Made by a program: the position numbers and the translations under genes. The notes beneath the pieces are model-generated. The model was not told the DNA's origin and did no database searches. It was given only the letters and a program-made list of their open reading frames with translations. This document shows, piece by piece, positions 1-64,000 of a DNA stretch of 64,000 bases. Positions within the stretch are counted from its first letter, which is position 1. The number at the start of each line of letters is the position of its first letter. Source of the DNA: a virus (lineage: Duplodnaviria > Caudoviricetes); IMG/VR virus record IMGVR_UViG_3300010429_000409, positions 1 through 64,000 of that record; one strand, given 5' to 3'.

Positions 1-180
1 TCGGCCGCTTCCTCATCCTCGGCCGCTTCCTCCTCATCCTCGGCCGCTTCCTCCTCATCCTCGGCCGCTTCCTCCTCATCCTCGGCCGCTTCCTCCTCAT
101 CCTCGGCCGCTTCCTCATCATCCTCGGCCGCTTCCTCCTCATCCTCGGCCGCTTCCTCATCCTCGGCCGCTTCCTCATCC
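1..180. repeat. coding tandem repeat, 9 units of 18/21 bp (TCGGCCGCTTCCTC[CTC]ATCC), encoding (EAAEDE[E])n in the SSB acidic tail
   Basis: Units start at 1, 19, 40, 61, 82, 103, 124, 145 and 163; unit lengths are multiples of 3 and there are no unique spacers. Confidence 0.95.
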
Positions 181-1085
181 TCGGCCTCGGCAGCACCCTC
201 GCACTCAGCCTTGCACTGCTCGCTGTACTCACAAGCAGCGCACTCCTCATCGTCATTCCAGTCCAGACCGTAACAGGACTTGCTGCCATCCTCGGTGGCC
301 TCGCCCTCGCCCTCCTCAACCTTCACGCCTGTCAGCATGGCCATGACATCGGCCGGGTTGCGATACATGTTGGCAACCACCTTGAACAGGTCGCACCCGC
401 CCTCGGGCTTGGTGGCTTCCTTGCAGATGCGCACCACCTCCTTGGACAGCTTGATCGGGCGCTTGGCAGACTCCACATCCACCTGCACCTTGTACTTGGT
501 GGCCAGGCCCTTGCCTTTCTTCTCCACCTTCACCAGCACGGCTGCGTTGGGATCGGTGATGTCGCCATTCTCGTTGATGGCATCCAGGAAGCTGGTGTGG
601 ACCGTCTGGCCACAGAAATACACCACAGCCTTGGGGTGCAGCTTGTTCCACTGCTCAGCAGAGCTGGCACGGAAGTCGGTGGGGACCACCCACCACATGT
701 AGCGCGTCTGGGCCCGACACTTCTGCGCCTTTTCCTGGTCCATGTCACCGTTGTAGATGGCCTGGCACACAGGGCACTCGGTTCCCTCTGCCGGCAGGAC
801 CACGCCACGCTTCCTCAGCTGCTCAACCACAAAGGGGTGACGCAGGATGGAAGCATCACCAACCTCCTGGTTGTGGCAGACGGTCATGCCCTCCTTGTCG
901 CCCACGCTGTAGTGCACCTTCAACTCGATGAAAGGCAACCCGGTCGTGGGCTCATCCACATCAGCTTCACCACGGCAAGGCGCCCCAAGATACAGCCGGG
1001 TGTCACCCTCGTTGGGGTTCCAGAACTCACCACTGCTCTGGATTTCCGCCCGCTTTTTCTTGGTCTTGTTCAGGTCCACGCTCAT
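1..1085 (-). CDS. single-stranded DNA-binding protein, T4 gp32-like (runs off the left edge of the window)
   Basis: Not in the ORF track because it has no stop in the window. Manual translation from the ATG at 1085 (ATGA overlap with the upstream stop) gives MSVDLNKTKKKRAEIQSSGEFWNPNEGDTRLYL...VHYSVG...VCH...ECPVC, a gp32-like His/Cys Zn site, followed by a long acidic tail. It follows a UvsY-like gene. Confidence 0.7.
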   Translation of the reverse strand, partial: MSVDLNKTKKKRAEIQSSGEFWNPNEGDTRLYLGAPCRGEADVDEPTTGLPFIELKVHYSVGDKEGMTVCHNQEVGDASILRHPFVVEQLRKRGVVLPAEGTECPVCQAIYNGDMDQEKAQKCRAQTRYMWWVVPTDFRASSAEQWNKLHPKAVVYFCGQTVHTSFLDAINENGDITDPNAAVLVKVEKKGKGLATKYKVQVDVESAKRPIKLSKEVVRICKEATKPEGGCDLFKVVANMYRNPADVMAMLTGVKVEEGEGEATEDGSKSCYGLDWNDDEECAACEYSEQCKAECEGAAEAEDEEAAEDEEAAEDEEEAAEDDEEAAEDEEEAAEDEEEAAEDEEEAAEDEEEAAEDEEAA

Positions 1086-1594
1086 GACTTTCCTCCGCCT
1101 TTCTTGAAGGTTTTGCGAACACCATCAGTCAGTTGTTCCCTGCGAGCCTCGCTGGCCGCAGCCTTGGTTGACATCCCGGTCGCATCCAACTCCGCCCGCA
1201 TCATGGCGCCCTTGGATTGCAGCAGACTGGCTTTGGACTTGAAGGCATCAACGATGGAACGCAGGGTGGTTGCCTCAAGAGTCGCCTGTGCGATGTGACC
1301 CTTGTGCGTCACGAAGTCCTTGCTGGCCTCCGTGATGTCCTTGGCCTTCCACTCCGCAATCTTGGGGTCCTGGGCCAGGATCTTCTTGCCCATGTTGGCA
1401 GCCCAGTTCCTGTAAGAACCATCAGTGTTGATTCGCCTGGCCTCCGCCTCACCCCACAGCCTCCCCCAGAATGCAATCTGGGCAGCCACCTTGTCCATAT
1501 CCTCGCTGACATCACCAATCAGCAACTCCTGATCGATGTCCAATTCAGCGATGGTGCCATCATCCATCCTCACCTTGTACTTGCCAAAGCTCAT
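1082..1594 (-). CDS. UvsY-like recombination mediator (helical protein)
   Basis: 170 aa all-helical protein ending ...LRSIVDAFKSKASLLQSKGAMMRAE, directly upstream of the SSB. Confidence 0.5.
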   Translation of the reverse strand: MSFGKYKVRMDDGTIAELDIDQELLIGDVSEDMDKVAAQIAFWGRLWGEAEARRINTDGSYRNWAANMGKKILAQDPKIAEWKAKDITEASKDFVTHKGHIAQATLEATTLRSIVDAFKSKASLLQSKGAMMRAELDATGMSTKAAASEARREQLTDGVRKTFKKGGGKS

Positions 1595-1899
1595 TTTCCC
1601 TCCTGTTTTGGATTCAGCTTCTTTTTGGCCGCCGGGGAGGCAGAAAACCTCAGCTGGCAGCGATCACCAAATTTCATCGGCTTGTTGAGGATGGGCGACA
1701 CCAGGCGCCTTCCCTTGATCTTGCCAAGATAGAAAGCACCAAAACCAGGGACAGTCACCCGTTCCCCTGCGATCACACGCTCGATGATTGACTCAAAAAG
1801 CAGCTTGATGATCTCCCTGGTCTTGGTCACCCGGCCACAATGCTTGCATCGAACAGAACAAGCCCCAGAATCATGGGCCACTTCATTCAGCCCCGGCAT
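1591..1899 (-). CDS. HU/IHF-family histone-like DNA-binding protein
   Basis: GERVTVPGFGAF...LRFSAS HU signature; basic; 102 aa. Confidence 0.85.
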   Translation of the reverse strand: MPGLNEVAHDSGACSVRCKHCGRVTKTREIIKLLFESIIERVIAGERVTVPGFGAFYLGKIKGRRLVSPILNKPMKFGDRCQLRFSASPAAKKKLNPKQEGK

Positions 1900-4800
1900 C
1901 TCTTCCCTCCTGCTCTTCCTTCCCAGCTGAAGGTGTTTTCGCTGAATCTAGCATCCAAATTTTGCTGGATTCAGTCAGGTGCAGACATTTGTTGTAGCTG
2001 TTCCATTTTCGAGCGTACCAGTCTTTGAGCCCATCCAACTGGAGTGAAGCATACATCCCCGGTCTGATGTGTTCCTTCCACATGTCCCAGCAGTATGAAA
2101 AACACAGCACATCGATGTATTCTCCGGACGGGCCAGCCAGTCCAAAAAATGCCATGTCACGCAGGTTCTTGTCTTTCTTGACCCATAGGTGCGTCACAAC
2201 GCCTGTCAGGATCGGCAGCTTCCCTTCATCATGCGCTCTGTCAATCAGCTTGTGGTAAGACGTCATGGCCTTGACTTTGGCATTCTTGCTCTTCCAGGCA
2301 CGCGTCAAGGTCGGATGCTGACCAGTGACCAGACGTTCCCAAATGGTCAGTTCACGCCCGGCCTCGATTCCTTGCCGGAGGGTTTCAATGTTGACCATGT
2401 ACTGTGCTCGCATCGTATCATGCTGCCGATTTGGGATTGCCAACAGGATGACCGGGGTGCCAACTCCGCTGTCCACAATCTCGCGGTAGTCATCAAAGAT
2501 GTCATAATTGATTTTGATTCGATTCTGCTTCCCACTAGCATCCTCCACGTTGATGTTGGCATACCTCTTGCCCCAACCCATCTTTTCCTTTTCCGCCTCG
2601 CTGGGCAGATCGCCCGTGTGGAAATCACCCACCTGGTTGTATTTCACCTCCACAATGATGCCCAGGACATACACACCTTTGTTGTGATAATCTTTGAAAA
2701 ATGACTCGCTGCTCATGTCTACAATTTTGACCTTGATGTGCTTGGATATGAAATCGCTGTAGGCATCAATTGGGTGCTTCCCAAAGGCCAATGGGCTCAC
2801 CTTCGATGCAACCAGGATCTTTTCTTCCTCCGACCAATCAGGCTCCGCCTTGGAAGCCTTCAGCATCCCTTTCAGTTTGACCGCCCAACCGGCCTTCTTG
2901 ATCACGCCCCAAATTTCATCCATGTGCTCAATGAACCACTTGGTGTTTGGGACCAGCGTGTTCAACGCACCCGCGTTTGCCAGCGCCGTGACCACCCGCT
3001 TGTGCACCTTCCTCCCGACTGCCCGCTCAATGAAATCGCACACGTCCCTGTATGGCTGGTGTTCCATGATTTCAGCAGCAGCAGCTTCGCCCACAAATTT
3101 GATATCACACAGCGAACCTCGGATGGCATTGTGCTTCCGGTCGATGCTGAAGCTCATTTTGGATGCAGAGACATCCGGAGGTAGCATTTCAATGTCATGC
3201 TTCTTGGCATCCTTGGCCACCTGTTGCACCCTGATTCGATCTGGTTCCTGCCTGAGCAGGGAGCAATAGAATTCAATGGGATAATGCTTTTTGAGCCACA
3301 TGCACCAATAAGCAATCATCCCATAGGCTGTGGCATGACTCTTGTTGAATCCATAGGACCCAAAGAATGTGATGGCATCCATGATCTTCCCGGCAACTTC
3401 CTCCGTCATGCCCGGGGTGTTCTTCACAGCGCCCTTGATGAAATTTGACCGTTCCTTCCCGATTGTCTCATCGCCCCATTTTTTGGCAATCTTCTTTCGC
3501 AGCGAGTCTGCCGTTGCCGGTGGGAAGCCTGCCACTTCGGTGAAAATCTTGAGCACATGTTCCTGGTACACGATGATGCCCAATGTGTCAGATGTGATCT
3601 GGCTCACCCTCGGATGGAAAGCTGTCTTTTTGATCAATTTTGGGTTCTTTTTCCGCGCCACATATTGTGTGGCCAATCCGCTCCGCGCCGTTCCAGGTCG
3701 ATTCAGCGCTGTCATGGCGGCCACATCCTCAAAATCGGTGAACTTCACACCAGCACAGATTTTGTCCGCTCCTGGTGAATCGTACTGGAACACACCAACA
3801 TAGTCATGTTCTGTGAAGCCAGCCAACACTTCGGGCTCATTGAGGTCCAGGCGCTCTGGGTCAACAAGAATGCCATGGTGCTCTTGGATCATCTCGATTG
3901 CCCCACGGATGACTGTCATCGTCCGGAGGCCCAGGACATCCATCTTCAGAAGGCCCATCGCCTGGATGCCATACATGTCAATTGCACTTACAATTATGGG
4001 ATTTTTTGAATCCCTGGTCTCCAACGGTATCAAATTGTCCAAGGGCTCCGGGCTGCACACGACACCAGCCGCGTGAATCCCCAGGTTCTTTGCCAATCCT
4101 TCCAGCCGTTTTGCGTGGTGTAGCACCTTGGGATATTTGGCATCAAACTCCCGACACACCTTGAACTCTTTGAATGAGTCCTCAATGGTCTGACTCACAC
4201 GCTCATCCCCGCTGGACCGTTCGATGATGCTGGCTGTTACTTGGTTCACCTCCGCGAATGGCACCTCCAACACTCTGGCAACATCTTTCAAGCACTGCTT
4301 CCCTGACAGCTTCCCGACCGTTGCGATCTGGCACACCTTGTCCTGACCATATTTCACCCGGAGGTATTCAATGATCTCTTGGCGCCGAACATCCTCAAAG
4401 TCCATGTCGATGTCTGGCATGTCAATTCGGTCTGGGCTGATGAATCGTTCAAACAACAACTTGTGTTCGATTGGATCAACTGATGTGATGCCAATCAGGA
4501 ATGACACCAAGGAACCAGCAGCCGAACCTCGGCCGGGCCCACAAGCAATCCCTTGGCTCCTGACCCACTGGTACAAGTTGTGAACCAGCAGGAAGTAAGC
4601 CACAAAATTCTGCCTCTTGATGGAAGCCAACTCCATCTTCAATCTGTCAAGATAGATTTGCAGCTGCTGTTCATAGGTGTTCCCCTCCCGCTTTGCGACA
4701 CGCTCCACACGCCCTGGGATGTCACGCCATTCCCATCCTGTGTGGCACAAATGAATCATGTATTGATACTGGTCGGTGTAACCGTCTGGCAGGTCGATGG

Positions 4801-5785
4801 GAGGCATCAGGCACTTGAATCGGTCGATGACTAGATTGCAATCAACGATGTCTGAAAACAGCACGGTGTTGTCAAGGGCTTCTGTGATCACACCGGCCGG
4901 GATGTAGTTGTGGTGCGTCTGGAAGGCTTGGATCATCTCGCCCCGAGTCCTAAAATGGAAGCCTCGATCACTGAATCTGAATCGGTCAGGATTGCTCATG
5001 GTGTTCCCGGTTCCGATTGCCAACAGAACCTCGTGATGCTCCCAATCCTCCGGCTTGATGTAGTGTGCATCTTGAGTGGCAATGATTCTCGCTTTTTTCC
5101 CCCAACGCTTCCACACCTCGATGGTGAACGTGTTGGCCACAACTTGTTCTCGGATGTTGTGCGGCATGATCTCCAACCACAAGTCCTCGCCAAAATAGTC
5201 AAACATCGAATCACCCAAGGCCAGTGCCGTCTTTTCCCGGCCTTGGTTCACCAGTTCATTCAGGATTCCCCCGCAACAGGCTGAACCGATCATCACGCCT
5301 TCACTGTGTTCAAACAGGGTTTGCAGGTCGATGCGTGGCTTGTAGTAGAATCCTTCAATCCATGACTTCGATGACAACTTGTACAGATTGCGCAATCCTT
5401 CAAGATTTTTGGCCCAAGCCGTCATGTGCCAATCGCCCCGGATGCCTCTCAGCTTCTCAATCCTCCTGACTTCATCCTTGAACTCTTGCCTGTTCCTCCC
5501 CTCCGACAATGATTGTTTCAACGCTTCATCCAAGCCCTTTTGGTGCATATCAGCGCAAACGTAGAATTCAATGCCAAAAATGGGCTTGATTTGCTTTTCG
5601 TTGGATTCCAGCAACAGTTGATACATGCCTCTCATCGAGCCATGCTCTGTAAAGCATACAGCCTTGTGCCCACGCTCCTTGGCCACTTGAACATACTCGG
5701 AAATGCGCCCGCACCCGTCCAACTGGGACATGTCGCTGTGGGTGTGAAGATGCACCATCCTGTCAACTTTGTTAGCCATGGGCAC
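1883..5785 (-). CDS. dnaE: DNA polymerase III alpha subunit (family C)
   Basis: PHP HLHTHS, GPGRGSAAGSLV, FERF, catalytic PDIDMD, GIHAAG, YGFNKSH and C-terminal OB folds; 1300 aa; no intein visible. Confidence 0.97.
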   Translation of the reverse strand: MPMANKVDRMVHLHTHSDMSQLDGCGRISEYVQVAKERGHKAVCFTEHGSMRGMYQLLLESNEKQIKPIFGIEFYVCADMHQKGLDEALKQSLSEGRNRQEFKDEVRRIEKLRGIRGDWHMTAWAKNLEGLRNLYKLSSKSWIEGFYYKPRIDLQTLFEHSEGVMIGSACCGGILNELVNQGREKTALALGDSMFDYFGEDLWLEIMPHNIREQVVANTFTIEVWKRWGKKARIIATQDAHYIKPEDWEHHEVLLAIGTGNTMSNPDRFRFSDRGFHFRTRGEMIQAFQTHHNYIPAGVITEALDNTVLFSDIVDCNLVIDRFKCLMPPIDLPDGYTDQYQYMIHLCHTGWEWRDIPGRVERVAKREGNTYEQQLQIYLDRLKMELASIKRQNFVAYFLLVHNLYQWVRSQGIACGPGRGSAAGSLVSFLIGITSVDPIEHKLLFERFISPDRIDMPDIDMDFEDVRRQEIIEYLRVKYGQDKVCQIATVGKLSGKQCLKDVARVLEVPFAEVNQVTASIIERSSGDERVSQTIEDSFKEFKVCREFDAKYPKVLHHAKRLEGLAKNLGIHAAGVVCSPEPLDNLIPLETRDSKNPIIVSAIDMYGIQAMGLLKMDVLGLRTMTVIRGAIEMIQEHHGILVDPERLDLNEPEVLAGFTEHDYVGVFQYDSPGADKICAGVKFTDFEDVAAMTALNRPGTARSGLATQYVARKKNPKLIKKTAFHPRVSQITSDTLGIIVYQEHVLKIFTEVAGFPPATADSLRKKIAKKWGDETIGKERSNFIKGAVKNTPGMTEEVAGKIMDAITFFGSYGFNKSHATAYGMIAYWCMWLKKHYPIEFYCSLLRQEPDRIRVQQVAKDAKKHDIEMLPPDVSASKMSFSIDRKHNAIRGSLCDIKFVGEAAAAEIMEHQPYRDVCDFIERAVGRKVHKRVVTALANAGALNTLVPNTKWFIEHMDEIWGVIKKAGWAVKLKGMLKASKAEPDWSEEEKILVASKVSPLAFGKHPIDAYSDFISKHIKVKIVDMSSESFFKDYHNKGVYVLGIIVEVKYNQVGDFHTGDLPSEAEKEKMGWGKRYANINVEDASGKQNRIKINYDIFDDYREIVDSGVGTPVILLAIPNRQHDTMRAQYMVNIETLRQGIEAGRELTIWERLVTGQHPTLTRAWKSKNAKVKAMTSYHKLIDRAHDEGKLPILTGVVTHLWVKKDKNLRDMAFFGLAGPSGEYIDVLCFSYCWDMWKEHIRPGMYASLQLDGLKDWYARKWNSYNKCLHLTESSKIWMLDSAKTPSAGKEEQEGRDAGAE

Positions 5786-5788
5786 CTT

Positions 5789-6151
5789 TCAAAAAGCATC
5801 TTTCATGCTGGTGTGTAGTTTGTGCGTGGCCAGAACGTAGTTCACAGCCATCTTGAGTTGCTCCGGGAAATCCACTGTCAACATCCACTGCAGATAGCCT
5901 TGCGCGCCTTCAACTATCTCACTCAATTTCTTCCCCTGGTATTTCCCAAAAAACAACTCGGCATCCACAGCAAGTTTGTCTTCAAATATGACTCTGAATC
6001 TGGCCCCAGACATGTTCTGCGGACGCACAGATGCGACCTTCCCCAGGTCCACACTCCCAACCTTCTTGTCTTTGCCTTTCCAAGGCGAGGGCATCCCCTC
6101 AACCTCTTCACCGGCCAACCAGCGTTCCCAATCTTCCCTTGATGGACTCAT
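5789..6151 (-). CDS. hypothetical protein with DUF3820/ExoX C-terminal-like motif
   Basis: FFGKYQGKKLSEI...YLQWM motif; start placed at the ATG overlapping the MT-A70 stop. Confidence 0.6.
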   Translation of the reverse strand: MSPSREDWERWLAGEEVEGMPSPWKGKDKKVGSVDLGKVASVRPQNMSGARFRVIFEDKLAVDAELFFGKYQGKKLSEIVEGAQGYLQWMLTVDFPEQLKMAVNYVLATHKLHTSMKDAF

Positions 6152-6732
6152 CCTTGTCTCTTCAATATCTTCTGCGGATGCCATCCCGGGAACAAGTTTG
6201 AGCATCTGATCATGTCGCCCCAGGCATCCCATTTGGGTTGTTTCACTTGAGCAAACAGCTCAACCCTCGGGAGGTGACCCATCAAACGCACGATGCGCTT
6301 GTGGACTTCCAACGGTTTGCGGGAGTGCTCCGTGACTGGCTCAATGACCACAGAGTGCACGCCCATGTCCACCCTCTTGGGATTCCCTCGGATTGCAAGC
6401 AGACATGGTTCTGTGTTGGCCCTGCTCCAGTTGCCCATCCCCCAATGCATCTTCCCGTTCTTGGTGGTCTTGACCCACAGAAAACCCAAGGTTTTGTAAC
6501 TGAATCCCCAAGCCTCAATCACCTCAAATGCATCATACAACTTTGGCCATGTCGCCCACAAGAACAAGACGCAATTGTCAGCTGCGATTCTTTCGACTGG
6601 CATGGCCAACAGATCGTCCTGCTTCAGGATGTTGTACTTGTAGACTGCCCCACGTTCCCCGGAACAGCTGTCACGATACTGCCAGGGTGGATCTGCCAGG
6701 ATGATGTTGTACAGCTTCCTCCTGCTCATCAT
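6148..6732 (-). CDS. MT-A70 family adenine methyltransferase
   Basis: ILADPPW, LFLWAT, AWGFSYKT, WVK, HSRKP and ELFA motifs. Confidence 0.92.
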   Translation of the reverse strand: MMSRRKLYNIILADPPWQYRDSCSGERGAVYKYNILKQDDLLAMPVERIAADNCVLFLWATWPKLYDAFEVIEAWGFSYKTLGFLWVKTTKNGKMHWGMGNWSRANTEPCLLAIRGNPKRVDMGVHSVVIEPVTEHSRKPLEVHKRIVRLMGHLPRVELFAQVKQPKWDAWGDMIRCSNLFPGWHPQKILKRQG

Positions 6733-7343
6733 TCCTCCGACGACACCAACTTTTGGTTACGCAGGCACACATCCACAATCCTGTTGACGCCTTCCTTCAC
6801 ACCGATTGTCCCTGTATTGATCATCATCTTGGGGAGTTTCAGGTGTCGGAACACCTCCTGAAACATCCTGTCCAACTTCTCACGCTGGACCTTGGTGGGC
6901 TTCCACCCGTCGCCACGCCCCTTGGCAACAGCGTGGTCACAGACCAACCACACATACAGGACATTGACCCCGCCTGCTCGGATGATTTCTTGCCACACTT
7001 CTGCCATTTCTTGGCAGACGTTCTTGCTTTTGTACAACGTGTCCCATCTGCCAGAACCCAACTGGCCATAGGCCAGTGCAGATGGAAGGCTCCGATCAAG
7101 AACAACCTTGGCTCCGGTCGCTGCCAAGAAATCAGCCGCAAAGAAATCCTCGATGTGGGTGTTCACCTCCACTCCAAACTTCGCCAACCTTTCCTCGGGC
7201 GCTTCCTCGTTGACATTCTTCCGATGGAGGTCTGTGTTGCCATGCCTGAATGGCCGGAAGATGGGGATGCCAAGCACAGATGCCAACTCTTTGGCATAAG
7301 TGCTTTTGCCAACCCCATTGGAGCCTTCCAGGATGATGATCAC
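6729..7343 (-). CDS. deoxynucleoside monophosphate kinase (thymidylate kinase-like)
   Basis: IIILEGSNGVGKST P-loop and VVLDRSLPSALAY (DR motif). Confidence 0.8.
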   Translation of the reverse strand: MIIILEGSNGVGKSTYAKELASVLGIPIFRPFRHGNTDLHRKNVNEEAPEERLAKFGVEVNTHIEDFFAADFLAATGAKVVLDRSLPSALAYGQLGSGRWDTLYKSKNVCQEMAEVWQEIIRAGGVNVLYVWLVCDHAVAKGRGDGWKPTKVQREKLDRMFQEVFRHLKLPKMMINTGTIGVKEGVNRIVDVCLRNQKLVSSEE

Positions 7344-8605
7344 CGTGCCTCCTTCAGCGCCTTGTGCGTCTCATCCAACGCCCACAGCGCCATCTGGATG
7401 TCGCTGTGCGACACGTTCAACGGAGGTGTGAACCGGATAGGACCAAACTGCCTGTGCGTGACCAACGACAAGCCATGATTCCTTCCCTCTGTGATGAACT
7501 GAAAGCCATCATAGCCACCCGCCTCATAGTCAGGCGTGAATGCATTGAGCAACCCAGCCCCATCAAATTCCTTGATCCAAGGCATGCTGCTCCACGTCTG
7601 CCTGATGAACTCGCCCTTGTTCCTGACGAGGTGGATGTTGGCATCCAACCATTGGTACAACTTGATGGCCAAATGGCAACACAGCAGCGTTCCTCCGAAG
7701 GTGTTGAAATGGACGCCAGGCGTGAATGCTCTGGCAATCTCATCCCGTGCCAACATGCAGCTCATCGGGAGGCCCATGGCAATTCCCTTTGACAGAGTCA
7801 TGATGTCGGGCTTCACCCCACACCCTTGCCAGCTGGCAAAATGCCCGGCCCGTCCATTCCCAGCCTGGACATCATCATAGATCAACAGCACCCCGTTCTT
7901 GCTTCTGATGGAATCCAGATGCTCCCAGAACTCGGCCGGATAGGTCTTGACCAGGTTGTTGCCCAACACCGGAGCCAGGATGATGGCGGCCACAGCATCC
8001 CATTCGGGCTCCTTGCCCTCGTGCTCCACCCCGTCTGTGACCACCTGCCAGAATGTCTTGTCATCCAGCACACCAAATCCCTTCGGGATTGGCCCAAACC
8101 CATGCCTGTGGTATGGGCTCACACGAGGGTCGCTGGCGGCCATGGCAAATCCTGTCCTGCCGTGGAAGTTGCCGTTGATGGTCAGGATGACATGGCGCCT
8201 CGGGGCAATCATGTCGAAAGGCACATTGAGGTTCCTGGTGTAACCACGCTCTTTGTCCCACCAGAACTTACGAGCAATCTTGATGGCTGCCTCATTGGCC
8301 TCGGTTCCGGAATTGGCAAAGAACACCCTGTCCATCCCTGTCCGGTCGCAGATGATCTCAGCGGCATCCCATCTGGTCTGGTGCGGATACACGTCCGGAA
8401 GCCTGTGCGGGTTGCCTGTTGCCAAGAAAGAATGGATTGCTTGCAAAAACTCAGGCGTGTTCATCCCCATCGAACACACCCCTTCATCACCCCAAAAGTC
8501 CAGCAGAGGTTCCCCTGCTGCTTGGGTGATGGTTGCCCCCATCCCCTGCTTGACCACCAACGGCATCCGCTCGATGTTCCCCATCAACCTTCTGTTCATG
8601 TCCAT
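7340..8605 (-). CDS. class-III PLP-dependent aminotransferase (ArgD/ornithine aminotransferase-like)
   Basis: FFANSGTEANEAAIK, FHGRT, LIYDDVQAG, PDIMTLSKG (PLP lysine), NTFGG and IRFTPPL. Confidence 0.9.
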   Translation of the reverse strand: MDMNRRLMGNIERMPLVVKQGMGATITQAAGEPLLDFWGDEGVCSMGMNTPEFLQAIHSFLATGNPHRLPDVYPHQTRWDAAEIICDRTGMDRVFFANSGTEANEAAIKIARKFWWDKERGYTRNLNVPFDMIAPRRHVILTINGNFHGRTGFAMAASDPRVSPYHRHGFGPIPKGFGVLDDKTFWQVVTDGVEHEGKEPEWDAVAAIILAPVLGNNLVKTYPAEFWEHLDSIRSKNGVLLIYDDVQAGNGRAGHFASWQGCGVKPDIMTLSKGIAMGLPMSCMLARDEIARAFTPGVHFNTFGGTLLCCHLAIKLYQWLDANIHLVRNKGEFIRQTWSSMPWIKEFDGAGLLNAFTPDYEAGGYDGFQFITEGRNHGLSLVTHRQFGPIRFTPPLNVSHSDIQMALWALDETHKALKEAR

Positions 8606-8625
8606 GGCTTCCTCCGTTCAGACGT

Positions 8626-9570
8626 TCAGATGCGCTTGCCTGTGTAGGGGTCACGTCCCCAAAAAGCCTTGTATTGTTCCGCCCGCTGTTTCATCTCAGC
8701 CATCATGGGGATTTCGGATTTGATGAGGGTCGGTTGTCCGCCATTCAACACGTGGTGGTGCCAGTGCAACGGGCAAGGCGGCAGGCAATCATCACCCACC
8801 AACCTGCGGCGGCACTCTTCCTTGTACACGCATCCGTTGAAAGTGTCACCTTTCAAACATGGCGGAGTGACCAGGTTCCGGAACACCGGATGGATCTTGG
8901 TGGCCAACTCGTTGACCATCCCTTCGATGACCGGCCCCCACACACCAAGCTGAAGAATCCAGCAGCCACGCTTGGAAATGATGTGCTGGATGGCGCCCAT
9001 GTTGAGCTTCCAACTGATACGATGTTGGGCCCCCAACGGGATCAACTCCCTGGCATCCTCCATGGGGATTCCAGCATCCACCATGTTGTTGTAGGCACTT
9101 TCGATGAGTCTCATGGTCTCATCGAATCTGGCCCGCGCTTCAGGATTCTGCTCAACCGTCTGCGGCAGGCGATATTCCCCCAGCGTGGCAAACGTCCCCA
9201 TGTCCTGGATGCGCATCGACTGCGACCACCACGAGGATTCAGACAGATCAGGGATGCGATCCACCATCACGATGTCGCTGCCAAGGCGCTCCGGCGATGG
9301 CTTGACGCCAATCCTGTGCCGCACAGCCTGTTCACGCCAGCTGACACTTACACCCTCCAGCATGAACACAAAGTCGATGTGTTCCCCAACCGGAATGCCC
9401 TGGGCCACAACAGCCTCGAACAATCCCAACACCTCGGCCTTGGGCACATGTTGTTTGATCTCGGCAGGCAACCGGAGCGCATCTGTGCTCTTGGAAGCCT
9501 CCCAAACGCTGTACACCGTTTCCAACGGGTCCTGGGTCCACGACAACAGAGTGACTTTCACCTTGCTCAT
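8626..9570 (-). CDS. thyX: divergent FAD-dependent thymidylate synthase ThyX-like protein
   Basis: EHIDFVF, QAVRHR...SQSMR, GIPMEDARELIP and a Cys-rich C-terminus; start moved to MSKVKV (GAGGTGG RBS). Confidence 0.8.
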   Translation of the reverse strand: MSKVKVTLLSWTQDPLETVYSVWEASKSTDALRLPAEIKQHVPKAEVLGLFEAVVAQGIPVGEHIDFVFMLEGVSVSWREQAVRHRIGVKPSPERLGSDIVMVDRIPDLSESSWWSQSMRIQDMGTFATLGEYRLPQTVEQNPEARARFDETMRLIESAYNNMVDAGIPMEDARELIPLGAQHRISWKLNMGAIQHIISKRGCWILQLGVWGPVIEGMVNELATKIHPVFRNLVTPPCLKGDTFNGCVYKEECRRRLVGDDCLPPCPLHWHHHVLNGGQPTLIKSEIPMMAEMKQRAEQYKAFWGRDPYTGKRI

Positions 9571-9578
9571 CTTCCACC

Positions 9579-10499
9579 TCACTCGGCACAATGCCGGTTT
9601 GTTTCCAGCCATTCCAATATCTCGCCCCAATCCTTCACCCTGTGAATCAGTGGGTGGGTTGGAATCGTCCTGTTGTCAGGGGTGTCAATCAGAAGCACCC
9701 TGACCCCAATGTTCACCAGCTCCAATGCGTGCTTGTCCCTGTCCTCAACAAAGGCTATCGGCCGGGCCGGGAAAATGTGCTCATAAATGGCTTCAGACTT
9801 GTCCTTGTTGAACAGCAACAAGTCATGCTTCACCCCATTTTCCCGGAGCCACGCCAAGGTGTCTGAATACACCCTCTTGTATTGCCAGTGCGGTCTGGCT
9901 GTGATGAGAGCAATTTTGAATCCCCAGCTGGCTACCTTGTCCAATGCTTCCTTTGCACCCGGGATGACTGGCAAGGTTCTGAATCCACCATTTTTGTAAT
10001 AACGCTCTTTGAGCCCTTCCAGCGCCAGCACCATCTGGTCATTCATCGGGGCGCCATTCCTCGCCTTGGCCAATTCGGCCTGAAATCCTGAGAGGTCAGC
10101 AATACACCCATCAAGATCAGAAATCAACAGCTTGGTGTTCGCTTGCAACTCCATCGTTGCACTATCGGCCTTTGAGCCCACCTCGTGGCTCTTGTGTATG
10201 AACGCATCCAGCACTTCCTCCGGCTGGATGTTGAACACTTGCGCAATTGAAATGGTGTACTTCATGATGTCCACCACTTCATCAATCACGTTCCCCTTTT
10301 CCACCGGCCGTTGCTTCAAGATGTGGTCCTTGTGGCTGGCAACTTCCCTGGCCAACTCTTGGGCTTCCTCGTACAGCCCCAAACACAGGTCCTTGAGCAG
10401 CTTTTCGCGCTCATGGATAGGCAACACCTCGGGGTCAAGGCCAAAGCCCTGTTGCTGATGGCGTTGCAGGTCCCAAATTGCCTCAAGCATATCAGTCAT
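9579..10499 (-). CDS. MazG/all-alpha dUTPase-like pyrophosphatase fused to a HAD 5'(3')-deoxyribonucleotidase
   Basis: N-terminal EEAQEL...DEVVDIMKY (ExxE...ExxD); C-terminal DLDGCIAD, ITAR, K and FVEDR HAD motifs I-IV. Confidence 0.8.
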   Translation of the reverse strand: MTDMLEAIWDLQRHQQQGFGLDPEVLPIHEREKLLKDLCLGLYEEAQELAREVASHKDHILKQRPVEKGNVIDEVVDIMKYTISIAQVFNIQPEEVLDAFIHKSHEVGSKADSATMELQANTKLLISDLDGCIADLSGFQAELAKARNGAPMNDQMVLALEGLKERYYKNGGFRTLPVIPGAKEALDKVASWGFKIALITARPHWQYKRVYSDTLAWLRENGVKHDLLLFNKDKSEAIYEHIFPARPIAFVEDRDKHALELVNIGVRVLLIDTPDNRTIPTHPLIHRVKDWGEILEWLETNRHCAE

Positions 10500-11461
10500 C
10501 CAAGCCACCTCCTGGCCAACGCTTCAGCGCCATCCAGCACCGTATCGGCAGTTGCTCTTGGGTCCCACTGGGCAAATCTCCCCAGCGGCGCCACATTATC
10601 AGGCCATTGCGGCTGAGATGGAAGAGGCAGCAGATGCCCTTTCATCCCAACACGTATCTGTTTGATATAATAACCATCTTGGAAAATGAATTGTAGGTCA
10701 CTCTCCATTTTGGTGTTGTCCAATTCCCCATTGGCTTCAACCATGTATCCAAGCCCAGCCGGACTGAATCTGTGAATGTAGTCTGCTGGCGTGTACGGGG
10801 TGTACACAAAGTCCCATGAGGCATAGCGATCACGCTCCGGAACCACCCATGCGATGTTCAACTTCATCGCAAATCCTTCTGGCAGGTACCATGGGCAGAT
10901 TCTTTTCAATATCCACATCGGAATGGTTACGATCATGGCATCGTACTGGAACCAACCTCCTGGCTCAACTCTGACTCTGCTCTTGGTCACTTCAACAGCT
11001 TCGCCACGGATGATCCTTGCGCCCTTGGACAACTGATCAACCAATGACTCAAAATCAGTCCGGATGGCGTGCCTGGCCTTGGAGCTGGTTGGGTCATTCA
11101 TAGCCTTCTTGGTGAAAGCACCCGGTTGGGTGCGACGTGTTTTGGAATAATGATCACGCTGCACCCGGGCCGCTTCCTCCGATGGCATTTTGTTGAGTGC
11201 TTGTGGATACGGCAGAACGCTTCCCCTGAGCAAGATGCCTCCATTCAGACGGTAGGATGAAAATGGCAATCCCATTCTGCTGACCATTCTGACCATGCCA
11301 TCCGTCCTGTGGATGTACTTCAACCCGCCTGAGATGAACTCCCCTCCCAGCCGCCCAGGCTCAACAATGACCATTTCGGCCGGAGCCGTTCCCCTGTGCT
11401 GTTGGAAGGCATGATGGGCAATGAGGCCTGAGATTCCTCCGCCGAGGATGACAACCTTCAC
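10496..11461 (-). CDS. FAD-dependent oxidoreductase (Glf/amine-oxidase-like Rossmann fold)
   Basis: N-terminal VVILGGGISG, E...LGG, YDAMIVTIP and C-terminal LGRFAQW; GTG start overlaps the upstream TGA. Confidence 0.8.
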   Translation of the reverse strand: MKVVILGGGISGLIAHHAFQQHRGTAPAEMVIVEPGRLGGEFISGGLKYIHRTDGMVRMVSRMGLPFSSYRLNGGILLRGSVLPYPQALNKMPSEEAARVQRDHYSKTRRTQPGAFTKKAMNDPTSSKARHAIRTDFESLVDQLSKGARIIRGEAVEVTKSRVRVEPGGWFQYDAMIVTIPMWILKRICPWYLPEGFAMKLNIAWVVPERDRYASWDFVYTPYTPADYIHRFSPAGLGYMVEANGELDNTKMESDLQFIFQDGYYIKQIRVGMKGHLLPLPSQPQWPDNVAPLGRFAQWDPRATADTVLDGAEALARRWLG

Positions 11462-12321
11462 AGCTTCACCTCCGGCATTTGGAATGCGCCCTTTTCGCAC
11501 ATCCTCTTCAGCTGTTCAGCCAACCAAGTCAGCCCTCCCAACTCCATGCTGGTCAATCTCGATTTGAAGCTGGTTGGATAGGTCAAATTGGATGGTGTGT
11601 ACCTGCTTCGATCATGTTTTGACATGTATTCAATGAACTCGTCCTGCAACCATGGGAGGTCCACCATCAATGTCCTACTCAACAACTCAGGGCGCATGCT
11701 TGCAACTGGTATCCTCCGCCCGCCCCTTGGAGCGCAATACACAGCCACATAACCTGATGACTTGCGTCTGTCCACCCAAAAGAATTGGCCTGGCCTTGGA
11801 GCATATCCGACTGCTGGAAGCCTTCCAGGGAAAACTCTGCCCAGCTGTTGTAGGAAGTGGACCATGAGCGCCAAGGCTTCCTGCTTTCTGGCTGCCACAG
11901 CCTGACTCTTGCGTCGCCAACGCCTTGCCTTGCGCTTCCTCCGCTTGCTCCTTGTGCCCTCCTGCTGCTCGGAACCTTCAGCTTGGCCCTCGGCCTGGGT
12001 TGCCTGTCCGGATGCCTCCTGCGCATCGCCTTGTGCTTTTTGGATAGTGGCTCTCAGGTCTTTCAGAAATAGCAGGAATGTCCTGTGGTCAACGTGGATC
12101 GATCTGCTGTATGCTCCATCACCGTTGTCTATTGTCTCAATGTGCTCTTCCCTTTTCTCACCACTTTCCTCGCAATAAGTGCTGAAGGCAGAACAATATG
12201 GTGACCAAGCGCATTTCAGCCGGGCAACCTTGTCTGTCGCCCGGCTGTCACCATCGCACTCAGGATCACTTTTCGAGTACAGCCCCAAGCACAGGGGCAT
12301 TCTGTCCGCCCCGCCACTCAT
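11458..12321 (-). CDS. hypothetical protein (N-terminal Cys motif, basic central patch)
   Basis: 287 aa ORF filling the operon; CLGLY..SDPEC...KCAWSPYC and an RRKRKARRWRRK patch. Confidence 0.6.
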   Translation of the reverse strand: MSGGADRMPLCLGLYSKSDPECDGDSRATDKVARLKCAWSPYCSAFSTYCEESGEKREEHIETIDNGDGAYSRSIHVDHRTFLLFLKDLRATIQKAQGDAQEASGQATQAEGQAEGSEQQEGTRSKRRKRKARRWRRKSQAVAARKQEALALMVHFLQQLGRVFPGRLPAVGYAPRPGQFFWVDRRKSSGYVAVYCAPRGGRRIPVASMRPELLSRTLMVDLPWLQDEFIEYMSKHDRSRYTPSNLTYPTSFKSRLTSMELGGLTWLAEQLKRMCEKGAFQMPEVKL

Positions 12322-13273
12322 TCTTCCGCAATTCCCCTATCAGTTTGTTGTACCATTGAATTGGAAGCCTGACACGGATTCTCCCTGTGCCGGCAACCTC
12401 GCCAGTGTTTGGATTGAATCGCCCTTCAACCACAATGGTAAAGTGCTTGGCCGCCCGACATCCCATCACGATGGCGCCCCAAGCATATTGGATCACAACC
12501 AACTTCCGGGCCAATCCTTCTTTGATGGCAATCTTGGGATTTTTCAAGGTCAAACCGCGCCGGATTGCTGTTGTTCTGACAAATTCTGCATCATTCCATT
12601 TGGCGCTCGTGTGGACAAGGGGTCGGCCCATGATGATAGACTCTTCCTGTGTTCCCCAGATTTCGCTGAATTCCCCTACCAAATCCATGAACTTGAGCCT
12701 GATCTTAGACAGAATCCAGTCAATTTGGTTCTTGGTCATATTGAATCGTCTGCACAATTCCACATTGCTGGCACCATCAGGCCCGAGGTCCAAACGTGCC
12801 TCGAACACCTTGCGTTCCTCTGCACTCAGACGTTCCGCCAGGCGCTCCTTGAATTGACACAGCATCCTCGCCCGCTCCTGCTCAATCAACGCTTCCTCGG
12901 GCGATGTTGCGCTGGGGTGGAAGCACTCACTGAGTTCATCCAGGCTCTCAGGTCGCATCGGAGTTGGAGCCCATCCAGCCCCATCCCAAACCATCACATG
13001 CGGCATCCGGCTTTTGGCAAGCATGCTCGCCATCAGGCTGTTGTAGGTGTTCTCCATCACCTTGCTGATGAATGCCTCGGCCGTTCCCCTCTTGGGGTCG
13101 AATGAACCGTGTGCAATTGAAGACAGAAGGGCAATCCGACCTTCTTGCACGGCATCATCAAAGTCAATTGGTCCGTTCCAGCGCAGCCGTCTGGCCCGAG
13201 TCTTGATGATGGGCAGGTGCTCTTCCTCCGCCTGCCTGTATTGCTTCTTGATCTTGTCGTCGCACCGCTTCAC
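12266..13273 (-). CDS. phage sigma-70-family RNA polymerase sigma factor with C-terminal extension
   Basis: Region 2 DFDDAVQEGRIALL...FDPKRG; SPEEAL; region 4 LSAEERKVFEARL...SNVELCRRFNMT HTH. Confidence 0.8.
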   Translation of the reverse strand: MKRCDDKIKKQYRQAEEEHLPIIKTRARRLRWNGPIDFDDAVQEGRIALLSSIAHGSFDPKRGTAEAFISKVMENTYNSLMASMLAKSRMPHVMVWDGAGWAPTPMRPESLDELSECFHPSATSPEEALIEQERARMLCQFKERLAERLSAEERKVFEARLDLGPDGASNVELCRRFNMTKNQIDWILSKIRLKFMDLVGEFSEIWGTQEESIIMGRPLVHTSAKWNDAEFVRTTAIRRGLTLKNPKIAIKEGLARKLVVIQYAWGAIVMGCRAAKHFTIVVEGRFNPNTGEVAGTGRIRVRLPIQWYNKLIGELRKNEWRGGQNAPVLGAVLEK

Positions 13274-15174
13274 GCAACCCTCCGCTTGCCGCCCACCAGC
13301 TTGTCCTTGAGCAGCTTCAAAACAGACTCAGCGATCTTGTCCATCTCTCGAATCCAGATGTGATCTGAACCATTTTCCTTGGTGTAGTATTCTCTCACTG
13401 AGCTGCCGTTGTTGCCCAGCCCGATGCCCAGAACCTCGATGCCTGCTGCGACCACCTTGCGAATCATGTCCACCAGGTGCTGCGCCTCCAGCTCCAGGTT
13501 GCAACCGGCAGCCGGACGCCCGTCGCTGAGCACCAGGATCATCTTCCGCGCCTCCGGGCGCTTGGCAATGCGCTTGGCAGCCGCAATCAGCGCATCGCCA
13601 TCGCTGTTGTTGCCACCACCATCCATGGCGGAGGCCAGGCCATCCCGCGCCTTGGCGAGTTTTTCATCAAACGTCTTGAACTCCTCGATGCGCAGAGCCC
13701 AGCTGCGACCCGTGCAACCTTCCCTCACACCCACGAGGTTGTGGAATCCGAGGATTTCAAACTTGATGCCCAGTGATTCCAGAGTCTCAGCAACCGCAAT
13801 CGCAGTCCTCTGGGCCGCATGGGCGCCAGTTCCGCTGTTTTCGCTGCTGGACATTGAGCCTGAAAGGTCGATTAGCAGCGTGATGGCCGTGTCAATCTTG
13901 TCGCCTTCCCGCTTCTGTGCGAAAACAAACTTGTTTCCAGCCCGGAGGCTGTGGAGGTTTGATGAGTCCAACTCGCCGCTTTCCTGGTCAGCCTCCCGGC
14001 GGCAAGCGGTCTTGGCCTTGATCAGCTGGGACAGCTTGGCCCGAAGGGTTCCAATCTGGCCACCCAGGGTGGCCTTGATGGCGTTGTACTTCCCAACGCT
14101 GGGCAGCGCCTCGGGCTTGCCAGTGCTATCGGCCTTGAGCACTTCAGGGCTGACCACGTACTTGCCATCACAGATGGCCCGTTCCATGGCCTCGGTGGAC
14201 TTTTCTTCAATTTCCTTCCGCAGCGCATCAGCCAGGTCGGTCACATTGGCGTCATCATCGGAACCGTCCAGTGCCTTCTCAGCCTCGCTTGGCTCGCTGG
14301 GAACCGTTCCCTTGGCATCCTCGCTGTCAGAGGTGCCGTCCTGCTTGTCACCTTCCTCCGCCTTGGACTCGCCCTTGGCCTGGTCACCCTCGGTGCTCCC
14401 CTTGTCATCCTTGCTGCCCTCACCCTCACCCTGCTCCTCACCCTCACCCTGCTCCTCACCCTCGCCCTGCTCCTCACCCTCGCCCTGCTCCTCACCCTCG
14501 CCACCCTCGCCCTGCTCCTCACCCTGCTCCTCGGCCTGCTTCTTGGCCTGCTCCCGCTCCTGCTGGGCCTGCTTGGCCTCGGCATTCAGCTTGTTGATCT
14601 TCTCCACGATGCGCTTGGCAACAGCCAACGAGTCGTGGCCATTCTTGGCATTCTGCGCAGCCTTGATCTCGGGCTCAAACGCCTTCAGCAACTGGACCAT
14701 GTCACCAGCCCAGCTGGTGTCGAATCCACGGGCAGCAGCGATGAACGCGCAACCAAACTTCCGCCAGAAGTCCATCTGCTTGCCGCTGTTGGCCCGAATG
14801 AAGTGCTTGTTGAGCTTCTGGAGGTTCTGAGCAACGCCAATCAGTTCCCGGCTGGCGTCCATCTCAATCCTGATGTCCTCAACCACGTTCATCATGAGCT
14901 TGGTCTTGTTGTCGCGGAGGGTTCTCACGAGGTCAAGCGGGGAAAGCTGACCAGCTGCGTGCGCCTTCTGCTCTTCCCGGACGTGCCAAGTTTCGTGGTC
15001 AAGTGCGCCGTCCAGCAGTTCCTCGGGGAGGTCATCCGCATTTGCGGGGAGGGTGATGGTGTTGCCATCGGTGTAGCAGCCCTTGCCGAACCGGACGGTG
15101 ATGCCCCAGGTCCTGCTGAGGGTCCTGGCCACCTTCTCCATCCTGCTTTCCAGCTTGCTCAGGCTCCGATTCAT
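13270..15174 (-). CDS. CobT-like vWA-domain protein with N-terminal HExxH domain
   Basis: GALDHETWH...NVVEDIRIE; acidic linker; MIDAS LIDLSGSMS, N.DG.A and VLSDGRP. Confidence 0.85.
   Translation of the reverse strand: MNRSLSKLESRMEKVARTLSRTWGITVRFGKGCYTDGNTITLPANADDLPEELLDGALDHETWHVREEQKAHAAGQLSPLDLVRTLRDNKTKLMMNVVEDIRIEMDASRELIGVAQNLQKLNKHFIRANSGKQMDFWRKFGCAFIAAARGFDTSWAGDMVQLLKAFEPEIKAAQNAKNGHDSLAVAKRIVEKINKLNAEAKQAQQEREQAKKQAEEQGEEQGEGGEGEEQGEGEEQGEGEEQGEGEEQGEGEGSKDDKGSTEGDQAKGESKAEEGDKQDGTSDSEDAKGTVPSEPSEAEKALDGSDDDANVTDLADALRKEIEEKSTEAMERAICDGKYVVSPEVLKADSTGKPEALPSVGKYNAIKATLGGQIGTLRAKLSQLIKAKTACRREADQESGELDSSNLHSLRAGNKFVFAQKREGDKIDTAITLLIDLSGSMSSSENSGTGAHAAQRTAIAVAETLESLGIKFEILGFHNLVGVREGCTGRSWALRIEEFKTFDEKLAKARDGLASAMDGGGNNSDGDALIAAAKRIAKRPEARKMILVLSDGRPAAGCNLELEAQHLVDMIRKVVAAGIEVLGIGLGNNGSSVREYYTKENGSDHIWIREMDKIAESVLKLLKDKLVGGKRRVA
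14418..14532. repeat. coding tandem repeat (about 18 bp units, EEQGEG) in the vWA protein linker
   Basis: Repeated CCCTGCTCCTCACCCTC(A/G) units. Confidence 0.9.
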
Positions 15175-15198
15175 CGTGTTGACCTCCTGCCCCTTCCC

Positions 15199-15384
15199 CT
15201 ATGCGAAAACCATACCGTTTCAATTCAAACCACGCACCTCCGTGTAACAATTACAAATTTGCGATTTCATGCCATGTGCACCAGAATCAAAATTGTAACC
15301 TTTTTTCGTACCATTTTTGGTTGAAATCAATCTTTTCAAACACTTCAAACCAGGAAAAGTTTTCCGTGACCCAGAAATCTTTTC
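15199..15384 (-). promoter_or_regulatory. AT-rich upstream element, copy A (before the vWA gene)
   Basis: Boxes of 31 bp (15199-15229), 29 bp (15288-15316), 16 bp (15350-15365) and 13 bp (15372-15384) are identical to boxes in 16670-16869. Confidence 0.7.
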
Positions 15385-15394
15385 CTGGTTTGAA
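15344..15394 (-). terminator. 16-bp perfect hairpin just downstream of the AAA+ gene
   Basis: TTCAAACCAGGAAAAG (15344-15359) pairs with CTTTTCCTGGTTTGAA (15379-15394); 6 nt after the stop; weak U-tract. Confidence 0.55.
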
Positions 15395-15400
15395 CCCATC

Positions 15401-16633
15401 TCAGTTCCCGAAGTAACGCTGGATGAGGCTGGCCACAAACGCCTTGTCATCCTTGGACATTCTGTTGAGCACCGCTCCGGATGCCGCCTTGGACACTGCC
15501 TTGGCTGCGCCGTTGATTTCCTGGGCACCGAACCACACTGCCTGCTGCGCCCACGCCAACAGGCGCCGGGTGCTGAAGGTGGTGTAGCACTGCTCATTGG
15601 CAGCTGCCCTGCGAACCTCGTTGGCCACGGACACCATCTTGCGAGCCATCTCAGCCCTGATGCCGGTCTTGCGAGTGAGGATGCGCGTCTCAACATCCAC
15701 GTCAGGGTAGCTGGTCTCAAGCACCACTCCAAACCTGTCCAAGAATGCCTCGTTGAGGCTGTTGGTTCCCTGATACATGCCGGAATCGTCGCCCCGCCCC
15801 TTGGTGTTAGCAGTGGCCAGGATGCGGAAGTTGGGGTGCGCCTTGACCACCTCGCCACCGTTGCCGGTCAGGACCAACTTGGCGCCAGTGGTGCTGCGCT
15901 CCAACACAGCCTGGAGCACAAACAGAATCTGGGCCGGAGCCGCATCCAGCTCATCGATCAGCAGCCAGTGGCCGCGCCGCATGGCAGTCGGAAGAATGCC
16001 ATCCACCCAGCGGGTCACCGACTGGCCCGAGGTCTCATCCACATCCACCACCTTCTCACCCACGAAATCCGCCTTGCGAACATCCCCATCCATGTTGATG
16101 CGCTGAACCGGCTGGTTGAGCAGCGAGGCCAGCTGGAGCACGCTGGAGGTTTTGCCGTTGCCGGTGGGCCCGACCCAGAGCAGATTCTGCCTGGAGTCGA
16201 TGGCCAGCGCCATCAGTTCCCAGGCTTCCTTCATGGTGTCGGACATCTCCCAGCCGTCATCGAACGCAGGGACATAGGGCTGATCCAAGAATGGATCCAA
16301 CTCCGCCTTTTCCCTCTGAGCGAGTTGGGCCCGACCCACAGTGAACACCTTGGAAGTGGTGGTCACGGAGGCTCCGCTGGCCTTGTCCACACCGATGGTC
16401 ATCTGGGGAGCCTTGGGGGTGGTGGGCTTCCGATTGAGCTGACCATCGCTGGCCCTCTTTTTGGCGTACTCTGAGAGGATGGGCGCCCCGGGGTATTGGG
16501 CCTTGTAGTCAGCCACCTTCATGCTGTGCTCGTGGCTGATGTGGATCTCCAAGCGGTGGAAGTGCTGCCCACAGACTTCACACTTGACCTTCTTGTTCCC
16601 GCTCCGGTCTGTGTCGCTCCAGGAACCGCTCAT
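15401..16633 (-). CDS. CobS/CbbQ/NirQ-like MoxR AAA+ ATPase with N-terminal C2H2 zinc finger
   Basis: CEVCG...HISHEH...YKAQYP; Walker A GPTGNGKT; Walker B LLIDELD; ATANTKG; NEAFLDRF; STRRL. Confidence 0.9.
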   Translation of the reverse strand: MSGSWSDTDRSGNKKVKCEVCGQHFHRLEIHISHEHSMKVADYKAQYPGAPILSEYAKKRASDGQLNRKPTTPKAPQMTIGVDKASGASVTTTSKVFTVGRAQLAQREKAELDPFLDQPYVPAFDDGWEMSDTMKEAWELMALAIDSRQNLLWVGPTGNGKTSSVLQLASLLNQPVQRINMDGDVRKADFVGEKVVDVDETSGQSVTRWVDGILPTAMRRGHWLLIDELDAAPAQILFVLQAVLERSTTGAKLVLTGNGGEVVKAHPNFRILATANTKGRGDDSGMYQGTNSLNEAFLDRFGVVLETSYPDVDVETRILTRKTGIRAEMARKMVSVANEVRRAAANEQCYTTFSTRRLLAWAQQAVWFGAQEINGAAKAVSKAASGAVLNRMSKDDKAFVASLIQRYFGN

Positions 16634-16669
16634 TTTCAACCTCCAGAGTTTGAATACCTGTTCCTGGTT

Positions 16670-16870
16670 CTATGCGAAAACCATACCGTTTCAATTCAAA
16701 AACACTATCCACCAAAGCCCATTACAATTTTGCCAGAATTGGTCATCTCGCCAATCAGCCAAAATTGTAACCTTTTTTCGTACCATTTGAGGACAATTTC
16801 AATTATCCAATTGAATTTGTTTCCATATTCATGAACAGAAATCTTTTCGTACACCAGGAAAAGTTTTCCT
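16670..16870 (-). promoter_or_regulatory. AT-rich upstream element, copy B (before the AAA+ gene)
   Basis: Boxes at 16670-16700, 16760-16788, 16836-16848 and 16854-16869 match copy A; includes the palindrome AGGAAAAGTTTTCCT. Confidence 0.7.
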
Positions 16871-16883
16871 AGCATTTTCAGCC

Positions 16884-17864
16884 CTATAACACTTTGATTT
16901 GCTTCAATTTATGCTTCAGAAGCTCAGTTTTGTCACCTGAAAACCTCTGCATGCTGTCGATGGCCTCCGTCACATCCTCGGGTGATGATGCCCCCGGGTC
17001 GATGCCATCACGCAACCTACACACATACAGGCTCCGAAACAAGCACACCAACTGGGTGGCTGCCTTGAATGGAGCCACATATTCCTCTGGGTCAAGCATC
17101 ACGATGATGGCCTTGTCACGAGGCAGCGCCCGGAGTTGCATCAGCTGGTTGGCGTGCAGGACCTTCCCAAGCACCGCCACAGCCGAATATCCGTGCTGTA
17201 TCATCTTCAGCGCATCCAACGGACCTTCAACGATAAACACTGGCCGTTTGCCAATAGATGGCCAGCCGAACAGCAGCGAACCATGGTCTGTGTCCTTCGG
17301 GTTGAGATACCTGGGCTGCTGGACGCCAGTGGCATCTCTTGCCGTGAATGATGAACCGGCCGGGCATCTGATTGGGATGACCACTCGGCCGCTGTATCTG
17401 CCGCTCTGGCAATACCCCAGCCCCCACGCCTTGACAATCCGCTGTTCAAATCCTCGCTGCTTCAGATATGATGGCATGCGCATCTTTGAACCATTCCAAG
17501 CAGGGATGAACTCTGGCGGGAGGTCCGCATGCACCATCTCATCCTCGGGCTCCGCCTCGGGTGCGGGGTGCGTTGCTTCCACTGGTTGGCAACTCTTCCT
17601 CCGCTGGAATGGCATGATCTGCTTGGCTATGGTGCGCCTGGCTTCCGCCTCGCTGATTCCTTCTGCTTCAGCCATCAACCGGACCACGCCATGGATTCCA
17701 CGGCCACGCGCATCACACCGAAAACAAACAAACGCCCACTTGTCCACATTGATGTAGAAGTGCTGATCCTTCCCACAGAATGGACAGGTGGCAGTCAATT
17801 CGCCTTTGGAAGAATCAGCAACATGCCCAAGGGTATCACGCACCCATTTCTCCAAATCAAGCAT
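16884..17864 (-). CDS. DNA primase (Zn finger + TOPRIM)
   Basis: CPFC...CFRC, RVVIPI, RYLNP, IVEGPLDAL, MLDPE and DPG; directly after DnaB. Confidence 0.9.
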   Translation of the reverse strand: MLDLEKWVRDTLGHVADSSKGELTATCPFCGKDQHFYINVDKWAFVCFRCDARGRGIHGVVRLMAEAEGISEAEARRTIAKQIMPFQRRKSCQPVEATHPAPEAEPEDEMVHADLPPEFIPAWNGSKMRMPSYLKQRGFEQRIVKAWGLGYCQSGRYSGRVVIPIRCPAGSSFTARDATGVQQPRYLNPKDTDHGSLLFGWPSIGKRPVFIVEGPLDALKMIQHGYSAVAVLGKVLHANQLMQLRALPRDKAIIVMLDPEEYVAPFKAATQLVCLFRSLYVCRLRDGIDPGASSPEDVTEAIDSMQRFSGDKTELLKHKLKQIKVL

Positions 17865-19359
17865 CCGTTGTCACCTCGGGCTCCGCCTCGCCTTCCAACA
17901 CCCTCGATTCTTTGCTTGCCTCTTTGGATTCCTCAACATCAGCTTCCCGGATGAGCATCCTGCTGAAGTCTGTTTCCAACGGTATCTTGACCCTGCTTTC
18001 CCCATCCCTGTACTTGACCAGGAACATGTCCATGCCAACGATTCTACCCTGTGGCTGGGACGTGGCCGTTGATGGCCCCACAGGCGCAATTGGGGGCGCC
18101 TCCGCCTCGGGCTCTGTGTCATCAATTGCTGATGCTCTTGTCCTTGACTTCTTTGGATTTATGGTCACCACAACATCCGCAATACGCTCCTTGTCATAGG
18201 ACTCACTGGCCGCTCCTGTGCGAGTGATCTGCTTTTCCTCCCATTCCTTCCCGGCCTGAGTTGAAGTCCAGATTGGCACGCCTTCCTCTGTTGACAACCC
18301 TTTCAAATCCCAATACACATCAGCCTGTTCAAGACGCATTTGGTCATATTTGGTGTTGCCTCTGATGTGATCGGCAGAGTCGATGATGAGCAGCTGAACC
18401 CGCTTGGGCGCTCCGCCGTTCCCCTTGGCGCCATCAGCCAGTTCTGCGTTTGTTTGTTCCAGCAATTCCCGGATGGCATTCATGTCACAGCGCCTGACCG
18501 GCAGGGACACAATTTTCAGCCTATTCTCCAAGCGCCTCCGCATGCGATTGACTCGAATCGCAATTTCATCCAACTCCTGTGGCGTGAAATCATACGTTTT
18601 GAACTTGCGATGCAACATGCCGATGAACCTGGTGTCATACCTCATGGCTACCTGTGGCGCAGGCATCTCCAGCGACACGTGGAGCACGTAGTTGCCCCTG
18701 ATGACGCCTTGATAACCCAGGTGGTTCAGCGTGATGCTCTTCCCTCGGCCGGTTGACCCAATGACCAGGCCCAACTCCCCGCCTTGCAACCCGTCTATGA
18801 TGTTGTCCAGCCCGGCAATTCCTGTTTTGACGCACACATGCTTTTCCGGATGCATCCGCTTTTGCTTGGATTCCTCCAGCCGGTCGTTGAACTCTTCCAT
18901 CCACCTGATACAATGGATGCCTCTGGTGGGGAGGGTTCCGCTTGTGCTGACTTGTCGGATCAAGCCCTCAGCCTTGTCGATGTTCCCCTTGGCCAGCTCA
19001 TCAATGGATGCTTCCAGCGTTCCTTGAAGCTCAGAAAACCGGGCAAACCTCTTGACCACATCGAGGCTCGATGCCGCTGTGGTGACCTTGAGCTTGAACA
19101 GCCGCATGGCCACTTCCAGGACGGGCACCTTGTCTTCATCACGTTTGAAATCCCTGTTGGCCCTTTCGAGTAACAGTTTTGGCGTCATCCGCTCACGGTG
19201 CTTGCGCCAATTTTCACGGATGGCATCCCAAATCCACCCGTGTTGCTTGCTGACAAAGTGCTCCCCAATCAGGACGGTGTGCGCTGACCTGATGAAGTCC
19301 TCATCCTGAAGTGCCTTTGCAACAACTTGTTCCTCGAATCCAAGGTCAAATTCGCTCAT
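17857..19359 (-). CDS. dnaB: DnaB-like replicative helicase
   Basis: TGIAGLD, GSTGRGKS, HVSLEM, IIDSADHI, WTSTQ and KYRDG. Confidence 0.9.
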   Translation of the reverse strand: MSEFDLGFEEQVVAKALQDEDFIRSAHTVLIGEHFVSKQHGWIWDAIRENWRKHRERMTPKLLLERANRDFKRDEDKVPVLEVAMRLFKLKVTTAASSLDVVKRFARFSELQGTLEASIDELAKGNIDKAEGLIRQVSTSGTLPTRGIHCIRWMEEFNDRLEESKQKRMHPEKHVCVKTGIAGLDNIIDGLQGGELGLVIGSTGRGKSITLNHLGYQGVIRGNYVLHVSLEMPAPQVAMRYDTRFIGMLHRKFKTYDFTPQELDEIAIRVNRMRRRLENRLKIVSLPVRRCDMNAIRELLEQTNAELADGAKGNGGAPKRVQLLIIDSADHIRGNTKYDQMRLEQADVYWDLKGLSTEEGVPIWTSTQAGKEWEEKQITRTGAASESYDKERIADVVVTINPKKSRTRASAIDDTEPEAEAPPIAPVGPSTATSQPQGRIVGMDMFLVKYRDGESRVKIPLETDFSRMLIREADVEESKEASKESRVLEGEAEPEVTTDA

Positions 19360-20075
19360 GGTTTGTAGCCCATGTCTTTGTTCATGCGCCCGCGCAACTG
19401 CTCACGGAAGTCGCCTGGTTCCATCGTGATGATTCTGTATTTCCCCACAAAAATGGAAGTCAAAGTTGAACCATACAGCGCCTCCAGGGTTTTCATGTTG
19501 GCATTGGCTGCCACGAGGGTCGGAAGCGAATTGTCAAACCGCTCTTTGAGCACCCGTTCCAGCGACAACCGCATGTAGTTGTCCCCGGCCTTGGTCCGCT
19601 CCTTGGCCAGCTCATCAATGACCACAAAGTCGGAGGTCAACATGTAGTTCAGCCTTTCAGCATCCTCCGGCGAGTCAAATGAACGCTTGACCTGCCAATC
19701 AAACTTTGGCATTGATGTGTAGTACGCTGTGAACCCCTGCTCGATGGCCTGGACCAGAACATAGCACAGGAACATGGTTTTGCCCACCCCGTTGTCGCCC
19801 AACAACATCAGCCCATAGCCCTTGGCCCGCGCCCTCCTCAGCTGCTGTGTGTAGGGCAAGATGGACTCGTTGAACACGTCTGTATTGTGTTGCACCTGTT
19901 CCGTGGACACTCCCCAAAAGTCCTTTGGGATGCACGCTTCATACATCGCCACACGTCGGGCCAACCTAGCACGGCACCCGCACGCTGTATCCTTGCCGCC
20001 ACAAGCAGAGCACCTGAACACGATGTCGTGTTTGGACTGGGCTGTGAATTCAGCAACTTCAGCCTCTGTTCTCAT
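19356..20075 (-). CDS. DnaC/IstB-like ATPase (helicase loader)
   Basis: N-terminal CSAC...CGC, GDNGVGKT, VVIDELAKE, ERF...PT; ATG overlaps the upstream stop. Confidence 0.85.
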   Translation of the reverse strand: MRTEAEVAEFTAQSKHDIVFRCSACGGKDTACGCRARLARRVAMYEACIPKDFWGVSTEQVQHNTDVFNESILPYTQQLRRARAKGYGLMLLGDNGVGKTMFLCYVLVQAIEQGFTAYYTSMPKFDWQVKRSFDSPEDAERLNYMLTSDFVVIDELAKERTKAGDNYMRLSLERVLKERFDNSLPTLVAANANMKTLEALYGSTLTSIFVGKYRIITMEPGDFREQLRGRMNKDMGYKP

Positions 20076-21289
20076 TGCGCCTCCGCCTTGGAAAACAGAT
20101 TGGCAACCGCCCAATCAACCAATGGTTTCATCTTGGAGCTGATGAACATGTCGATTCCCCTGGAGATTGTTTCAGCTGCGAATTGGATTGTCAGCAGGCT
20201 CCGGTCGTCATATCGTTGAACGTCAAGGCCAGCCTCCATCAAACCCCTCCGGAGCCTCGGGTCAAGGGTTGACCTTGATGTCCCGAGGTGTTCCATGGAT
20301 TCCTTGGTTGTTCCCCTCTGGAACGCATTGCTGTTGAAGTGCCCATCTTTGAATGCAGACAGCGAGGCCACAGCCTTGTCCACGTTTTGCGGCGAGGCCA
20401 GGAAGGCCATGGTTGGATAGTCCATGTCTGTGAAATCGCTCATGTGGTGGTCCCAGTAGTCTATGAGGTCAGTGGGCGTGATCCCTTTCATGATACAGAG
20501 CACACCCGCTTGGGCCACAAACCGTTCCTCTTGCGGGTGCATCTTGTACCATCTGTCTTTGCTGAACCTGTATCGGCTGTATATTCGCATGAACTCTGAT
20601 TTGATTTTGGCAACCAGCTTCTGGCGTTCCCGGTCAACGGCCCGCTTCTGGAGCACCTCAATCTGCCTCGGGCGCTCCTTGGATTTTGGGTCAAAGCTGA
20701 TTGTTGGCTTCAACCCTGTCTTGTCTGGTTGCAGTTCTTTCCAATTGAAAGGCTTGGGCGGAATCTTTGGCTTGGATTTGTGCTTGCGTTTTTGGGCGAG
20801 GTTCTGTTTGTGCTTGGTGATGGCTTGCTTGAGCTTTGGATTTGCCTTCTTGATCGGCTGGACGGCAGGTGCACCCACTTCCGGGATGGCTGATGGTTCA
20901 GCATCAGCTGTGTGTGTGTGCAGATGCCTGTCGCTTCGCTTCAGGCATCGTGATCCTGCTCCTGCTCCTGTTTCTGTTTCTGAACTCGTTTCTGTCTTAA
21001 TTCTTAAAGCAGTTCCTTCGGAACTGCATGCACAGCCTTCTGAATTTGAATCTTCCAGGGCAGCAAACGGGTCTGAAAGTGACAACCACTTGTGGCGAAT
21101 CTTGGGTGTTTCCGCTGAACTTTTCACTTTTTTCTTGCTAAACCTGTTCAAGATGGCCCCATCTTTTGCATTCAGATGTGTGGATTCCTGGTGGCCATCG
21201 TTACAATTCACAGTAAAGTTGGAAAGATTGGAGTCATTTTCTGCATTCAGTTGTGTTCTTTTCGCTCCGCTCTTTTCAAACTCGGCCAT
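20072..21289 (-). CDS. hypothetical protein, putative replication initiator
   Basis: Directly upstream of DnaC/DnaB; low-complexity TETSSETET and Lys-rich linker followed by a helical C-domain; GGAGG RBS. Function is inferred from position only. Confidence 0.5.
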   Translation of the reverse strand: MAEFEKSGAKRTQLNAENDSNLSNFTVNCNDGHQESTHLNAKDGAILNRFSKKKVKSSAETPKIRHKWLSLSDPFAALEDSNSEGCACSSEGTALRIKTETSSETETGAGAGSRCLKRSDRHLHTHTADAEPSAIPEVGAPAVQPIKKANPKLKQAITKHKQNLAQKRKHKSKPKIPPKPFNWKELQPDKTGLKPTISFDPKSKERPRQIEVLQKRAVDRERQKLVAKIKSEFMRIYSRYRFSKDRWYKMHPQEERFVAQAGVLCIMKGITPTDLIDYWDHHMSDFTDMDYPTMAFLASPQNVDKAVASLSAFKDGHFNSNAFQRGTTKESMEHLGTSRSTLDPRLRRGLMEAGLDVQRYDDRSLLTIQFAAETISRGIDMFISSKMKPLVDWAVANLFSKAEAQ

Positions 21290-21318
21290 CGGCGCCCTCC
21301 AAAGCCTCGCTGAATGGA

Positions 21319-21807
21319 CTATTCTTTCACATCACTGGTTGGGGAATCCTGGTTGACACGGTGCCCCGCCCTCCAATGCTGCTCGCCCGTGTTTCGATTC
21401 ACATGGTCCGGCATCTTTGGTGCCAGTTCCAAAAATGGGCAATCGCTGCAGTGGCGGTCCAAACCATCCCTGGGCTTGCTCAGCTTCATGATGCGATCAA
21501 ACCCTTCAAGCACACACAACTTCTTGAGCCCGAATTTGGTCAGACTCCTGCCAGGTCCGGAGCCGTTCTTGACAGCGCCCGGAGTGACATCCACATACTG
21601 CTTCAGGCGCAACTCCTGGATGATGTAGCCCATCCTCCCCTCGCTGAACCCCACATTCTTGGCGAACACGGCCCGGCCCACCATGTCGTCATCATCCAGG
21701 GTGTGCATGATGATCCAGACGGAAAAGGCTGAAGGGCTCAGTTCCCGATACGCCTGGGCAATGGGCACCCCGACCACACCGGAATGGGCATTTTCAACTT
21801 TCAACAT
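21319..21807 (-). CDS. winged-HTH-like DNA-binding protein
   Basis: ELSPSAFSVW...FAKNVGFSEGRMGYIIQELRLKQYV pattern; GGAG RBS 9 nt before the ATG at 21807. Confidence 0.6.
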   Translation of the reverse strand: MLKVENAHSGVVGVPIAQAYRELSPSAFSVWIIMHTLDDDDMVGRAVFAKNVGFSEGRMGYIIQELRLKQYVDVTPGAVKNGSGPGRSLTKFGLKKLCVLEGFDRIMKLSKPRDGLDRHCSDCPFLELAPKMPDHVNRNTGEQHWRAGHRVNQDSPTSDVKE

Positions 21808-21820
21808 TTTTGTAATCTCC

Positions 21821-21956
21821 AAAAAAAGAGACACGCTGGCTGGTTGACCACGAGGTAGATCAGGGACAGAATTGCCCCTGGATTCAAACTCTTGGAACCA
21901 GCGTGCCTCAAACTGTATCTGAAAAGGTCTTTCAATTCACACCTCGTGTCAACCAG
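21821..21956 (-). ncRNA. structured 5' leader / candidate attenuator RNA
   Basis: 16-bp closing stem (21840-21856 with 21941-21956), a crossing 12-bp helix (21828-21839 with 21898-21909) followed by U7, and internal hairpins at 21861-21880 and 21920-21934. Confidence 0.55.
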
Positions 21957-21962
21957 GCATCG

Positions 21963-21991
21963 ACGGTAGCCGATCTCACCTCTGAAGTCAA
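21963..21991 (-). promoter_or_regulatory. sigma70-like promoter TTGACT-N17-TACCGT
   Basis: -35 at 21986-21991, -10 at 21963-21968, exact 17-nt spacer; the predicted start falls at the 5' end of the structured leader. Confidence 0.55.
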
Positions 21992-21999
21992 GTGAAATT

Positions 22000-23430
22000 T
22001 TATCCACCATCGGAGTCCATCAGCTTCACAACGAAAGCAGGCTCACTGCGATACACATCCAGGCGTTCCAGCGAGTGCTCCGCAAGGTATGAGTTGGTGT
22101 GATCAATGAAGTCGATGAACACCGCAACATCCTTGCCTTCAAATGGCGTCAGGTTCCGGAACCGTTGGACGGTGGCTTTGACATCCCGGCCTCCGCCTGC
22201 GTTGATGACCGTGTCCACCTCCGGGATGTCCACGCCTTCCCCGAACACTGTGCCCAACAACACTGCCACCCGACCTTCGACAAAGTCAGCAACCCTTTCC
22301 TTCCTGGTTGTTGATTTCGTGTTGCCCACCAACGCCCGGTAGGTCACACCGGAAGCCTCCAAGCCACGGGACAACTCGTCAACCTGGTCCAGCCGGTTGG
22401 TGACAATGAGCACTCGCCTTCCATTGGCCACCAACTGCCGCGCTTGGCGGAGGATGATGCCGTTGCGATGTTGGTTCATCCCGATTCCTCGGGCCACCAT
22501 GGTCTTGGACCACCCGAGGTGGGAAAGGTCAGGCTCATAGACAGGGATCAATCTGATCTCCGGCCGGACCAGGTAGCCAGCTTCAATCAAGTCGCTGGTT
22601 GAAATGTCAATCCGGATTGGTCCGCAGCATGCCTTGAACCAGATGGCCCCGCGCTCCACCTCATTCTTGTCATCAAGGTACACGGTGGCTGACAATCCAA
22701 CCCTGTATGGGGATTCCAAATCCATCAGGACTGCTCGCCATTCCTCGCCCCGAAGGTGGTGGCACTCATCAAAAATGGCCAGTGGATACCGCGTCAGCAG
22801 CGCCTTGTATTCTGGCGCCTTGGCCTTCCTCCGGCCTGTCAAGGTCTGAATCGAGGCCACGGTGACATCTTCCTCTTGCCACTCTTGGTCACCAATGATG
22901 CCTATTGGCCGCAGGAGCAATTCCTTCAGCGCAGCCTGGGTCTGATACAGCAACATCTGGGAGGTCACCAGGAAGATGGCCCGATGCCTCATCTGGTGGA
23001 TGATACGCCCGGCAACCCGAGTCTTGCCACTTCTGGTCGGCATCTTGATGATTCCCAAGCACCGGATGGGCTTGGAGTTCACAACGCTGTCCACAGCCTG
23101 GTCTTGATAGCCTCGCTGCGTCCGATCTGTGTTCCAGTCATATTCGATGTTGCCTTTGGGCCTCGGAACCTGAATCAGCCGGTAGGGTTCCCCCAGCTGC
23201 TCCAACTGGCTCACAATATCATCAATCATTCCGATGGGCGCTCTGAACTGCCTGGTCTTGCTGTTGATGGTGATGAGCCTTTCCCGGCCATCCCAGCGGT
23301 GGTTCTTGAAAGATGGGGTGAAGTGGGCGCCTCTGACATAGTATGATGCCGCACGGCTCAAGGCATTCATTGCCTTCCGGGAAGCACCGAGGATGAGGAT
23401 GTGTCTGTATCCGACCTGTAGAGTCACCAT
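22000..23430 (-). CDS. superfamily 2 DEAD/DEAH helicase (UvsW-like)
   Basis: QRGYQ, MPTRSGKT, IFDECHH, GLSAT, GEGVDIP and QRFR. Confidence 0.92.
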   Translation of the reverse strand: MVTLQVGYRHILILGASRKAMNALSRAASYYVRGAHFTPSFKNHRWDGRERLITINSKTRQFRAPIGMIDDIVSQLEQLGEPYRLIQVPRPKGNIEYDWNTDRTQRGYQDQAVDSVVNSKPIRCLGIIKMPTRSGKTRVAGRIIHQMRHRAIFLVTSQMLLYQTQAALKELLLRPIGIIGDQEWQEEDVTVASIQTLTGRRKAKAPEYKALLTRYPLAIFDECHHLRGEEWRAVLMDLESPYRVGLSATVYLDDKNEVERGAIWFKACCGPIRIDISTSDLIEAGYLVRPEIRLIPVYEPDLSHLGWSKTMVARGIGMNQHRNGIILRQARQLVANGRRVLIVTNRLDQVDELSRGLEASGVTYRALVGNTKSTTRKERVADFVEGRVAVLLGTVFGEGVDIPEVDTVINAGGGRDVKATVQRFRNLTPFEGKDVAVFIDFIDHTNSYLAEHSLERLDVYRSEPAFVVKLMDSDGG

Positions 23431-23453
23431 TGTCCTAGTATTCCAATGGTGAC
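23423..23453 (-). promoter_or_regulatory. 10-bp hairpin covering the helicase start codon
   Basis: GTCACCATTG (23423-23432) pairs with CAATGGTGAC (23444-23453); 11-nt loop. Confidence 0.45.
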
Positions 23454-23467
23454 CAAGGAAGGCTGAG

Positions 23468-23812
23468 TCACTTGGCCTTGCGCCGCTTCCGCTTCAGCGT
23501 CAAGCGCACATCCTTGAGGGTGGCAATGTCCTTGTCCACCTCGTCATAGAATGCTTTGGCCAGCGCGTCTTGGTTGGTCACCTTGGCCATCAGCTTCTGG
23601 TCGTTGGTGACTGACTTCGGGAGGTCACCCGTGAAAAATTCCTGCTGCGGCATGTCGCCCTCCGTTGATTCCCCCTCGCCTTCGGCCGCAACTTCATCGC
23701 ACTCGGCCTTGGGCTCAATTCCTTCCTCGGGTGTGTCTGCCGCTGGTTCAGGCTTTGATGGCTTGGTGTCCTCTTTGGCAACGCTGTTACGATTGAAAGG
23801 CCACCAAATCAT
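23468..23812 (-). CDS. hypothetical protein (last gene of the lysis region)
   Basis: 114 aa; ATGA-coupled to the upstream gene; acidic middle and basic tail. Confidence 0.6.
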   Translation of the reverse strand: MIWWPFNRNSVAKEDTKPSKPEPAADTPEEGIEPKAECDEVAAEGEGESTEGDMPQQEFFTGDLPKSVTNDQKLMAKVTNQDALAKAFYDEVDKDIATLKDVRLTLKRKRRKAK

Positions 23813-24117
23813 GGTTCCCCTCCATCGTGATTGGGGTTGCTATTGTCATCTGGCTCATCGGGTTCATCACCCGATTCATCATCAGGCTCCGGTTCAGGCG
23901 TGGCTTCCAAATCACGAACCAACTCATGGAGGGTCATCTTCAGCTCAGATGCCAGGATGTGGTATTTGTCCAACATCTTTTCGGCCCGTGCTTCCAGCCG
24001 GGAATACAGCGCATTGACCTGCTTGTCCTTGCGCCATGCAACGATGATGGCAAGGGTGGCCACCAGACCAAGGATGCCTTGCTTGGCCAACTCTGCCAGG
24101 ATGCCTTCCATCACCAT
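23809..24117 (-). CDS. BhlA/UviB-like single-TM holin candidate
   Basis: LAKQGILGLVATLAIIVAW TM followed by a coiled coil; AGGAGG RBS. Confidence 0.5.
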   Translation of the reverse strand: MVMEGILAELAKQGILGLVATLAIIVAWRKDKQVNALYSRLEARAEKMLDKYHILASELKMTLHELVRDLEATPEPEPDDESGDEPDEPDDNSNPNHDGGEP

Positions 24118-24137
24118 TCCCCTTCCTCCTGGAGCAA

Positions 24138-24554
24138 TCAATCCTGCAGCAGTTCATGCGCCCCGTATATGGCCAGCACAGTCACCCCCACGCCGATGAA
24201 GAATCCCAACCACCTGTTGAACTCGGGTCCTTGGTACCAAGGGATTGGCTCTGCCAGCTTTTCCATCTGCTTGTTGTAGTACAGGTCCAGGTCTGCCGTG
24301 AGCTTGGTTTGAATCTTCAACTGGCCTTCCAGGTCCATGACCTTCAGGTCCAGTTCCAGATACTTGGTGAACCGCGCCTCCGGAACCAGGAAGCCATCGA
24401 ATGGCGCTGGGTCGCCTGCCTTGAGCACCACAACCTGTGGCTCTCTGATGGTTGGCTGTGCCTCCGGAGCAGGCGGAACCTCCTGCCCATGGGCCGGTCC
24501 ACACAGGGCCATCAGAATGGCGCCTAGCACAAGGAATGTGGTTGCTTTTTTCAT
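24138..24554 (-). CDS. exported protein with C-terminal membrane anchor (spanin-like candidate)
   Basis: Signal peptide MKKATTFLVLGAILMALCGPAHG, coiled coil, and C-terminal TM WLGFFIGVGVTVLAIYGA. Confidence 0.5.
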   Translation of the reverse strand: MKKATTFLVLGAILMALCGPAHGQEVPPAPEAQPTIREPQVVVLKAGDPAPFDGFLVPEARFTKYLELDLKVMDLEGQLKIQTKLTADLDLYYNKQMEKLAEPIPWYQGPEFNRWLGFFIGVGVTVLAIYGAHELLQD

Positions 24555-24577
24555 CGGAGCCTCCGATCTGGGGTATT

Positions 24578-24901
24578 TTAGCGCGGAGGGTGGCGGTTGG
24601 CATAGTCGGCCAACGCCTGCATGCGCTTGTCCTGGTCAGGAATGCTCTTGATCTTCTCCAACTCTTCCTTGCGCTCTGTCATCTCTTTGTTGTGGGTGGT
24701 CAGAGCCTCGCCAGCGCCGGTCTTGATGGTGTCAGCGCCTTCTTTGGCTTTCTGAAGCACCTCGGGCTTGCCCTTGACAGTGGGGATGAGCCTGCTGATG
24801 ATGAAGATCAAAATGGTGGCCCCGGCGACAATCCAGAGCCACCATTTCTTGAGCCAATCCTTCCAGGTGTTGGCCTTGGGCTCCATGCTCCCCTCAACCA
24901 T
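24578..24901 (-). CDS. i-spanin-like membrane protein
   Basis: WLKKWWLWIVAGATILIFII N-terminal TM followed by a coiled coil, inside the lysis cassette. Confidence 0.5.
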   Translation of the reverse strand: MVEGSMEPKANTWKDWLKKWWLWIVAGATILIFIISRLIPTVKGKPEVLQKAKEGADTIKTGAGEALTTHNKEMTERKEELEKIKSIPDQDKRMQALADYANRHPPR

Positions 24902-25490
24902 CCACCTTCTTGGTCGGGAAGATGGACTGGTGCAGCCCGCTGGAAGTCCAGCCGAACATCAGGCCTGCGATGATGGCCTGGGCAATGGGCACGCCGGTCT
25001 TGATGGAGGCCAGCGCCATCAACCCTGCCCCCAACGCCATCGCCACATATGGCTTGTACTTCTTCAGCCCTTTCTTCTCCAGCCATGCGTTGAGAGGCTT
25101 GATGCGAAGGACAAAGATGAGCAGGTTGAGCAGAGCGATGACGCCTGCCATCCAGCCGTAGGTGCGCCAATCGGACCACACCTTGCCCGTCAGCTTCAGC
25201 AGGTTGTCCATGTCCAGCTCATCGCTGTCGCCAGGCCCTGAAGGGGTGACCGTGCCATCCGGCAGCGTGGTGGTGCCTTCCTCCTTGGGCGCCTCCGCCG
25301 CAGCGTCTGGCTTGGGGGCATCCGTCGCAGCAGGCTGGGCACCGGGCTGAGCCACATCACCCTCGGCCGGAGCCGTCACAACGGCAGCACCAGGCACACC
25401 GCCATCTTGGCCCATGGCCAGGTTGGAACCCAGCACCATCGCCAGGATCACAAACAAGCCCGAGGCCCACAGCAGATTCTTGCGCTTCAT
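24894..25490 (-). CDS. multi-TM membrane protein (holin/antiholin candidate)
   Basis: N-terminal signal/TM, Pro/Ala/acidic linker and three C-terminal hydrophobic segments ending SSGLHQ; start MKRKNLL with GAGGG RBS. Confidence 0.55.
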   Translation of the reverse strand: MKRKNLLWASGLFVILAMVLGSNLAMGQDGGVPGAAVVTAPAEGDVAQPGAQPAATDAPKPDAAAEAPKEEGTTTLPDGTVTPSGPGDSDELDMDNLLKLTGKVWSDWRTYGWMAGVIALLNLLIFVLRIKPLNAWLEKKGLKKYKPYVAMALGAGLMALASIKTGVPIAQAIIAGLMFGWTSSGLHQSIFPTKKVDG

Positions 25491-25509
25491 CTTGTCCCTC
25501 GCTTTCGGG

Positions 25510-26085
25510 TTAGGGTTCTTCATGGCCGATGTCCACAGGGTGGAGCATGGGCATTTCGACCACTCCGGCAGCCGCGCACAGCAGCCCAAGAGGGTCGGTT
25601 GCGGTCAACTTGCCGTTGACCATGGCTCTGGCAGTGAAGTGGAGGTGCGGGCCGGTCGTCACGCCAGTGTTGCCCACCAGCCCGATGATGTCGCCTGCCT
25701 TCCCCTTCATCCCGACCTTGACCTTGAACTCGTTGAGGTGGCAGTAGCCTGTGCGCGGGAAGGCAATGCCTGCGCCCTTGTGCACAAGCACGATGCTGTT
25801 GCCGCCACCGTATCCTCCGGTGCCCTCGTCATTGGGCGGAGGATCAAACCATGCCTTGACACACTCCCAGTCCCAAGGTGCCATGATGGGGGTGTCCACC
25901 GGGGCAGGCATGTCCAGCCCGCCATGGTACACCTGCTTGCCCTTCAGAGGTCCGGCCGGTTGGATGCGCAGGCCGAACATCCAAGCACGGACACCCATCT
26001 GGAACTTCTTGAGCTGGCCTTCCAGAATGGCTTTCTGGTTTGGCAGCACAAGATGCATCGGGATGACCAACGCCTCATCAGCCAT
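25510..26085 (-). CDS. M23 family metallopeptidase (endolysin)
   Basis: HGGLD (HxxxD), YCHL and GNTGVTTGPHLHF (HxH). Confidence 0.92.
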   Translation of the reverse strand: MADEALVIPMHLVLPNQKAILEGQLKKFQMGVRAWMFGLRIQPAGPLKGKQVYHGGLDMPAPVDTPIMAPWDWECVKAWFDPPPNDEGTGGYGGGNSIVLVHKGAGIAFPRTGYCHLNEFKVKVGMKGKAGDIIGLVGNTGVTTGPHLHFTARAMVNGKLTATDPLGLLCAAAGVVEMPMLHPVDIGHEEP

Positions 26086-26488
26086 TGCCGCCCTCCTTGT
26101 CTTGGCCGCCGGTGGAAGCAGGCGGAGCAGCTGGCCCCTCGGGCGCTCCTGGCTTGTTGGGGACCAACCGCAGCTTGCCTTCCTTCTCAGCTTGCAAGTT
26201 GCGTCTGCCTTCCTCCGCAGCCACCAGCAGGTTCACAAACGCTTCCCGCCGTCCGTTCATGCGGTCGATGTCTTTGACTCCAGCCTCAAGCGCAGCCTTC
26301 AGCCGTTGAACGCTCTGGTGCGCCTGGGCAATCTCGTTGCTGAGCATCTTGAACTGCTCAACACACACAGCCTCCAGCCCTTCCGCCTTGATCTTTCCTC
26401 CCAGCAAGGCGTTCATGTATTCATTGATCTCAGCCTCAGACATCTTCAGACCCATCGGACCTTCCATGTTTTCCTCCTGTGCCACCAT
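26078..26488 (-). CDS. coiled-coil protein, possible tail-fibre chaperone
   Basis: 136 aa heptad-rich ORF immediately downstream of the long fibre gene. Confidence 0.45.
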   Translation of the reverse strand: MVAQEENMEGPMGLKMSEAEINEYMNALLGGKIKAEGLEAVCVEQFKMLSNEIAQAHQSVQRLKAALEAGVKDIDRMNGRREAFVNLLVAAEEGRRNLQAEKEGKLRLVPNKPGAPEGPAAPPASTGGQDKEGGNG

Positions 26489-26514
26489 TTTGTGGCCAGT
26501 TGAGTTGATTGGAC

Positions 26515-29500
26515 TTACGTGATGTCAGTCCAATATGGGATGTAGATATGGTCAGTCCCAAGCCACCAATCCAGGAACCCAGCGTTGGCATTGCCACCTG
26601 CTGGCCCGATGCTGCCGTTTGAACCTGAGCCAGATGCCGTCAGGTAGCCCAAGGACAGGAAGCCTGAAGTGCCGATTGTGGCCGAGTTGTTCATCTTGAT
26701 GTGGCCACAGTCGATGTTCGACACCCAGATTTTGGACCACCAATGGCTGGCATCACCCAGGTAGGCATCACCGCTGGAGTTCAGCGTCAAGCTGATTGGA
26801 TAGCTTGAGCTGTTGTTGAAGGTCATCTTTTCCATGTGCGTTCCATCGGTGGAACGGGTGATGGAAAAGGCAGTGACGCCAAAGCTGCCATAGTTGTCCG
26901 GAGGCAGCGCCAGGTAGAAAGTGCCCATGCTGTTGGCGATGCGCCATGCCCTGTGATCGGCCGATGCCTGGCCATCATACAGGTCAAACAAGGCAGAACC
27001 AGAGGTCAGGATGCGCGCTTCAAACCGTTCCGCAATGAACTCATGGAACCGCTTGCTGGCGGTCCCAAAGCTGTACTCCGTGGTGTCGGCATCCACAGCC
27101 GGTTCCACGTTGGTCCGGAGCGCCATGGTGTCGCTGGCTTCATTGGTGCGGCTGATCTTGATGATCTCTGTGCCAGCAGACCAGCTGTCATCCTTGGTCC
27201 AGATGCTGAAAGTGGCCCCGGCATCAATCATCCATCGGGTGTGTGAACCAGCAACCGTTCCGATGTACAATGCGCCATTCTCAATTTGCGCTTGGAGTGC
27301 CGTGATGTAATTGATGAAGCCTGTATCCCACCGCGTGCCAGTCTTGCCGAGGTCCTGGACACCATTCTGATAGGGGCAGAACGCCTGGTGGCTGCTGATG
27401 CTGTCCACGGCCGTTCCCGTCCGCTGGACGGACAGGAATACCTGCCCCAAGGCTCCGGCATCCGTCAAGGTTCTGAATTTCAGGTCCTCACCGTCTGCGA
27501 CAATGTCCCATTCCTTGTTGGTTGCCGATGCATCGGTCTCAGACAGTCTGAATTGAGGCGTGGCCCCAACGGCCCGCGCCGCCACACCAATCACCTCATT
27601 CCACGGCTTGGCGATTGAGCCAATGTCGCCAGCCGGATATGATGGGTGCGGCAGGATGCTCAGTGTCACCTGGACAGAATCCTCGGAACCGCTGTGCTCA
27701 GAACCCAAGCCAATCCTGCTGTAATCAACAGTTGCTCTGGGGTTGGTCTTGGCCTTGTGCTCCAGCACCAGCGCCGAGGTGCCAGTGTTCTCGGCATCAT
27801 TGAACGAAAACAGCCGGAGCGCATCAACGGATTGGTTGAACCTGAACTTGCGCTGATTGGCCGTCCCATCTTCAAAATGGAACCACAGCTCAGGCGCCGC
27901 TCCGCCTCCGGCAGATGCCATGCGCATGATGTTGGACCACATTCTGCGCATGAACTTGGAATCGGTGCCCAAGTCATAGTTGTTTTCCACATTGGGAGTC
28001 AGACTGGATTTCAAGTTTCCGGTCACCAACAGGTTGGTGATGCTCACATCGGTGGCCAAGTACACGTTGGTGGAAGCCAGGTACAAGCTGCCAATCGTCG
28101 TGCCGCTCCGGATGATGCGGATGGGTTGGGTGTAGCCTGTGTCCAAATCGTCATAGGCTCGCAGCGCCAATTCGTTGTTGGTCCACCCGCCCCACTTCCA
28201 ACTCTTGGCATTGGCACCTGCGTCCTTGTCCTGCAGCTCGAACACGGGCACATTGGCCTCGATGCCTCCGCCCAACTCCGATTCCGCCCAGAACCCTCCG
28301 TTGAAATTGGCACTGCCTGTCACTTCCAGGCTGGCAGCATCAACCAGCCCGGTCGTGGTCACAGTGGAGCATCCGATGTCCTCAGCGGTCATGTCCTTGC
28401 ACCGGACGGTCCCATTGACATCCAGCCAAAAACTGGCATCAGGCGCGGTGTTCATTCCGACATGTCCGGTGGTGCCATCCAACTGGATTGCCTTGGTGTT
28501 GCCCAAGGCATCGGCCTTGAACAGAACAGAGCCGAAAAACGTGTGTGAATCGGTGTTCTTGTCGCCTGCCGTCAGGTTGTCGGTCACCACCTCATCCGAA
28601 TGGACGGTTTCAACATCATGGATGGTGACCGTGCCCGTCACGTCCATGTTCCCTTCAACCTGGACATCGCCCTTGACGGTGACATCCCCATCTTCATCGA
28701 CCTTGAACACCACCTGGCTGGTTGCCAGATTGGTGACCCTGATCTGATCCTCTTCCGCCTCGCCCGTGTGCGCCTTGACATCGACCTTGAGATGCCCGTT
28801 GGTCGCCCTCCGGGCGATGTCGCTGATGTCGCTGATTCCGAACACCAGAACCATCTGCTCACTGGTGTCAAAGACAGTCGGAGGGTTCCCCGCGCCCGCG
28901 CCCGTAACTGCTCCAATGAAGCAGTATCCAGCTGCCCCACGAAGGTCAACCCCGTACTTGACAGTTGGCCCAAGCAACATGGTCATGTAGTCGCCCGGGG
29001 TGGTGGAAATGGTGGATTGCCCCAGGGCTCCGGTCGTGGTGACCTGGTTGTTCCCTCCTGTGTACACCACAGTCAGTTCTTCAACAGCAATGGCCTCCGT
29101 CAAGGCTCCAGCCGCAGGGATCACCTTCCACACCAACACCTTGCGTCCGGCCATGGACACGCCAGCTTGGGTGGCGTTGTTCACGATGAACGTGATGGTT
29201 CCATTCCCGTTGTCCGCCACGCTGTTGGGGGCAGCCGCTTCCCCGATTCCCTCTTCAAAAAACCTGTACTCAGGTGAGCCATTCCGAGGATTGATGGCGA
29301 TGCCTCTGGGCCGCTCTGCGAAGTGGAGCGCCACATGGTAGATGTTGGACAGGATGTTCTCAAACTGGATTCCCTCAACCAGCGATGATGTGGGCTGGAA
29401 CAGACGCCCGAGGCCATCCGTGGCTGGGTTGGTGTAGGTGGTCAACTTGAACTTGTTGGCCCCGTCAGCCGCCATCCCGTAACCGCTGTCAAACACGCCA

Positions 29501-29631
29501 CCATCCCGGAAGGTGCGCTGCATGGCTTCCCGGCTGATGGCGTTGAAATAGTCCAACACCCCAGTGTCCAGGTCGCTGTATCCAACCAACTTCTTGGTCG
29601 TGAGGTGAATCCGCTGAGAGCCAGTGGTCAT
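26515..29631 (-). CDS. long tail fibre protein
   Basis: 1038 aa, G/T/S/N-rich; beta-helix-like V.GD..V.G stretch; repeated P....(Y)DLG....(R)W modules; follows the baseplate genes. Confidence 0.75.
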   Translation of the reverse strand: MTTGSQRIHLTTKKLVGYSDLDTGVLDYFNAISREAMQRTFRDGGVFDSGYGMAADGANKFKLTTYTNPATDGLGRLFQPTSSLVEGIQFENILSNIYHVALHFAERPRGIAINPRNGSPEYRFFEEGIGEAAAPNSVADNGNGTITFIVNNATQAGVSMAGRKVLVWKVIPAAGALTEAIAVEELTVVYTGGNNQVTTTGALGQSTISTTPGDYMTMLLGPTVKYGVDLRGAAGYCFIGAVTGAGAGNPPTVFDTSEQMVLVFGISDISDIARRATNGHLKVDVKAHTGEAEEDQIRVTNLATSQVVFKVDEDGDVTVKGDVQVEGNMDVTGTVTIHDVETVHSDEVVTDNLTAGDKNTDSHTFFGSVLFKADALGNTKAIQLDGTTGHVGMNTAPDASFWLDVNGTVRCKDMTAEDIGCSTVTTTGLVDAASLEVTGSANFNGGFWAESELGGGIEANVPVFELQDKDAGANAKSWKWGGWTNNELALRAYDDLDTGYTQPIRIIRSGTTIGSLYLASTNVYLATDVSITNLLVTGNLKSSLTPNVENNYDLGTDSKFMRRMWSNIMRMASAGGGAAPELWFHFEDGTANQRKFRFNQSVDALRLFSFNDAENTGTSALVLEHKAKTNPRATVDYSRIGLGSEHSGSEDSVQVTLSILPHPSYPAGDIGSIAKPWNEVIGVAARAVGATPQFRLSETDASATNKEWDIVADGEDLKFRTLTDAGALGQVFLSVQRTGTAVDSISSHQAFCPYQNGVQDLGKTGTRWDTGFINYITALQAQIENGALYIGTVAGSHTRWMIDAGATFSIWTKDDSWSAGTEIIKISRTNEASDTMALRTNVEPAVDADTTEYSFGTASKRFHEFIAERFEARILTSGSALFDLYDGQASADHRAWRIANSMGTFYLALPPDNYGSFGVTAFSITRSTDGTHMEKMTFNNSSSYPISLTLNSSGDAYLGDASHWWSKIWVSNIDCGHIKMNNSATIGTSGFLSLGYLTASGSGSNGSIGPAGGNANAGFLDWWLGTDHIYIPYWTDIT

Positions 29632-29654
29632 TTCATTCCTCGCTTTCCATCAGA

Positions 29655-30914
29655 TCACGTGTTGATCTCGATGGTATCAAACTCAACTGGGAGTGGCAAC
29701 ACCTCAACTTCGGACCATTCCGCCGCAATCTCGATGTCCTTTTGGAGCGCCACACGCCCCTTTGTGTATTGCACGGAAGAGAATGAGGCAATGAAGGTGT
29801 TGTCCACGATTGCTTGCACGGTTTGGGCTCCGCCTTCCTCAAAGATGTTCATCCGCAGCGTGTACCACACATCCGGATGCAGCACCCATCCTAACGTGCT
29901 CAGGTCCACCGTGGCAAGCGGAACCTTCACAAAGCTGTCCACCCGCCCCATGACCAACTTGTTGCCCTTGACGTTCAGCTGGGCATAGTATCCCTCACCT
30001 GTCACCTCATTCCAGTACACGAACAGGCCCGCCCCGTTGTCATCAGAAGTGGCATCGTTTGTGCGCAGGCGGCACACGGCAGAGTAACCTGCCCAGTCCT
30101 CTGGGTCGGTGCCATTTGTGTGCGCATTCTCACTCCCTGCCACGTCCGTGAGCTTCCCTGCTCCACCTTCCACGATGAACGGCCCGCCTTCCCCGACATC
30201 CCACTGCGTTGTGTCCCCATCCTGTTCAAAGAGGTCCAAAAACTTCAGATACACAACCTCAAACCGTTCCCCAGCCGGGCGCATCAGGCGGAGCAAATCT
30301 TTCACCAGGACGCGCTGGTCAACTCCCGGGTCCACGATGTGGACTGTCATCCAGTTCTCAGGGCACTCACCCTCGCCCGGATAGTCAATCATGTATGGGT
30401 CGGTGCCTTCCCGTTCTTCACCCAACTCCACTTCATCCAAGATGATGCGCAGATCAAACCAGTTCCAAATCCGGAGCCTCTTGGCAAAAGCCAACCGCAG
30501 GATGTTCTCAATGCTGGTCTCAGTGCTCCTGGTTTTCCACAGCTGAGCAGAAGTAGCGATGAGGCGCCGCAGAGCCAAGTTGTCCATCTGGTCTGTGATG
30601 TGACTCAGCTGTTTGGTCCACCCAACGATGTTCTTGAAATACTGGAGCATGGCATCGGGGCAGCCAATCATGTCCCACAGCTCAGGAATGCGCAGGATGG
30701 TGTCTTGGATTTCACGCCAAAGCAGCTGTGGCCCTTCCAGGAATCGCTTGACGAACAGCCGCCCTTCGGTCTGGTCTGCATCCCTGATAGGCTTGATCAG
30801 GAAATTGTAGATTTCCAGCTCCAACCCTTCGGTTGTTGCTGCGGCCGAGTAACCCAGCACTGAGCCTCCCGAACCAGAGGCCAACGGGTTGAATGCTAGG
30901 TCACAGATCGCCAT
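29655..30914 (-). CDS. baseplate wedge protein (P2 gpI-like) with C-terminal lectin-like domain
   Basis: CPDAMLQYFKNIVGW...LRRLIA...LWKTRST...RPAGERF pattern plus a beta-sandwich C-terminus (WYTLRM...GRVAL). Confidence 0.65.
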   Translation of the reverse strand: MAICDLAFNPLASGSGGSVLGYSAAATTEGLELEIYNFLIKPIRDADQTEGRLFVKRFLEGPQLLWREIQDTILRIPELWDMIGCPDAMLQYFKNIVGWTKQLSHITDQMDNLALRRLIATSAQLWKTRSTETSIENILRLAFAKRLRIWNWFDLRIILDEVELGEEREGTDPYMIDYPGEGECPENWMTVHIVDPGVDQRVLVKDLLRLMRPAGERFEVVYLKFLDLFEQDGDTTQWDVGEGGPFIVEGGAGKLTDVAGSENAHTNGTDPEDWAGYSAVCRLRTNDATSDDNGAGLFVYWNEVTGEGYYAQLNVKGNKLVMGRVDSFVKVPLATVDLSTLGWVLHPDVWYTLRMNIFEEGGAQTVQAIVDNTFIASFSSVQYTKGRVALQKDIEIAAEWSEVEVLPLPVEFDTIEINT

Positions 30915-30926
30915 CCCTTCCTCCTG

Positions 30927-32159
30927 CTATGCGCTCACTGCCAACGTGTACAACAGGCCGGACACCTGCTCAGAGGTCTGAAGCCTGACCCTGGCCCCGT
31001 CCACTTCCACCACCGCCAGGACTGACAGCCCGTTGTCGAACACGTATTTGTCTTTGTTCCGGAGGTCCGCATTGTCACGCATGTTCTCATCAAAGAACAC
31101 GTCCATCATCGTGGCAGACACAGCCTTCACAGAAGATACGATTGGGCTGATGCCCAAACCATCGAAAGTCACATGATTGAATTCGGAAGAAATGTGGTTG
31201 CCCCAACGGTCCTGAAGGGATGTGCTCACCTCAGCCGTGTATTCGGCCATGTTGGTCATCTCAGAAGTCTCAATGTCCACGTAGTATGGGAACAACTCGT
31301 TGGGCGTTCTGATCTGAGCAAAGTACAATGGCGCTGCCCCCGGGGATGGCGTGAAGCTGTAGCTTGCTGGATTGACCAAGTCAGCATTCTTCAGCATGGG
31401 CTTGTTGAACCACAGCCGGAGCTTCTTGTTGTTGACGGTGTCCACATGATCCAACTTGGTCTGTTGGGCTACGCCATCAAACACAGCTGAGTTGTATGGC
31501 GGATCGTCAATCTCGTTGCCTGCCAGGTCCTTGACGTTCCACACGCTGACGGTGTATTCCATCCCCACAGACAGCGCGGCGCTCAACCACACTTCCACCC
31601 GATCCACACCTTTGATCTGGATGGATTCCGCTGCCACCGGGTTGGCCCCAACTTCGCCCAAGAAAGTGTAGTTGGCCGGATTGGTGAACTCCGAATTGAT
31701 GAGCATGGCTTCATCGAAAATGACACGCACCACCACGCCGTCGATGGCCTCCGCTGACTGCACCCTTGGGCTGTAGCCAAAGCCATCAAACGTCATGCTC
31801 TTGTATTCGGGGTCAATCACCTGCATGCCAAAGATGCCTTTGGCATTCTCAACCGTCAGACGGTACAAGCACCCCTTGGTCATCTCACGGTTGAGCGTGA
31901 TGTTGACCACGGTCGGAGCTTCCTGGTGTATGGTGATGCTGACAGCTGATAGGCTCACACCAACTCCGATGGTGGTGAAAGTGTAGTTGGCCGGATTGAG
32001 CACATCATCCGCCTCCGCCGGATTCTCGTGCTTCATTTCCTGGTCAAAATACACCCTGATGGTTGTGTCATCAGGGGCCAAGATCATGGTCATCTTGGGT
32101 CGGCCGGGCGCTCCGGTTGAGCCGATCTCAAAGACTGATGCTTGCCCTCTTTCAGTCAT
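30927..32159 (-). CDS. virion protein with four Ig-like repeats
   Basis: Four repeats of (R/D)V.F...M......NP..Y.F...Y...V. Confidence 0.7.
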   Translation of the reverse strand: MTERGQASVFEIGSTGAPGRPKMTMILAPDDTTIRVYFDQEMKHENPAEADDVLNPANYTFTTIGVGVSLSAVSITIHQEAPTVVNITLNREMTKGCLYRLTVENAKGIFGMQVIDPEYKSMTFDGFGYSPRVQSAEAIDGVVVRVIFDEAMLINSEFTNPANYTFLGEVGANPVAAESIQIKGVDRVEVWLSAALSVGMEYTVSVWNVKDLAGNEIDDPPYNSAVFDGVAQQTKLDHVDTVNNKKLRLWFNKPMLKNADLVNPASYSFTPSPGAAPLYFAQIRTPNELFPYYVDIETSEMTNMAEYTAEVSTSLQDRWGNHISSEFNHVTFDGLGISPIVSSVKAVSATMMDVFFDENMRDNADLRNKDKYVFDNGLSVLAVVEVDGARVRLQTSEQVSGLLYTLAVSA

Positions 32160-32160
32160 A

Positions 32161-33063
32161 TCAACCGCGCCTCCGGACCTTCAAGGTGTTTGCAACACCC
32201 TGGTTCAAGCTGGCTGGGGCCACCTCGGGAATCAGAGGCCCGCAGCACTTGAACCCTTCGGGAACCTCAAAGATGCCAGCCGCTCCAATGGCAATCGAAT
32301 TGGGCGCCTGCTCAGGTTCCACAGCGCCCGGCAGGCTGATTTTGGAAAACAGCTCAACCAACTCTTTTGCAGAGGCAACGCCCCTGTCCAAATTCTCGTA
32401 TGACAACCCGCCTCCAGCTGCAAACAGGTCCAGCACCTCGGCATCTGACAGCGCCCGCTTCCAAATGCCAACTTCATCCAGCGTGCCATAGAACCAGTCT
32501 GCGCCCGGAGTCAGAACGCCATTGGCACATCGTGCTCCAAACAACACAGGCATCGCTGCGCTGGAATCTATTGTCCCCGAGGCTGCCACAGGTGTCGCCG
32601 CAGGCGCCCCATCCTTGTACAACCGAAGGTATGAGCCATCAAATGTTGCCACATAGTGGTGCCAAGCGGATGCCCCGGAGGCATCTTCAGTGATGGTGTA
32701 CACAACTCCGCCAACCTTGGCCACAAACTGCATCTTGTATGGGGAAGATGATGACAGTTCCAATGACCATTGGATTGTTGTGTTATTGCGCTTGGCAATC
32801 ACCTTCCTGGAAGCATAGCTGGGGTTGAACTTCACCCACGCTGAAATGCTGAGCAGCGTCATCTCGAAATCAACATGGGTTCCCAAGGTGATGTAGTCAT
32901 TCGATGAGTCAAAGGTGTAACCCTGGCCAATCTTCCCGTCGTTGGTGACAGTTGGACCATTCACGGTTCCGTTGTGGCCATCATGGGCATCATTGCCATC
33001 TCCATCCAGCCTCCAATATGAGACCAGATCGGTTGGCAGCGTTGCATGATTCTTGATGTCCAC
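32161..33063 (-). CDS. LamG/concanavalin A-like domain virion protein
   Basis: LVSYWRLDG, SISAWVK, WHHYVATFDG, LYKDG and GTLDEVGIWKRALS; start placed at the GTG after GGAGGA. Confidence 0.88.
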   Translation of the reverse strand: MDIKNHATLPTDLVSYWRLDGDGNDAHDGHNGTVNGPTVTNDGKIGQGYTFDSSNDYITLGTHVDFEMTLLSISAWVKFNPSYASRKVIAKRNNTTIQWSLELSSSSPYKMQFVAKVGGVVYTITEDASGASAWHHYVATFDGSYLRLYKDGAPAATPVAASGTIDSSAAMPVLFGARCANGVLTPGADWFYGTLDEVGIWKRALSDAEVLDLFAAGGGLSYENLDRGVASAKELVELFSKISLPGAVEPEQAPNSIAIGAAGIFEVPEGFKCCGPLIPEVAPASLNQGVANTLKVRRRG

Positions 33064-33095
33064 CGGGCTTCCTCCCGCCACTTCTCAGTTCATCA

Positions 33096-34925
33096 TCACG
33101 GCCAAATCTCAGGCCCCATCAGGATGTGCGTGGGTGCAGACGCCTGCGTCAGCACTCTGAAGGTCTTGTAGGCGCCCTCCCACACAGCTTTCATCGTGTC
33201 CTCCATCACAGCGCCTCCCGGAGCAGCCGCAGGGAATGCCCAAATCAGCGGCACCACACCCTTCAGCGTGTAGAACCTTCCAAACACGCTGTATGTCGGT
33301 TCAGACCCAGAGGCTTGGGCAAAACCAATGCACCACCGCTTCAGCGGGAATTGGTCTGTCTGCCTGTTCTTGTTGGTCAAGGTGCACGAGTCGTCACCCA
33401 TGTCGAGGTCTGGCGTGCCTTGCTCGTACAGATAGCTGTTCCAATAGTAGTTGTATGGTGTCTGAGGCGCACCGTTTGTGTGGTATGCACGAGCAAACTG
33501 CCGGAAGGAAGCGTGGCTGCCCAAATCTTCCTTCTTGCACGGGAGGTAGCACTGCACCCACACCTGGCTGTGCAGCATTGCCACCGGAGCACCGCTATTG
33601 TATCCCATGCGAATGGCTGGTCTTGGATCTTCCCCGATCACAGCCCCGCTCTTGAAGCTGTACTTCAGCACAGGCGAGAATGTGATCGTGCCTGTGCCGA
33701 TGGTCTCCACGATGATTTCCTGCGTCGGGATTTCCTCTGCATCCAATACAGGGAATGGTGCATCAGGCGTCTTGTTGGGGTCCCAATCCAGGTGTGACTG
33801 GCTGATGACCCTGTATTTCTGCCCAACACAGAACAGGTCTGTGTTGTTGACGCTGAACTCGTCATCACCCTTGGCCGCATCGGCCGTGGTCACCGCATTC
33901 AGCGGATTGGCATATGGGATGACGTTGCCAAAGTAAAAGGGCACGCTGTTGGTCTGCTTCACGTACAGCGCCACGCCATCCTTGCAGCCATACATGTACA
34001 CCACCATCCCGGCTGATGGCGTGTAGTTGTCCATGTACAAGGTGCCCAGATTCCGGGTTGAGCTGGTGCCAGGAACAAAGCGCCTGCTGAAGCCAGGCAG
34101 GAAGCCTCCGCCCAATACACGCACGTGTTTGGCGCCCGGGGTGTTCTTGAAAGGCTGGAAGGTGAGTGAACCGCTGGCCCCGCCATCGCTGTAGTCGATG
34201 CACCAACGCATCTTGGCGTGCTCAGGCCCAGGAACACTCGGGCCACCACCGTCCGGGTCCCACACCTGGACCAGCGTGTGCCAGTTGAACCTGTCGTTGG
34301 TGTATCCACCAAGGCCACTCACTCCGCTGGTGGAAGTCTTGCCAACGCTCCAGGTCACCGTTCCGCTGGAGGCTGCGATGGGGTGGCTGTCCTCTGGGTC
34401 ACCCATGTCCCGCACCGCAAACACTTCGGCACAGAACGGATAGACCACATTGCCAGTTACCTTGTAGCAGTGCTGCACCACCTTCCCGGAATCGTGCGCC
34501 ACCTTGGTCGTGCCGCAAGCGCCTCGGGTGCACGCATTCAGGCTGTTCCCCGGGATGTCCACAGTGCCCACAATGATCATCTCATTTTGGACACGGACAT
34601 AATCACCAGCCGTGTAAGCGGAGGCATCCTGGACAGGCAGCGAGGTGTCCGTGTCCGTGACTCCGGCTGACAGGTAGGTGCAATCAGCAAACTCCTGGCC
34701 ATCTCTTCCTGTGTTCAGCCCGAGGTGGACCTTGATGTCATCCGTCCCATTCTCGCCAGTTGACTTCAAGAACCAACCCAGCATCAGTCCATCATCGTCA
34801 TCCTGGGCAGCCGGGTCTGTGGATGGCCCTTCCAGAGTCCATCCGCACGCCAACATGAAGTCCTTGACTTCGGTGACCAGATGGCTCGCTGAAGCCACCG
34901 TCACTGCCTTGCCCTTGTATGCCAT
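33096..34925 (-). CDS. baseplate-associated structural protein / short fibre
   Basis: 609 aa, between baseplate J and the LamG gene; contains a V.NE.I......TRG..GT...H beta module. Confidence 0.55.
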   Translation of the reverse strand: MAYKGKAVTVASASHLVTEVKDFMLACGWTLEGPSTDPAAQDDDDGLMLGWFLKSTGENGTDDIKVHLGLNTGRDGQEFADCTYLSAGVTDTDTSLPVQDASAYTAGDYVRVQNEMIIVGTVDIPGNSLNACTRGACGTTKVAHDSGKVVQHCYKVTGNVVYPFCAEVFAVRDMGDPEDSHPIAASSGTVTWSVGKTSTSGVSGLGGYTNDRFNWHTLVQVWDPDGGGPSVPGPEHAKMRWCIDYSDGGASGSLTFQPFKNTPGAKHVRVLGGGFLPGFSRRFVPGTSSTRNLGTLYMDNYTPSAGMVVYMYGCKDGVALYVKQTNSVPFYFGNVIPYANPLNAVTTADAAKGDDEFSVNNTDLFCVGQKYRVISQSHLDWDPNKTPDAPFPVLDAEEIPTQEIIVETIGTGTITFSPVLKYSFKSGAVIGEDPRPAIRMGYNSGAPVAMLHSQVWVQCYLPCKKEDLGSHASFRQFARAYHTNGAPQTPYNYYWNSYLYEQGTPDLDMGDDSCTLTNKNRQTDQFPLKRWCIGFAQASGSEPTYSVFGRFYTLKGVVPLIWAFPAAAPGGAVMEDTMKAVWEGAYKTFRVLTQASAPTHILMGPEIWP

Positions 34926-34939
34926 GACTTGTTCCTCCG

Positions 34940-37096
34940 CTAGATTTCGATGATGTTCAGGCTCACAGTGCCCAGCGCAGGCAACTCCCGCGCTGCCAAC
35001 CCAACATCCGCACTGGGAGCAGTGAGTTCAACCTTGGTGATGGCGTCCGATACACTGAAAATCTCGTGGATGATTCTGGACAGCGGCACCTCGCCGCCAA
35101 AATCCCATTCCCACGTCACGCCATCTTCTTGCAGCGCCTCCGGCTGGATGACAGCCGCCAACTGATTCTCCACGCTTTCAGTCTCCACCGTCTGGGTCAC
35201 ATAGATGGTAGCCTGGATGTCAATCACCTTCTTGGTGTAATTGGTCGGGATGACCTCTTGGTTGGCCACAACCCGTTTGGGCTCCGGAGGGTGCGCATTC
35301 TGATCCCCATTGAAGTACAACTCCAGCGCCTGCAACTGGTCAGCTGTTGCCGCGTTGCCGCCCTTGGCCACCACGCACAACTCCATGGTCTTGGGGCCAT
35401 AGCCCTCTTCAAACACCCTGCTGCGGGCGAATGGTTTGGAGCCGTTGTCATCGGTGAACTCGGCCGTCATGATCTCCAGATCGGCCGGGCCAATGGCTGT
35501 CTCACGGGTGCGCAGCGAAGCAGGCCCTGCGATCTTGGCCCGTTCCAGGCTTTCTTCTGTGGCACCCTCGGCCTCCGCCCATCCGGCTGCTGCCCGAGGG
35601 TTCCACAGCCGGTTGATGTAGGTCAGGCCCGTCTTGTCCAACATGATGGTGTTGGCACCCAGGTTCCCGTCGTTGTCGCCGCCATATCTGTACACGATGG
35701 CGATGTTGTTCAATGCCGCAGGCGGAATCTTCCCGGCCGTGCCATCACCGAAAACGATTGAGGCCCGGTCAGACTGTCCAAGCACCACCCGATAGTGGCG
35801 GTCAGTTGGCTTGGATTCCAGGAAGTTGGACACCCTGAGCCACTCATCGCCATCAACCGTCAAGGTCTCAGATTCAGCAATGAAATAGTCCTTGGCCGTG
35901 ATGAACTCTTGGTTGGGGCTGCCATCGGATGATCCAAGCACCTCCCGAAAAGTCCTGCCCTGAACCGCTGTGGCAAACACGTACTGTTTGCCTTGATCCA
36001 TGCGCCCGTATTCCATTGTGGGTGCGGTCGGTGACAGCGCCTCGGTGATACGATAGCGCAGCCAATAGGCTTCCACCCCGTTCACAGCGCCCTTGATCCA
36101 GTTCCGGGTGACCGACTGCGGCAGGGCAAACTCCACACCGCCAGTCTGCTGAAGCTGATTGGTCCCATCAGTGCACTCCAACTCTTCCCAATCGCTTCCG
36201 ATGGTGTAGTCAGTCTCAACCAATGATGGGGAGGTCTGCCCGAGGTAGCCTGTGGTCAGGATGTAGTTGTCTGTGCCATCCCACAGGCTGACCAAGTCCT
36301 CATAGGCAGTTGTTTCGTTGTACTGCGCCCTGATCCTGGTTCCCTGCCTGTTGGTGTTCCCGAGGTAGTTGTTGAGGTTCATCCGCAGCTTGCCGCCGGT
36401 CGCCAATTCCACAGTCTCAGGATTGGTCTTGCGCCACTCACCATCATAGTATTCCCACACCCCGATGATGTTGGCTGCGGCCACGGTGAGCCACACCCCC
36501 AGCTTGTTCCACATCACATCCTGGTGCCCCCAGTACAACTCATCACCAGCAGCCGGAGTCGCCCATGGTTGGAAGGTTCCGCCCGGGGTGTTCATGTCCA
36601 CAGTGCGATCTGTGAACGCCCCATCTTCCTTTGAAAATGCCTTGCTGAATTGGTCAGTCCTGATGATGTCCAATGCCTCCAACACCTCAAAGTACACCAC
36701 AGGGTTGGAGCCTTCCCGCCGATTGGACATTTGGGCACGTTCTGGAATCAGAGCCTCATAGGGTGCCGTGAACACCTTGGCCAGCTCAAACACCATCTCA
36801 GCGGAGGATGGGCTGGCAGGGCTCATTTCGTACCCAATCAGCCGCAGCATGTTGCGCACAGTCTCAGTCAATTTGGCCGTGGGCAGTGTGCACTCATTGG
36901 CCACCAGGTCGATGAGCACGTTGTTCTCGTGCCCGACCAAGGCAAACGCTCTCAACAGCTGGATGAAAGGGTCATAGGCGCTCTCATCGGTGTGCTCAGG
37001 CACATTCTGCCGCTTGTACTCAATCAGCCGCTCCAACAGCTGAGGGTAGTAAAAGCCTGAGAAATCAAAATCCGGGATGGTGATGCGCGTGGCCAT
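34940..37096 (-). CDS. baseplate J-like wedge protein
   Basis: DPFIQLL...LIGYEM.PA..S, GSSDGSPNQEF, IVFGDG..GKIP, YRYGG...GN and ESLE.AK...P.SLRT.E.A...D. Confidence 0.88.
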   Translation of the reverse strand: MATRITIPDFDFSGFYYPQLLERLIEYKRQNVPEHTDESAYDPFIQLLRAFALVGHENNVLIDLVANECTLPTAKLTETVRNMLRLIGYEMSPASPSSAEMVFELAKVFTAPYEALIPERAQMSNRREGSNPVVYFEVLEALDIIRTDQFSKAFSKEDGAFTDRTVDMNTPGGTFQPWATPAAGDELYWGHQDVMWNKLGVWLTVAAANIIGVWEYYDGEWRKTNPETVELATGGKLRMNLNNYLGNTNRQGTRIRAQYNETTAYEDLVSLWDGTDNYILTTGYLGQTSPSLVETDYTIGSDWEELECTDGTNQLQQTGGVEFALPQSVTRNWIKGAVNGVEAYWLRYRITEALSPTAPTMEYGRMDQGKQYVFATAVQGRTFREVLGSSDGSPNQEFITAKDYFIAESETLTVDGDEWLRVSNFLESKPTDRHYRVVLGQSDRASIVFGDGTAGKIPPAALNNIAIVYRYGGDNDGNLGANTIMLDKTGLTYINRLWNPRAAAGWAEAEGATEESLERAKIAGPASLRTRETAIGPADLEIMTAEFTDDNGSKPFARSRVFEEGYGPKTMELCVVAKGGNAATADQLQALELYFNGDQNAHPPEPKRVVANQEVIPTNYTKKVIDIQATIYVTQTVETESVENQLAAVIQPEALQEDGVTWEWDFGGEVPLSRIIHEIFSVSDAITKVELTAPSADVGLAARELPALGTVSLNIIEI

Positions 37097-37107
37097 CTCA
37101 ACCTCGT

Positions 37108-37476
37108 TCAAAACACCCGTTTGAACTCGGATGTCTCATCAGTCTCAAGGTCCAAATACTTGAATTCCAACGCCATGGAGCCTTCCTCTGGGCTCTCAGT
37201 CCACTTGATGGTGTCGCGCATCAGCTTGTATTTGTGGTTGGCCTCGAAATCATCAAAGATGGCGTACAGCTTGCGCAGCACCTTCTGCCTGCTCCTGCTG
37301 TCGTTGATGTCAAACACGATGTCACTGCCCAACCCGAGGTCCTGCTGAAAGGCATTCTCGTTGTCGCAGTCAGATAGGGCAACAGAGATCAACTTGCGGT
37401 CGTTGTCTTCACCATCGACCAGCGCCGCTCCGCCGCTCCCATCAACACCCACAGGTATTGCAATGCCTTTCGTCAT
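37108..37476 (-). CDS. gp25/GPW-like baseplate protein
   Basis: About 122 aa directly before baseplate J; LG..IVFDIND motif. Confidence 0.65.
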   Translation of the reverse strand: MTKGIAIPVGVDGSGGAALVDGEDNDRKLISVALSDCDNENAFQQDLGLGSDIVFDINDSRSRQKVLRKLYAIFDDFEANHKYKLMRDTIKWTESPEEGSMALEFKYLDLETDETSEFKRVF

Positions 37477-37524
37477 GGTGGCCCCGAGTATAACCCTTTC
37501 ACCGTTCCCACAAAACTTCTCCAA

Positions 37525-38004
37525 TCACACGATGGGCTGTGGTCCAGGCCCGGGAGGTGGCGGCCAGTTGGCCAAGCCTCCCAGCGTGTTGGCATGAAGC
37601 ACAGCTGCGATTGCCGTCATGGCATCCTCTTTGCTGGCTTCTGCTGCGATGTTTGCGGCAAAAACAGCTTCCAGCGCCGCTTGGATTGCTGCCAAAGTCG
37701 TTGGCGGAACAGCAGCCAGCGTTCCGGCCCAAATGCTGGATGCGGCAGATGCCACAACGCCCCAGTATGCTGTGATGCCGGTCATGATGGCTGCCGCTCC
37801 TGCCGTCGAAAGGCCCACCAGCCCGGCCTGCATGGCGCTCTTTGCAGCTGCAGTTGAACCTGGAGCAACTGGCACTCCCATGGTTGCTGCGTCCTGGAAA
37901 TAGTTGTCAAATGCCACAGCCCAGGCTTCCGCCGCTTCAGCCTCGGTTCCATACAGCCCCAAGGCCATCAACTCATCTTTCATCTTGGCTTCTGTCAGCG
38001 CCAT
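37525..38004 (-). CDS. hypothetical Ala-rich baseplate-region protein
   Basis: 159 aa ORF in the operon. Confidence 0.65.
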   Translation of the reverse strand: MALTEAKMKDELMALGLYGTEAEAAEAWAVAFDNYFQDAATMGVPVAPGSTAAAKSAMQAGLVGLSTAGAAAIMTGITAYWGVVASAASSIWAGTLAAVPPTTLAAIQAALEAVFAANIAAEASKEDAMTAIAAVLHANTLGGLANWPPPPGPGPQPIV

Positions 38005-38007
38005 TTG

Positions 38008-38229
38008 TCAGATCACACCTTTCCAAAAATCTTTTTCCATTTTCTCTTTGAATCCATGCTCTCCACCCGGAGGCCCCATGGAGGCGCCGCATTCAGGGCA
38101 CTTGAGTTGATTGCAAGGGTTGCCACGTGGATGTTCAACAATTTGTCCACACTTTGGGCACTCGCATGTCGCTTTTCCGCCTTGCTGCTCAGCCCCTCCG
38201 CCTTGGCCTTGTTCCTTCTTGATTTCCAC
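38008..38229 (-). CDS. small Cys/Zn-finger protein with scaffold-like C-terminal tail
   Basis: GAGGAG RBS 7 nt before the GTG at 38229; CECPKCG...HPRGNPC...CPECG; ends KDFWKGVI. Confidence 0.7.
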   Translation of the reverse strand: MEIKKEQGQGGGAEQQGGKATCECPKCGQIVEHPRGNPCNQLKCPECGASMGPPGGEHGFKEKMEKDFWKGVI

Positions 38230-38240
38230 TTTATCACTCC

Positions 38241-38588
38241 TCAATCCAATGGGCACGGAATCATGATTGGAAGAGTCGGCAATGCCGGAATCACAGGCAA
38301 CGCCGGAGGCATTGGGATGGGCAAGGCCAACGGTGGCAAGGGTGGCAATGGCATCCCTGGAAGCATCATGGGGATGGGCGGCAACGCCGGAATCGCTGGC
38401 AGCACCGGGATGGCCGGTGGCATCGGGATGGGAAGTGCCAAGGGTGGCAACGGTGGCAATGGCATCCCTGGGAATGGAGGGATGGGTGGGACTGGCAGCA
38501 CGGGCAGCACCGGCAGCACAGGAATGGCAGGAGGCACCGGAATAGGCAGCGCAAGCGGAGGCAACGGTGGTGTCAGGCACTTGCTCAT
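38241..38588 (-). CDS. proline-rich repeat protein
   Basis: ATGA-coupled to the spike gene; three PPLPPLALPIP/PLPPLALPIP repeats with varied third codon positions; one Cys near each end. Confidence 0.65.
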   Translation of the reverse strand: MSKCLTPPLPPLALPIPVPPAIPVLPVLPVLPVPPIPPFPGMPLPPLPPLALPIPMPPAIPVLPAIPALPPIPMMLPGMPLPPLPPLALPIPMPPALPVIPALPTLPIMIPCPLD

Positions 38589-39460
38589 TCCAAAAACACC
38601 TTCTGGCTCAGGATCTGTGCTGTTGGGATTGGAGTGCCTGCGGTCGGAGGTCCGCTTGGCCCGGTTCCGGTCGGATGAATGTGGCCGTCATGCAGCATCA
38701 CCATCTTGTTCCCAAGCACAGCCGGTTCCACCTCAGAGGCCAGGATCACTTTCCCGCCTTCCACCTTGGCTGTCTTGCAGCTGATGACCACATTGCTCTG
38801 CCCCAGCACCTGGATCAACCCATCCTTCATCTCGATGATGCCGCCGCTCTTGTCAATCATCTTCAGCGAGGTATCATCAGCGCTGATGACGTTCCCGTTG
38901 GCCTCCATCAGCGTGAAGCACTTGTTTTTGGCATCCAAGGACAGCACTGTGCCCAACATGTTCGCCAACGACACAGAGCCCTCGTTGTCAAAGGCGATGA
39001 ATGACCACTTGTCCTCACCCTCAGCGGTTTTCTTGTGCCAGCTCAAACGGACAGTTTCTTGCCCCTCGGTGTCATCAAACATCAGCATGTGCCCCATAGG
39101 GGTCATGAACCCGCGCCGCTTCCCGTAGTTGGTTTTGAGGTCATCAGGAATCGGCCGTGGCGCTGGTGTGGATTCATCTGTTCCACCCCACCAACGCTTC
39201 CCTCGCCAGTTGATGACCGGGTTGAACACTGCCGATTCCATGAAGCTGACATCCCGGTCGGATGACGTCACAATCTCGATTTCCACAGCCTCATCGACAT
39301 CTGGCACCAAGAAGAATCCCCACTCAAACACAGGCTCAATCCAATGGCTGATTGGCTTCTTGTCAGTCCCAGTCCAATCGGGGCAGACCACCTTGATGCG
39401 GCCACGTTGCTCTGGGTCCTGGTTGTCCACAACCCTGGCGTTGTACCTCTGCGTGCCCAT
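38585..39460 (-). CDS. baseplate central spike (gpV/gp5-like)
   Basis: OB fold VVDNQDPEQRGRIKV...P.V.E.V.I; T.MGH.L.FDD beta-helix; C-terminal HIH metal-binding tip. Confidence 0.88.
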   Translation of the reverse strand: MGTQRYNARVVDNQDPEQRGRIKVVCPDWTGTDKKPISHWIEPVFEWGFFLVPDVDEAVEIEIVTSSDRDVSFMESAVFNPVINWRGKRWWGGTDESTPAPRPIPDDLKTNYGKRRGFMTPMGHMLMFDDTEGQETVRLSWHKKTAEGEDKWSFIAFDNEGSVSLANMLGTVLSLDAKNKCFTLMEANGNVISADDTSLKMIDKSGGIIEMKDGLIQVLGQSNVVISCKTAKVEGGKVILASEVEPAVLGNKMVMLHDGHIHPTGTGPSGPPTAGTPIPTAQILSQKVFLE

Positions 39461-40659
39461 CACACAACCTTCCTGGCAGAAAAGTCGCAGGTGTAACCGG
39501 CCTCCGAACCGAACAGATGGCGCACACGGCTGAAATACCACTTGCCATCGTATGGCGGACCAAGCCCTTCAATGTCATGCTCTTGGCGTGACATCAGATT
39601 CTCGATGCCAATGACCACCCCATTCCCGGTCATGAAGTTTTCCCGGTTCCGGGCAAACCATGACTTGGCCCAGCGTTTGATCTTGGCCATGCTGTTCATG
39701 TTTCCAGCAGCTGAGAAGGCAAACGAGAAATCGCCCACGTACAATTTCACAGCTTCAGCTGAGGTGAACTGCTTCACATCTTCCTTTGGGTCACCAGCAT
39801 ACAACGGGTCCTCAGCTTGCGGGGAATCATCCACCTCGATGGTGTCCTCACCAAGAGTGCCCCACCTGATTCCCTCTGATGTCTGGTAGTATCCCAACGC
39901 CTGGACTCTGAGCTTGGTGAACTTCTCCGTGAAATTCATCTCAGGCTCGAATCGCATCAGGGTGCTCAATTCCTTGGCCCCATATTTGAACTTGTAGCGT
40001 TTGACCTGATTCTTGAGGATGTTGGCTGGGTCCTTGAAGTGCAGGGTCCACACGCCTTTGACATCAGCATCCACCCACATGTAGAACCCTGTCAGGTTGG
40101 ACAAACCACGCAGATACTCAGCCGCTGTCATCCCGGCTGGCCAATCTAGGTTGCCCACCTCATCAAGGTCGATGGGGTCAACATCCGTCTGCAGCCCAAG
40201 GTCAGAACCGATCTTGGCCACAGCATCCCCGATGGTGATGTCACCAAAAGTTGTCAGGATCTTTTTCTTCTGGCCCTTGGCCTTTTCAACTGTCCCTTCC
40301 TCATCAGGGTCCGGCTGCTTGTGAGCAAACACCCAGTCTTTTGAATAGCCCATGATCTCCAGGGATGGCACGCCATCCTCCGGGAAATTGATCTTGGGCC
40401 GCACAATCACCACCCGGCCGATGTGGGACAGCTTCTGCCCCCAACCCAGCCACAACGACACCTCGTTGTATGGTTGAAAGATTTTGGATGAAGAAAGCAC
40501 CATGTCCGGATTGGACACCACAATCTTCATCACATCAGCGATTGAATCGCTGCTCTCATACTCGATTGATTGGATGAAGTCAGACACATTGGCAGTAACA
40601 TCCTGCCCTTCCACATGGACCGCAAACCCAGCTGCCACGTTGTCAGGGAATTCAGCCAT
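39460..40659 (-). CDS. baseplate hub / late control D-like protein
   Basis: V.LWLGW, YL..L....GF and G.WY...V.H....GYT.F pattern; directly before the spike. Confidence 0.8.
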   Translation of the reverse strand: MAEFPDNVAAGFAVHVEGQDVTANVSDFIQSIEYESSDSIADVMKIVVSNPDMVLSSSKIFQPYNEVSLWLGWGQKLSHIGRVVIVRPKINFPEDGVPSLEIMGYSKDWVFAHKQPDPDEEGTVEKAKGQKKKILTTFGDITIGDAVAKIGSDLGLQTDVDPIDLDEVGNLDWPAGMTAAEYLRGLSNLTGFYMWVDADVKGVWTLHFKDPANILKNQVKRYKFKYGAKELSTLMRFEPEMNFTEKFTKLRVQALGYYQTSEGIRWGTLGEDTIEVDDSPQAEDPLYAGDPKEDVKQFTSAEAVKLYVGDFSFAFSAAGNMNSMAKIKRWAKSWFARNRENFMTGNGVVIGIENLMSRQEHDIEGLGPPYDGKWYFSRVRHLFGSEAGYTCDFSARKVV

Positions 40660-40662
40660 CAG

Positions 40663-41430
40663 CTACCCCAACACCACATGCGATAGGAAGCTGCGATTGC
40701 GCTTGTCGAACATGTCCAGCCGGAGCCTCCGCTGCGGTGTGTCCTTGGGGGTGTATCCATTCCCCAACTGGATGCTCTTCTGCTCCACCACCTCAGTCCT
40801 CAGCGCCCCGATGGAAGGCAGCTTGATGACATCGCCCGTGATCAGATTGGGCATCGATGGGTTGCGCTTCCGGATGATGTCACCCATGAGCGGGTCACCG
40901 TATTCACGGTGGCAAATCAGCTCATAGTAGTCACCGAATTTGGCGTGGTGATACCTGGACTCACCGGGCGCCACTGTCTCCAGCGACCAGGGGACAAACT
41001 CCTTGAGGGTGACTTCAAACGACACCTCGTGGAGTGAACCATCACCCCTTGGCTCACCGTATGCGATGTTGCTGATGGACTCGATGAAACACTTGCGCAG
41101 CCGGAGGTGCGAGTCACCAACCCAGAACGCCAAGATGGGTGGCCGCTTGAGGTCCGGGTCCATCTTGGCCCATGACACCAGCAGATCCAACTTTTTGAGC
41201 ACGGTGTCAAAAATGGTCTCAGCAAAGAATCGCCCCCGGAATGAGACCACCTCCGCATTGCCTCTGATGAACTGATGGATGGGATTGGGCCTGGTTGGGG
41301 TGGAAGCCTCCGCCCAGGATGCAGTGACTGTCCTGGTCACGTCCTCGGCCGGGAATTGTCCGCTCAATTCCTCGCCAGTGATTTCATAGTCCGCCAGCAC
41401 CCAAGTTTTCAGCGGATTGCCCATGGCCAC
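40663..41430 (-). CDS. tail tube initiator with LysM-like C-terminal domain
   Basis: RPP.L.F...C.IES...V.L.EF and GD.Y.LI....YGDP.....I...N......G..I.LP. Confidence 0.75.
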   Translation of the reverse strand: MAMGNPLKTWVLADYEITGEELSGQFPAEDVTRTVTASWAEASTPTRPNPIHQFIRGNAEVVSFRGRFFAETIFDTVLKKLDLLVSWAKMDPDLKRPPILAFWVGDSHLRLRKCFIESISNIAYGEPRGDGSLHEVSFEVTLKEFVPWSLETVAPGESRYHHAKFGDYYELICHREYGDPLMGDIIRKRNPSMPNLITGDVIKLPSIGALRTEVVEQKSIQLGNGYTPKDTPQRRLRLDMFDKRNRSFLSHVVLG

Positions 41431-41436
41431 CTCTCA

Positions 41437-43860
41437 TCACGGACGGGTCGGCAACGCGGCATACTCGGCCGCTGCTCTGCGTTGCCACCAGTTGGCCTTG
41501 AATCCGGCCCGCTCCTGGATTTCCTTGTTCTGGTTGGCAACAGCAAAGGCCACCTCTTTGCCGTTCACACACATGGAGTTTTTGATTTCCAGCTGGCGCT
41601 TGTCCTCCAGCTTCACATCCACATTGACTTGGGGGCGCTTTTCACGCTTCCCGCCAACCTCCATCTCAGCTTCCCGGCTTGCTTCCTCTTGCAGCTTGAC
41701 CCACTTTTCAGCCTCCGCCTTCAGTTCTTTCTGGTGCTGCTTGCTCTGCTCAGCAATCATGTTCCTGATGCGGTTGATGCGTCTGGCTTCCTTCCTGTAT
41801 TCATCCTCGCCAATGATGCCGAGGTCCTGCTTGATTCCAATCCACACAGACTCCACATCTGCAAAAAAGTCCTCAAGGCTGTCTCTGGACTCAATGATCC
41901 ACTTGCCGATTGCATCAAAGAATCCGGCAATGACATTCATCACCTTGAGGAAGGTGGAGCCAATGAACTTCCCAGCATCATGGAATCCGGCCTTCATGTG
42001 CCCAGTGGTTTCAGTTGTGTCTCTGAACAGCCAGCCAAAGAGTGAATCAAAAATCCTCCCGATGGCTGAGAAGATTTGCTTGATGGTCACCCACACCTGG
42101 CCCCACATGGACATGAAGCCTCTGATGAACTCCCCGATGGTGTCATCCAGGAAGGTGAAGATTTTGGCGAATACATCCATGATGCCTTCGCCTTCCTTCT
42201 TGGTTGCTATGAGCATCCCAATCAGCAACGCAAAAGCAATCCCAAGCGGGGACAGGAAAGCAGCCTTGATGAACAGCGCCATCCCCTTCAAGAGGTGCAG
42301 GATTCCAACCAAAGCTGGCCACAGGATCTTCTTGGCAATCAGCCCGATGATTGCCATGGCCCCGCCAACAGGAATCAAGATGGTGCTGAAGGCAGCAAAC
42401 TTGGCCACAAACTCTGAAATCTTCCCGTACACCTTTGGGCCAAATGCACTCTTCAGGCTGTTCCCGAAGTTGGACACCGTCTCAATCAACCCAGCCCAGG
42501 CATCCTTCATCCACTTGGCAGCGTTCACCAGCCCCATGGCAATCGACGGGATGGCCTCGCCGTGCTTCTCAGCCAACTCGCCCAGAATCCGCTCCTGCTC
42601 GTTGGCATCCCCCTGGGCAGCTGACAATGCTCGGAAGGAAGCCACGATGGCCTCCACTCCCAAGAATGCGCTCTTGATCATGTCGCTCAAAGGCTCCAAC
42701 ACCGGAGCCATGAACAGCTTGGCGCCTTCCTCGATTCCACCCTTGAGTCTGCCCCAATAGTCCAGGATGTTCTTGTGGCGCTCATCGGCCATCCGCTCCG
42801 CAGCGCCGGTCACGTCATCCAATGACTCCATCGTTTTTTGGTATGTCTCAGCCTGCCTGTTCAAGGCGTTGTACACGCGGGAACCTTTGATGCCAAACAA
42901 CTCCTGGATCAATGCCGTCCGCTTGTACTGGTTGGGGATGGCATCCAATCGCTTTTGAAACTGTCCAACAATCTTGTTCAGCGGCAGCATCTTTCCTGAC
43001 GCATCCGTCATGGAAATGCCCCACTGCTGTATGGTCTGTTGGGCAATTGCGCTTGGCTTCATCAGCCGATTGAACATGTCACCCAGAGCCAGCCCGGCCC
43101 GCTTGCCACGCTCCCCTTCCCTCGACATGATGCCAAAGATGGCCGCTGTATCCTCGACACTGAGCCCCAGGTCCCTGGCAACAACTCCGCCCTCCTTGAA
43201 AGTCGTGGCCAGTTCCTTCATGTTGATTCCGGACTGCTGCGAGACAACGGTGAAAACATCGACCGTCTTGGACAGATCGCTGAAATCCATCCCCATCCTG
43301 CGTACCACAGGCATCAGGACATCAGCCGCCTCGCCCATGTCGATGGCCATGGCAGCTGCAAAGTTTGAAACACCTCCGATGCCCTTCATGATCTCTTCAT
43401 ATCGGGCTCCGGCCACAGCCATCCGGTTCATTCCCCGGATTGCCTCTTCAGTTCCTTGCCAGCCGGAGGTGCCGATGTCTTTGGCACGCTCTGTGATGAC
43501 CTTCAACTGCTCGGCCGTGAGGTTGGCTTCAGCCGATAGGTTGGACAGGCTTTTTTGCTCTTGCGCTGCGCCCTTCAGCGCCTTCATCATGCCATATGCC
43601 ATGGGCAAGGCGGCAACAAACAACCCCATGGCAGCTGCTTTGAGCTTCCCTAGCCCAAGCCCGATTGCAGCAAATGCAGGGCCAAAATTGGTGATGAGGT
43701 GGGCCTTGACTCTCATGGCAGCAGCGCCAACCGTGGTTGCCATGGTCTGCGCTGCTACAGAAAGCCTCCGGAATCCTGCTTGAGCGGTCTGGAGCCCCAC
43801 CATTGCTGGGTTGGAGTTGAAGGTGAGCACCCCGCCAAGTCCGATGCTCTCAAAAGCCAT
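41437..43860 (-). CDS. tail tape measure protein (TP901 family)
   Basis: 807 aa helical, Ala/Gly-rich; G.RAG.AL..M..RL..P and LFG..G core; hydrophobic W/F-periodic C-half. Confidence 0.92.
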   Translation of the reverse strand: MAFESIGLGGVLTFNSNPAMVGLQTAQAGFRRLSVAAQTMATTVGAAAMRVKAHLITNFGPAFAAIGLGLGKLKAAAMGLFVAALPMAYGMMKALKGAAQEQKSLSNLSAEANLTAEQLKVITERAKDIGTSGWQGTEEAIRGMNRMAVAGARYEEIMKGIGGVSNFAAAMAIDMGEAADVLMPVVRRMGMDFSDLSKTVDVFTVVSQQSGINMKELATTFKEGGVVARDLGLSVEDTAAIFGIMSREGERGKRAGLALGDMFNRLMKPSAIAQQTIQQWGISMTDASGKMLPLNKIVGQFQKRLDAIPNQYKRTALIQELFGIKGSRVYNALNRQAETYQKTMESLDDVTGAAERMADERHKNILDYWGRLKGGIEEGAKLFMAPVLEPLSDMIKSAFLGVEAIVASFRALSAAQGDANEQERILGELAEKHGEAIPSIAMGLVNAAKWMKDAWAGLIETVSNFGNSLKSAFGPKVYGKISEFVAKFAAFSTILIPVGGAMAIIGLIAKKILWPALVGILHLLKGMALFIKAAFLSPLGIAFALLIGMLIATKKEGEGIMDVFAKIFTFLDDTIGEFIRGFMSMWGQVWVTIKQIFSAIGRIFDSLFGWLFRDTTETTGHMKAGFHDAGKFIGSTFLKVMNVIAGFFDAIGKWIIESRDSLEDFFADVESVWIGIKQDLGIIGEDEYRKEARRINRIRNMIAEQSKQHQKELKAEAEKWVKLQEEASREAEMEVGGKREKRPQVNVDVKLEDKRQLEIKNSMCVNGKEVAFAVANQNKEIQERAGFKANWWQRRAAAEYAALPTRP

Positions 43861-43869
43861 TGCCCAGCC

Positions 43870-44019
43870 TCACTTCTTGTTGTACGCCTTCCACTCTTTT
43901 CGCTTCTGCTTCAGCATCCGCTCCAAGTACCACTCCCGGTCAGCCGAAGGCATTTCTTCAATGTCCCTGTATGTCAAACCCTTCATGTTGTACATCAACA
44001 TGAACACCTCTTCCCGCAT
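43870..44019 (-). CDS. small tail-assembly ORF (T4 gp51-like; the -1 frame of the chaperone)
   Basis: Not in the ORF track. MREEVFMLMYNMKGLTYRDIEEMPSADREWYLERMLKQKRKEWKAYNKK; the frame is open back to the slippery site and the ATG overlaps the upstream TGA. Confidence 0.75.
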   Translation of the reverse strand: MREEVFMLMYNMKGLTYRDIEEMPSADREWYLERMLKQKRKEWKAYNKK

Positions 44020-44870
44020 CAAGTCCCTGCTCTTGATCGGGAAGAGACACCGAAAAAACCCTCACCCGTCCAGTCGATGGATGCCTTGAAGTCCTGCTTG
44101 CACTTCTTGCACCTGGCATCCACGGACAAATCGGCCCCAACCGCGTTGAGGTCGATGAGAGCAGCCAGGCGCTCGAAATCCAGCTTGTGCATCATGTCCA
44201 GTTCTGTCGGTGCCAACACCACCTGCCCCTCGATGCCTTCGATGCCGATGACAGAGCCATGGATCATGGCAGCCTTGATCTCGCCCGGGTTCCGCCCCAT
44301 GTTGTCGGTGACAGCTTCCAGGGTTGCCCAACGCGGAGGTCCGATGAGCAGCTTGGTGGCCTTCTTGGACCTCACATCAAACGGCCTGCGAGGCTCGAAC
44401 CACCACTGGGCTTCCTCCGCCTTTGCCACAGCCCTGATCACCGTCGTGCCTAGATCGGCCTCAAAAGGCACTTCTGCCAGGCAGGCTGGACACCGGAGGT
44501 CCATGCCCACATTCTCCCCCATGGTCTGCACCCGCAGCCAGATATAGGCAAAGAACACGTCAGCCATCCACATCTGGCCGATGGCCGCCTGCCGCTCCGG
44601 TTCCTTCATGGTGGTGAAGTCATATGGCCCCAACTTGGTGCACATCACGGACAGCACGCTGGGGACATATTGGCTGACCTTGGCGCCCTTCAGCCGGTCG
44701 ATGAGCGCCCCCACCTCCCGTTCCTCTTTCATGCGCCACTCACGCACCTCGATGGTGCGGTTGGGCGCCCCAGACTTGTCGATGATCCCCACTGGAAGGG
44801 TGGGGCCATTGTCAACCAAGGACTTGTCCGTGGTGACGATGGTTCGCTTGATCTCAGGAATCTGGTTCAC
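44019..44870 (-). CDS. tail assembly chaperone (T4 gp26-like, two CxxC)
   Basis: Between tube and tape measure; D...AYIWLR..T.G, RCPAC, RCKKC; ends in G-F-F at the slippery site. Confidence 0.75.
   Translation of the reverse strand: MNQIPEIKRTIVTTDKSLVDNGPTLPVGIIDKSGAPNRTIEVREWRMKEEREVGALIDRLKGAKVSQYVPSVLSVMCTKLGPYDFTTMKEPERQAAIGQMWMADVFFAYIWLRVQTMGENVGMDLRCPACLAEVPFEADLGTTVIRAVAKAEEAQWWFEPRRPFDVRSKKATKLLIGPPRWATLEAVTDNMGRNPGEIKAAMIHGSVIGIEGIEGQVVLAPTELDMMHKLDFERLAALIDLNAVGADLSVDARCKKCKQDFKASIDWTGEGFFGVSSRSRAGT
44053..44061 (-). other. programmed -1 ribosomal frameshift site G GGT TTT TT
   Basis: X XXY YYZ heptamer in the correct phase near the chaperone 3' end; the -1 frame is open to 43870. 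Confidence 0.7.
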
Positions 44871-44950
44871 GGTTCACCTCCAGTTGGCACAACCTCCGGC
44901 TGCGCCTTGTTAGGTCCAACCGTTCAGGAAGGCTTGACACCTCCGCCAGG

Positions 44951-45388
44951 TCAGATGGGCAGGATGTCGTCCGCTCTGAACGTCCACTCCACAGCCGCCA
45001 TCTCACCCTCGTTGGCCATCTCCAGGTCCGGCAGCGCCCGCTTGCTGGGGAACAGCCCCAACAGGCTGTAGGTGCGCAGCACGTTGCCCGTGATGGACTG
45101 GTGCACGAGGGTCGCAGGCAACTTGTAGGTCGGCAGCACCGGGTCCTGCGCTGAACTGAACCACAGCTCCATGGCGGCCTGTTCCGCAAGGTGGTGCATC
45201 GGCAGCTTGCCGGTGAACTCGATGGCCTTGGTGTTGCCGCCCGAGGCCACGGTGCGGTCAGGCAGTTCCGCCACCTCCAACTCTTCCTCGATGCCGCTCA
45301 CCTCCGTGAAGGTCAACGGAGGCATCCCAAGCACCAGCAGCTGGTACTTGTTCACTGGGATGTGGTCACCCTGAATCGCGCCTTTCAT
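44951..45388 (-). CDS. tail tube protein (T4 gp19-like)
   Basis: 145 aa after the sheath; FTEVSGI, W, and Y.L...FP.K....L......A.E pattern. Confidence 0.88.
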   Translation of the reverse strand: MKGAIQGDHIPVNKYQLLVLGMPPLTFTEVSGIEEELEVAELPDRTVASGGNTKAIEFTGKLPMHHLAEQAAMELWFSSAQDPVLPTYKLPATLVHQSITGNVLRTYSLLGLFPSKRALPDLEMANEGEMAAVEWTFRADDILPI

Positions 45389-45422
45389 GGTATCACCTCG
45401 CCCTTTCCCTTGTCAGCGTTGG

Positions 45423-47702
45423 TCACGCCACCGACTCAAAGATGCCCATCTTGCCGATCATGATGTTGAACCGCTCCACGGTGTCGGCCAGACGCAGGCT
45501 GATCTTGGCGTTCATGTCGCCAGCCGCCCGAGTGGCGTCGGTGTTGATCTCGCTGTCCACCTTGATGATGGCAGCATCCTCGAACGTCTTGCCACGGATG
45601 GCCCGCTTGCGCCACTCGGGCAGGAAGAAATCCTTGAGCGAGGTGACAGCCTTCTTGTCGGTGATGGGGTCATTCAACTGGAAGATGATCCAGTCAAAGT
45701 TTTCCTGGAGCACGTGCTCATAGTAGCTCATCAACTCCCGCTGGTGCTTGAACTTCCAGTTGGAGTCCACCCACAGGGTCCGATCACCCCAGATGATGAA
45801 GTTGCCCTTGACTTTCTTCACCACGTTGATGCCCAGCGGGTTCAGGTATTCCTCGTTGAGGATGGCATCCCCGGTCGGCAGCTTCAACACCTTGGGCAGG
45901 GTGGCAGTGATGCCTGCCTCGGCCATGTGGTAGCCCAGGTTGTCCTGAGCCATCCGCGCCTCCCGGCCGTGGATCTGGCCGGTGAGGGTGACCAGCTTGA
46001 GCTTGCCGGTGGTGCTGGCCTCGGGGTCAGCCACATAGCCATAGGACGGGAACGCCACCACAGCGAAGTCATTGCGCCCCAGGGTGTCGTTGATGTAGGC
46101 GTCCGCATCCGCCTCCGTCACCTTGTTGTCGGGCACCTCGTACCTGTACTGGTGGTTTTTGCCCTCAGCATAGGCAGCGCCCGCCTTCTGGACAGCGGTG
46201 GAGGTCACACCCGGGGTGGCAAACTTGATCAGCCCCATGTTCTTGCCAGCGATGCGGTTGAACGGGCTGTTGGACGTGTCCCAGGCCTGGCTGTTGTAGT
46301 CGCTGTCCAAGATGCTGGCATGGCCATCCCGGCCTCCGGCCATCTCCAGCGGGGCAACCACCATGAACTGATCATCGGCAGCCGCCACGCTGGTCATGTC
46401 GGAACCATCCGCCACGGTGATGGTCTTGTGGTCGTTGTCCACGATGCGATAGAAGGTGCGTGCCGAATTGGCCTTGTCGGGGTACACCACGCCATCGATC
46501 AGAGAATCCGGGGTGAGTGGCTTGTACACCAGCTTCATCACATCCCCGGCCTCCAACACGGTGGTGCCGTTGGTGATGGTAAACGGAGGGGTCCACTTGT
46601 TGTTGGGAGCGAACAGCGTGCCCACGGTGACCTCGCCCAGGGCACCGTACTTGTCCGACACAGCATCACCCAAGGTGGGCGCGGTCATGGTGATGGTGAT
46701 GATCTGCTCATCATGGTTGTCGGTGGTGGTGCCCAGCGCCACGGTCGGATCGGCATCCCCGGTCGTCACGCTGAACTCGTGGATGACAGGCGTCAGCACG
46801 GTGGCGGTGACCGTTCCGATCTTGCCCCACACATTGGCCGGGCGAACATCGGCCGCATGGGCGCCAGTCCAGAGGTCCACAGCCTCCACCTCATCGTTGT
46901 TGCCATCGTTGTTGATGACGTTCACCCAGTACCTGGGATCAGTCGGGTTGGTGGACAGGTTGGGCCACTTGTTCGCCAACTCGCCGTTGACGTACACGTA
47001 CAACCCAAACTCCGTGGTGGGCTTGTCCTCGCCGTCCCGCACCTCATAGGACAGCGCCTTGTCGCCGTTCTCCAGGTACAGATAGAACCGGAGATTGGTG
47101 GGATCGGCCGCAGCCGTCCAATCATCCTTCATGGTGGCATCGGCCGCCACGGTGATGACTCCGGCAACGGTGTTGCTCACCACCTCATACCGCTTGTTGG
47201 ACACGGCATCCAACTCCACCCAACCGCCCTTCAGCTCATCCTTCTTGAGGGTGAGGCCCGTGGTGAGGGTGACGTTGGTGATGTCGCCCGAGGCAGACAC
47301 ATCGCCCGTCCGCTTCTGCGCCGCGCCGCCCCACCTGCCGCCGTTCTTGGCCTTGAGGGTGCCCATGGGCGTCTTGATGATCTTGCGGCAGTACAGGGTG
47401 GCCTGGGCCTGCAGCTCATCCCCATCGGTGACTCGCACCAGGAAGATTCCGCCTGCGCCAAGGGCGCCATCATAGAAGTCGATGGCGGCATCAGGCACCT
47501 GGGACTCGGGGATGTATCCGCCGCACTTCTTGATGAAGGCGCTCTTGGAAGAGCACTGGATCAACTCCCCAACAGGCCCACGCTCCAGCATGCCAGCATA
47601 GCCAACCCAACCAAGCGCACCTGGCGTGATGGGCTTGTCACCTTCCAGCTCCGTGACGCTCACACCAGCCCCGCGCACTGGTCCATATCTCCGCTGTGCC
47701 AT
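45423..47702 (-). CDS. contractile tail sheath protein
   Basis: GVSVTE..G...I, ERGPV, LNPLGINVV...IWGDRTL...WKF...REL and F..ND C-terminal sheath motifs. Confidence 0.95.
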   Translation of the reverse strand: MAQRRYGPVRGAGVSVTELEGDKPITPGALGWVGYAGMLERGPVGELIQCSSKSAFIKKCGGYIPESQVPDAAIDFYDGALGAGGIFLVRVTDGDELQAQATLYCRKIIKTPMGTLKAKNGGRWGGAAQKRTGDVSASGDITNVTLTTGLTLKKDELKGGWVELDAVSNKRYEVVSNTVAGVITVAADATMKDDWTAAADPTNLRFYLYLENGDKALSYEVRDGEDKPTTEFGLYVYVNGELANKWPNLSTNPTDPRYWVNVINNDGNNDEVEAVDLWTGAHAADVRPANVWGKIGTVTATVLTPVIHEFSVTTGDADPTVALGTTTDNHDEQIITITMTAPTLGDAVSDKYGALGEVTVGTLFAPNNKWTPPFTITNGTTVLEAGDVMKLVYKPLTPDSLIDGVVYPDKANSARTFYRIVDNDHKTITVADGSDMTSVAAADDQFMVVAPLEMAGGRDGHASILDSDYNSQAWDTSNSPFNRIAGKNMGLIKFATPGVTSTAVQKAGAAYAEGKNHQYRYEVPDNKVTEADADAYINDTLGRNDFAVVAFPSYGYVADPEASTTGKLKLVTLTGQIHGREARMAQDNLGYHMAEAGITATLPKVLKLPTGDAILNEEYLNPLGINVVKKVKGNFIIWGDRTLWVDSNWKFKHQRELMSYYEHVLQENFDWIIFQLNDPITDKKAVTSLKDFFLPEWRKRAIRGKTFEDAAIIKVDSEINTDATRAAGDMNAKISLRLADTVERFNIMIGKMGIFESVA

Positions 47703-47708
47703 TTGTAT

Positions 47709-48953
47709 TTACCTCCCAAGTTCAAGGTTTGAATCGCCAGTCGTTTTCAGCGTTTTCACAGCGTATCCTGCCTTGCTGTCACGCAAGTAGAATACTGCTC
47801 CCGCTATGGTGAAGCGAATCCTGCCCGTGTTGAGGTCGGCCACATTGGGTGCGTTGCTTGATTCATACTCCCCGACCATCCACAGTCTGAATTCCTCATC
47901 CAAACCTGTGGATTTCAGCAACGGGTTATTCAGGAAAAATCGCTTGAATTCATCCGCCATCCGGGCTTGGTCTGTCGCTTTGTCAGTCACCAAAATAGCA
48001 GTGAAGTCAAAGTTGCCCTGAACAGGCGGAGGCAGCGTGACACCAATTCCGCTCGTTGGATCAATCACTGAATCTTGGCACCCGCGCTCCGTTCCGTTGA
48101 GAACAAAATCTTGGAGCAGAATGCATGGGACTTTTTTGATCTCAGTGTACGATTGGGATGTGGTGACTGCAACCTCGGGCTCGTATTGGAACCTGACCCA
48201 CACAGTTTTCCCAGCGTCCACAGAACCAGTCAGTGTGATCGTCTTGTTCGCAGGGTTCCATGAAGAGTAGATGTCCACCCAATGATTCGGGTCATCGGTG
48301 TGATTGAACACAGCGTCGATGGCAGCGATGTTGTAGGGTGTCTCCAACTTGTAGGCCACCCCGAGGTCCAGAGTGCTTGTGGCAGCCGTCAGCTTGATGG
48401 GATAATCAGCAATGGGCCTGATTCCGGAGCGCATCAGCGGGATCAACGATCTGAAGATCAAATCCTCCTGGAACTCAATCGTTGAATCCCAAAGCACCTT
48501 GGCCCTGTACAACTTGGGCGTGTATGCCTTGTTGTTCGTCTTGAGATTGATGATGACCTGCAGCTTCCGGGAAGTCACAGGGAAGGATGCGATGTGCGCT
48601 GACACTTCTGCTCCTGTGTTCCAGTGCGCAGTATCAACCACCCACGCAGAACCATTCCACCAACGCTCATTTGTCCCATCGCCCAATCGGAAGCCAAGGG
48701 CAGATTGGGCAACCCCATCAACCTTCGCATGCACTGCATCAACCTGGAAGAGCAGCCATTGGCGGAGGCTGGTTGGATCTGTCACCCAAGTCTTGGCATA
48801 CAAATCGTTGTCTGTGGGGTATTCCCCATTGATGTCAGCAATCAATTCCAAGCAGTGCTCTTCCTCGCTCAACCGAACGCTTGGCCCAAGAGTCATGCGT
48901 GGGCGCCGGTCGGAGGTGAACTCAAACAGCTTGATCATTTTCCGGGTGCGCAT
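47709..48953 (-). CDS. tail terminator/neck protein
   Basis: 414 aa immediately before the sheath; P.I.L motif in the C-domain; call is positional. Confidence 0.55.
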   Translation of the reverse strand: MRTRKMIKLFEFTSDRRPRMTLGPSVRLSEEEHCLELIADINGEYPTDNDLYAKTWVTDPTSLRQWLLFQVDAVHAKVDGVAQSALGFRLGDGTNERWWNGSAWVVDTAHWNTGAEVSAHIASFPVTSRKLQVIINLKTNNKAYTPKLYRAKVLWDSTIEFQEDLIFRSLIPLMRSGIRPIADYPIKLTAATSTLDLGVAYKLETPYNIAAIDAVFNHTDDPNHWVDIYSSWNPANKTITLTGSVDAGKTVWVRFQYEPEVAVTTSQSYTEIKKVPCILLQDFVLNGTERGCQDSVIDPTSGIGVTLPPPVQGNFDFTAILVTDKATDQARMADEFKRFFLNNPLLKSTGLDEEFRLWMVGEYESSNAPNVADLNTGRIRFTIAGAVFYLRDSKAGYAVKTLKTTGDSNLELGR

Positions 48954-49561
48954 CAGGCAGCACCTCGTTGAGCTTTGGACAGCGCATCAGTCCAAATCTT
49001 CTGCGCTCTGACTTGAAGGCTGGCCTTCTCAAACGTCATCTTGGCAAACGGTCGGGAGGGGATGATGATGTGCGTGGTGCCATCGCCCAGTGGCAACCAT
49101 CCGCCTGGCATCCTGCTCCACAACTCAGCAGCCCGGCCTTCCAGGTCAGTTGGATCAACCGAACCTTCGGAGGCCAGCCACAAGATGAAGAACAGCCCAC
49201 GCATCTTTGATGTCACAGCAATCTCAGCGCCCTCGTGCAGCGTCATGGCGATGTCATACACACCCGATGACCGGAGCACACCAACAAATACGCTGTAGTC
49301 ACGCTGGTACTGCGATGTGATGGCTTTGAACAGATACCCTTTGTCAACCAAAGGCTTGGTGGACTTCTTGATTGAAGTGGTCAGGTCCGCATTGGCTTCC
49401 ATTTTGCCATCACGGATGGTTTCACGCATCTCTTTTTCAGCCAGTTTGCCGACCACCTTGGTGGCCTTGCGCATGGCCATCCTGATGCGCTTCTGGAACA
49501 GTTTGCCGTTCCACGTCCGTTCCAACTTTCCCCATCCTGCATCCTTCTTGAAAGCCATCAT
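48953..49561 (-). CDS. tail completion / virion morphogenesis protein (HK97 gp10/Mu gpG-like)
   Basis: KPLVDKGYL..AI, A..LHEG and IPSRPF motifs. Confidence 0.75.
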   Translation of the reverse strand: MMAFKKDAGWGKLERTWNGKLFQKRIRMAMRKATKVVGKLAEKEMRETIRDGKMEANADLTTSIKKSTKPLVDKGYLFKAITSQYQRDYSVFVGVLRSSGVYDIAMTLHEGAEIAVTSKMRGLFFILWLASEGSVDPTDLEGRAAELWSRMPGGWLPLGDGTTHIIIPSRPFAKMTFEKASLQVRAQKIWTDALSKAQRGAA

Positions 49562-49965
49562 GCCCTCCCCTGCCTGGAAGGCTCCATGTCTCTGAAGTGC
49601 GCTTTCAGAAGGCTGGGACCGTCTTGATCTGGGTAGTGTCCACACCATTCAATCTTGTGAACATACACATCCGTCAGGACATGCCCCATTTGGATGAACC
49701 GATCATCCAATTGGATTGTCACGCTTGCGGCATCCAAATCAACTTTCCTGAACAGGATGTAGCCAGTTGACCTGACAACGATGCCGGCAAGGTCAGCTTC
49801 CATCCCGAGGTCCTGCGACCAATTGGGCTGTCCAACAACAGTGACCACTGTGTTCCTGGTGACCTTCTGGACAGGTTCACGGGTGTCATCATCCATGACG
49901 GTTTCGGTCTTGTTGATCTGTTCGATCTTGACCGCAACCGGGTGTATGAGGCGAGGCAGGACCAT
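49558..49965 (-). CDS. head closure protein
   Basis: 135 aa beta-rich ORF following the adaptor; call is positional. Confidence 0.55.
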   Translation of the reverse strand: MVLPRLIHPVAVKIEQINKTETVMDDDTREPVQKVTRNTVVTVVGQPNWSQDLGMEADLAGIVVRSTGYILFRKVDLDAASVTIQLDDRFIQMGHVLTDVYVHKIEWCGHYPDQDGPSLLKAHFRDMEPSRQGRA

Positions 49966-51047
49966 CAGTCATAGCTCCAATTGGCCGGAGTCGCCAACCC
50001 AATCGGTGCCCTGTACATCCTGATGATGTCCAGAACCTCGGGGTCATCTATGGCCCCGCTGAAGGCGCCGCTCGTGAGCAGGCTGTCGCTGAACCCGTAG
50101 CCAATCGAATGGCTGTCTGTGGTCTCAGAGGTCACAGGCCCAGCAATCCAACCAGGTGCCGTGGGATCAAAAATCTTCTCAGTCACCTTGGTGCACACCA
50201 TCTTCAACAGCGCCCGCTTGATCAACTCCGGGGTGGAACCATCGGCCTCGGTGAATCCAAAGATGCCCTTGACTTCTTGGTTCTGGTATCCACGCCTGAA
50301 CTTCAGCCTCCCGCCAGTCATCGGTGCTGTGAAAATGCTCTGTTGATAGTCAGGCCCGATGAGCTTGATTCGAGGGTTCCGCCTGTCATCAGGGTATCCT
50401 CGGGAATTGTACACCTTGTAGTACGCTGTGTCCAACACCTCAGATGAACCATTCAGCTTCAGATGGTCAACCTGGATGATGGGCACACCAAAAAACAGCG
50501 TGTCGCTGTCATTCCCATCCGCCATGACTGTGATCTGCTTGGGGATGAACCACTGGCGGCACGCCCGTTCCAACAGCTGCTGGAACATGGTGATGTAGGA
50601 CAACACCTTGACATCGCTGGCCATGGCCTCGGTGATTCCTTCGGCCCGAACATCTGCCACCTGGATGTAGGTGTCAGCCGTTCCGCCTCCGGACTCCACC
50701 AAAATCTCAACATCCTCTTCCCCAAGCTGGTAGGGTGCCGCGCTGGAAATCTTCCAGCGCCACTTCACACGATGCGTTCCGATGGGCTCTGCAACGCCAG
50801 GGGTCCACCCCTTTGCTGCCGCGTTGTCATATGCATAGTATGCACCCACACTGAAGTGCCCGACACCATCCGTGACATCTTCCCACTCATCCGGTGTGGC
50901 AGGGAAAACTTGGGTGCCCGGCAACCCTCCCGTGATGTCCCAGATTTGGAACTCAACCTTGAAGGCATCCGTCAGGACTCCGTTGACGGTGATGAACCAA
51001 TTGATGATGGACGGGGTGTTTTCCTGTCCACGTGCTAGTGCTGGCAT
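49965..51047 (-). CDS. head-tail adaptor protein with N-terminal extra domain
   Basis: YIQVADVRAEG...LERAC.QWF, DGN.SD.L, FG.TE...P.LI.RA, V.SE.TD.HS and II.MYR. Confidence 0.7.
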   Translation of the reverse strand: MPALARGQENTPSIINWFITVNGVLTDAFKVEFQIWDITGGLPGTQVFPATPDEWEDVTDGVGHFSVGAYYAYDNAAAKGWTPGVAEPIGTHRVKWRWKISSAAPYQLGEEDVEILVESGGGTADTYIQVADVRAEGITEAMASDVKVLSYITMFQQLLERACRQWFIPKQITVMADGNDSDTLFFGVPIIQVDHLKLNGSSEVLDTAYYKVYNSRGYPDDRRNPRIKLIGPDYQQSIFTAPMTGGRLKFRRGYQNQEVKGIFGFTEADGSTPELIKRALLKMVCTKVTEKIFDPTAPGWIAGPVTSETTDSHSIGYGFSDSLLTSGAFSGAIDDPEVLDIIRMYRAPIGLATPANWSYD

Positions 51048-51097
51048 TGGTCCACCACCCTTTCAACAGGCCTGATCTTGACTTGCTTCTGCGCCAC

Positions 51098-51484
51098 CTA
51101 CAGGATGCCGCCCCAAAAACCCTTCTTCACCTCGGCCTTGACCTTGGGAACATACACCGTCCTACGCTCCACCTCGGTGGGGTCGCCCTTGAAGGTGTAG
51201 GCTCCGGTGCCCGTGTCGCGCTTGAACTGCAACTCGTACACCACAGGCTCCGGATAGGGCGAGTCATCATCCATGGGGCCACGGACGTTCCGCATCACCT
51301 CCACCATGATCTTGTCGGTGAACACCTGGGCCGGATAGGCCATGTCCTTGTCCTTGCTGAACAGCCCTTTCTCAGCCAGGTGGCTGAGGCAAGGCTCTTT
51401 CAGGCTCTTGACGAACCCATCCAGGTCCTCACCTTCCATGAACGGCAGCGCCGCCTTCTCAACCATCACTTGGGTCTGTGCCAT
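51098..51484 (-). CDS. hypothetical head protein with scaffold-like C-terminal tail
   Basis: AGGAGG RBS; Y.L.F.RD.....F.G.P.EVER...Y motif; ends KKGFWGGIL. Confidence 0.7.
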   Translation of the reverse strand: MAQTQVMVEKAALPFMEGEDLDGFVKSLKEPCLSHLAEKGLFSKDKDMAYPAQVFTDKIMVEVMRNVRGPMDDDSPYPEPVVYELQFKRDTGTGAYTFKGDPTEVERRTVYVPKVKAEVKKGFWGGIL

Positions 51485-51507
51485 GACTTCCTCCTGTGAA
51501 CAAGATT

Positions 51508-51810
51508 TTAGGGCCATCTGCCTTCCGGGTCGAATGGACTGCCCTTCACGTCATCCAGCCCGATGATTCCTGCCTTGTCACGATAGAACGCCTGGATGAA
51601 GTCCCCCACCTTCGGGGCCACAAACATCTCAATGGCGTTGGGGGCAACTTCCGCCCAACCCAACCGTTCATCTGCCGCATCTTGGACCTGGCCATTGATC
51701 ATCACCTTGACGCTTCCGGGCTCGTACTGCGTTGGCGTTTGGAACGTCCGGTTGTGCCCATCGACACTCCCAGCAAGCTGAACCAGTCTGCTTTCCTTGT
51801 ACAGACCCAT
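51508..51810 (-). CDS. small beta-rich structural protein
   Basis: G.VDG.N.TF...Y.PGS.KV..NG....I....AP..GD.I...Y. Confidence 0.65.
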   Translation of the reverse strand: MGLYKESRLVQLAGSVDGHNRTFQTPTQYEPGSVKVMINGQVQDAADERLGWAEVAPNAIEMFVAPKVGDFIQAFYRDKAGIIGLDDVKGSPFDPEGRWP

Positions 51811-52310
51811 CAGCCCACCTTCTCAAACAGCCCATCGCTCATCTCACAGAACTTGCGCAGCCCTTCAGGCGTCACATTCTCAGGGTCCCAATCGCTGCCA
51901 TCCAGATACGGCTGGACAAACCTTGCCATCAACTCAGAACACACCTGGGCCTTGGTCGATGACAAGGGCTTTTTCACTTTCATCTTGAGCCAACGCCATG
52001 CGATGATGAACCACGCTGTCCAAAACAGGTCCACGTAGTCATAGGCGTTGCCAAAGTATTCCCGGATTGCTTCGCATCCCTTCTGCGGGTCTGCTTTCAG
52101 CCTGTATTCACAGACCACATTGTGCTTTGCCTTGTGGCTGGGGACCTTCCGAACGCCACCAATCGTTGCCTCTGCAACCCAGCGCCCGCCCCACAGCTTT
52201 GAATCATATTCCAGCATGGCATGGCTGACTGTCCCATTGGTCAGCCATCTGATGACCCGTCCAAACCAGGTCTTTGATGCCGTGAAAATGATTCGCACAT
52301 CCCTGGACAT
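51810..52310 (-). CDS. permuted papain-like NlpC/P60 hydrolase (YiiX/YebB, C92-like)
   Basis: I.W.T....SH, EA...GV, YD, CSEL and VTP.L; His precedes Cys as in the permuted family. Confidence 0.85.
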   Translation of the reverse strand: MSRDVRIIFTASKTWFGRVIRWLTNGTVSHAMLEYDSKLWGGRWVAEATIGGVRKVPSHKAKHNVVCEYRLKADPQKGCEAIREYFGNAYDYVDLFWTAWFIIAWRWLKMKVKKPLSSTKAQVCSELMARFVQPYLDGSDWDPENVTPEGLRKFCEMSDGLFEKVG

Positions 52311-53368
52311 CACGCAACTTCCTCGCTGTAGCTTGTACAATAGAAAGTGGCCGTGCCATATTCACCTTCATATGGCACATCACCTTCCAACCACACCCTG
52401 ATTTCCAATCCAATGGATGATAACAACTCTTTGACCGTTGCGTACTTGAACGGGAAGGTGATGCGATCCTGTGCGAATCCTCGGGCGCCACCCATCGCAG
52501 GGATCAACGGATATGCCCCATTGGCTTCCTCGATGTAGTTGTCCAATGTTTTGTAAGTGGTTGGGGCTGCAACCGGAACCTTGTTGGGAGGGTCTGCCGG
52601 GTTGTATGCCCATGGTTGAAAGTGCGTGCTGGCCTTGAGCAGAATGTCCTTGCTGAACTGCACTTCGCTGTATTCCACCCACAGCCGCTTTCCCGCCTCC
52701 GGCCTGATGATGAACAGGCTTCCAGCCGCCCGGCTGTAACTGGCTGTCACTGTGCGTCCGGCAACAGAAGCAAAGAAAGTCACCCGGCCGGTCTTGTAGT
52801 CAATCTGGAACAATCCGCCTTCTGTGGCCCACGGTGCGCGCTCTGTCTTTACCACGCCATCCACCTTCACAACAGGCAGATAGCCAGCAGAGATCAAATC
52901 CTCACGATAGACCTTGCCGTGTTTCATGTCAATCCAATTTGGAAAGGCAGAAACAAACGTCAACCCATCACCGCTGTCCACCAGATTTTCATTCTCCACT
53001 CGAACAGACTGGGTGTACCATGTGGTTGGGTCGCACCAGTTGTGCGTTACCACGACCAGTCCAGAACCAGCCTTGCGAGGCTCATGGCTGACCCGGAGCC
53101 GCCCATCATCGTCCTTTTCGGGCTGCACTCCTTGGTAGCCTCGAATCAGATCAATGGCCTCTCCAGCAGCATAGTCTCGCACCCCATCATTGAGCTGGTA
53201 GTTGGCCTCTCCCTGCCCAAGCAAAAGCAATAGGGTCTCAGATGTGGCCAGCTCATAGTTCGCAAAGCACACTGAGAGATCTGCTTGGTCATTCGCTGGG
53301 ATCTCCACGGTGCGCCGCCCGCACGTCACCTCACAGGTTTCAGCCGTCTTGTTCTTCAAGATTCTCAT
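52310..53368 (-). CDS. hypothetical structural protein
   Basis: 352 aa beta-rich; IDYKTGRVTF...VTASY module. Confidence 0.65.
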   Translation of the reverse strand: MRILKNKTAETCEVTCGRRTVEIPANDQADLSVCFANYELATSETLLLLLGQGEANYQLNDGVRDYAAGEAIDLIRGYQGVQPEKDDDGRLRVSHEPRKAGSGLVVVTHNWCDPTTWYTQSVRVENENLVDSGDGLTFVSAFPNWIDMKHGKVYREDLISAGYLPVVKVDGVVKTERAPWATEGGLFQIDYKTGRVTFFASVAGRTVTASYSRAAGSLFIIRPEAGKRLWVEYSEVQFSKDILLKASTHFQPWAYNPADPPNKVPVAAPTTYKTLDNYIEEANGAYPLIPAMGGARGFAQDRITFPFKYATVKELLSSIGLEIRVWLEGDVPYEGEYGTATFYCTSYSEEVA

Positions 53369-54555
53369 GTGGGCCTCGCTGAACAATAGAAGAATCCGTC
53401 AATCAACAGATTCTTCTGCCCGCCAATTCCGGTGGCGCTCACGTACACGGACACGGTGCCACTGACCGTTGGGATGTTGGTCGTGCTGGTCGCCCGGAGT
53501 ATGCCATCAATGTAGGCAGTGACCTCGGTTGGGCTGGACCGCACCTCCAGCACATGCCAGGCGTTGTCCAAAGCGATGCCAGTGTCCACGTTGGTCGAGA
53601 CACCGCCAGACCGTGTTTCTAGGACCCAGTTGCCACCCCAGTTGGCCCGCAGGAACACGTAGTTGTTGGCGTCGGCGTACTGGACCTCAAACTCGATGTG
53701 GCCGTTGCTGGTCCCGTCGTACTTGGCCCGCATCGCAATGCGGGGGTTCAAGTTCAACGCCTGCCAGGCAACCCCGCCTCCGAAGTACAGTTCAGCGTAA
53801 CGTCCTGCCGCATTCCCGGCCCGGACAAGTACCTGCCCACCAGGAAGCAATCCAACCTCCACCAGGCTTCCGGTGCCGCTCACTGAAGTGGTCCACATGT
53901 CATCCAAGGTTGGTGGGAAAAATTCGTCATAAAACCGAACTTCACCCGCAAAATAATCAGGCTCCGCTGCCAACAGCTTATTGACCAACACCCGCTTCTT
54001 GGCGTTGCTGGCCTCGCTGTCTTCAATCACCAGCAGGTCATGGCGATGAATCGCTGTCTTTTCTGTGATGGTGCTGATCTCAGCTGCCACGTTCTTGTGG
54101 ATGGCGTTGGCATCGGTTCCACCACCTCCAGGCAAATTCCCAACCTGGATTTTCTTCTTGGCACCTGCCGCTGCACTGTCCTCGATGAGCACCAGATCCG
54201 CACTCGCCGGAGTCGTTTTCTCAGTGAAGGTGGCGAAGTCCCCCGCTGCCCGCTTCAACTGGGCGTCATCGGTCACGTTGCCCAGTCCAACTTGGGAGCT
54301 TGCCCCGATGGTCCCGCTGTGCGCCGAACTTCCATGCACTGCTACCGCCGACACCACCGCATCCCAGGCCGTGTTCCCCGCATCCCGCTTGTAGAGTTTG
54401 ACTTCATCATCCCGCCAGAACATTTCATTGGCAGCAGGTGAATCCGGGAAGCTGGTGCCGTGTGGAATGGCCAGCTTGCCTGTGCCCTCGAACATCCACA
54501 CACCCGTGATGACTTTGTTTGCGCTGTCATCAATGATGACTTGGACTATGCTCAT
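53365..54555 (-). CDS. head-fibre/whisker-like protein with C-terminal lectin-like domain
   Basis: VGLGNVTDDAQLK fibre motif; two TEKT.....DL..IEDS....KK repeats; WH.LE......YIDG C-domain. Confidence 0.6.
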   Translation of the reverse strand: MSIVQVIIDDSANKVITGVWMFEGTGKLAIPHGTSFPDSPAANEMFWRDDEVKLYKRDAGNTAWDAVVSAVAVHGSSAHSGTIGASSQVGLGNVTDDAQLKRAAGDFATFTEKTTPASADLVLIEDSAAAGAKKKIQVGNLPGGGGTDANAIHKNVAAEISTITEKTAIHRHDLLVIEDSEASNAKKRVLVNKLLAAEPDYFAGEVRFYDEFFPPTLDDMWTTSVSGTGSLVEVGLLPGGQVLVRAGNAAGRYAELYFGGGVAWQALNLNPRIAMRAKYDGTSNGHIEFEVQYADANNYVFLRANWGGNWVLETRSGGVSTNVDTGIALDNAWHVLEVRSSPTEVTAYIDGILRATSTTNIPTVSGTVSVYVSATGIGGQKNLLIDGFFYCSARPT

Positions 54556-55013
54556 GGGGTGGCCCTCACAGCCGTCACGCTGGTCACCTTGCTTCCCAAG
54601 TATGCGTATGACTCCGTCACCCGTTCCACTTCATTCCCGCTCCCATCGTACTGGATGGTGACAACTTGGGATACCTTCCCGCTGGAATAGGCATACTGCT
54701 CTTCCCGGACCTTTTTCAACTTGCCGGATGTCTCCCAAGTCGTGACGTTGGTCACCTTCCCGCCTGTGTAGGTGTATTCTTCAAAAAAGTTTTCGGCCAG
54801 TCCGTGAACAAGTTGATCGAGGTTGCGGTGTTCTTCGGCTGTGATGCCGCTTCCACCTGTGCGAGGATTGAAAACACCAGCAGAATCTCGCAGCCTGAAG
54901 TCGCCACCAACCAGACGCATCCCGCCAACAGTTGTTGGATCTGAGCCTGCCTCTTCAAGCAGCAGGCCCTCCTCATCTGCCTCCCCAGGGAATCTGTCTG
55001 GCGTCTTGGGCAT
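54552..55013 (-). CDS. hypothetical structural protein
   Basis: H..LDQLVH motif and three Y.Y.G.KV..V repeats. Confidence 0.65.
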   Translation of the reverse strand: MPKTPDRFPGEADEEGLLLEEAGSDPTTVGGMRLVGGDFRLRDSAGVFNPRTGGSGITAEEHRNLDQLVHGLAENFFEEYTYTGGKVTNVTTWETSGKLKKVREEQYAYSSGKVSQVVTIQYDGSGNEVERVTESYAYLGSKVTSVTAVRATP

Positions 55014-55016
55014 TGA

Positions 55017-55535
55017 TCACTTTCTTCCCTTGCCCTTGCCCTTCCCCAGCTTCACCTTGCCTTGGAACATGGTCACAGGCGGAGGCTTGGGCGCTTCCTG
55101 CTCGGCATCCTCCGCCTCCATGCGCTGATGCCGCTCATACTTGAGCACGGTGTCATCGAATCGCTTGCCGATCTTCAGCGTCAACTGCTCCAACCCCATC
55201 AGCTTGCCTTGGGCCTTCAGCGCCTCGGCCCGACACTCCGCCTCGAATGACTTGATGTTGGTGGTGATGCGTTGGGTCTGCTCCATCCTGATCTTGGCCT
55301 CTTCAGGCGCCATGGTTCCCTTGTCCACAGCAGACTGAATGGCCTGGGCCTCCCCGAACACCCTGTTGGCAACCTGGTTGATGGCCGTGACCATCATCTT
55401 CTTGGTGTCAACATCCTTCCTGGTGCTGGCAATCTCAGCGTCGATGTCAAACGACACCTCCTGGATGCCTTCCAGCTTGGCACGGGTTCCGGGCTCCTTG
55501 ATCTCTTGCAGTGACTTGTTGTTCGCAGCTTCCAT
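55017..55535 (-). CDS. hypothetical coiled-coil protein
   Basis: 172 aa; AAGGAGG RBS. Confidence 0.7.
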   Translation of the reverse strand: MEAANNKSLQEIKEPGTRAKLEGIQEVSFDIDAEIASTRKDVDTKKMMVTAINQVANRVFGEAQAIQSAVDKGTMAPEEAKIRMEQTQRITTNIKSFEAECRAEALKAQGKLMGLEQLTLKIGKRFDDTVLKYERHQRMEAEDAEQEAPKPPPVTMFQGKVKLGKGKGKGRK

Positions 55536-55595
55536 GGGTTCCTCCTTGCTTGAGCCTTCAATACAAGGCCAATCGCAGTTGGTTGTTCGTTCAGC

Positions 55596-57125
55596 TTACT
55601 GCGCCAGCACCACGCTGATGATCACATCTCCGGTCTTGACACCCTTGGCGAAGTCCACCATGATGTCGCCACTGGCCGGAGTGGTACCAGCATACACGTC
55701 GTTTTTGGTCGTGCCGTTGCCACCGTACAGCAGGCGCCCATTGAGGAACACCAGCTGCTCCACGGTTCCCGGGGTGTTCATGTCGATGGGATTGGCGCTG
55801 ATGTCCTGGATGGCCCCAGGGATGTTCACGCCTTGCCCGTAGTTGGAGCCCATGACGGACACCTTCAGCGACATGTCCGCCCCGCCGTGCTCGCCAGCGT
55901 ACTTGATGGCAGCAGCGATGGAGGCAAACGATTGGCCAAAGAGGTCCCCAACGGCCCCTGCGGTGGCATCATCGAGGGGCAGCGCCGTGTCCTGCCGGAC
56001 GGTGAGGAAGCTGACATCATCGGCAGCCACCAGCTCCAGGTCCGTGGAGGTGGCGTTCAGCTTCAGCGAAGCAGAATCCACCTGCCCGGCCGTCACGCCC
56101 ACGTTGATCAGCTGACCGGCCGAGTCCACCTTGATGCCATCAGCGAAGTCCACGTCACTGCTGTTCACGTCCAGCTTGTCCGTGTCCACCTTCAGCAGAT
56201 CGCCCGTGCTGTCGTTGCGAGTGACCGTGACCAGCGCAGAACCACCGGAGCCAGCCCTGAACACCCAGCTCTTGGTGTCGCTCAGGCGGATGTCCACGTC
56301 ATTCCCGTCCACGGTCATGAACTGGCCGCCATCGTATGCGGTGTCCAGCGACACCGTCACAGAGGCCAACGGGTCCAGGCTGTCGAGGTCGCCACGGAAT
56401 GCATCTTCCACGTGGTCATTCAGGCTGTCCCTGAAGGTGAAGGCCACCACGATGCTCTTGTTCTCGATGTCGGCCACGGGGCAGGCTTCCAGGTCATCGA
56501 AAGTGGCATTGGCCCGAACAAAGCTGATCTGGCCCTGGTCCGCTCCGCTGTCTGCGAAAGCATTGCCATCGGTGGCAGTGCTTCCAACCTGGAGCAGACC
56601 ATACACCGTCCGGCCGCTGGAGCTGATCTCTTCCCCCGTGGCGCCATCGAACAGCACCATCAGGTTCTTGGGCTTCAGCGGGTTGGAGCCGCTGATCTCG
56701 GTCAGGCTGTGGCTCCCGATGGCCCCAGCCAGCTGGGCCGTGGCTGCGCCCTTCTGGGCCAGGGCGATGGCGATGACCTTGTCGGGCTTCCCCGCTCCGG
56801 TCAGCGCCACCCAGTTCTGGGAGGCAGGCACGGACACATCGTTGATGTTCAGCCGGTACAGCAGGATGAGCTTGCCCTCCAGCGTTGCCCGGTTGTACAA
56901 CGCCTTCAAGCTGGCGTTGCCGCCATGGACATTGGCGATGTCATCGAACCAGTTGCCAGAATCGCCACCATGGATGATGCGCTTGAACTGGGACAATTCG
57001 CCCTTCAGGAAGTCCAAGCCGTCGATGGCCGATGACTCGATGGCCGCGATTGCCGCCGCATCCAGGGTGTCATCAGGGTTGTCGGTTTTCCGAACCTGCT
57101 CCAGCCTCAAAAGGGTGACTGACAT
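55596..57125 (-). CDS. probable abundant structural (decoration/fibre) protein
   Basis: 509 aa, A/D/G/T-rich; strong GC3 bias like the capsid and sheath genes; SLDTAYDGG and VFLNG.L motifs. Confidence 0.65.
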   Translation of the reverse strand: MSVTLLRLEQVRKTDNPDDTLDAAAIAAIESSAIDGLDFLKGELSQFKRIIHGGDSGNWFDDIANVHGGNASLKALYNRATLEGKLILLYRLNINDVSVPASQNWVALTGAGKPDKVIAIALAQKGAATAQLAGAIGSHSLTEISGSNPLKPKNLMVLFDGATGEEISSSGRTVYGLLQVGSTATDGNAFADSGADQGQISFVRANATFDDLEACPVADIENKSIVVAFTFRDSLNDHVEDAFRGDLDSLDPLASVTVSLDTAYDGGQFMTVDGNDVDIRLSDTKSWVFRAGSGGSALVTVTRNDSTGDLLKVDTDKLDVNSSDVDFADGIKVDSAGQLINVGVTAGQVDSASLKLNATSTDLELVAADDVSFLTVRQDTALPLDDATAGAVGDLFGQSFASIAAAIKYAGEHGGADMSLKVSVMGSNYGQGVNIPGAIQDISANPIDMNTPGTVEQLVFLNGRLLYGGNGTTKNDVYAGTTPASGDIMVDFAKGVKTGDVIISVVLAQ

Positions 57126-57140
57126 GTGTTCCTCCGTTCT

Positions 57141-57512
57141 TCAGTCATTTGTTCTGTCAAGCAAAGGATTGTACCTCTGCTTTCCCACCTTGCAGACCGC
57201 AAAACGCGCTGCCCTCTGGGCCAGGTGCACCATCAAGATGATCCTGGTTTCGTCGGCAACGCAGATCAATCTTTCCCCACCTTTGATCTTCCCATCTTCC
57301 GTTGGTTTGATGTACTCTGCCTGGAAGAATTGCTGGAGAAAACCTTGCGGCCTGGGCAGTGAGTATTGCACACCCTTCTGGGCAACAGTCAGCCCGGAAA
57401 TCTGCGCTTGAAATGCCGGGTCCTTGCAACACTCCAACCATGCCTTGGCCTCTTGCTCATCTTCCAAGTTGAACCGAAGGGTCATCCCATCTGCCTTGTG
57501 CACCTTCAACAT
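57141..57512 (-). CDS. hypothetical protein
   Basis: GAGGGG RBS before MLKVHK; in the operon. Confidence 0.6.
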   Translation of the reverse strand: MLKVHKADGMTLRFNLEDEQEAKAWLECCKDPAFQAQISGLTVAQKGVQYSLPRPQGFLQQFFQAEYIKPTEDGKIKGGERLICVADETRIILMVHLAQRAARFAVCKVGKQRYNPLLDRTND

Positions 57513-57572
57513 GTGGCCCCTCTTTGAGCAAGATGCCAAACAAGGTTGGCCTCAACGCGCCTCTTACTAGGC

Positions 57573-57953
57573 TCACGGTCCCTTGCGCCTGGTCCTGAAC
57601 CTGCCCAGCGTCTTGCGGGGAGGCTCTGGGGGTCTGTTGGGTGGCGTGTCCTCCATCGTGGAAGCCTCCTTCAGGTTCACACCAGCCACTTCGGGCTCCT
57701 TGGGCGCCTCGGGCGCGGGCTCCTTGGCAGCCACCTTCACTTGCTCCGATTCTACCCTGCTGATCACCACACGGCCAAGCAGATCACGCCGTTCCTTCCT
57801 GAAGGCTTCCCATTCTTCCTCCGTCAGCATCACTGTGGCCAACGGGTGGAAGTGGACCGAACCATTGCACGAACGGTCGGTCACGCCTTCAAAGCCCATC
57901 TGGAAGGGTCTGATGTCAGCTGGGAGTCGGATGGACACCCTGCCCATGGTCAC
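57573..57953 (-). CDS. hypothetical protein
   Basis: GTGA-coupled; Pro/Glu/Lys-rich tail. Confidence 0.6.
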   Translation of the reverse strand: MTMGRVSIRLPADIRPFQMGFEGVTDRSCNGSVHFHPLATVMLTEEEWEAFRKERRDLLGRVVISRVESEQVKVAAKEPAPEAPKEPEVAGVNLKEASTMEDTPPNRPPEPPRKTLGRFRTRRKGP

Positions 57954-58339
57954 ACCCCTTTCTTCTTGGGGGGTGCCTTCTTGGGCGCCTGAGCAGCAGG
58001 CTTGGTCGGAGCAGCAGGCTTTGCCACACCCTTGGCTTCCTGTGTGGGCTTCCCGGCCGGGATGGCAGGGGCATGCTCCTGCTTGAGCTTGGGCTGAACC
58101 TTCGGAGCCTCTGCCTTGGGCTCCACCTCGGGCTTGTCAGGCGCCTTGGGCGCCTCCACCTTGGGCACCGGAGCCTTCTGCTCAGGTTCCGGAAGCAGCT
58201 CAACCCTGAACATCGGATTGCCCTTGAACTGGGCAATCTCTTCCGCGCTGGACAGCAACACAGGCTGCCCCTTCTTGAACGTCCTGCCGTTCACGGCCAA
58301 CGACAAACACCCCAACAGTTCCACTTTCGCGCTTGCCAT
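57950..58339 (-). CDS. hypothetical capsid-associated protein
   Basis: Small N-domain plus P/A/K/E-rich tail; GGAGG RBS; first gene after the major capsid protein. Confidence 0.65.
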   Translation of the reverse strand: MASAKVELLGCLSLAVNGRTFKKGQPVLLSSAEEIAQFKGNPMFRVELLPEPEQKAPVPKVEAPKAPDKPEVEPKAEAPKVQPKLKQEHAPAIPAGKPTQEAKGVAKPAAPTKPAAQAPKKAPPKKKGV

Positions 58340-58376
58340 CTTGAGCCTCCAATCAATGGCATTTGGACTTGGAATC

Positions 58377-58419
58377 GAGAAATGGCTGCGAGGCCCATCA
58401 GAACCTCGCAGCCGTTCTC
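58377..58419 (-). terminator. hairpin terminator/stabiliser after the major capsid gene
   Basis: GGCTGCGAGG (58384-58393) pairs with CCTCGCAGCC (58404-58413), with extendable flanks, followed by ATTTCT on the minus strand. Confidence 0.65.
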
Positions 58420-58439
58420 ATTCCTTCATCGCCACGTCA

Positions 58440-59636
58440 TCAGCTGATGCTGGTGCCGATGTTCTTGCCCTTCACCACCGCATCCAGCTCCTCGAAGTTG
58501 AAGTCCAGCTTCACGGTGATGGCGTACTGGTTGACACCCTTGAAGATGTCCCGATCCTTCTCGATGCGGATGTCACGCCCGATGCCCACGATGTAGTTCT
58601 GCTGGTGGGTGAGCAGGATCTGCGGGTTGGAGGTGTAGGTCACCTTCACGGTGGCCCCATCCCCGATGGTCGAGCCGCTGCGCCGCTTGATCTTGCCGGT
58701 GGCGGCGGTCAGCTCATAGTCCGTGGATGCGCTGTAGGCGTCCAGCGGGGTGCCACTCAGGGTGGCCGGGGTGACCACCACGTTGCTCACCGGAGCGTAC
58801 AGCAGCTGGGTGTCGGTGGTGCCGTTCAGCACCACGTGCTCGGTGACCGGCGGCATCAGGTCCAGCAGGGGCAACTCCACCGGGGTGATGCCGAAGGGCT
58901 TGTGCATGGAACCACCAGCCGCCTCATCGCCCAGCACGGTGGTCCGGCTGGCCAGCTTCTCCAGATACAGCTGGTACACATCGCTGGAGAGATAGAACCG
59001 GAGATCACCCTTGTTGCGCCGGAACTTGGTGGGCAGCGCCCGCAGCATGGCGCTGAAGGTGCTCAGGCTGATGTTGGCCGCCAGCTGGTCCACCACGTGC
59101 GCGCCGTCCGCCAGCTTCATCCAGCCATTGGTCAGGGCCAGGTAGGTGTCCTTGACGTACTTGGTGGCGCTGCCGCCGTCCACCAGGTCGCCCTCCAGGA
59201 TGGCCGGGCCGAGGGTGTTGCCGTTGAGGCCCAGCTCCTCCATGTCGTTGGCCAGCTGCGTGGCCATCATCTTGATGATGTGGTCCTCCACGCTGGCACC
59301 CTCGATGTTCACGTCCATGAAGGTGTCGCTGATCTCGAACGGCACCATGACCTCCCTGGGCTGCAGGGTGATCTTGCTGGTGCTGATGCCCCTGCGCACG
59401 GAGGGGGCAGACGCCTCCGCCTTGGGCACCGCCACGCGCCGCCCGATGCCGATCTTGTCGATCTCCAGCTGCTCGTTGCGGAAGCGCACGATGCGGGCGT
59501 TGTTCTTCAGCACGGACTCGTCCACCACGTAGTCGATGAACTTGTCGGACTGGGCCGGGTTCAGCTTGCCTGCGGCCGCCAGCGCGTCCGTGGCGATGAT
59601 GGCCTTCTGGATCAGTTCCTGATTGGGAATGCTCAT
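58440..59636 (-). CDS. major capsid protein (HK97 fold, XkdG-like)
   Basis: G.LNP.QSDKFIDYV, IDKIG.G.R, NIEG...EDHI...A...ANDME.L..NG and DF.FEE.DAV; AGGAGG RBS before MSIPNQ. Confidence 0.93.
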   Translation of the reverse strand: MSIPNQELIQKAIIATDALAAAGKLNPAQSDKFIDYVVDESVLKNNARIVRFRNEQLEIDKIGIGRRVAVPKAEASAPSVRRGISTSKITLQPREVMVPFEISDTFMDVNIEGASVEDHIIKMMATQLANDMEELGLNGNTLGPAILEGDLVDGGSATKYVKDTYLALTNGWMKLADGAHVVDQLAANISLSTFSAMLRALPTKFRRNKGDLRFYLSSDVYQLYLEKLASRTTVLGDEAAGGSMHKPFGITPVELPLLDLMPPVTEHVVLNGTTDTQLLYAPVSNVVVTPATLSGTPLDAYSASTDYELTAATGKIKRRSGSTIGDGATVKVTYTSNPQILLTHQQNYIVGIGRDIRIEKDRDIFKGVNQYAITVKLDFNFEELDAVVKGKNIGTSIS

Positions 59637-59695
59637 CTGTTCCTCCTGTGGGTTTCTTTCGTCCCTGGGTTCTTTGGTCACGCCATCTGACACAG

Positions 59696-60562
59696 CTAGA
59701 TCACGCCGTGCCAAAAACTCTTCTGCACGTTCTTGTTCTTGTCGTCGGTGCCGCCACTCCCCTCGATGGACTGGGAAGGCACACGCGCCTTCTCAATCAC
59801 CTCCAACCGCCCCATCAGCGCGTCCAGATTCTTCTGGACAGCGGTGATCTGCTGCCGCAGCTCATCGGCCGAGGCATCGACCTTCGGAGCCTCCACCTTG
59901 GGCTCCGCCTCGGGCGCGGGCTTGGTCACATCCTCGGCCTTGGTCACGGACACAGGGGCAGGCCCGGCCGGAGGCTGGATGCCACTGGACAGGTCGGGCT
60001 TGAAGGCGCCGCCCATCTTGTCGTGAACTTCCTTCAGCACGTTGGTATCCACCTCGCCCAGCAGGTCCGCCAGGCTCAGAATCACATCCTTGAGCGCCTG
60101 GGTCCGGCTGCCGGTGAACACCTTGGCCTTGCGCAACTCCGCAAGAGTGCCGTTCACCTTGACATCGCCCTCCGGGGTGACGCTCATGGTGTAGGCATCC
60201 GTCTTGGCAACGGGCTCCGCCTCGGGCTTGGGAGCCTCGGGCGCGGGCTCCGGCTTGGCGTCGGGCACAGGCGCCTCGGGCTTGGGAGCCTCGGGCGCGG
60301 GCTCCGGCTTGGCCTCCACCTCGGGCTTGGTCACATCACCTTCCGGCTTGCCAGCCTCGGGCTCCGCCTTCTTCACAGCCTCTGGCGCCGTGGCCGCGCT
60401 CTTCACTTCCTTGGGAGCTGCCATGGGTTCCTCCTCCATTCGTTTGACGATCAAAAACTTGCGTTGAATTGCCGGTTTGTCAACCAGCGACACCTCATTG
60501 ACCTCCAGGTCAACGATGCGTCTCACACCCTTCATTTCCTCTTCACTCTTTTTTTGGCTCAT
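59696..60562 (-). CDS. capsid scaffold protein carrying an N-terminal protease-type EVSLVDKPA segment
   Basis: LEVNEVSLVDKPA..RKFLIVK, P/E/A/K-rich linker, KAKVFTG.R, coiled coil, ends KSFWHGVI; directly before the major capsid protein. Confidence 0.75.
   Translation of the reverse strand: MSQKKSEEEMKGVRRIVDLEVNEVSLVDKPAIQRKFLIVKRMEEEPMAAPKEVKSAATAPEAVKKAEPEAGKPEGDVTKPEVEAKPEPAPEAPKPEAPVPDAKPEPAPEAPKPEAEPVAKTDAYTMSVTPEGDVKVNGTLAELRKAKVFTGSRTQALKDVILSLADLLGEVDTNVLKEVHDKMGGAFKPDLSSGIQPPAGPAPVSVTKAEDVTKPAPEAEPKVEAPKVDASADELRQQITAVQKNLDALMGRLEVIEKARVPSQSIEGSGGTDDKNKNVQKSFWHGVI
60218..60313. repeat. exact 42-bp direct repeat in the scaffold (AKPEPAPEAPKPEA x2)
   Basis: 60218-60259 is identical to 60272-60313. 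Confidence 0.9.
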
Positions 60563-60604
60563 AGCAACTCCAGATTTTAGTCCAATGGGGTGGCCAAGGG
60601 AAAT

Positions 60605-61183
60605 TTACACCAATGTGGCCATCCCACCGATGCTGTATCCGGTGATCTCCCCTGCCTTGATTTTCTTCCACACACTCTCATCCAGCACTTTGACCACCAT
60701 GAGCCACGAACCCTTCTTGACCGGCTGGTCCTGCACGGTCATGTCAACCAGAGAAATGTAGCTTTGCGCCAGTTCAACTCCGATGTTCCCAAACAAGCGG
60801 TGCATCAAGCCCAGCTTGGTTTCACGATTATAGCTGGCCAGGAAGGCATGGGCAGCTTCCTCAATCACATCTGAGTTGATGGTGTCGTTTTGAGCATCCA
60901 CTTCATCTGGTTCTAAAACAACACCATAAACAAGCCGTTTTTCTGAATCAATCTTGGCAATAGCTACGTTGCATTTCACCTCCGCGTTGTAGCTCTTGGG
61001 TTGCACTTCGCCCTGGGAATCGTGAACGCTGTCCATGTTGACACCCTCTTGTTTCTTTGGCGCAGCACCCGCTGGTGCTTCGCTTTCAGACTTGGTCACC
61101 ACAACACGCACACGGTGCAACTGCGTCGCACGCTCCGTTTTGGAAATTGTGCGTCTTGGCAACCGTTCTCTTTTCATCACCAT
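60605..61183 (-). CDS. XkdF-like prohead serine protease
   Basis: KRLVYGVVLEPDEVDAQND, IEEAAH.F, MH, KKGSWL and VW.KIK.GEITGYSIGG. Confidence 0.88.
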   Translation of the reverse strand: MVMKRERLPRRTISKTERATQLHRVRVVVTKSESEAPAGAAPKKQEGVNMDSVHDSQGEVQPKSYNAEVKCNVAIAKIDSEKRLVYGVVLEPDEVDAQNDTINSDVIEEAAHAFLASYNRETKLGLMHRLFGNIGVELAQSYISLVDMTVQDQPVKKGSWLMVVKVLDESVWKKIKAGEITGYSIGGMATLV

Positions 61184-61194
61184 GGCGACACCCT

Positions 61195-62232
61195 TCAAAC
61201 CATGTCCACAGTACACCGACAATTGAGGTGGAATGGAGGCATGCTGAACCCCTCTGCCATCAGCGCATCGGAATCACTTGCCCCTGAATCCCCAGCCTTT
61301 GGCGAAATGTCCAACAGCTTTTCCGGATTCAACCACGGGTGGATGTCCGCCACGTCATCAGGCGTCTTGGCATCAACCTCTTCCTCCACAGCCTGAATCC
61401 CTTTTGAAACAGAGAATGTCTTTCCATCCATGTGCGAACACACCTCGCACGTCCGTTCATCAATCGGATTCACGATGACATACTGTTGGATGTTCAATTC
61501 TTCAAAGCTACGCAGTTGCCCCTGGACTCTGCTCACAGTCACCGCATTGTTCACAACGCCTTCCAGGTAGGATGACGCTGTGCCAACATACCCTTCAGGG
61601 CTCTCAACACGCTCCATGACCCGTTCCAGCTTTTCGCGCAGCTTGTCTCTGCCCATCTCGCCAGCGCCTCCGGCCTCAAGAACTTCTTTGGATGCGCCCC
61701 TGATGGCCCGCTGCACCCGGGTCCCATACAGATCGCCAATCCAAAAAGTCTCGTGCCTTCTCAGCGCCTCAATGGCCTTCTTGTCTTTCACGCCCAAAAC
61801 GGGTTTGGCTGTGGCTTTGGCCTTCTGCACATCTTCTTTTTCAGCAGCTGCTTCCTCCTGGTTGTACTGCAGACTGCGCTTCATCTTCCCCGAGGCTTTC
61901 TTGAACCCAGCATCCCGGGCCAGCTTGTAGGTTTGCTCAACCCCTTCCAAATAGGTGTCCAGCACTTCATCTGACCAATCGCCAAAGATGCCATCAACAA
62001 CTTCCATGATGTCGCCCAGGCTGGCATCCTTTTCAAACATCGGGAGGGTCTTATCAACAGCTTTTTTGACCCTGGCCATCCATGTGCCACGCATCAGCTT
62101 CCGCAGCCTGTTCTCAATCGCAGCAATCCTTGTGATCTCATCACTGCGCGCTGCCTTCAAGAGCAAGTCCTCAACACGCTCCAGGCGCTTGTAGATGGCA
62201 ACCTTGCTGCCGCTGTGGCCCTGGCAGGTCAT
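61195..62232 (-). CDS. head morphogenesis protein (Mu gpF/SPP1 gp7-like)
   Basis: DERTCEVC..MDG and PPFHLNCRC; follows the portal. Confidence 0.88.
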   Translation of the reverse strand: MTCQGHSGSKVAIYKRLERVEDLLLKAARSDEITRIAAIENRLRKLMRGTWMARVKKAVDKTLPMFEKDASLGDIMEVVDGIFGDWSDEVLDTYLEGVEQTYKLARDAGFKKASGKMKRSLQYNQEEAAAEKEDVQKAKATAKPVLGVKDKKAIEALRRHETFWIGDLYGTRVQRAIRGASKEVLEAGGAGEMGRDKLREKLERVMERVESPEGYVGTASSYLEGVVNNAVTVSRVQGQLRSFEELNIQQYVIVNPIDERTCEVCSHMDGKTFSVSKGIQAVEEEVDAKTPDDVADIHPWLNPEKLLDISPKAGDSGASDSDALMAEGFSMPPFHLNCRCTVDMV

Positions 62233-63935
62233 TTCTTCCCGCCCTCCGCCTCACCACCCGCTCCGCCTTCCAGCTCATTGATGAGGCCCAGACGCAAATC
62301 AATCAATCGCTGGACAGCATCAAATGGGTTGGTGATGGCATGCTTCATGGCGGTCACCTGTTGTCCAACCTCATTCGGCATGGCCATGTTCTTCACAGCC
62401 TCTGCCATGGTCATGGAGAATGGGATGTCCAACGGCACAGAGGCATCCATGGATGGGAGGTCCTGCCCCAAAACAGCTTCCAGGATCATCCTGGCTGTGC
62501 GCGGAGTCATGCCACCAGACCGCTCCGCACCTGACATGATGCTGATGAGGCTTGTGTTGTCCGTGACGTTGGGCGAATTGGACTTGTATTTGTGGTACAC
62601 GATGCCCATTTCAGGGAACAAGCGCCGATTCATCCAGGCATCAAACTCATCCCGCTCCGGAGCAAACACCTGCTCATCTGCTAGCACCCGGCTGGACTCA
62701 GCTGTTGCCCGGGTGTAGTCATCGCTCCGACCCACAAAGATTGGAGGCAGACGGAATGCCCGCCTGATCTTGTCTTGGTTGTTCTGCGAATACTGTTGGA
62801 ACAACGCATCCGTGTGCTGAAGCGCCACCAGCGGTTTGACATCGATCTTGACCTGGCCACCATCCTCGCCTTCATAGGATGATTCGCCCTCCAAGATCAA
62901 AAACTTGCTGTAATTGTCAGAGCCTTGGATCTGGCTTTCAACAAACTCCTTGATGCGGTCGATTGAAGCTTGGGTCAGCATCCCATTCGACACGGCAATC
63001 ATCATCGACGGGATGTTGTTGTTCTTGAACGTGGTGAAGTTGATTTCCTCGGATGCCCGATCACCAAAGATGGACAGCAGATTCCCGATGTACCTGGGGA
63101 CACCATATGGCGTCCTGGGAGCGTAGTTGCGAAAGTGCACCAGCTCAGTCGCACGCTTGGTCACATCCAAAGGCGCTTGCGCCAATTCGCCTGTGGTGCA
63201 ATCATACACCCTTGGGTCACCAAATTCCTTGTACCACCGCTTGGCACTGGAACCCACCCACCCAAGGCTTCTCAGCTGCGTCTGCTTGGATTGGACATAG
63301 CGCCGAAATCTCTTCCACGTTTTGACCTTGACCACCTTGATGGAACCATCCTGCTGCAGCTCCAGCAAGGGCACCTCAACCTCAAAAGGCTGTTCCTCCA
63401 CAGGTGTCAGGCGCACTTGATAGGATGGGACGTGATTCAACCCTTGGATTTTGCCATCCAACCCTCGGACAACTTCCATGCACCCATTCCCATTCAACTC
63501 CAAATCCTTCCTGATCTTCCTCCGGGTCATGGTGAAGCTGTCTTCAATTGATGCATATGCAAAAAAGTTTTCCAGCCGGATGCGCTCTTGATTCACTTCA
63601 TTCTTCAGCCCATCCGGAGGATTCTTGTCCATGTCAACACGCGGGATGAACCTGTGTCCAAACCCGTCAATGTTGATTTCCATGGCCTCGATGCACTGAT
63701 TCAACTCGGTGCTGTGCTCATTCAGCATCGACAACACAAGCAGATCAAACGGTGGCTCAACAATTTCACCCTTGGCCACCATCGCACCCAAATCATCTGT
63801 GGTGGAACCAGCCGGTTTGACCTCCCCGCCCTGCGCATCCTGTTTGGTGATTGGAAGCACCAACACACGGACACGGCCCATAGCCTTCTGGTTCCCGGTT
63901 GCCGCCTTCTTGTTTGCTTCGCCCAAGCCTTCCAT
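62229..63935 (-). CDS. portal protein (PBSX-type)
   Basis: VEPPFD, DLELNGN..MEV.R, ELVHF..Y.P..PYGVP, F.NN.IP, D..F..Y, FRLPP..VG...DY.RATA and VFAPE. Confidence 0.92.
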   Translation of the reverse strand: MEGLGEANKKAATGNQKAMGRVRVLVLPITKQDAQGGEVKPAGSTTDDLGAMVAKGEIVEPPFDLLVLSMLNEHSTELNQCIEAMEINIDGFGHRFIPRVDMDKNPPDGLKNEVNQERIRLENFFAYASIEDSFTMTRRKIRKDLELNGNGCMEVVRGLDGKIQGLNHVPSYQVRLTPVEEQPFEVEVPLLELQQDGSIKVVKVKTWKRFRRYVQSKQTQLRSLGWVGSSAKRWYKEFGDPRVYDCTTGELAQAPLDVTKRATELVHFRNYAPRTPYGVPRYIGNLLSIFGDRASEEINFTTFKNNNIPSMMIAVSNGMLTQASIDRIKEFVESQIQGSDNYSKFLILEGESSYEGEDGGQVKIDVKPLVALQHTDALFQQYSQNNQDKIRRAFRLPPIFVGRSDDYTRATAESSRVLADEQVFAPERDEFDAWMNRRLFPEMGIVYHKYKSNSPNVTDNTSLISIMSGAERSGGMTPRTARMILEAVLGQDLPSMDASVPLDIPFSMTMAEAVKNMAMPNEVGQQVTAMKHAITNPFDAVQRLIDLRLGLINELEGGAGGEAEGGKK

Positions 63936-63945
63936 GTGCCACCTC

Positions 63946-64000
63946 TCAGATCAATCCTGGCTCTTTTTCTCTGCGGCGCCGCTTCCCCTTGGATCTGGAA
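63946..64000 (-). CDS. 3' end of the upstream gene, probably terminase large subunit (partial)
   Basis: Frame SRSKGKRRRREKEPGLI-stop ends just before the portal RBS; identity is from position only. Confidence 0.3.
   Translation of the reverse strand, partial: SRSKGKRRRREKEPGLI

Follow-up and report, generated by a model that had tools for sequence, protein, structure and literature searches.

Gene content and layout of the locus

The 94.5-kb genome of an uncultured sludge phage carries a set of five enzyme genes ahead of its DnaE gene. Within the window analyzed here (the whole stretch of 64,000 nucleotides), these genes occupy positions 6729-11461 of the minus strand, co-oriented and tightly packed. 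They encode a flavoprotein of 321 aa (10496..11461), recognized by a GxGxxG motif and its AF2 fold; a fusion of MazG with an NT5C-type HAD domain (9579..10499; Pfam MazG, dUTPase_2, and NT5C); a ThyX-like protein of 314 aa (8626..9570; Pfam Thy1, 72 bits); an ArgD-like class-III aminotransferase of 421 aa (7340..8605; PF00202, E = 5e-61); and a thymidylate-kinase-like P-loop dNMP kinase of 204 aa (6729..7343; PHROG 761 “thymidylate kinase,” E = 4e-13). An earlier note had described five adjacent, co-oriented genes with overlapping start and stop codons, and the coordinates and strand agree with it throughout. Three junctions overlap: flavoprotein/MazG-HAD by an ATGA read directly in the sequence and, according to the coordinates, aminotransferase/kinase (GTGA type) and kinase/MT-A70 (ATGA type) by 4 nt each. 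The two other junctions inside the block are gaps of 8 and 20 nt by their coordinates. Promoter-like and terminator-like sites in the region 1500-17000 were not more frequent than expected by chance. The operon is covered at 100% identity by contigs from an activated-sludge RNA library, which is a weak hint of expression.

Three minus-strand genes follow the block, encoding an MT-A70 DNA adenine methyltransferase (6148..6732; PF05063, E = 1e-30; PHROG 359), a small ExoX-C protein (5789..6232; PF20600, E = 5e-7), and DnaE, the DNA polymerase III alpha subunit (1883..5785; PHP, DNA_pol3_alpha, finger, and HHH_6 domains). The ExoX-C protein is present in many related loci, often immediately upstream of DnaE. 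The order of MT-A70 and polymerase after the five genes is as the earlier note had it, but MT-A70 lies outside the conserved module: tblastn found no match in 75 related loci, and its position between the kinase and the polymerase is peculiar to this genome among those examined. Elsewhere, the genome encodes a dCMP deaminase, whereas neither a ThyA nor a trimeric dUTPase was found in it, and many of its ORFs have no recognizable family. Among 31 further ORFs outside the module, no Pfam or PHROG family named 5-hmdU DNA kinase or aGPT-Pplase was matched; the lack of a ThyA-type hydroxymethylase and of a 5hmU DNA kinase, claimed previously, is thus borne out for these searches.

On the other side of the block lies a conserved 287-aa protein with no assigned family (11461..12321, minus strand); the stop of its gene overlaps the flavoprotein start. 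It gave no usable match in Pfam, PHROG, or Atlas. In most related loci, tblastn places homologs with 20-33% identity immediately ahead of the flavoprotein; every relative that has this region keeps the two together, even the one without the other four genes. We treat this protein as context, its membership in the module being uncertain.

Conservation of the module among viral contigs

A search for co-occurrence in phage genomes had been named beforehand as a check. The genes for the flavoprotein, MazG-HAD, ThyX-like protein, aminotransferase, and kinase were found together adjoining DnaE on about 29 IMG/VR contigs, whose DnaE proteins show 34-66% identity (only 34-45% for some clades). Gene order within the module is shuffled on some of them. 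Because the same set is syntenic on so many contigs, the arrangement is far beyond chance. In a complete 104-kb relative, the ThyX-like protein, aminotransferase, MazG-HAD, and kinase genes are all missing together, an all-or-none loss; of the five, the flavoprotein alone is retained, still accompanied by the 287-aa protein. The five genes form a unit that is conserved beside the DnaE gene of the phage. In the literature, we found no paper describing this module.

Features of the five enzymes

The flavoprotein has no match in Pfam or PHROG. Its family is mostly viral and unnamed, with more than 100 homologs on phage-sized contigs; remote homologs are encoded upstream of a HAD gene in L058, Gordonia phage BirthdayBoy, and Pbunavirus LBL3. 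At the N terminus, the sequence shows the GxGxxG motif of an FAD Rossmann fold, and at the C terminus the motif GRFAxWDPR; the AF2 model (pLDDT 92.9) places the fold in the UGM/PPO/amine-oxidase superfamily, with Foldseek in agreement on the superfamily. The best VIA-align match is UDP-galactopyranose mutase (UGM) 4dsg (Z 26.8, rmsd 3.0, 315 residues), and protoporphyrinogen oxidase (PPO) scores Z 23.4. The label “FAD oxidoreductase” given in the earlier note is putative, being based on motif and fold. A flavin-dependent oxidation of an alcohol to an aldehyde fits less well, as the nearest folds are those of UGM and PPO and not that of an alcohol oxidase.

MazG-HAD joins an all-alpha NTP pyrophosphohydrolase of the MazG type (residues ~1-115) to an NT5C-type HAD 5'(3')-deoxyribonucleotidase (residues ~116-306), and its EExxE...D and DxD/T/K/D motifs are invariant in an alignment of 14 homologs. 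Among solved structures, it comes closest to cytosolic and mitochondrial 5'(3')-deoxyribonucleotidases and to small MazG proteins. A HAD nucleotidase fused to an NTP pyrophosphatase would reverse ordinary dTTP synthesis, unless its substrate is a nucleotide that the phage excludes. By analogy with the dTTPases of PhiW-14 and of phage 15599 (gp18) (PMC13458397; PMC5977210), MazG-HAD may have such a target; for gp18, dTTP exclusion has been shown (PMC13458397).

The ThyX-like protein resembles canonical ThyX (T. maritima TM0449; TIGR02170) in its fold, its RHR motif, and S-x-R; the equivalents of R78/H79/R80, S88, R90, R147, and R174 are kept, and all dUMP-binding arginines are among the retained residues. 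It differs in scoring only 50 bits against TIGR02170 (cut-off, 88 bits), in having lost the equivalents of H53, Y91, and R165, in an insert of 22-24 residues after RHRIG that splits the RHR...SxR signature, and in a C-terminal extension of ~90 residues with four invariant cysteines. At E<1e-30, its family numbers 220 representative clusters, and inteins are present in some. The protein is a predicted flavin-dependent pyrimidine C5 one-carbon transferase. Proteins of the same subfamily, with the insert and the four cysteines, occur in PolA phages that lack the aminotransferase, MazG-HAD, and kinase; the ThyX-like protein is probably able to work on its own, for example in dTMP synthesis.

The best sequence relatives of the aminotransferase are ArgD proteins (PDB 2eh6 and 2ord; E about 1e-41; ~30% identity), with which it shares the PLP lysine and the DxVQ, FHGRT, and TFGG motifs. 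Alignments to solved ArgD structures and of 13 homologs show that it retains the catalytic Lys and Asp. In contrast to ArgD, the canonical EPxQGEGG loop (EPIQGEGG in ArgD), including its gating Glu, is replaced by (A/S)P(V/I)(L/F)G(N/H)(N/H), an invariant Arg stands at the position of the canonical Gln, and a 15-residue insert is added. The protein scores below every NCBIfam equivalog cut-off. Its subfamily, known only from phage contigs, numbers over 120 clusters, none of them on a contig longer than 116 kb; every relative with at least 31% identity lies inside the module, and matches with at most 28% identity are found in unrelated contexts. No nucleotide-specific feature could be demonstrated in it.

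The kinase matches Pfam Thymidylate_kin weakly and has the P-loop, DR, and S..AY motifs (alignment of 13 homologs). A hydrophobic residue replaces the Arg that follows FAAD in thymidylate kinases, a residue that contacts thymine O4 in thymidylate-kinase structures. The kinase gene is present together with the aminotransferase gene on every contig where this could be judged, and neither occurs in the other phage lineages examined, among them those that have only the flavoprotein, HAD, and ThyX-like proteins. This pairing fits an aminotransferase whose product needs its own dNMP kinase.

Comparison with known DNA modification systems

T4 (5-hmdC) and SPO1, PhiW-14, and SH-Ab 15599 (5-hmdU) combine a dNMP hydroxymethylase, a dCTPase or dTTPase/dUTPase, a dNMP kinase, and their own polymerase. 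As in these systems, a C5 one-carbon transferase, a MazG-type pyrophosphatase, a dNMP kinase, a dCMP deaminase, and a polymerase are encoded here, so that the four roles in base replacement named in the earlier note (C5 synthase, destruction of the canonical dNTP/dNMP, dNMP kinase, and polymerase) can all be assigned by homology to proteins with intact catalytic motifs. However, the synthase is of the flavin-dependent ThyX type and not of the ThyA type, the pyrophosphatase carries a fused 5'(3')-deoxyribonucleotidase domain, and the class-III aminotransferase and the UGM-like flavoprotein have no counterpart.

PLP and FAD enzymes also take part in post-replicative hypermodification (PMC8989533). 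That toolkit consists of 5-HMUDK and aGPT-Pplase/AADT/DADT, with a PLP decarboxylase, a radical-SAM isomerase, or an MnmC-like FAD lyase; the lyase of PaMx11 gives 5-aminomethyl-dU. Here too, thymidine with an amine-bearing C5 substituent is the likely end result, but the PLP enzyme is a transaminase instead of a decarboxylase, and the flavoprotein is UGM/PPO-like, not DAO/MnmC-like as in PaMx11. Unlike in the post-replicative systems, the presence of a dNMP kinase suggests chemistry on free nucleotides.

The flavoprotein, ThyX-like, and HAD trio is shared with pbunaviruses and Gordonia lamboviruses. In Pbunavirus LBL3, gp63 is the homolog of the flavoprotein (hhalign, 93.7%), gp57 that of the ThyX-like protein (hhalign, 98.6%), and gp55 a HAD fusion with an N-terminal DxD phosphatase motif similar to that of MazG-HAD; all three are encoded beside the LBL3 DnaE. 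Neither the aminotransferase nor the kinase is encoded in pbunaviruses, and their ThyX-like protein has RTR where that of the module has RHR. Pbunavirus DNA (F8, 14-1, and LBL3) contains a hypermodified thymidine in TG context, to which no genes have been assigned (Yee et al. 2025, PMC12191111). This modification looks sugar derived and context specific (PMC12191111), and a pool enzyme alone is insufficient to explain it.

Possible functions of the module

Our preferred reading, which we hold tentatively and at somewhat less than even probability, is that the operon tailors a pyrimidine before replication and provides DnaE with a noncanonical thymidine analog, probably an amine-bearing one. 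We infer all steps of this route. The phage dCMP deaminase would convert dCMP to dUMP, and the ThyX-like flavoenzyme would add a one-carbon unit at C5. The substituent would then be brought to the aldehyde level, by the ThyX-like enzyme itself or with assistance from the UGM/amine-oxidase-like flavoprotein, and the ArgD-like aminotransferase would turn the aldehyde into a primary amine, e.g., 5-aminomethyl-dUMP. The thymidylate-kinase-like enzyme would produce the diphosphate of the modified nucleotide, and MazG-HAD would degrade the competing canonical pyrimidine dNTP to the nucleoside. Of the interpretation in the earlier note, the conserved unit beside DnaE and the four roles have stood; the particular reactions (hydroxymethylation by ThyX, flavin-dependent oxidation to an aldehyde, and then transamination) have found no direct support.

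Pyrimidine tailoring is favored by conservation of the module across clades with distant DnaE proteins, the joint loss of four genes in the 104-kb relative, the confinement of the close aminotransferase relatives, with their own active-site signature, to the module, and their constant association with a kinase lacking the Arg after FAAD. The deoxyribonucleotidase-type HAD on the pyrophosphatase, the dCMP deaminase in a genome with no ThyA or trimeric dUTPase, the related trio in pbunaviruses with hypermodified thymidine, and, weakly, the RNA-library contigs point the same way. On the other hand, the flavoprotein persists where the other four genes are missing, and its fold class oxidizes C-N or C-C bonds or isomerizes sugars, alcohol oxidases being atypical. 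The aminotransferase shows no nucleotide specificity, and short-read assembly of this DNA went without trouble.

Several of the remaining objections are at the same time arguments for ordinary thymidylate supply and housekeeping with canonical virion DNA, which we consider somewhat less probable than tailoring. Here, the MazG domain would be a dUTPase/dCTPase yielding dUMP, the ThyX-like protein a variant thymidylate synthase, perhaps using another reductant via its four-cysteine site, and the kinase a dTMP kinase. Host-nucleotide turnover, as by Dmp of phage T5, would account for the HAD nucleotidase, and the flavoprotein and aminotransferase would be auxiliary metabolic genes traveling with the replication module. 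A dUTPase-like MazG, a ThyX with intact dUMP-binding residues, and a kinase with thymidylate-kinase motifs do form a coherent dTTP route, the more so as a dCMP deaminase is present, the genome has no second thymidylate synthase, and the ThyX-like subfamily stands without these partners in PolA phages. Likewise, MazG, HAD, and ThyX-like genes adjoin DnaE in cultured Gordonia phages, for which modified DNA is unreported. However, plain dTTP supply leaves unexplained a divergent aminotransferase subfamily that exists only inside the module and always with the kinase, and a dUMP/dTMP-type nucleotidase fused to the pyrophosphatase would be futile beside dTMP synthesis. The subequivalog score of the ThyX-like protein with its lost H53 and Y91 equivalents and the modified thymidine of pbunaviruses also speak against it.

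Post-replicative hypermodification is improbable in our view. The ThyX-like protein would make a reactive C5-substituted dUMP (e.g., 5-hmdUMP) that is incorporated, the aminotransferase, perhaps helped by the flavoprotein, would supply an amine or sugar-derived donor, and an unrecognized transferase, for which the many ORFs without a family leave room, would attach it to DNA, on the model of putrescine, diaminopropane, and amino acids in PhiW-14, SH-Ab 15599, M6, and ViI. Class-III aminotransferases produce diamines and omega-amino compounds, and the families matched by the phage enzyme include diaminobutyrate and putrescine aminotransferases. Known thymidine hypermodifications draw on host or phage amines (PMC13458397; PMC8989533), and the TG specificity of the Pbunavirus mark implies a DNA-level step. 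Against this stand the absence of a ThyA-type hydroxymethylase, the lack of matches to the named 5-hmdU DNA kinase and aGPT-Pplase families in the 31 ORFs, and the fact that the aminotransferase always comes with a dNMP-type kinase, which points to a nucleotide-level product.

Chemistry on the sugar, in which MazG-HAD would take a dNTP to the nucleoside, the flavoprotein its 5'-hydroxyl to the aldehyde, the aminotransferase (LipO, the uridine-5'-aldehyde aminotransferase of nucleoside-antibiotic pathways, being a precedent) the aldehyde to a 5'-amino-5'-deoxynucleoside, and the kinase would phosphorylate it, with either phosphoramidate linkages in the DNA backbone or a small inhibitory or signaling molecule as the outcome, would use every enzyme in one linear route, explain the flavoprotein-HAD adjacency conserved in four lineages, and suit a flavoprotein whose nearest fold binds a uridine nucleotide-sugar, but we consider it very improbable: it is purely inferential, we know of no natural 5'-N DNA, Pbunavirus and Gordonia phages have the flavoprotein-HAD pair but no aminotransferase, and the ThyX-like protein is left with no role beyond dTMP supply.

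Pyrimidine tailoring remains our preferred reading. With DnaE as the presumed consumer of its product, the gene set probably makes an unusual, perhaps amine-bearing, thymidine substitute.

A minus-strand module in the replication region

The source record of the window is complete (94.5 kb, with direct terminal repeats), the window being its first 64 kb, and sequence words of the region are present in anaerobic-digester and activated-sludge runs. The genes of the region all lie on the minus strand. From high to low coordinates, the replication block comprises a UvsW-like helicase, an unknown protein, an IstB-like loader, DnaB, a primase, an AAA5 (MoxR/CobS-like) ATPase, a CobT-like VWA protein, a sigma-70-like factor, a 287-aa unknown protein, the five module genes, MT-A70, a small ExoX-C protein, and DnaE (1300 aa). 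The module, also entirely on the minus strand, encodes a flavoprotein (10496-11461; GxGxxG motif and predicted fold), a MazG-HAD fusion (9579-10499; PF03819 and PF06941), a ThyX-like protein (8626-9570; PF02511), a class-III aminotransferase (7340-8605; PF00202), and a thymidylate-kinase-like kinase (6729-7343; P-loop, DR, and S..AY motifs).

The earlier note described these genes as adjacent, packed, and co-oriented, and each of them is indeed real and intact. An ATGA overlap at the flavoprotein/MazG-HAD junction was read in the sequence; by coordinates, 4-nt overlaps exist at the aminotransferase/kinase and kinase/MT-A70 junctions, and the remaining gaps are 8 and 20 nt. Because the junctions are tight or overlapping and the scanned region is not enriched over chance in promoter-like or terminator-like sites, the five genes look like one operon. 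In an activated-sludge RNA library, contigs with 100% identity to 6648-8502 and 8561-11076 give a weak hint of expression that may instead reflect DNA carry-over. At 6274-6292, the MT-A70/ExoX-C overlap, one RNA-library contig of low depth differs by three G>A changes in a 19-base stretch, likely a strain variant or error.

Two features of the block accompany the five genes. The CobT-like VWA gene and the AAA5/CbbQ-type ATPase gene (13270-16639), between primase and sigma factor, are kept in most relatives and missing in a complete relative, G001, and in some module-bearing contigs. The 287-aa protein (11461-12321) has no recognizable family, and evolves fast (20-33% identity). In most relatives, G001 among them, its gene immediately precedes that of the flavoprotein, with its stop overlapping the flavoprotein start; an Atlas search with it gave nothing usable.

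Distribution of the module and its parts

IMG/VR was scanned with alignment profiles, which yielded 18 loci for the flavoprotein, 33 for the ThyX-like protein, and 42 for the aminotransferase; a scan with the single flavoprotein sequence gave no matches, whereas the alignment-based scan succeeded. Co-occurrence in phage genomes, the check proposed in the earlier note, was borne out by tblastn of the window proteins against these loci: about 29 contigs combine MazG, HAD, ThyX-like protein, aminotransferase, and kinase, with DnaE after them. These include distant clades with DnaE merely 34-45% identical, and the order of the ThyX-like, aminotransferase, and kinase genes differs between contigs. 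The genes that tblastn missed are the flavoprotein or the kinase. In locus L058, the missed flavoprotein was detected as a diverged homologue by hhalign (probability, 80%; GRYAQWDP motif), and in locus L063 the diverged homologue of the missed gene was recovered by reading ORFs. L058 also carries, directly after the kinase, a sulfotransferase-family gene (12488-13261; Sulfotransfer_3, E = 6e-8), which hints at a possible further tailoring step in that lineage.

Among IMG/VR loci, aminotransferase relatives of at least 31% identity are all inside the module, and matches of at most 28% identity have unrelated surroundings, for example in giant-virus bins. In 50,697 GenBank phage records, neither the operon (blastn) nor the flavoprotein or kinase (tblastn) had a match; the aminotransferase matches there proved to be bacterial contaminants or generic ArgD genes. 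The complete 104-kb relative G001 lacks the ThyX-like protein, aminotransferase, MazG-HAD, and kinase, all four together, and retains the 287-aa protein, the flavoprotein (33% identical), and DnaE in the same place. The earlier note had also placed MT-A70 alongside the base-modification genes, an association that did not hold up, as MT-A70 is found in this genome only among the relatives compared.

Stand-alone ThyX-like proteins of 47-53% identity, with the same insert and cysteines, exist in PolA-type phages devoid of the aminotransferase, MazG-HAD, and kinase; thus, the ThyX-like subfamily is not module specific. In these phages the ThyX-like gene is preceded by genes of the nucleoside-deoxyribosyltransferase family and for a YfbR-like HD 5'-deoxynucleotidase (directly upstream at L028:750-3832 and L057:8549-10897, where the transferase gene is of the nucleoside-2-deoxyribosyltransferase family). 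The L028 ThyX-like protein has an additional C-terminal region of about 185 residues with no family match. From gene neighborhoods, the recurring neighbor of ThyX-like genes is a predicted dNMP phosphatase of one or another fold. The picture is of a widespread putative core, consisting of the ThyX-like protein, a dNMP phosphatase, and usually the flavoprotein, to which the aminotransferase and kinase would be the add-on pair that defines the module.

ThyX-like protein

The ThyX-like protein scores 72 bits against PF02511 (Thy1; cut-off, 24.8), and a fold search with it returned ThyX structures only; its score against the TIGR02170 equivalog, 50.3 bits, is below the cut-off of 87.9. The contiguous RHRx7SxRY signature is absent, since RHR and S-x-R are split by an insert of 22-24 residues between RHRIG and WSQSMRI. 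Ile replaces the signature Tyr, and the position of Thermotoga maritima H53 is occupied by Gly or Arg. When positions were mapped to T. maritima TM0449 via a HMMER alignment, the dUMP-binding arginines (equivalents of R78, R90, R147, and R174) were found as R84, R120, R174, and R201, invariant in 13 homologues. The family retains R78/H79/R80, S88, R90, R147, and R174 and lacks H53 (folate/NADPH site), Y91, and R165. A C-terminal extension of about 90 residues contains four invariant cysteines, one of them two residues past the R174 equivalent. Aligned with stand-alone ThyX-like proteins, those of the module showed no residues specific to them. A Thy1-family hydroxymethyluridylate synthase has been hypothesized for phage SP-15 only (PMC5977210).

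The family comprises 220 clusters at E<1e-30 and has inteins at about three sites. Inteins are typical of important replication-linked genes. Those with HNH endonuclease domains occur in homologues P0121, P0122, P0123, P0136, P0162, P0205, and P0253, and one intein site immediately precedes the invariant Cys located after the R174-equivalent arginine.

Aminotransferase and kinase

The aminotransferase matches PF00202 (E = 5e-61), with K273 (the PLP-lysine), D244, and Q247 invariant. It is ArgD-like and falls under every curated cut-off, including that of TIGR00707 (ArgD; 219 bits versus 410). The EPxQGEGG substrate loop of ArgD is replaced by APVLGNN, with equivalent variants in all 13 homologues. 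Two clades were recognized, at 56-65% and 33-40% identity to the window protein; in both, the EPIQGEGG loop, including the gating glutamate, has become (A/S)P(V/I)(L/F)G(N/H)(N/H), and an invariant Arg occupies the position of ArgD's Gln.

In the kinase, G7, G12, K13, D83, R84, and S88 are invariant and A91 and Y92 nearly so, and the P-loop, DR, and S..AY motifs are thereby present. It matches PHROG 761 (E = 4e-13) and scores under the curated cut-offs of TIGR00041 (19 bits versus 83) and PF02223 (18 bits versus 27). In thymidylate kinases, the Arg after the (F/Y)AA(D/S) motif contacts the base; in all 13 homologues here, FAAD is followed by F, L, I, or V. The altered residues of the ThyX-like protein, aminotransferase, and kinase would fit changed substrates, without identifying them. 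A split polynucleotide kinase/phosphatase (Pnkp), formed by kinase and HAD, was rejected because the kinase carries the DR and S..AY motifs of thymidylate kinases, the HAD resembles NT5C, and there is no ligase.

MazG-HAD fusion and flavoprotein

Both halves of the fusion keep their catalytic motifs. The MazG half scores 23.9 bits against PF03819 (cut-off, 22) and contains the EExxE...ExxD motif, with E43, E44, E47, and D76 invariant or nearly so in 14 homologues. The HAD half scores 34 bits against PF06941 (cut-off, 24.8) and keeps all four HAD motifs (D127, D129, K233, and D252 invariant and T199 nearly so in the 14 homologues); its best PDB matches are the cytosolic and mitochondrial 5'(3')-deoxyribonucleotidases cdN and mdN.

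The flavoprotein, with more than 100 homologues on phage-sized contigs, has an N-terminal GxGxxG Rossmann motif and no Pfam or PHROG match, Pfam GLF included. Its AF2 model (pLDDT, 92.9) was placed by Foldseek in the superfamily of amine oxidases, protoporphyrinogen oxidase (PPO), and UDP-galactopyranose mutase (UGM). The top VIA-align match is UGM 4dsg (Z, 26.8; rmsd, 3.0; 315/321 residues aligned), and PPO, the next family, is 3.4 Z units lower (Z, 23.4). The features of the UGM fold, an FAD Rossmann motif and a C-terminal GR..Y/W motif, are present, with GRFAxWD conserved; the protein falls about 60-150 residues short of UGM length. The earlier note had cast it as an oxidase of an alcohol to an aldehyde, and this is the weakest link of that proposal: its modeled fold class and its linkage to an HAD phosphatase suggest that it may do something other than alcohol oxidation. 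A tetrapyrrole/cobalamin set made up of a PPO-like flavoprotein, a HemL-like transaminase, and CobT/CobS-like genes was also rejected, because the aminotransferase is ArgD-like, the module occurs without CobT/AAA5 in several contigs, and the G001 flavoprotein occurs without them.

Other modification-related genes and comparison with known systems

To our knowledge, every characterized route of thymidine replacement or hypermodification starts from a ThyA-type hydroxymethylase and adds amines on the DNA polymer. Known thymidine hypermodifications begin with a ThyA-type dUMP hydroxymethylase, the amines being added on DNA by 5-HMUDK and aGPT-Pplase-type transferases, and their tailoring enzymes are PLP decarboxylases and an MnmC-like FAD lyase (PMC8989533; PMC13458397). 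The absence of such a hydroxymethylase, noticed earlier in the window, extends to the whole phage: PF00303 (ThyA) had no match in six frames of the complete genome, with controls detected. The genome has no trimeric dUTPase. Among 31 further, larger ORFs from outside the module and the structural region, none received a Pfam or PHROG name for a 5-hmdU DNA kinase or aGPT-Pplase; many ORFs of the genome match no family.

Outside the window, a dCMP deaminase gene (86293-86658) is clustered with genes for a UDG-superfamily protein and a 5'-3' flap endonuclease (86221-88535; L021:6221-8535), and RecA and SbcCD-like genes lie at 89.9-94.2 kb. The deaminase does not track the module cleanly: this genome, G002, and G004 have it, and G003, G005, and G001 do not.

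The flavoprotein-HAD arrangement recurs in two other lineages, represented here by named phages, and both lack the aminotransferase and kinase. In Gordonia phage BirthdayBoy, gp71 and gp72 are the adjacent pair, with MazG (gp82), DnaE (gp81), and a ThyX-like protein (gp85) close by. In this phage (Lambovirus; OR475261.1, 47888-58216), a short flavoprotein homologue overlaps the HAD phosphatase, and a methyltransferase, a second oxidoreductase, MazG, and a 398-aa ThyX-like gene surround DnaE. As a member of a cultured actinophage genus, BirthdayBoy may be a tractable model. Pbunavirus LBL3 has a homologue of the flavoprotein in gp63 (hhalign, 93.7%) and of the ThyX-like protein in gp57 (98.6%); its gp55 is an HAD fusion and its gp53 is DnaE. 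In Pbunaviruses F8 and 14-1, the nucleosides 362 U and 390 U take the place of about a quarter of T, in TG context, and the genes are unassigned (PMC12191111). If a ThyX-based transaminase route exists, it would supply candidate genes for the thymidine hypermodification of these therapeutically used phages.

Interpretation and significance

A full-text literature search found no paper describing the five-gene set; the module is real, widespread, and undescribed. Judged by its gene families, it is a putative variant of phage nucleotide-pool remodeling for DNA base replacement. A pre-replicative pyrimidine tailoring pathway is the best-supported reading, which we hold with somewhat less than even confidence. 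The aminotransferase would act on a nucleotide-level aldehyde, its product would require a private kinase, and MazG-HAD would remove the canonical competitor. Three observations argue for this: (i) the aminotransferase is confined to the module context, (ii) it is paired with a dNMP kinase, and (iii) a nucleotidase of the dTMP type would be a futile companion to simple dTMP synthesis. In the main rival, ordinary dTTP supply, a MazG dUTPase, ThyX, and thymidylate kinase would work together and the other genes would be unrelated passengers. Such a supply, to which we give perhaps one chance in three or slightly less, is favored by three facts: ThyX-like genes also stand alone, dUMP-binding residues are retained, and the flavoprotein survives in a genome devoid of the other four genes. 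The pyrimidine tailoring pathway in its most specific form would be the first in which an amine-bearing thymidine analogue is made at the nucleotide level, with a ThyX-type flavoenzyme and transaminase yielding, e.g., 5-aminomethyl-dUMP, a private kinase, and a pyrophosphatase-nucleotidase that removes dTTP; we regard this form as tentative, and it may well be wrong. A donor-supply role for post-replicative modification is improbable. Sugar-side 5'-aldehyde transamination is very improbable. A literature check on its precedent, the uridine-5'-aldehyde aminotransferase LipO, gave nothing usable.

Phage DNA modifications determine which restriction, CRISPR, and glycosylase defenses work and are a source of biotechnology enzymes. 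Should ordinary dTTP supply be correct, three uncharacterized enzyme subfamilies are still defined, namely, a ThyX variant in which four cysteines are invariant, an ArgD-like transaminase known from phages only, and a compact UGM-like flavoprotein; annotation pipelines at present give them the wrong names thymidylate synthase, acetylornithine aminotransferase, and hypothetical protein. Should the tailoring pathway be correct, the ThyX-based, transaminase-dependent free-nucleotide route would represent a novel enzyme chemistry, and well over a hundred genomes of uncultured phages of sludge, soil, and water would encode it; if its product is the amine-bearing analogue, a whole environmental phage clade would replicate with a cationic pyrimidine replacing T, via enzyme types new to DNA modification.

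Follow-up and report, generated by a model that had tools for sequence, protein, structure and literature searches.

The DNA analyzed here (the window, 64,000 nt) comprises the first 64 kb of a 94.5-kb (94,539 nt) IMG/VR record of an uncultured phage. Nearly all genes between 1 and 65 kb of the record reside on the minus strand. Two of them, a gene coding for an SF2/UvsW-like helicase (22000..23430, minus strand), used as the synteny anchor in the comparisons with relatives, and a gene coding for a 162-aa winged-helix protein (21322..21807, minus strand), whose N-terminus aligns with its homologues, are separated by a gap of 193 nt occupied by a structured leader. In the 3' direction from the leader, the 162-aa winged-helix gene is followed by the genes of a 405-aa protein, a DnaC-like loader, a DnaB-like helicase, and a primase.

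The profile matches of the winged helix-turn-helix are weak (MarR, TrmB, HTH_36, and DnaD_N; phrog_186, “DnaD-like”, E = 0.003), and word-indexed searches with the single 162-aa and 405-aa proteins returned nothing but the query itself. A tblastn search of the loci bearing helicase homologues, which number in the hundreds, revealed homologues of both proteins (25–40% identity) situated directly 3' of the helicase. In many relatives, the 162-aa and 405-aa proteins represent the N- and C-terminal halves of one protein of ~470–550 aa (corresponding to window positions 20075-21807, minus strand; relatives L006, L012, L014, L019, L022, L175, L178, and L183), and the winged helix-turn-helix at the N-terminus of the 162-aa protein is homologous to the N-terminal part of these ~500-aa proteins. 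The two “orphan” genes behind the leader were thus shown to be halves of a conserved initiator-like protein. Judging by the sequence, the product of the 162-aa gene is a putative replication initiator or organizer; since the winged helix-turn-helix is located at the N-terminus of the downstream protein, the leader would precede such an initiator or organizer.

Several of the helicase homologues are 670–825 aa long because they harbor inserted Hint/intein domains (PF07591, PF14890), as in P0022, P0047, P0094, P0099, P0100, P0111, P0112, P0117, and the helicase of L183 (2501-4873); the window copy is devoid of the intein. In L178, an 80-aa gene with an Acb2/Tad1-hairpin domain (a family of anti-CBASS/Thoeris sponges) lies just upstream of the helicase gene (2067-2309); no equivalent Acb2/Tad1 Pfam match was found in the small genes upstream of the window helicase. 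A search for tRNA and tmRNA genes returned none.

Anatomy of the leader and its two crossing helices

All elements of the leader are described here as read on the minus strand. A −35-like hexamer, TTGACT (21991-21986), begins 9 nt past the stop codon of the helicase gene and is followed, after a 17-nt spacer, by a −10-like hexamer, TACCGT (21968-21963). The latter matches the consensus at three of six positions (T1, A2, and T6 are kept) and is weak by itself, and the pair was not listed by the promoter scan; the call is supported by the conservation of its position and spacing in the relatives (see below). The first-pass annotation of this DNA had proposed exactly this promoter and a leader of about 135 nt behind it, and both are found where it placed them.

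The predicted 5' end of the transcript approximately coincides with the 5' strand of a long helix, designated helix A (A5', 21956-21941; a candidate antiterminator or pseudoknot strand), which pairs with A3' (21856-21840) over 16 bp with one bulged G. The 5' strand of the second long helix, helix B (B5', 21909-21898), constitutes the lower stem of a terminator-like rod together with B3' (21839-21828); this helix comprises 12 bp with one G-U pair and can be extended to 14 bp. Two smaller hairpins, H1 (21934-21920; 6 bp including one G-U) and H2 (21880-21861; 8 bp, closed by a tetraloop), complete the structure. When helix B is formed, its interior becomes a continuous 82-nt rod with a 4-nt apical loop, H2 serving as the tip of the rod and A3' contributing a weak mid-stem and a 6-nt bulge on the 3' side. 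The strands are ordered A5'-B5'-A3'-B3', i.e., the two long helices cross, as had been claimed from the letters alone, and an inverted-repeat search recovered each of them independently; their base-pair counts, the bulge, the G-U pair, and the two hairpins also agree with the original description.

B3' adjoins a U7 tract (21827-21821), one of only four T runs of at least 7 nt on both strands of the 94.5-kb genome. Immediately thereafter come the GGAG Shine–Dalgarno sequence (21820-21817), a 9-nt spacer, and the AUG of the 162-aa gene (21807-21805); the GGAG directly behind the U tract was another part of the initial reading that was borne out. The distance from U7 to AUG is only 13 nt, includes the ribosome-binding site (RBS), and leaves no room for a promoter. 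The signal of an intrinsic terminator is present: a stem of 12–14 bp ends at 21828 and U7 is next to it. The strands of helix B are 58 nt apart, and the combination of helix B with U7 was not listed by the terminator scan. Canonical hairpin-plus-U terminators are almost absent from the genome as a whole (94,539 nt).

The leader is folded far more tightly than expected by chance. RNAfold yielded −58.3 kcal/mol for a 166-nt segment vs. −43.1 ± 3.8 kcal/mol for 200 shuffled sequences (z = −4.0), none of the 200 being as good. The individual helices were compared with dinucleotide shuffles: helix A reached −32.2 vs. −13.3 ± 2.6 (p = 0.001), and the 14 nt directly 5' of U7 found a 14-bp partner at −29.1 vs. 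−11.7 ± 2.3 (p = 5e-4). Compact-helix tests were employed for this purpose, RNAduplex with free internal loops being too permissive as a null. For the whole gap, the z-score was −4.2 for the sense and −2.0 for the antisense strand; among the 12 gaps folded, the sense strand was the more structured one in eight, including seven of the nine with a sense z ≤ −2.

The inverted repeats could, in principle, operate as DNA, either as a replication origin (a cruciform or an unwinding site) or as binding sites for the winged-helix protein, the gene of which, coding for the putative initiator, lies directly downstream. The 9-mer CTGGTTGAC seemingly speaks for this possibility, being present three times within 600 bp (21349-21357 on the plus strand, 21840-21848 on the plus strand, and 21948-21956 on the minus strand). 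These copies lie on either side of the 162-aa gene, two of them form the outer half of helix A, and the genome contains seven copies vs. about 0.7 expected. The excess of CTGGTTGAC may be compositional, however, since its 7-mer core is over-represented genome-wide. Neither iterons or tandem repeats nor a local AT-rich trough or skew switch were found at the locus. The better folding of the sense strand (also seen in L178, L006, and L019), together with the G-U pairs in H1, B, and H2, argues for a minus-strand RNA rather than a DNA cruciform, and the U run, placed at a constant site with respect to the RBS, is a feature of one strand only, so a role as a DNA element appears highly improbable. 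As candidate leader motifs, CGATG and CTGGTTG (48 genome copies of the latter vs. 11.5 expected) were rejected because both are over-represented genome-wide.

An open frame of 69 codons (21801..22010, minus strand) spans the whole leader, its AUG overlapping the helicase stop codon and its UGA overlapping the next AUG. Such an arrangement resembles the leader translation known as the IncI/IncB repY-repZ style, where ribosomes would melt the rod and be handed over to the initiator AUG, either in the 69-codon frame from 22010 or in a frame of 44 codons from a UUG located after GAGG. In L007 and L006, short frames also end in AUGA at the start codon, and most related leaders have a short frame ending near the start codon (none in L175). 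Still, the codon score of the 69-codon frame is 0.04 vs. 0.55 ± 0.19 for genes, its GC3 is 0.53 vs. 0.70, and no gene caller called it, the frame being skipped in the four contigs carrying the identical leader. The related leaders share no peptide; most of them have stops in every frame, as is the case for all three frames of L175 and L178. Coding by the 69-codon frame was rejected on these grounds (codon score, GC3, and stops in the relatives), as were conserved short upstream ORFs, since the short frames of the relatives are devoid of a Shine–Dalgarno sequence and are as frequent as chance gives. Control through translation of the leader is, therefore, improbable. The locus is supported as a promoter-proximal leader that is structured, does not code for protein, and precedes the replication genes; a structured leader at this place had also been described in the first-pass annotation.

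Related leaders: a common layout with different sequences

The synteny of helicase, gap, and winged-helix gene is conserved in the relatives. At the leader site, most of them have a gap of 120–270 nt with a leader of 110–190 nt, and in a few the gap is missing. The comparison covered 11 distinct syntenic gaps; the nine with a terminal hairpin, along with a close variant (L184), were analyzed as leaders. The nine leader types are represented by the window, L022, L175, L178, L183, L181, L006, L007, and L008, whereas L184 is a near relative of L175. A pair of −35/−10-like hexamers with 17–18 nt spacing, located 10–35 nt past the helicase stop codon, is present in eight of 12 related gaps, often with an A/T-rich stretch upstream.

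Every leader type ends in a rod hairpin of 60–83 nt a few nucleotides before the RBS. In five of the nine types, which are the leaders of lower GC content, the rod is followed by a U run (U7 in the window, L175, and L178; U8 in L022; U5AU in L183). The remaining four are high-GC leaders: there is no U run in L006 and L007, and L008 and L181 possess only a weak one.

In the relatives, helix A has its counterpart in the pairing of an upstream stretch with the bulge or loop on the 3' side of the rod, and the strands are again ordered A5'-B5'-A3'-B3'. This complementarity was significant in five of eight relatives under at least one of three test rules. It was strongest in L181 (13 bp, p ≤ 0.001) and L007 (11 bp, p = 0.001–0.003) and depended on the test rule in L022 (8 bp; p = 0.002 under the bulge rule or 0.30), L006 (7 bp; p = 0.02 or 0.10), and L175 (7–8 bp; p = 0.019 or not significant); in L178, L008, and L183, the pairing was not significant. 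Fisher combination under rule 1 gave p = 4e-5 for seven leaders including the window, and the rule-1 p-values of the six relatives recombined by hand gave about 0.002. In four of seven leaders, A3' and B3' adjoin each other with a junction of 0 nt.

The common layout was also captured by covariance models. A model built from the window rod as a single sequence placed five of its six top matches exactly on syntenic leaders (108 kb searched). Conversely, a model built from those five relatives, with the window left out, recognized the window leader as the one strong match in 64 kb (33.6 bits, E = 2.2e-5), the next match in the window having E = 1.6; L184 was found as well. The conserved positions of the model are the stem pairs, the U run, and the RBS. 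In the alignment of six sequences, all 18 modeled pairs change on both sides, and 98% of the cells are paired vs. 62% in shuffles and about 40% with slid partners. As this alignment was fitted to the structure, these figures indicate that a hairpin is kept at the site and do not prove column-level homology. Covariation among homologous leaders, named at the outset as a check of the structure, was obtained in part: true column-by-column covariation is limited to L175 and L184 (~85% identical), the only truly alignable pair, where helix B contains one compensatory change from C-G to G-C and one change from G-U to G-C. The alignment of the window with L022 by MAFFT mis-registers the helices and was excluded from the pair counts.

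The same pair of leaders displays an uneven distribution of changes. A block of 45 nt at the 5' end of the transcript (the region 3985-4030 of L175), which contains A5' and a mini-frame of four codons (AUG...UGA), is 100% conserved, and divergence is seen in the rod and in the U run (U7 vs. UUAUUCU). This suggests, at the level of sequence, that the 5' part of these two leaders is under sequence-specific constraint.

Database searches did not connect the leader with any catalogued RNA. Rfam 15 gave no match on the leader at E ≤ 10 for window positions 21000-23000 or on the leaders of eight related loci at E ≤ 1, in line with the first impression that no known family fits. A blastn comparison of the 2-kb region with 50,697 phage records and an exact-pattern scan of IMG/VR for the B3'-U7 word were both negative. 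Four other contigs contain the leader with 100% identity and are, for this reason, uninformative on its conservation. The closest helicase relative (70% identity) is syntenic with a gap of 214 nt, and another relative has a gap of 284 nt; the leader set compared here comprises neither of these gaps. Metagenome contigs and GTDB genomes yielded no relative closer than 44% identity, no prophage, and no host.

A riboswitch, one of the options offered initially, is not supported: the window and its eight relatives share the architecture and almost no sequence, with no conserved core nucleotides, helix sequences that all differ, and no Rfam match. Since the relatives retain the two-fold design with different sequences, the element qualifies as a real regulatory RNA; on comparative sequence evidence, the leader is a real, conserved cis-regulatory RNA not catalogued in Rfam. 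That the functional entity is an RNA of the sense strand can be stated with high confidence.

Putative attenuation of the replication genes

The reading preferred here is that the leader acts in cis as a transcription attenuator for the replication block; its probability is put at about 0.5. Its layout, i.e., a terminator-like helix, a U tract, and a competing helix crossing the former, had been likened to that of an attenuator from the beginning, and the relatives lend support to this view. According to the proposed model, transcripts would start at the local promoter and, probably, also arrive by read-through from the helicase gene. Each of them would then meet the long rod with helix B at its base and H2 at its tip, ending exactly at U7. 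As U7 directly abuts the RBS and no promoter fits in between, the replication genes could be expressed only by read-through, and the leader probably meters transcription into them. A3' is made before B3', so helix A would form first and, during passage of the polymerase over the U tract, would lock the RNA in a conformation other than the terminator. Any weakening of helix A, e.g., by a factor bound to A5', slower elongation, or strand exchange, would let the rod zip up and stop transcription.

The energetics of the two folds in the window are compatible with such a switch. From the predicted 5' end, the nested folds with A or B forced amount to −54.8 vs. −55.3 kcal/mol, respectively; over the full gap, the A fold has −69.5 and the B fold −68.6 kcal/mol. 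When growing prefixes were folded with 12 nt hidden in the polymerase, all 16 pairs of helix A were present in the minimum free energy (MFE) structure with RNA polymerase (RNAP) at U7, and helix B won only once RNAP was at least 12 nt past U7. With A in place when the polymerase is on U7 and the rod winning later, helix A is read as a kinetic antiterminator, and termination at U7, lowered by helix A, is what the model infers. A transient A helix also occurs in the prefix MFE structures of L022, L175, L178, L181, and L007. In the relatives, the nested A fold is 6–22 kcal/mol weaker than the rod, and thus A can at most delay the rod there. The kinetic antiterminator would, accordingly to the modeled energies, be strong in the window phage and weaker in its kin.

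In the window, the A fold additionally frees the 3' half of B3', which pairs with the region of the GGAG RBS across the U run (21809-21835, minus strand; ~8 bp). In this case, the RBS would be hidden in the read-through conformer and accessible in the rod conformer. A 4-bp version of this pairing exists in L175 and none in the other relatives, so it is not conserved.

The main rival of the attenuator, clearly less probable and likewise derived from modeled folds, is a 5' UTR in which helices A and B exist together as a long-range pseudoknot with A3' stacked coaxially into B3'. Such a knotted UTR would govern how the mRNA of the initiator gene is translated, how stable it is, or how it is processed (RNase III-type cleavage of the rod) instead of termination, and the U run would be a single-stranded landing site for the ribosome. 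In nested folding, helix A excludes the rod, as it uses the 3' side of the rod middle; B5' stays free in the A fold, and A shares no bases with the lower stem of B. Because A and B share almost no nucleotides (none between the two helices proper), their coexistence in a pseudoknot is possible, and A need not prevent termination. The rough sum of −44.0 kcal/mol (A formed, B strands free) and −22.0 kcal/mol (B duplex) minus a knot penalty falls within a few kcal/mol of either nested fold. In the relatives, A3' coincides with the bulge or loop on the 3' side of the rod, which suits coexistence, as does the 0-nt junction between A3' and B3' mentioned above; moreover, L006 and L007 keep the rod and the A pairing without the U run, and the end of the rod is always 4–10 nt from the RBS. 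On the other hand, five lineages display a GC-rich stem with U7 or U8 directly behind it, the canonical signal of an intrinsic terminator, for which non-termination is hard to envisage, and the loop in L181 is barely long enough to span the stacked helices (17 nt for 33 bp).

A simpler explanation posits a plain small-RNA gene or a constitutive partial terminator, where a stable RNA of ~135 nt would be produced and helix A would form without switching. The module from promoter to terminator has a fitting length (~135 nt), its fold is strongly stable, it is the sole element of its kind in the 64-kb window, and canonical terminators are otherwise rare in the genome. But the RBS of the next gene starts right after U7, making read-through obligatory for the replication genes; the position before the initiator gene is conserved in all relatives having the element; and the relatives without U runs would yield no discrete small RNA. 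This explanation is, hence, considered unlikely.

Several known systems help to place the attenuator proposed here. The attenuators of the plasmid rep genes pT181 repC, pIP501 repR, and that of pAMbeta1 are driven by countertranscripts: antisense RNA is the defining effector of the pT181/pIP501 systems, and the preemptor helix shares the 5' strand of the terminator (I:III vs. III:IV). As in these plasmids, the phage leader precedes an initiator gene (putative in the phage), the terminator with its U run is immediately 5' of the RBS, and an upstream strand engages in long-range pairing formed before the terminator. The differences are that helix A takes the 3' side of the rod middle and that there is no conserved antisense promoter. 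Control by an antisense RNA had also been among the original suggestions: a plus-strand RNA starting near 21879 would pair with A5', H1, and B5' and decide the fate of the terminator. A plus-strand promoter-like sequence, TTGACC-N17-CAGAAT (21844..21872), is indeed located inside the leader, and the terminator just 5' of the replication-gene RBS is reminiscent of pT181 and pIP501. This site has no conserved equivalent, however: antisense promoters were absent from L175, L006, L007, and L008 and occurred at unrelated places in the others. In most leaders, the sense strand is the better folded of the two, and copy-number control would be of no evident use to a lytic phage, so that a countertranscript is hardly to be expected as the effector.

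In ColIb-P9 (repY-repZ, IncI-alpha/IncB), a pseudoknot in the rep mRNA acts on translation and requires a leader peptide and the antisense Inc RNA. The phage leader is similar to it in the long-range pairing of an upstream element with a sequence by the RBS in front of the (putative) initiator gene but different in that neither a translated leader peptide nor an antisense RNA is supported. In phage lambda, the terminator tR1 before cII-O-P is Rho-dependent and is overcome by the antitermination complex of the N protein with RNA at nut. Here, the similarity consists in a terminator ahead of the phage replication genes, the expression of which needs read-through, whereas no nut-like boxes or N-like gene were identified in the window phage.

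The closest analogy in terms of logic appears to be the zipper-type attenuator cATT of plasmid pLS20, alongside the resemblance to the attenuators of the plasmid rep leaders. In cATT, the first gene of a large operon is preceded by a long leader that has an intrinsic terminator close to this gene; the antiterminator is a long-range helix built around a structured domain in the center, is formed by default, and is isoenergetic with the terminator fold, and there is no known effector (PMC13401043). The phage leader has in common with it the length, the terminator before the first gene, the long-range competitor helix, the near-equal energies of the folds, and the competitor forming first, as computed here. 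In contrast to pLS20, the 5' strand of the phage terminator is inside the domain closed by helix A, and the helices cross; the type of replicon and the downstream genes also differ, and there is no sequence relation. [quoted passage not shown]

In its architecture, the leader departs in a new way from a familiar type of control, and it is placed at a decisive step in the life cycle of the phage. The timing and dosing of replication genes in lytic phages are known for few models, mostly via protein antiterminators. In the present case, an entire clade of uncultured phages of ~100 kb has its replication block situated behind a conserved RNA gate. If the leader is an attenuator, it would provide a phage example of a terminator crossed by a competitor helix without a shared 5' strand, a compact and portable two-state RNA part, and a marker of the start of the replication operon for the annotation of metagenomic phages. 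A bolder possibility, advanced tentatively, is that these leaders constitute an undescribed class of phage RNA in which a true long-range pseudoknot or a switch, formed by a 5' segment with the bulge or loop on the 3' side of the rod, is read by a phage or host factor; the candidate readers would be the winged-helix initiator regulating itself and the elongation state of the polymerase. Were this so, the commitment to DNA replication would be set by RNA folding.

Two minor observations concern the genome at large. Its “direct terminal repeat” is only 42 nt long and more likely reflects overlapping assembly ends of a genome that is circular or permuted. In addition, the boxes ...CATACCGTTTCAA... 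and ...AATTGTAACC, followed by T5–7, occur as a repeated pair in at least five intergenic spots on both strands (about 15290-15310 and 16690-16780 in the window; 70150-70190, 73240, and 85830-85960 of the genome, outside the window). Owing to this recurrence, the duplicated cassette that had been noticed at 15199-16870 in the first pass is recognized as a genome-wide regulatory motif.

What the first reader, a model, noticed from the sequence alone, without database searches (positions are those of the whole stretch)
38008..59722. Three unrelated proteins end in the same tag, K-x-F-W-x-G-[VI]-[IL]-stop: candidate capsid cargo-loading signal
Seen: the scaffold ends VQKSFWHGVI (59696-59722), the 128-aa protein ends VKKGFWGGIL (51098-51124), and the 73-aa Zn-finger protein ends MEKDFWKGVI (38008-38034). 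The genes lie 8-22 kb apart, share nothing else, and differ at DNA level, so the motif is conserved as peptide. Established: scaffold C-termini are coat-binding elements (P22, herpesviruses), and T4 internal proteins and encapsulin cargos use short targeting peptides. Inference: this phage reuses its scaffold's coat-binding peptide as a portable address label to load accessory proteins into the prohead. A preceding [VM]-x-K site could let the protease clip it off.
Basis: partly seen in the sequence, partly recalled or inferred. Interest (0 to 1): 0.82.

Follow-up and report, generated by a model that had tools for sequence, protein, structure and literature searches.

The report
Scaffold-tail address tag on phage proteins
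An uncultured 94.5-kb sludge phage and a large group of its relatives put the last eight to ten residues of their head-scaffold protein on several unrelated small proteins, most likely as a portable label that loads them into the empty phage head, although loading itself has not been measured.

Summary
Three minus-strand genes in the window end K-x-F-W-x-G-[VI]-[IL]-stop: the scaffold, a 128-aa protein and a 73-aa zinc-ribbon protein. A fourth, 89-aa gene 1.4 kb beyond the window ends the same way (chance P about 1e-9 to 1e-22).

The tail is the conserved end of the scaffold in 13 of 14 relatives found through the capsid protein. All three non-scaffold families keep it in their phage homologues. 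In the 128-aa family, 115 of 149 representatives less than 50% identical to each other end in it, whatever the linker or inserted domain.

The 89-aa domain is elsewhere the N-terminal domain of prohead proteases of four families, so it normally enters proheads by covalent fusion. One relative carries the tail on a Dam-type methyltransferase, a domain that other relatives fuse to the head protease.

The best reading is therefore a scaffold-derived C-terminal capsid-targeting tag (confidence about 0.7). The receptor, probably the capsid protein N-arm, any proteolytic removal and the cargo functions are not shown. No cultured phage carries it.

It is a new variant of known kinds: the T4 and P1 capsid-targeting sequences, the 80alpha scaffold/SaPI1 CpmB shared tail, and encapsulin cargo peptides. 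This scan noted a comparable scaffold-tail mimic in a T4-like phage on other DNA.

The parts
59696..60562 (-). Scaffolding protein, 288 aa. Its N-terminus carries the strand EVSLVDKPA, which in fused homologues belongs to the protease. The body is Pro/Ala/Glu/Lys-rich and is followed by a coiled-coil region. The tag VQKSFWHGVI lies at 59699-59728, with the stop at 59696-59698.
   Evidence: It lies between the XkdF protease and the capsid gene. phrog_3017 'head maturation protease' matches residues 136-287 to profile positions 259-400 of 402, E 1.8e-11. Orthologues in 13 of 14 loci found through the capsid protein end K-x-[FILM]-W-x-G-[VIL]-[LIV], and 40 unique tagged scaffolds were found in all.
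51098..51484 (-). 128-aa tagged protein (p128). It has a helix plus four-strand sheet domain of about 110 residues, then the tag VKKGFWGGIL (51101-51130). It lies directly upstream of the head-tail adaptor gene.
   Evidence: Sequence. Pairwise homology to tagged proteins of other viral contigs gives E 1e-12 and 2e-8. A profile search finds 320 clusters at 50% identity; of the best 149, 115 end in the tag core. In the AF2 model, residues 121-128 have pLDDT below 50.
38008..38229 (-). 73-aa zinc-ribbon protein (CxCPKCG...CPECG) ending in the tag MEKDFWKGVI (38011-38040). The gene lies in the baseplate region.
   Evidence: Sequence. The Zn-ribbon hits are sub-threshold. Three homologues at 64-65% identity all end K-G-F-W-[ND]-G-[VI]-[LIV], one with one extra residue. 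In relative L026 the gene sits after the sheath gene instead.
58440..59636 (-). Major capsid protein, the presumed receptor of the tag. The ORF opens at 59714, but relatives start at the Met at 59636.
   Evidence: It is 30% identical to annotated major capsid proteins of Streptomyces phages, E 1e-34, and 50-68% identical to relatives. The N-arm NxEL[IV]xKA...GKLNPAQSDKFIDYV is the best-conserved stretch of the protein.
60605..61222 (-). XkdF-type prohead protease, 205 aa, without the tag. It ends GYSIGGMATLV, and its TAA stop is in frame with the scaffold ORF.
   Evidence: PF14550, E 1e-31; sequence. The same split into a protease ORF and a strand-plus-scaffold ORF is seen in PAK_P1 and RcDurkin. 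In Yaboi the two are fused.
61195..63935 (-). Mu F-like minor head protein (61195-62232) and portal protein (62229-63935), as context of the head module.
   Evidence: PF04233 E 3.7e-7 and PF04860 E 4.5e-19.
49965..51047 (-). Head-tail adaptor gene. It marks the conserved gene slot upstream of which tagged genes sit in this phage and in its relatives.
   Evidence: phrog_442, E 1.4e-11. Homologues in L010, L015 and L026 are preceded by a tagged gene of a different family.

Best explanation
The last 8-10 residues, [VT]-x-K-x-[FL]-W-x-G-[VI]-[LI]-COOH, form a short, flexible C-terminal peptide. Through it the scaffolding protein of this phage lineage most likely docks on the inner face of the assembling procapsid, probably on the conserved N-arm of the major capsid protein.

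The same peptide, hung on a variable linker at the extreme C-terminus of other proteins, would make them co-assemble into the procapsid next to the scaffold. In this phage those proteins are p128, the 89-aa BRX-like protein and the 73-aa zinc ribbon. Relatives add a ChaB-like protein and a Dam-type methyltransferase.

What is shown:
- The motif and its significance.
- Its conservation at the scaffold terminus.
- Its conservation on three other protein families through divergence, linker change, gene relocation, and domain fusion and fission.
- Its absence from cellular homologues.
- The covalent fusion of the same passenger domains (BRX-like domain, D12 methyltransferase) to prohead proteases in other phages.

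What is inferred:
- That the peptide binds the capsid protein.
- That the tagged proteins are packaged.
- Whether they are later cut, degraded, retained or ejected into the host.
For: 1. Four ORFs of 129 end in the motif; P is 1e-9 to 1e-22.

2. In loci found through the capsid protein, that is without regard to the tag, 13 of 14 scaffolds end [FILM]-W-x-G-[VIL]-[LIV]. Pattern scans added about 26 more unique scaffolds.

3. The 89-aa family: 14 of 19 homologues at 45-78% identity keep the terminal tail (two more keep it 2-3 residues from the end) behind a linker of variable length and sequence, and W85 is nearly invariant.

4. The p128 family: the N-domain occurs alone, with a short linker, fused to the 89-aa domain, or fused to an 'LPDxxFA...LRNALARL' domain. 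The tag is always at the very end. Of 149 representatives less than 50% identical to each other, 115 end in the core motif and 13 more have it within 4 residues of the end, at protein lengths of 124-258 aa.

5. In this phage p128 and the 89-aa domain are separate genes and each has its own tag, whereas L065 and L082 have one fused gene with one tag. The tag therefore acts per polypeptide.

6. Tag-less homologues of the 89-aa domain fall into two groups. Some are small cellular genes. The others are the N-terminal domain of prohead proteases of four families: S78 protease-capsid fusions, ClpP-type, Mu gpI-type and XkdF-type. Those proteins work inside proheads.

7. L015 has a 301-aa D12 methyltransferase ending KKSVSWKGII. 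A D12 methyltransferase domain is fused to the XkdF protease in L015 and L026.

8. The tagged genes move in the genome while the tag stays. The 89-aa gene is upstream of TerL here but upstream of the adaptor in L026. The slot upstream of the adaptor holds p128 here, a ChaB-like gene in L010 and the 89-aa gene in L026.

9. AF2 models of both cargo proteins show a confident fold, with the tag residues at pLDDT below 50.

10. Precedent: the 80alpha scaffold and SaPI1 CpmB share a C-terminal helix-and-hook (RIIK motif) that binds the capsid protein N-arm (PMC5644958). The N-arm is the best-conserved part of this capsid protein.
Against: - There is no direct evidence: no virion or prohead proteomics, no binding data and no co-fold. 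The whole clade is uncultured.
- The receptor is not identified. Portal, protease, Mu F protein or the scaffold itself remain possible.
- Tag variants on scaffold and cargo of one genome do not clearly co-vary. L207 has scaffold SLWGGVI against p128 RLFAGVL. L015 has scaffold SLFSNIIPI against cargo SLWKGVLF and SVSWKGII.
- In some relatives the scaffold motif is followed by 4-7 further residues (G007 ...NLWGGIFNQSL; Yaboi ...KWGGHFLSVSDISR). A free carboxyl end is therefore not always needed.
- p128 is a conserved core gene of the neck region. It may be an assembly factor rather than 'cargo'.
Confidence: 0.7

Rival explanations
1. The tail is a docking or recognition element for another prohead component, not for the capsid protein. 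Candidates are the portal, the Mu F-like protein, the XkdF protease (as a substrate-recruitment site) or the scaffold itself (co-oligomerisation). The tagged proteins would still end up in the prohead, but by a different contact.
For: p128 sits among the neck and adaptor genes in many genomes. The protease has no tag of its own. Scaffolds of other phages also contact portals (established knowledge, not tested here).
Against: In every scaffold whose contact has been mapped (P22, phi29, 80alpha), the extreme C-terminus binds the coat protein (PMC5644958). The capsid protein N-arm is the most conserved stretch across the clade. No feature of the portal or the protease was found to track the tag.
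Confidence: 0.15
2. The tail is a degradation or turnover signal (a C-terminal degron). It would be read by a phage or host protease, so that the scaffold and some small proteins are removed on schedule without any role in targeting.
For: Short hydrophobic C-terminal tails can be degrons, as in the ssrA tag and Tsp substrates (established knowledge). A 176-aa crotonase/ClpP-like ORF lies two genes upstream of p128 (phrog_1128, E 1.8e-15).
Against: The crotonase-like gene has no detectable homologue in the tagged relatives L008, L010 and L015 and no Pfam match. A degron does not explain why the same passenger domains are fused to prohead proteases elsewhere. It also does not explain why a methyltransferase would carry it.
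Confidence: 0.07
3. The tail binds a host factor, for example a chaperone, the membrane or a PDZ-type domain. It would then be shared because these proteins need the same host partner for folding or localisation.
For: The motif is short, hydrophobic and C-terminal, as PDZ ligands and some membrane-targeting tails are (inference only).
Against: The host is unknown. The tail is conserved across phages from many environments, and so probably from many hosts. Its best-conserved carrier is the scaffold, whose known partner is the coat protein.
Confidence: 0.05

Closest known systems
80alpha scaffolding protein and SaPI1 CpmB: shared C-terminal 'helix-and-hook' with the RIIK motif (PMC5644958)
   Same: A very short motif at the extreme C-terminus of the scaffold binds the capsid protein N-arm. 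A second, otherwise unrelated small protein carries the same tail and enters the procapsid through it.
   Different: There the second protein belongs to a satellite that hijacks the phage and changes capsid size. Here the phage's own genome carries three more tagged genes of different families. The motif differs (F-W-x-G-V-I against R-I-I-K), and binding has not been seen structurally.
T4 capsid targeting sequence on IPI-III and Alt, and the P1 DarB N-terminal packaging signal (PMC9024508)
   Same: A short portable peptide, shared by unrelated proteins, directs them into the prohead. The cargo includes anti-restriction enzymes; compare the tagged Dam-type methyltransferase in L015.
   Different: Those signals are N-terminal. 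In T4 the signal is removed by the S77 protease gp21 and is not the scaffold's own coat-binding end. Here the signal is C-terminal and identical to the scaffold tail, the protease is XkdF-type, and cleavage is unknown.
HK97 prohead protease C-terminal capsid-targeting region (Duda, Oh and Hendrix 2013; listed in the references of PMC9024508; content recalled from memory, paper not held)
   Same: A C-terminal segment of a head-assembly protein suffices for encapsidation and can carry passengers.
   Different: In HK97 it docks on the delta (scaffold) domain of the capsid protein and is known only on the protease. No natural family of other proteins with that tail is described.
Encapsulin cargo-loading peptides
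   Same: A C-terminal peptide of about 10 residues behind a flexible linker, on unrelated cargo proteins, binds the inner face of an HK97-fold shell. The architecture is the same: domain, variable linker, terminal tag.
   Different: This is a true tailed phage with terminase, portal, sheath and a separate scaffold. The motifs are unrelated, and no homology is claimed.

Membership tests
Scaffold C-terminal coat-binding tail shared with a second protein (80alpha SP / SaPI1 CpmB type) | The motif lies at the extreme C-terminus of the scaffolding protein and is conserved among scaffold orthologues. | tested here: met
   13 of 14 scaffolds in loci found through the capsid protein, and 40 unique scaffolds in all.
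Scaffold C-terminal coat-binding tail shared with a second protein (80alpha SP / SaPI1 CpmB type) | The same tail is present on otherwise unrelated proteins. | tested here: met
   The p128, 89-aa, Zn-ribbon, ChaB-like and D12 methyltransferase families carry it.
Scaffold C-terminal coat-binding tail shared with a second protein (80alpha SP / SaPI1 CpmB type) | The tail physically contacts the capsid protein N-arm in procapsids. | not testable with these tools
   No multimer fold and no structure were available. The only observation is that the N-arm is the best-conserved part of the capsid protein.
T4-type capsid targeting sequence (CTS) | N-terminal leader of about 10 residues. | tested here: not met
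   The tag is at the extreme C-terminus in all carriers.
T4-type capsid targeting sequence (CTS) | Removed by a T4 gp21-type (S77) prohead protease at a consensus site. | tested here: not met
   The head protease is XkdF-type, PF14550. No cleavage site could be defined, and the V-x-K before the tag is only part of the conserved motif.
T4-type capsid targeting sequence (CTS) | Shared by unrelated proteins that are packaged in the head. | tested here: inconclusive
   The sharing is shown. Packaging is only inferred, from fusion of the same domains to prohead proteases.
Encapsulin cargo-loading peptide | A C-terminal peptide behind a variable linker on unrelated cargo proteins. | tested here: met
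   the tag residues have low pLDDT.
Encapsulin cargo-loading peptide | The shell is an encapsulin, with no portal, terminase or tail. | tested here: not met
   Portal, Mu F protein, a 494-aa ORF taken as TerL (39% identical to its counterpart in relative L010, whose homologue in L207 carries Terminase_6C) and a tail sheath are present.
XkdF-type protease plus scaffold head module | A Peptidase_S78_2 domain, followed by a scaffold region that begins with the conserved E-[VI]-S-L-V-D-x-P-A strand. | tested here: met
   PF14550, E 1e-31. The strand is at the scaffold N-terminus. The same layout is split in PAK_P1 and RcDurkin and fused in Yaboi.

The most novel reading that the evidence does not exclude
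A large, wholly uncultured lineage of XkdF-protease myophages uses its scaffold's C-terminal peptide as a general address code for the capsid interior. The lineage includes at least 320 p128 clusters at 50% identity. Any protein that acquires the roughly 10-residue tail is loaded into the prohead. A conserved kit (p128, the BRX-like domain, the zinc ribbon) plus variable enzymes such as a Dam methyltransferase would thus be packaged and probably delivered to the host with the DNA. This would be a natural phage counterpart of encapsulin cargo loading, and a ready-made C-terminal packaging tag for engineering.
Probability: 0.5. Interest if true: 0.8.

Novelty: new variant of a known kind. Interest (0 to 1): 0.64.

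Why it matters
How tailed phages other than T4, P1 and the jumbo phages load proteins into their heads is mostly unknown. A C-terminal tag that is literally the scaffold's own docking peptide gives a simple and testable rule.

It predicts which unannotated proteins are head-internal in a large uncultured phage group. It links three known phenomena in one mechanism: scaffold-coat docking, satellite mimicry of scaffold tails, and encapsulin-style cargo peptides.

It also explains why certain domains are fused to prohead proteases in many other phages. These are the 'PFPNEHAAR' BRX-like domain and the D12 methyltransferases. Finally, a 10-residue C-terminal tag would be a convenient tool for packing proteins into phage capsids.

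Tried and rejected
- **Chance:** rejected.
- **Recent duplication of a DNA cassette:** rejected. Third codon positions differ, and 17-23 of 30 nt are shared.
- **The 89-aa gene as small terminase, because it precedes TerL:** rejected. Its homologue in L026 sits upstream of the adaptor, and the domain is an N-terminal module of prohead proteases elsewhere.
- **The tail as a general property of XkdF-type phages:** rejected. PAK_P1, RcDurkin and HHTV-2 scaffolds end differently. Yaboi has only a sub-terminal KWGGHFL.
- **Degron for the neighbouring crotonase/ClpP-like ORF:** unlikely, because that gene is not found in tagged relatives.
- **Co-variation of tag variants between the scaffold and cargo of one genome:** looked for as a test of a shared receptor and not found. 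This is inconclusive, and part of the sample was ascertained through the motif itself.
- **Function of the cargo from folds:**
  - p128 gives at best a cystatin/NTF2-like match, Z 7.3, rmsd 2.9 A over 77 residues. That is within the tool's stated background.
  - The 89-aa protein resembles a BRX domain (Foldseek E 0.08, TM 0.68 over the target; Pfam BRX below its cut-off).
  - Neither match gives a function.
- **Cultured relatives carrying the tag:** none by tblastn with the scaffold, its C-terminal half, p128 or a p128 representative.
- **p128 as an orphan:** the word-indexed search found only the protein itself. The full HMM search then overturned this.
- **One pattern hit in G006 (22831):** this is an out-of-frame chance match.
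- **A co-fold of tag and capsid protein:** could not be run, because the fold tool takes single chains only.


Full report
**Setting**

The window is the first 64 kb of a 94,539-bp viral record with direct terminal repeats, rated complete. All genes read on the minus strand.

The head module reads as follows on that strand:
- a 494-aa ORF taken as TerL (63946-65430; its counterpart in relative L207 carries Terminase_6C)
- portal (62229-63935; PF04860)
- Mu F-like protein (61195-62232)
- XkdF-type protease (60605-61222; PF14550, E 1e-31)
- a 288-aa scaffold (59696-60562)
- the major capsid protein (58440-59636/59714), which is 30% identical to annotated capsid proteins of Streptomyces phages

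The tail sheath is at 45423-47702. No close cultured relative exists.

**Observation**

A six-frame scan of the whole genome finds one more, 1.4 kb beyond the window. It is an 89-aa protein (genome 65412-65681) that starts MPYPSEHAARQ and ends EVKKGFWEGVI. No other ORF ends that way.

With 129 called proteins, the chance expectation is 0.013 ORFs for W-x-G-phi-phi and 7e-6 for the strict motif. P(>=4) is 1e-9 and 1e-22 respectively. At the DNA level the last ten codons share 17-23 of 30 bases, and 4-8 of the ten third positions match. The peptide is conserved, not a DNA cassette.

**The tail belongs to the scaffold**

The 288-aa protein is a scaffold on three grounds:
- its position between protease and capsid gene
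- its match to the C-terminal (scaffold) part of protease-scaffold fusion families (phrog_3017, E 1.8e-11, up to profile position 400 of 402)
- its N-terminal strand EVSLVDKPA, which in the fused Yaboi protein follows the protease catalytic motif

Fourteen related loci were fetched through the capsid protein, so without regard to the tag. They are 50-68% identical to this capsid protein. Thirteen of their scaffolds end [FILM]-W-x-G-[VIL]-[LIV]-stop. Three DNA pattern scans of IMG/VR added further examples, giving 40 unique tagged scaffolds.

More distant relatives keep a similar motif a few residues from the end: G007 has ...NLWGGIFNQSL and Yaboi has ...KWGGHFLSVSDISR. Other XkdF phages (PAK_P1, RcDurkin, HHTV-2) have different ends.

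**The other carriers keep the tail**

*The 89-aa family.* Nineteen homologues were found. Fourteen, at 45-78% identity, end K-x-[FLM]-W-x-G-[VIL]-[LI] behind a linker that varies in length and sequence, and two more keep the motif two or three residues from the end.

*The Zn-ribbon family.* Three homologues at 64-65% identity are all tagged.

*The p128 family.*
- The word-indexed search made p128 look like an orphan.
- Tagged ORFs in other contigs proved homologous to it (E 1e-12).
- A profile search of 1.84 billion representatives found 320 clusters.
- Of the best 149, which are mutually less than 50% identical, 115 end [WF]-x-[GNSDE]-phi-phi-COOH and 13 more have the motif within four residues of the end.
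- The consensus is G-W-x-E-T-x-K-S-[FL]-W-x-G-V-L, at protein lengths from 124 to 258 aa.

*Architecture.* The p128 N-domain occurs in four forms (alignment A2):
- alone (this phage, L112)
- with a short linker (L039, L045, L079)
- fused to the 89-aa domain (L065, L082)
- fused to an 'LPDxxFA...LRNALARL' domain (L034, L103)

The tag is always last. In this phage, where the p128 and 89-aa domains are separate genes, each has its own tag.

*Further carriers in relatives.* These are a 70-aa ChaB-like protein in L008 and L010 and a 301-aa D12 adenine methyltransferase in L015 (PF02086, E 6e-17).

**Why the tail most likely means 'into the prohead'**

1. *The 89-aa domain is normally a prohead passenger.* Some homologues that lack the tail are small genes in cellular neighbourhoods, next to thermosome, CBS and Usp genes. 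The other tail-less homologues form the N-terminal domain of prohead proteases of four different families:
   - S78 protease-capsid fusions (L164, L165, L168, L170)
   - a ClpP-type head protease (L166)
   - a Mu gpI-type protease (L167)
   - an XkdF-type protein (L172)

   So the same domain is normally carried into proheads by covalent attachment. In this lineage it is free-standing and carries the scaffold tail instead.

2. *The methyltransferase follows the same pattern.* A D12 methyltransferase domain is fused to the XkdF protease in L015 and L026, and a separate one in L015 carries the tail.

3. *The genes move but the tail stays.* The 89-aa gene precedes TerL here but precedes the adaptor in L026. 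The Zn-ribbon gene follows the sheath gene in L026 but lies in the baseplate operon here. The slot upstream of the adaptor holds p128, a ChaB-like gene or the 89-aa gene in different phages.

4. *The tail looks like a flexible overhang.* AF2 models of the 89-aa protein (mean pLDDT 86) and of p128 (mean pLDDT 77) have the tag residues below pLDDT 50. A tail that orders only on binding would look like this.

5. *There is a precedent.* The last 16-21 residues of the 80alpha scaffold, and the same tail on SaPI1 CpmB, bind the capsid protein N-arm (PMC5644958). In this lineage the capsid protein N-arm is the best-conserved stretch of the protein, even against Yaboi.

**What is not shown**

- Binding, packaging, cleavage and ejection are all untested.
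- The receptor could be another prohead component.
- Tag variants do not visibly co-vary between the scaffold and cargo of one genome.
- The V-x-K before the tag is part of the conserved extended motif. Nothing indicates that it is a protease site.
- The cargo functions are unknown. p128 has a helix-on-sheet fold with cystatin/NTF2-like matches, Z 7.3 at best and within background. The 89-aa protein resembles a BRX domain, weakly.
- p128 is so widely conserved that it may be an assembly factor rather than an accessory cargo.

**Comparison with known systems and novelty**

The principle of capsid-targeting peptides is known from T4 and from P1 DarB (PMC9024508). Mimicry of a scaffold tail is known from CpmB. 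C-terminal cargo peptides on HK97-fold shells are known from encapsulins.

What is new here:
- a C-terminal tag identical to the scaffold's own end
- its presence on several of the phage's own proteins
- a large uncultured XkdF-protease lineage that carries it
- the complementary pattern of tail versus covalent fusion to the head protease

This scan has noted a comparable 'scaffold-tail mimic' in a T4-like phage on other DNA (e1-5702871; not tested here).

It is a new variant of a known kind, interest 0.64.

Noticed in passing
window 60540-61222 (protease/scaffold junction): The XkdF protease ORF stops right after GYSIGGMATLV. The conserved strand EVSLVDKPA, which in the fused Yaboi protein follows the protease core, sits at the N-terminus of the separate scaffold ORF. 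The two ORFs are in frame across a single TAA. PAK_P1 and RcDurkin show the same split, so it looks like a normal layout and not an error. The scaffold might tether the untagged protease through this strand.
   Followed up: partly
window 51810-52340 (-): A 176-aa ORF two genes upstream of p128 matches phrog_1128, 'enoyl-CoA hydratase/carnithine racemase-like' (E 1.8e-15), which has a crotonase/ClpP-like fold. It has no Pfam hit and no homologue in L008, L010 or L015. It may be a second protease or a moron.
   Followed up: partly
L026:1-973 and L015:3986-6343: In relatives the XkdF protease is the C-terminal domain of very large proteins (785-1101 aa). These also carry 2',5' RNA ligase-like (2H) and D12 methyltransferase domains. 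Enzymes therefore seem to ride into the head on the protease.
   Followed up: partly
L015:3032-4001: A 6-pyruvoyl-tetrahydropterin synthase (PF01242, E 4e-22) and a radical-SAM protein lie between the Mu F gene and the protease gene of a relative. They look like queuosine/archaeosine-type base-modification genes inside a head module.
   Followed up: no
P0025 / L087 (IMGVR_UViG_2740891978_000007, 23,323 bp): A tagged Zn-ribbon homologue is deposited as a protein of a Candidatus Thorarchaeota MAG. Cellular homologues of the 89-aa domain lie next to thermosome genes. The host range of the clade may include archaea, but the binning evidence is weak.
   Followed up: no
L034:2251-3039 and L103:2387-3274: A conserved 'INDLPD[AS][AS]FA.ILPGGKKD...LRNALARL' domain is inserted between the p128 domain and the tag in some phages. 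It has no Pfam match.
   Followed up: no
L207:10504-11016: The gene after the p128 homologue in this relative ends ...ARALFAGKVV. This is a tag-like tail with one extra residue and may be a further carrier.
   Followed up: no
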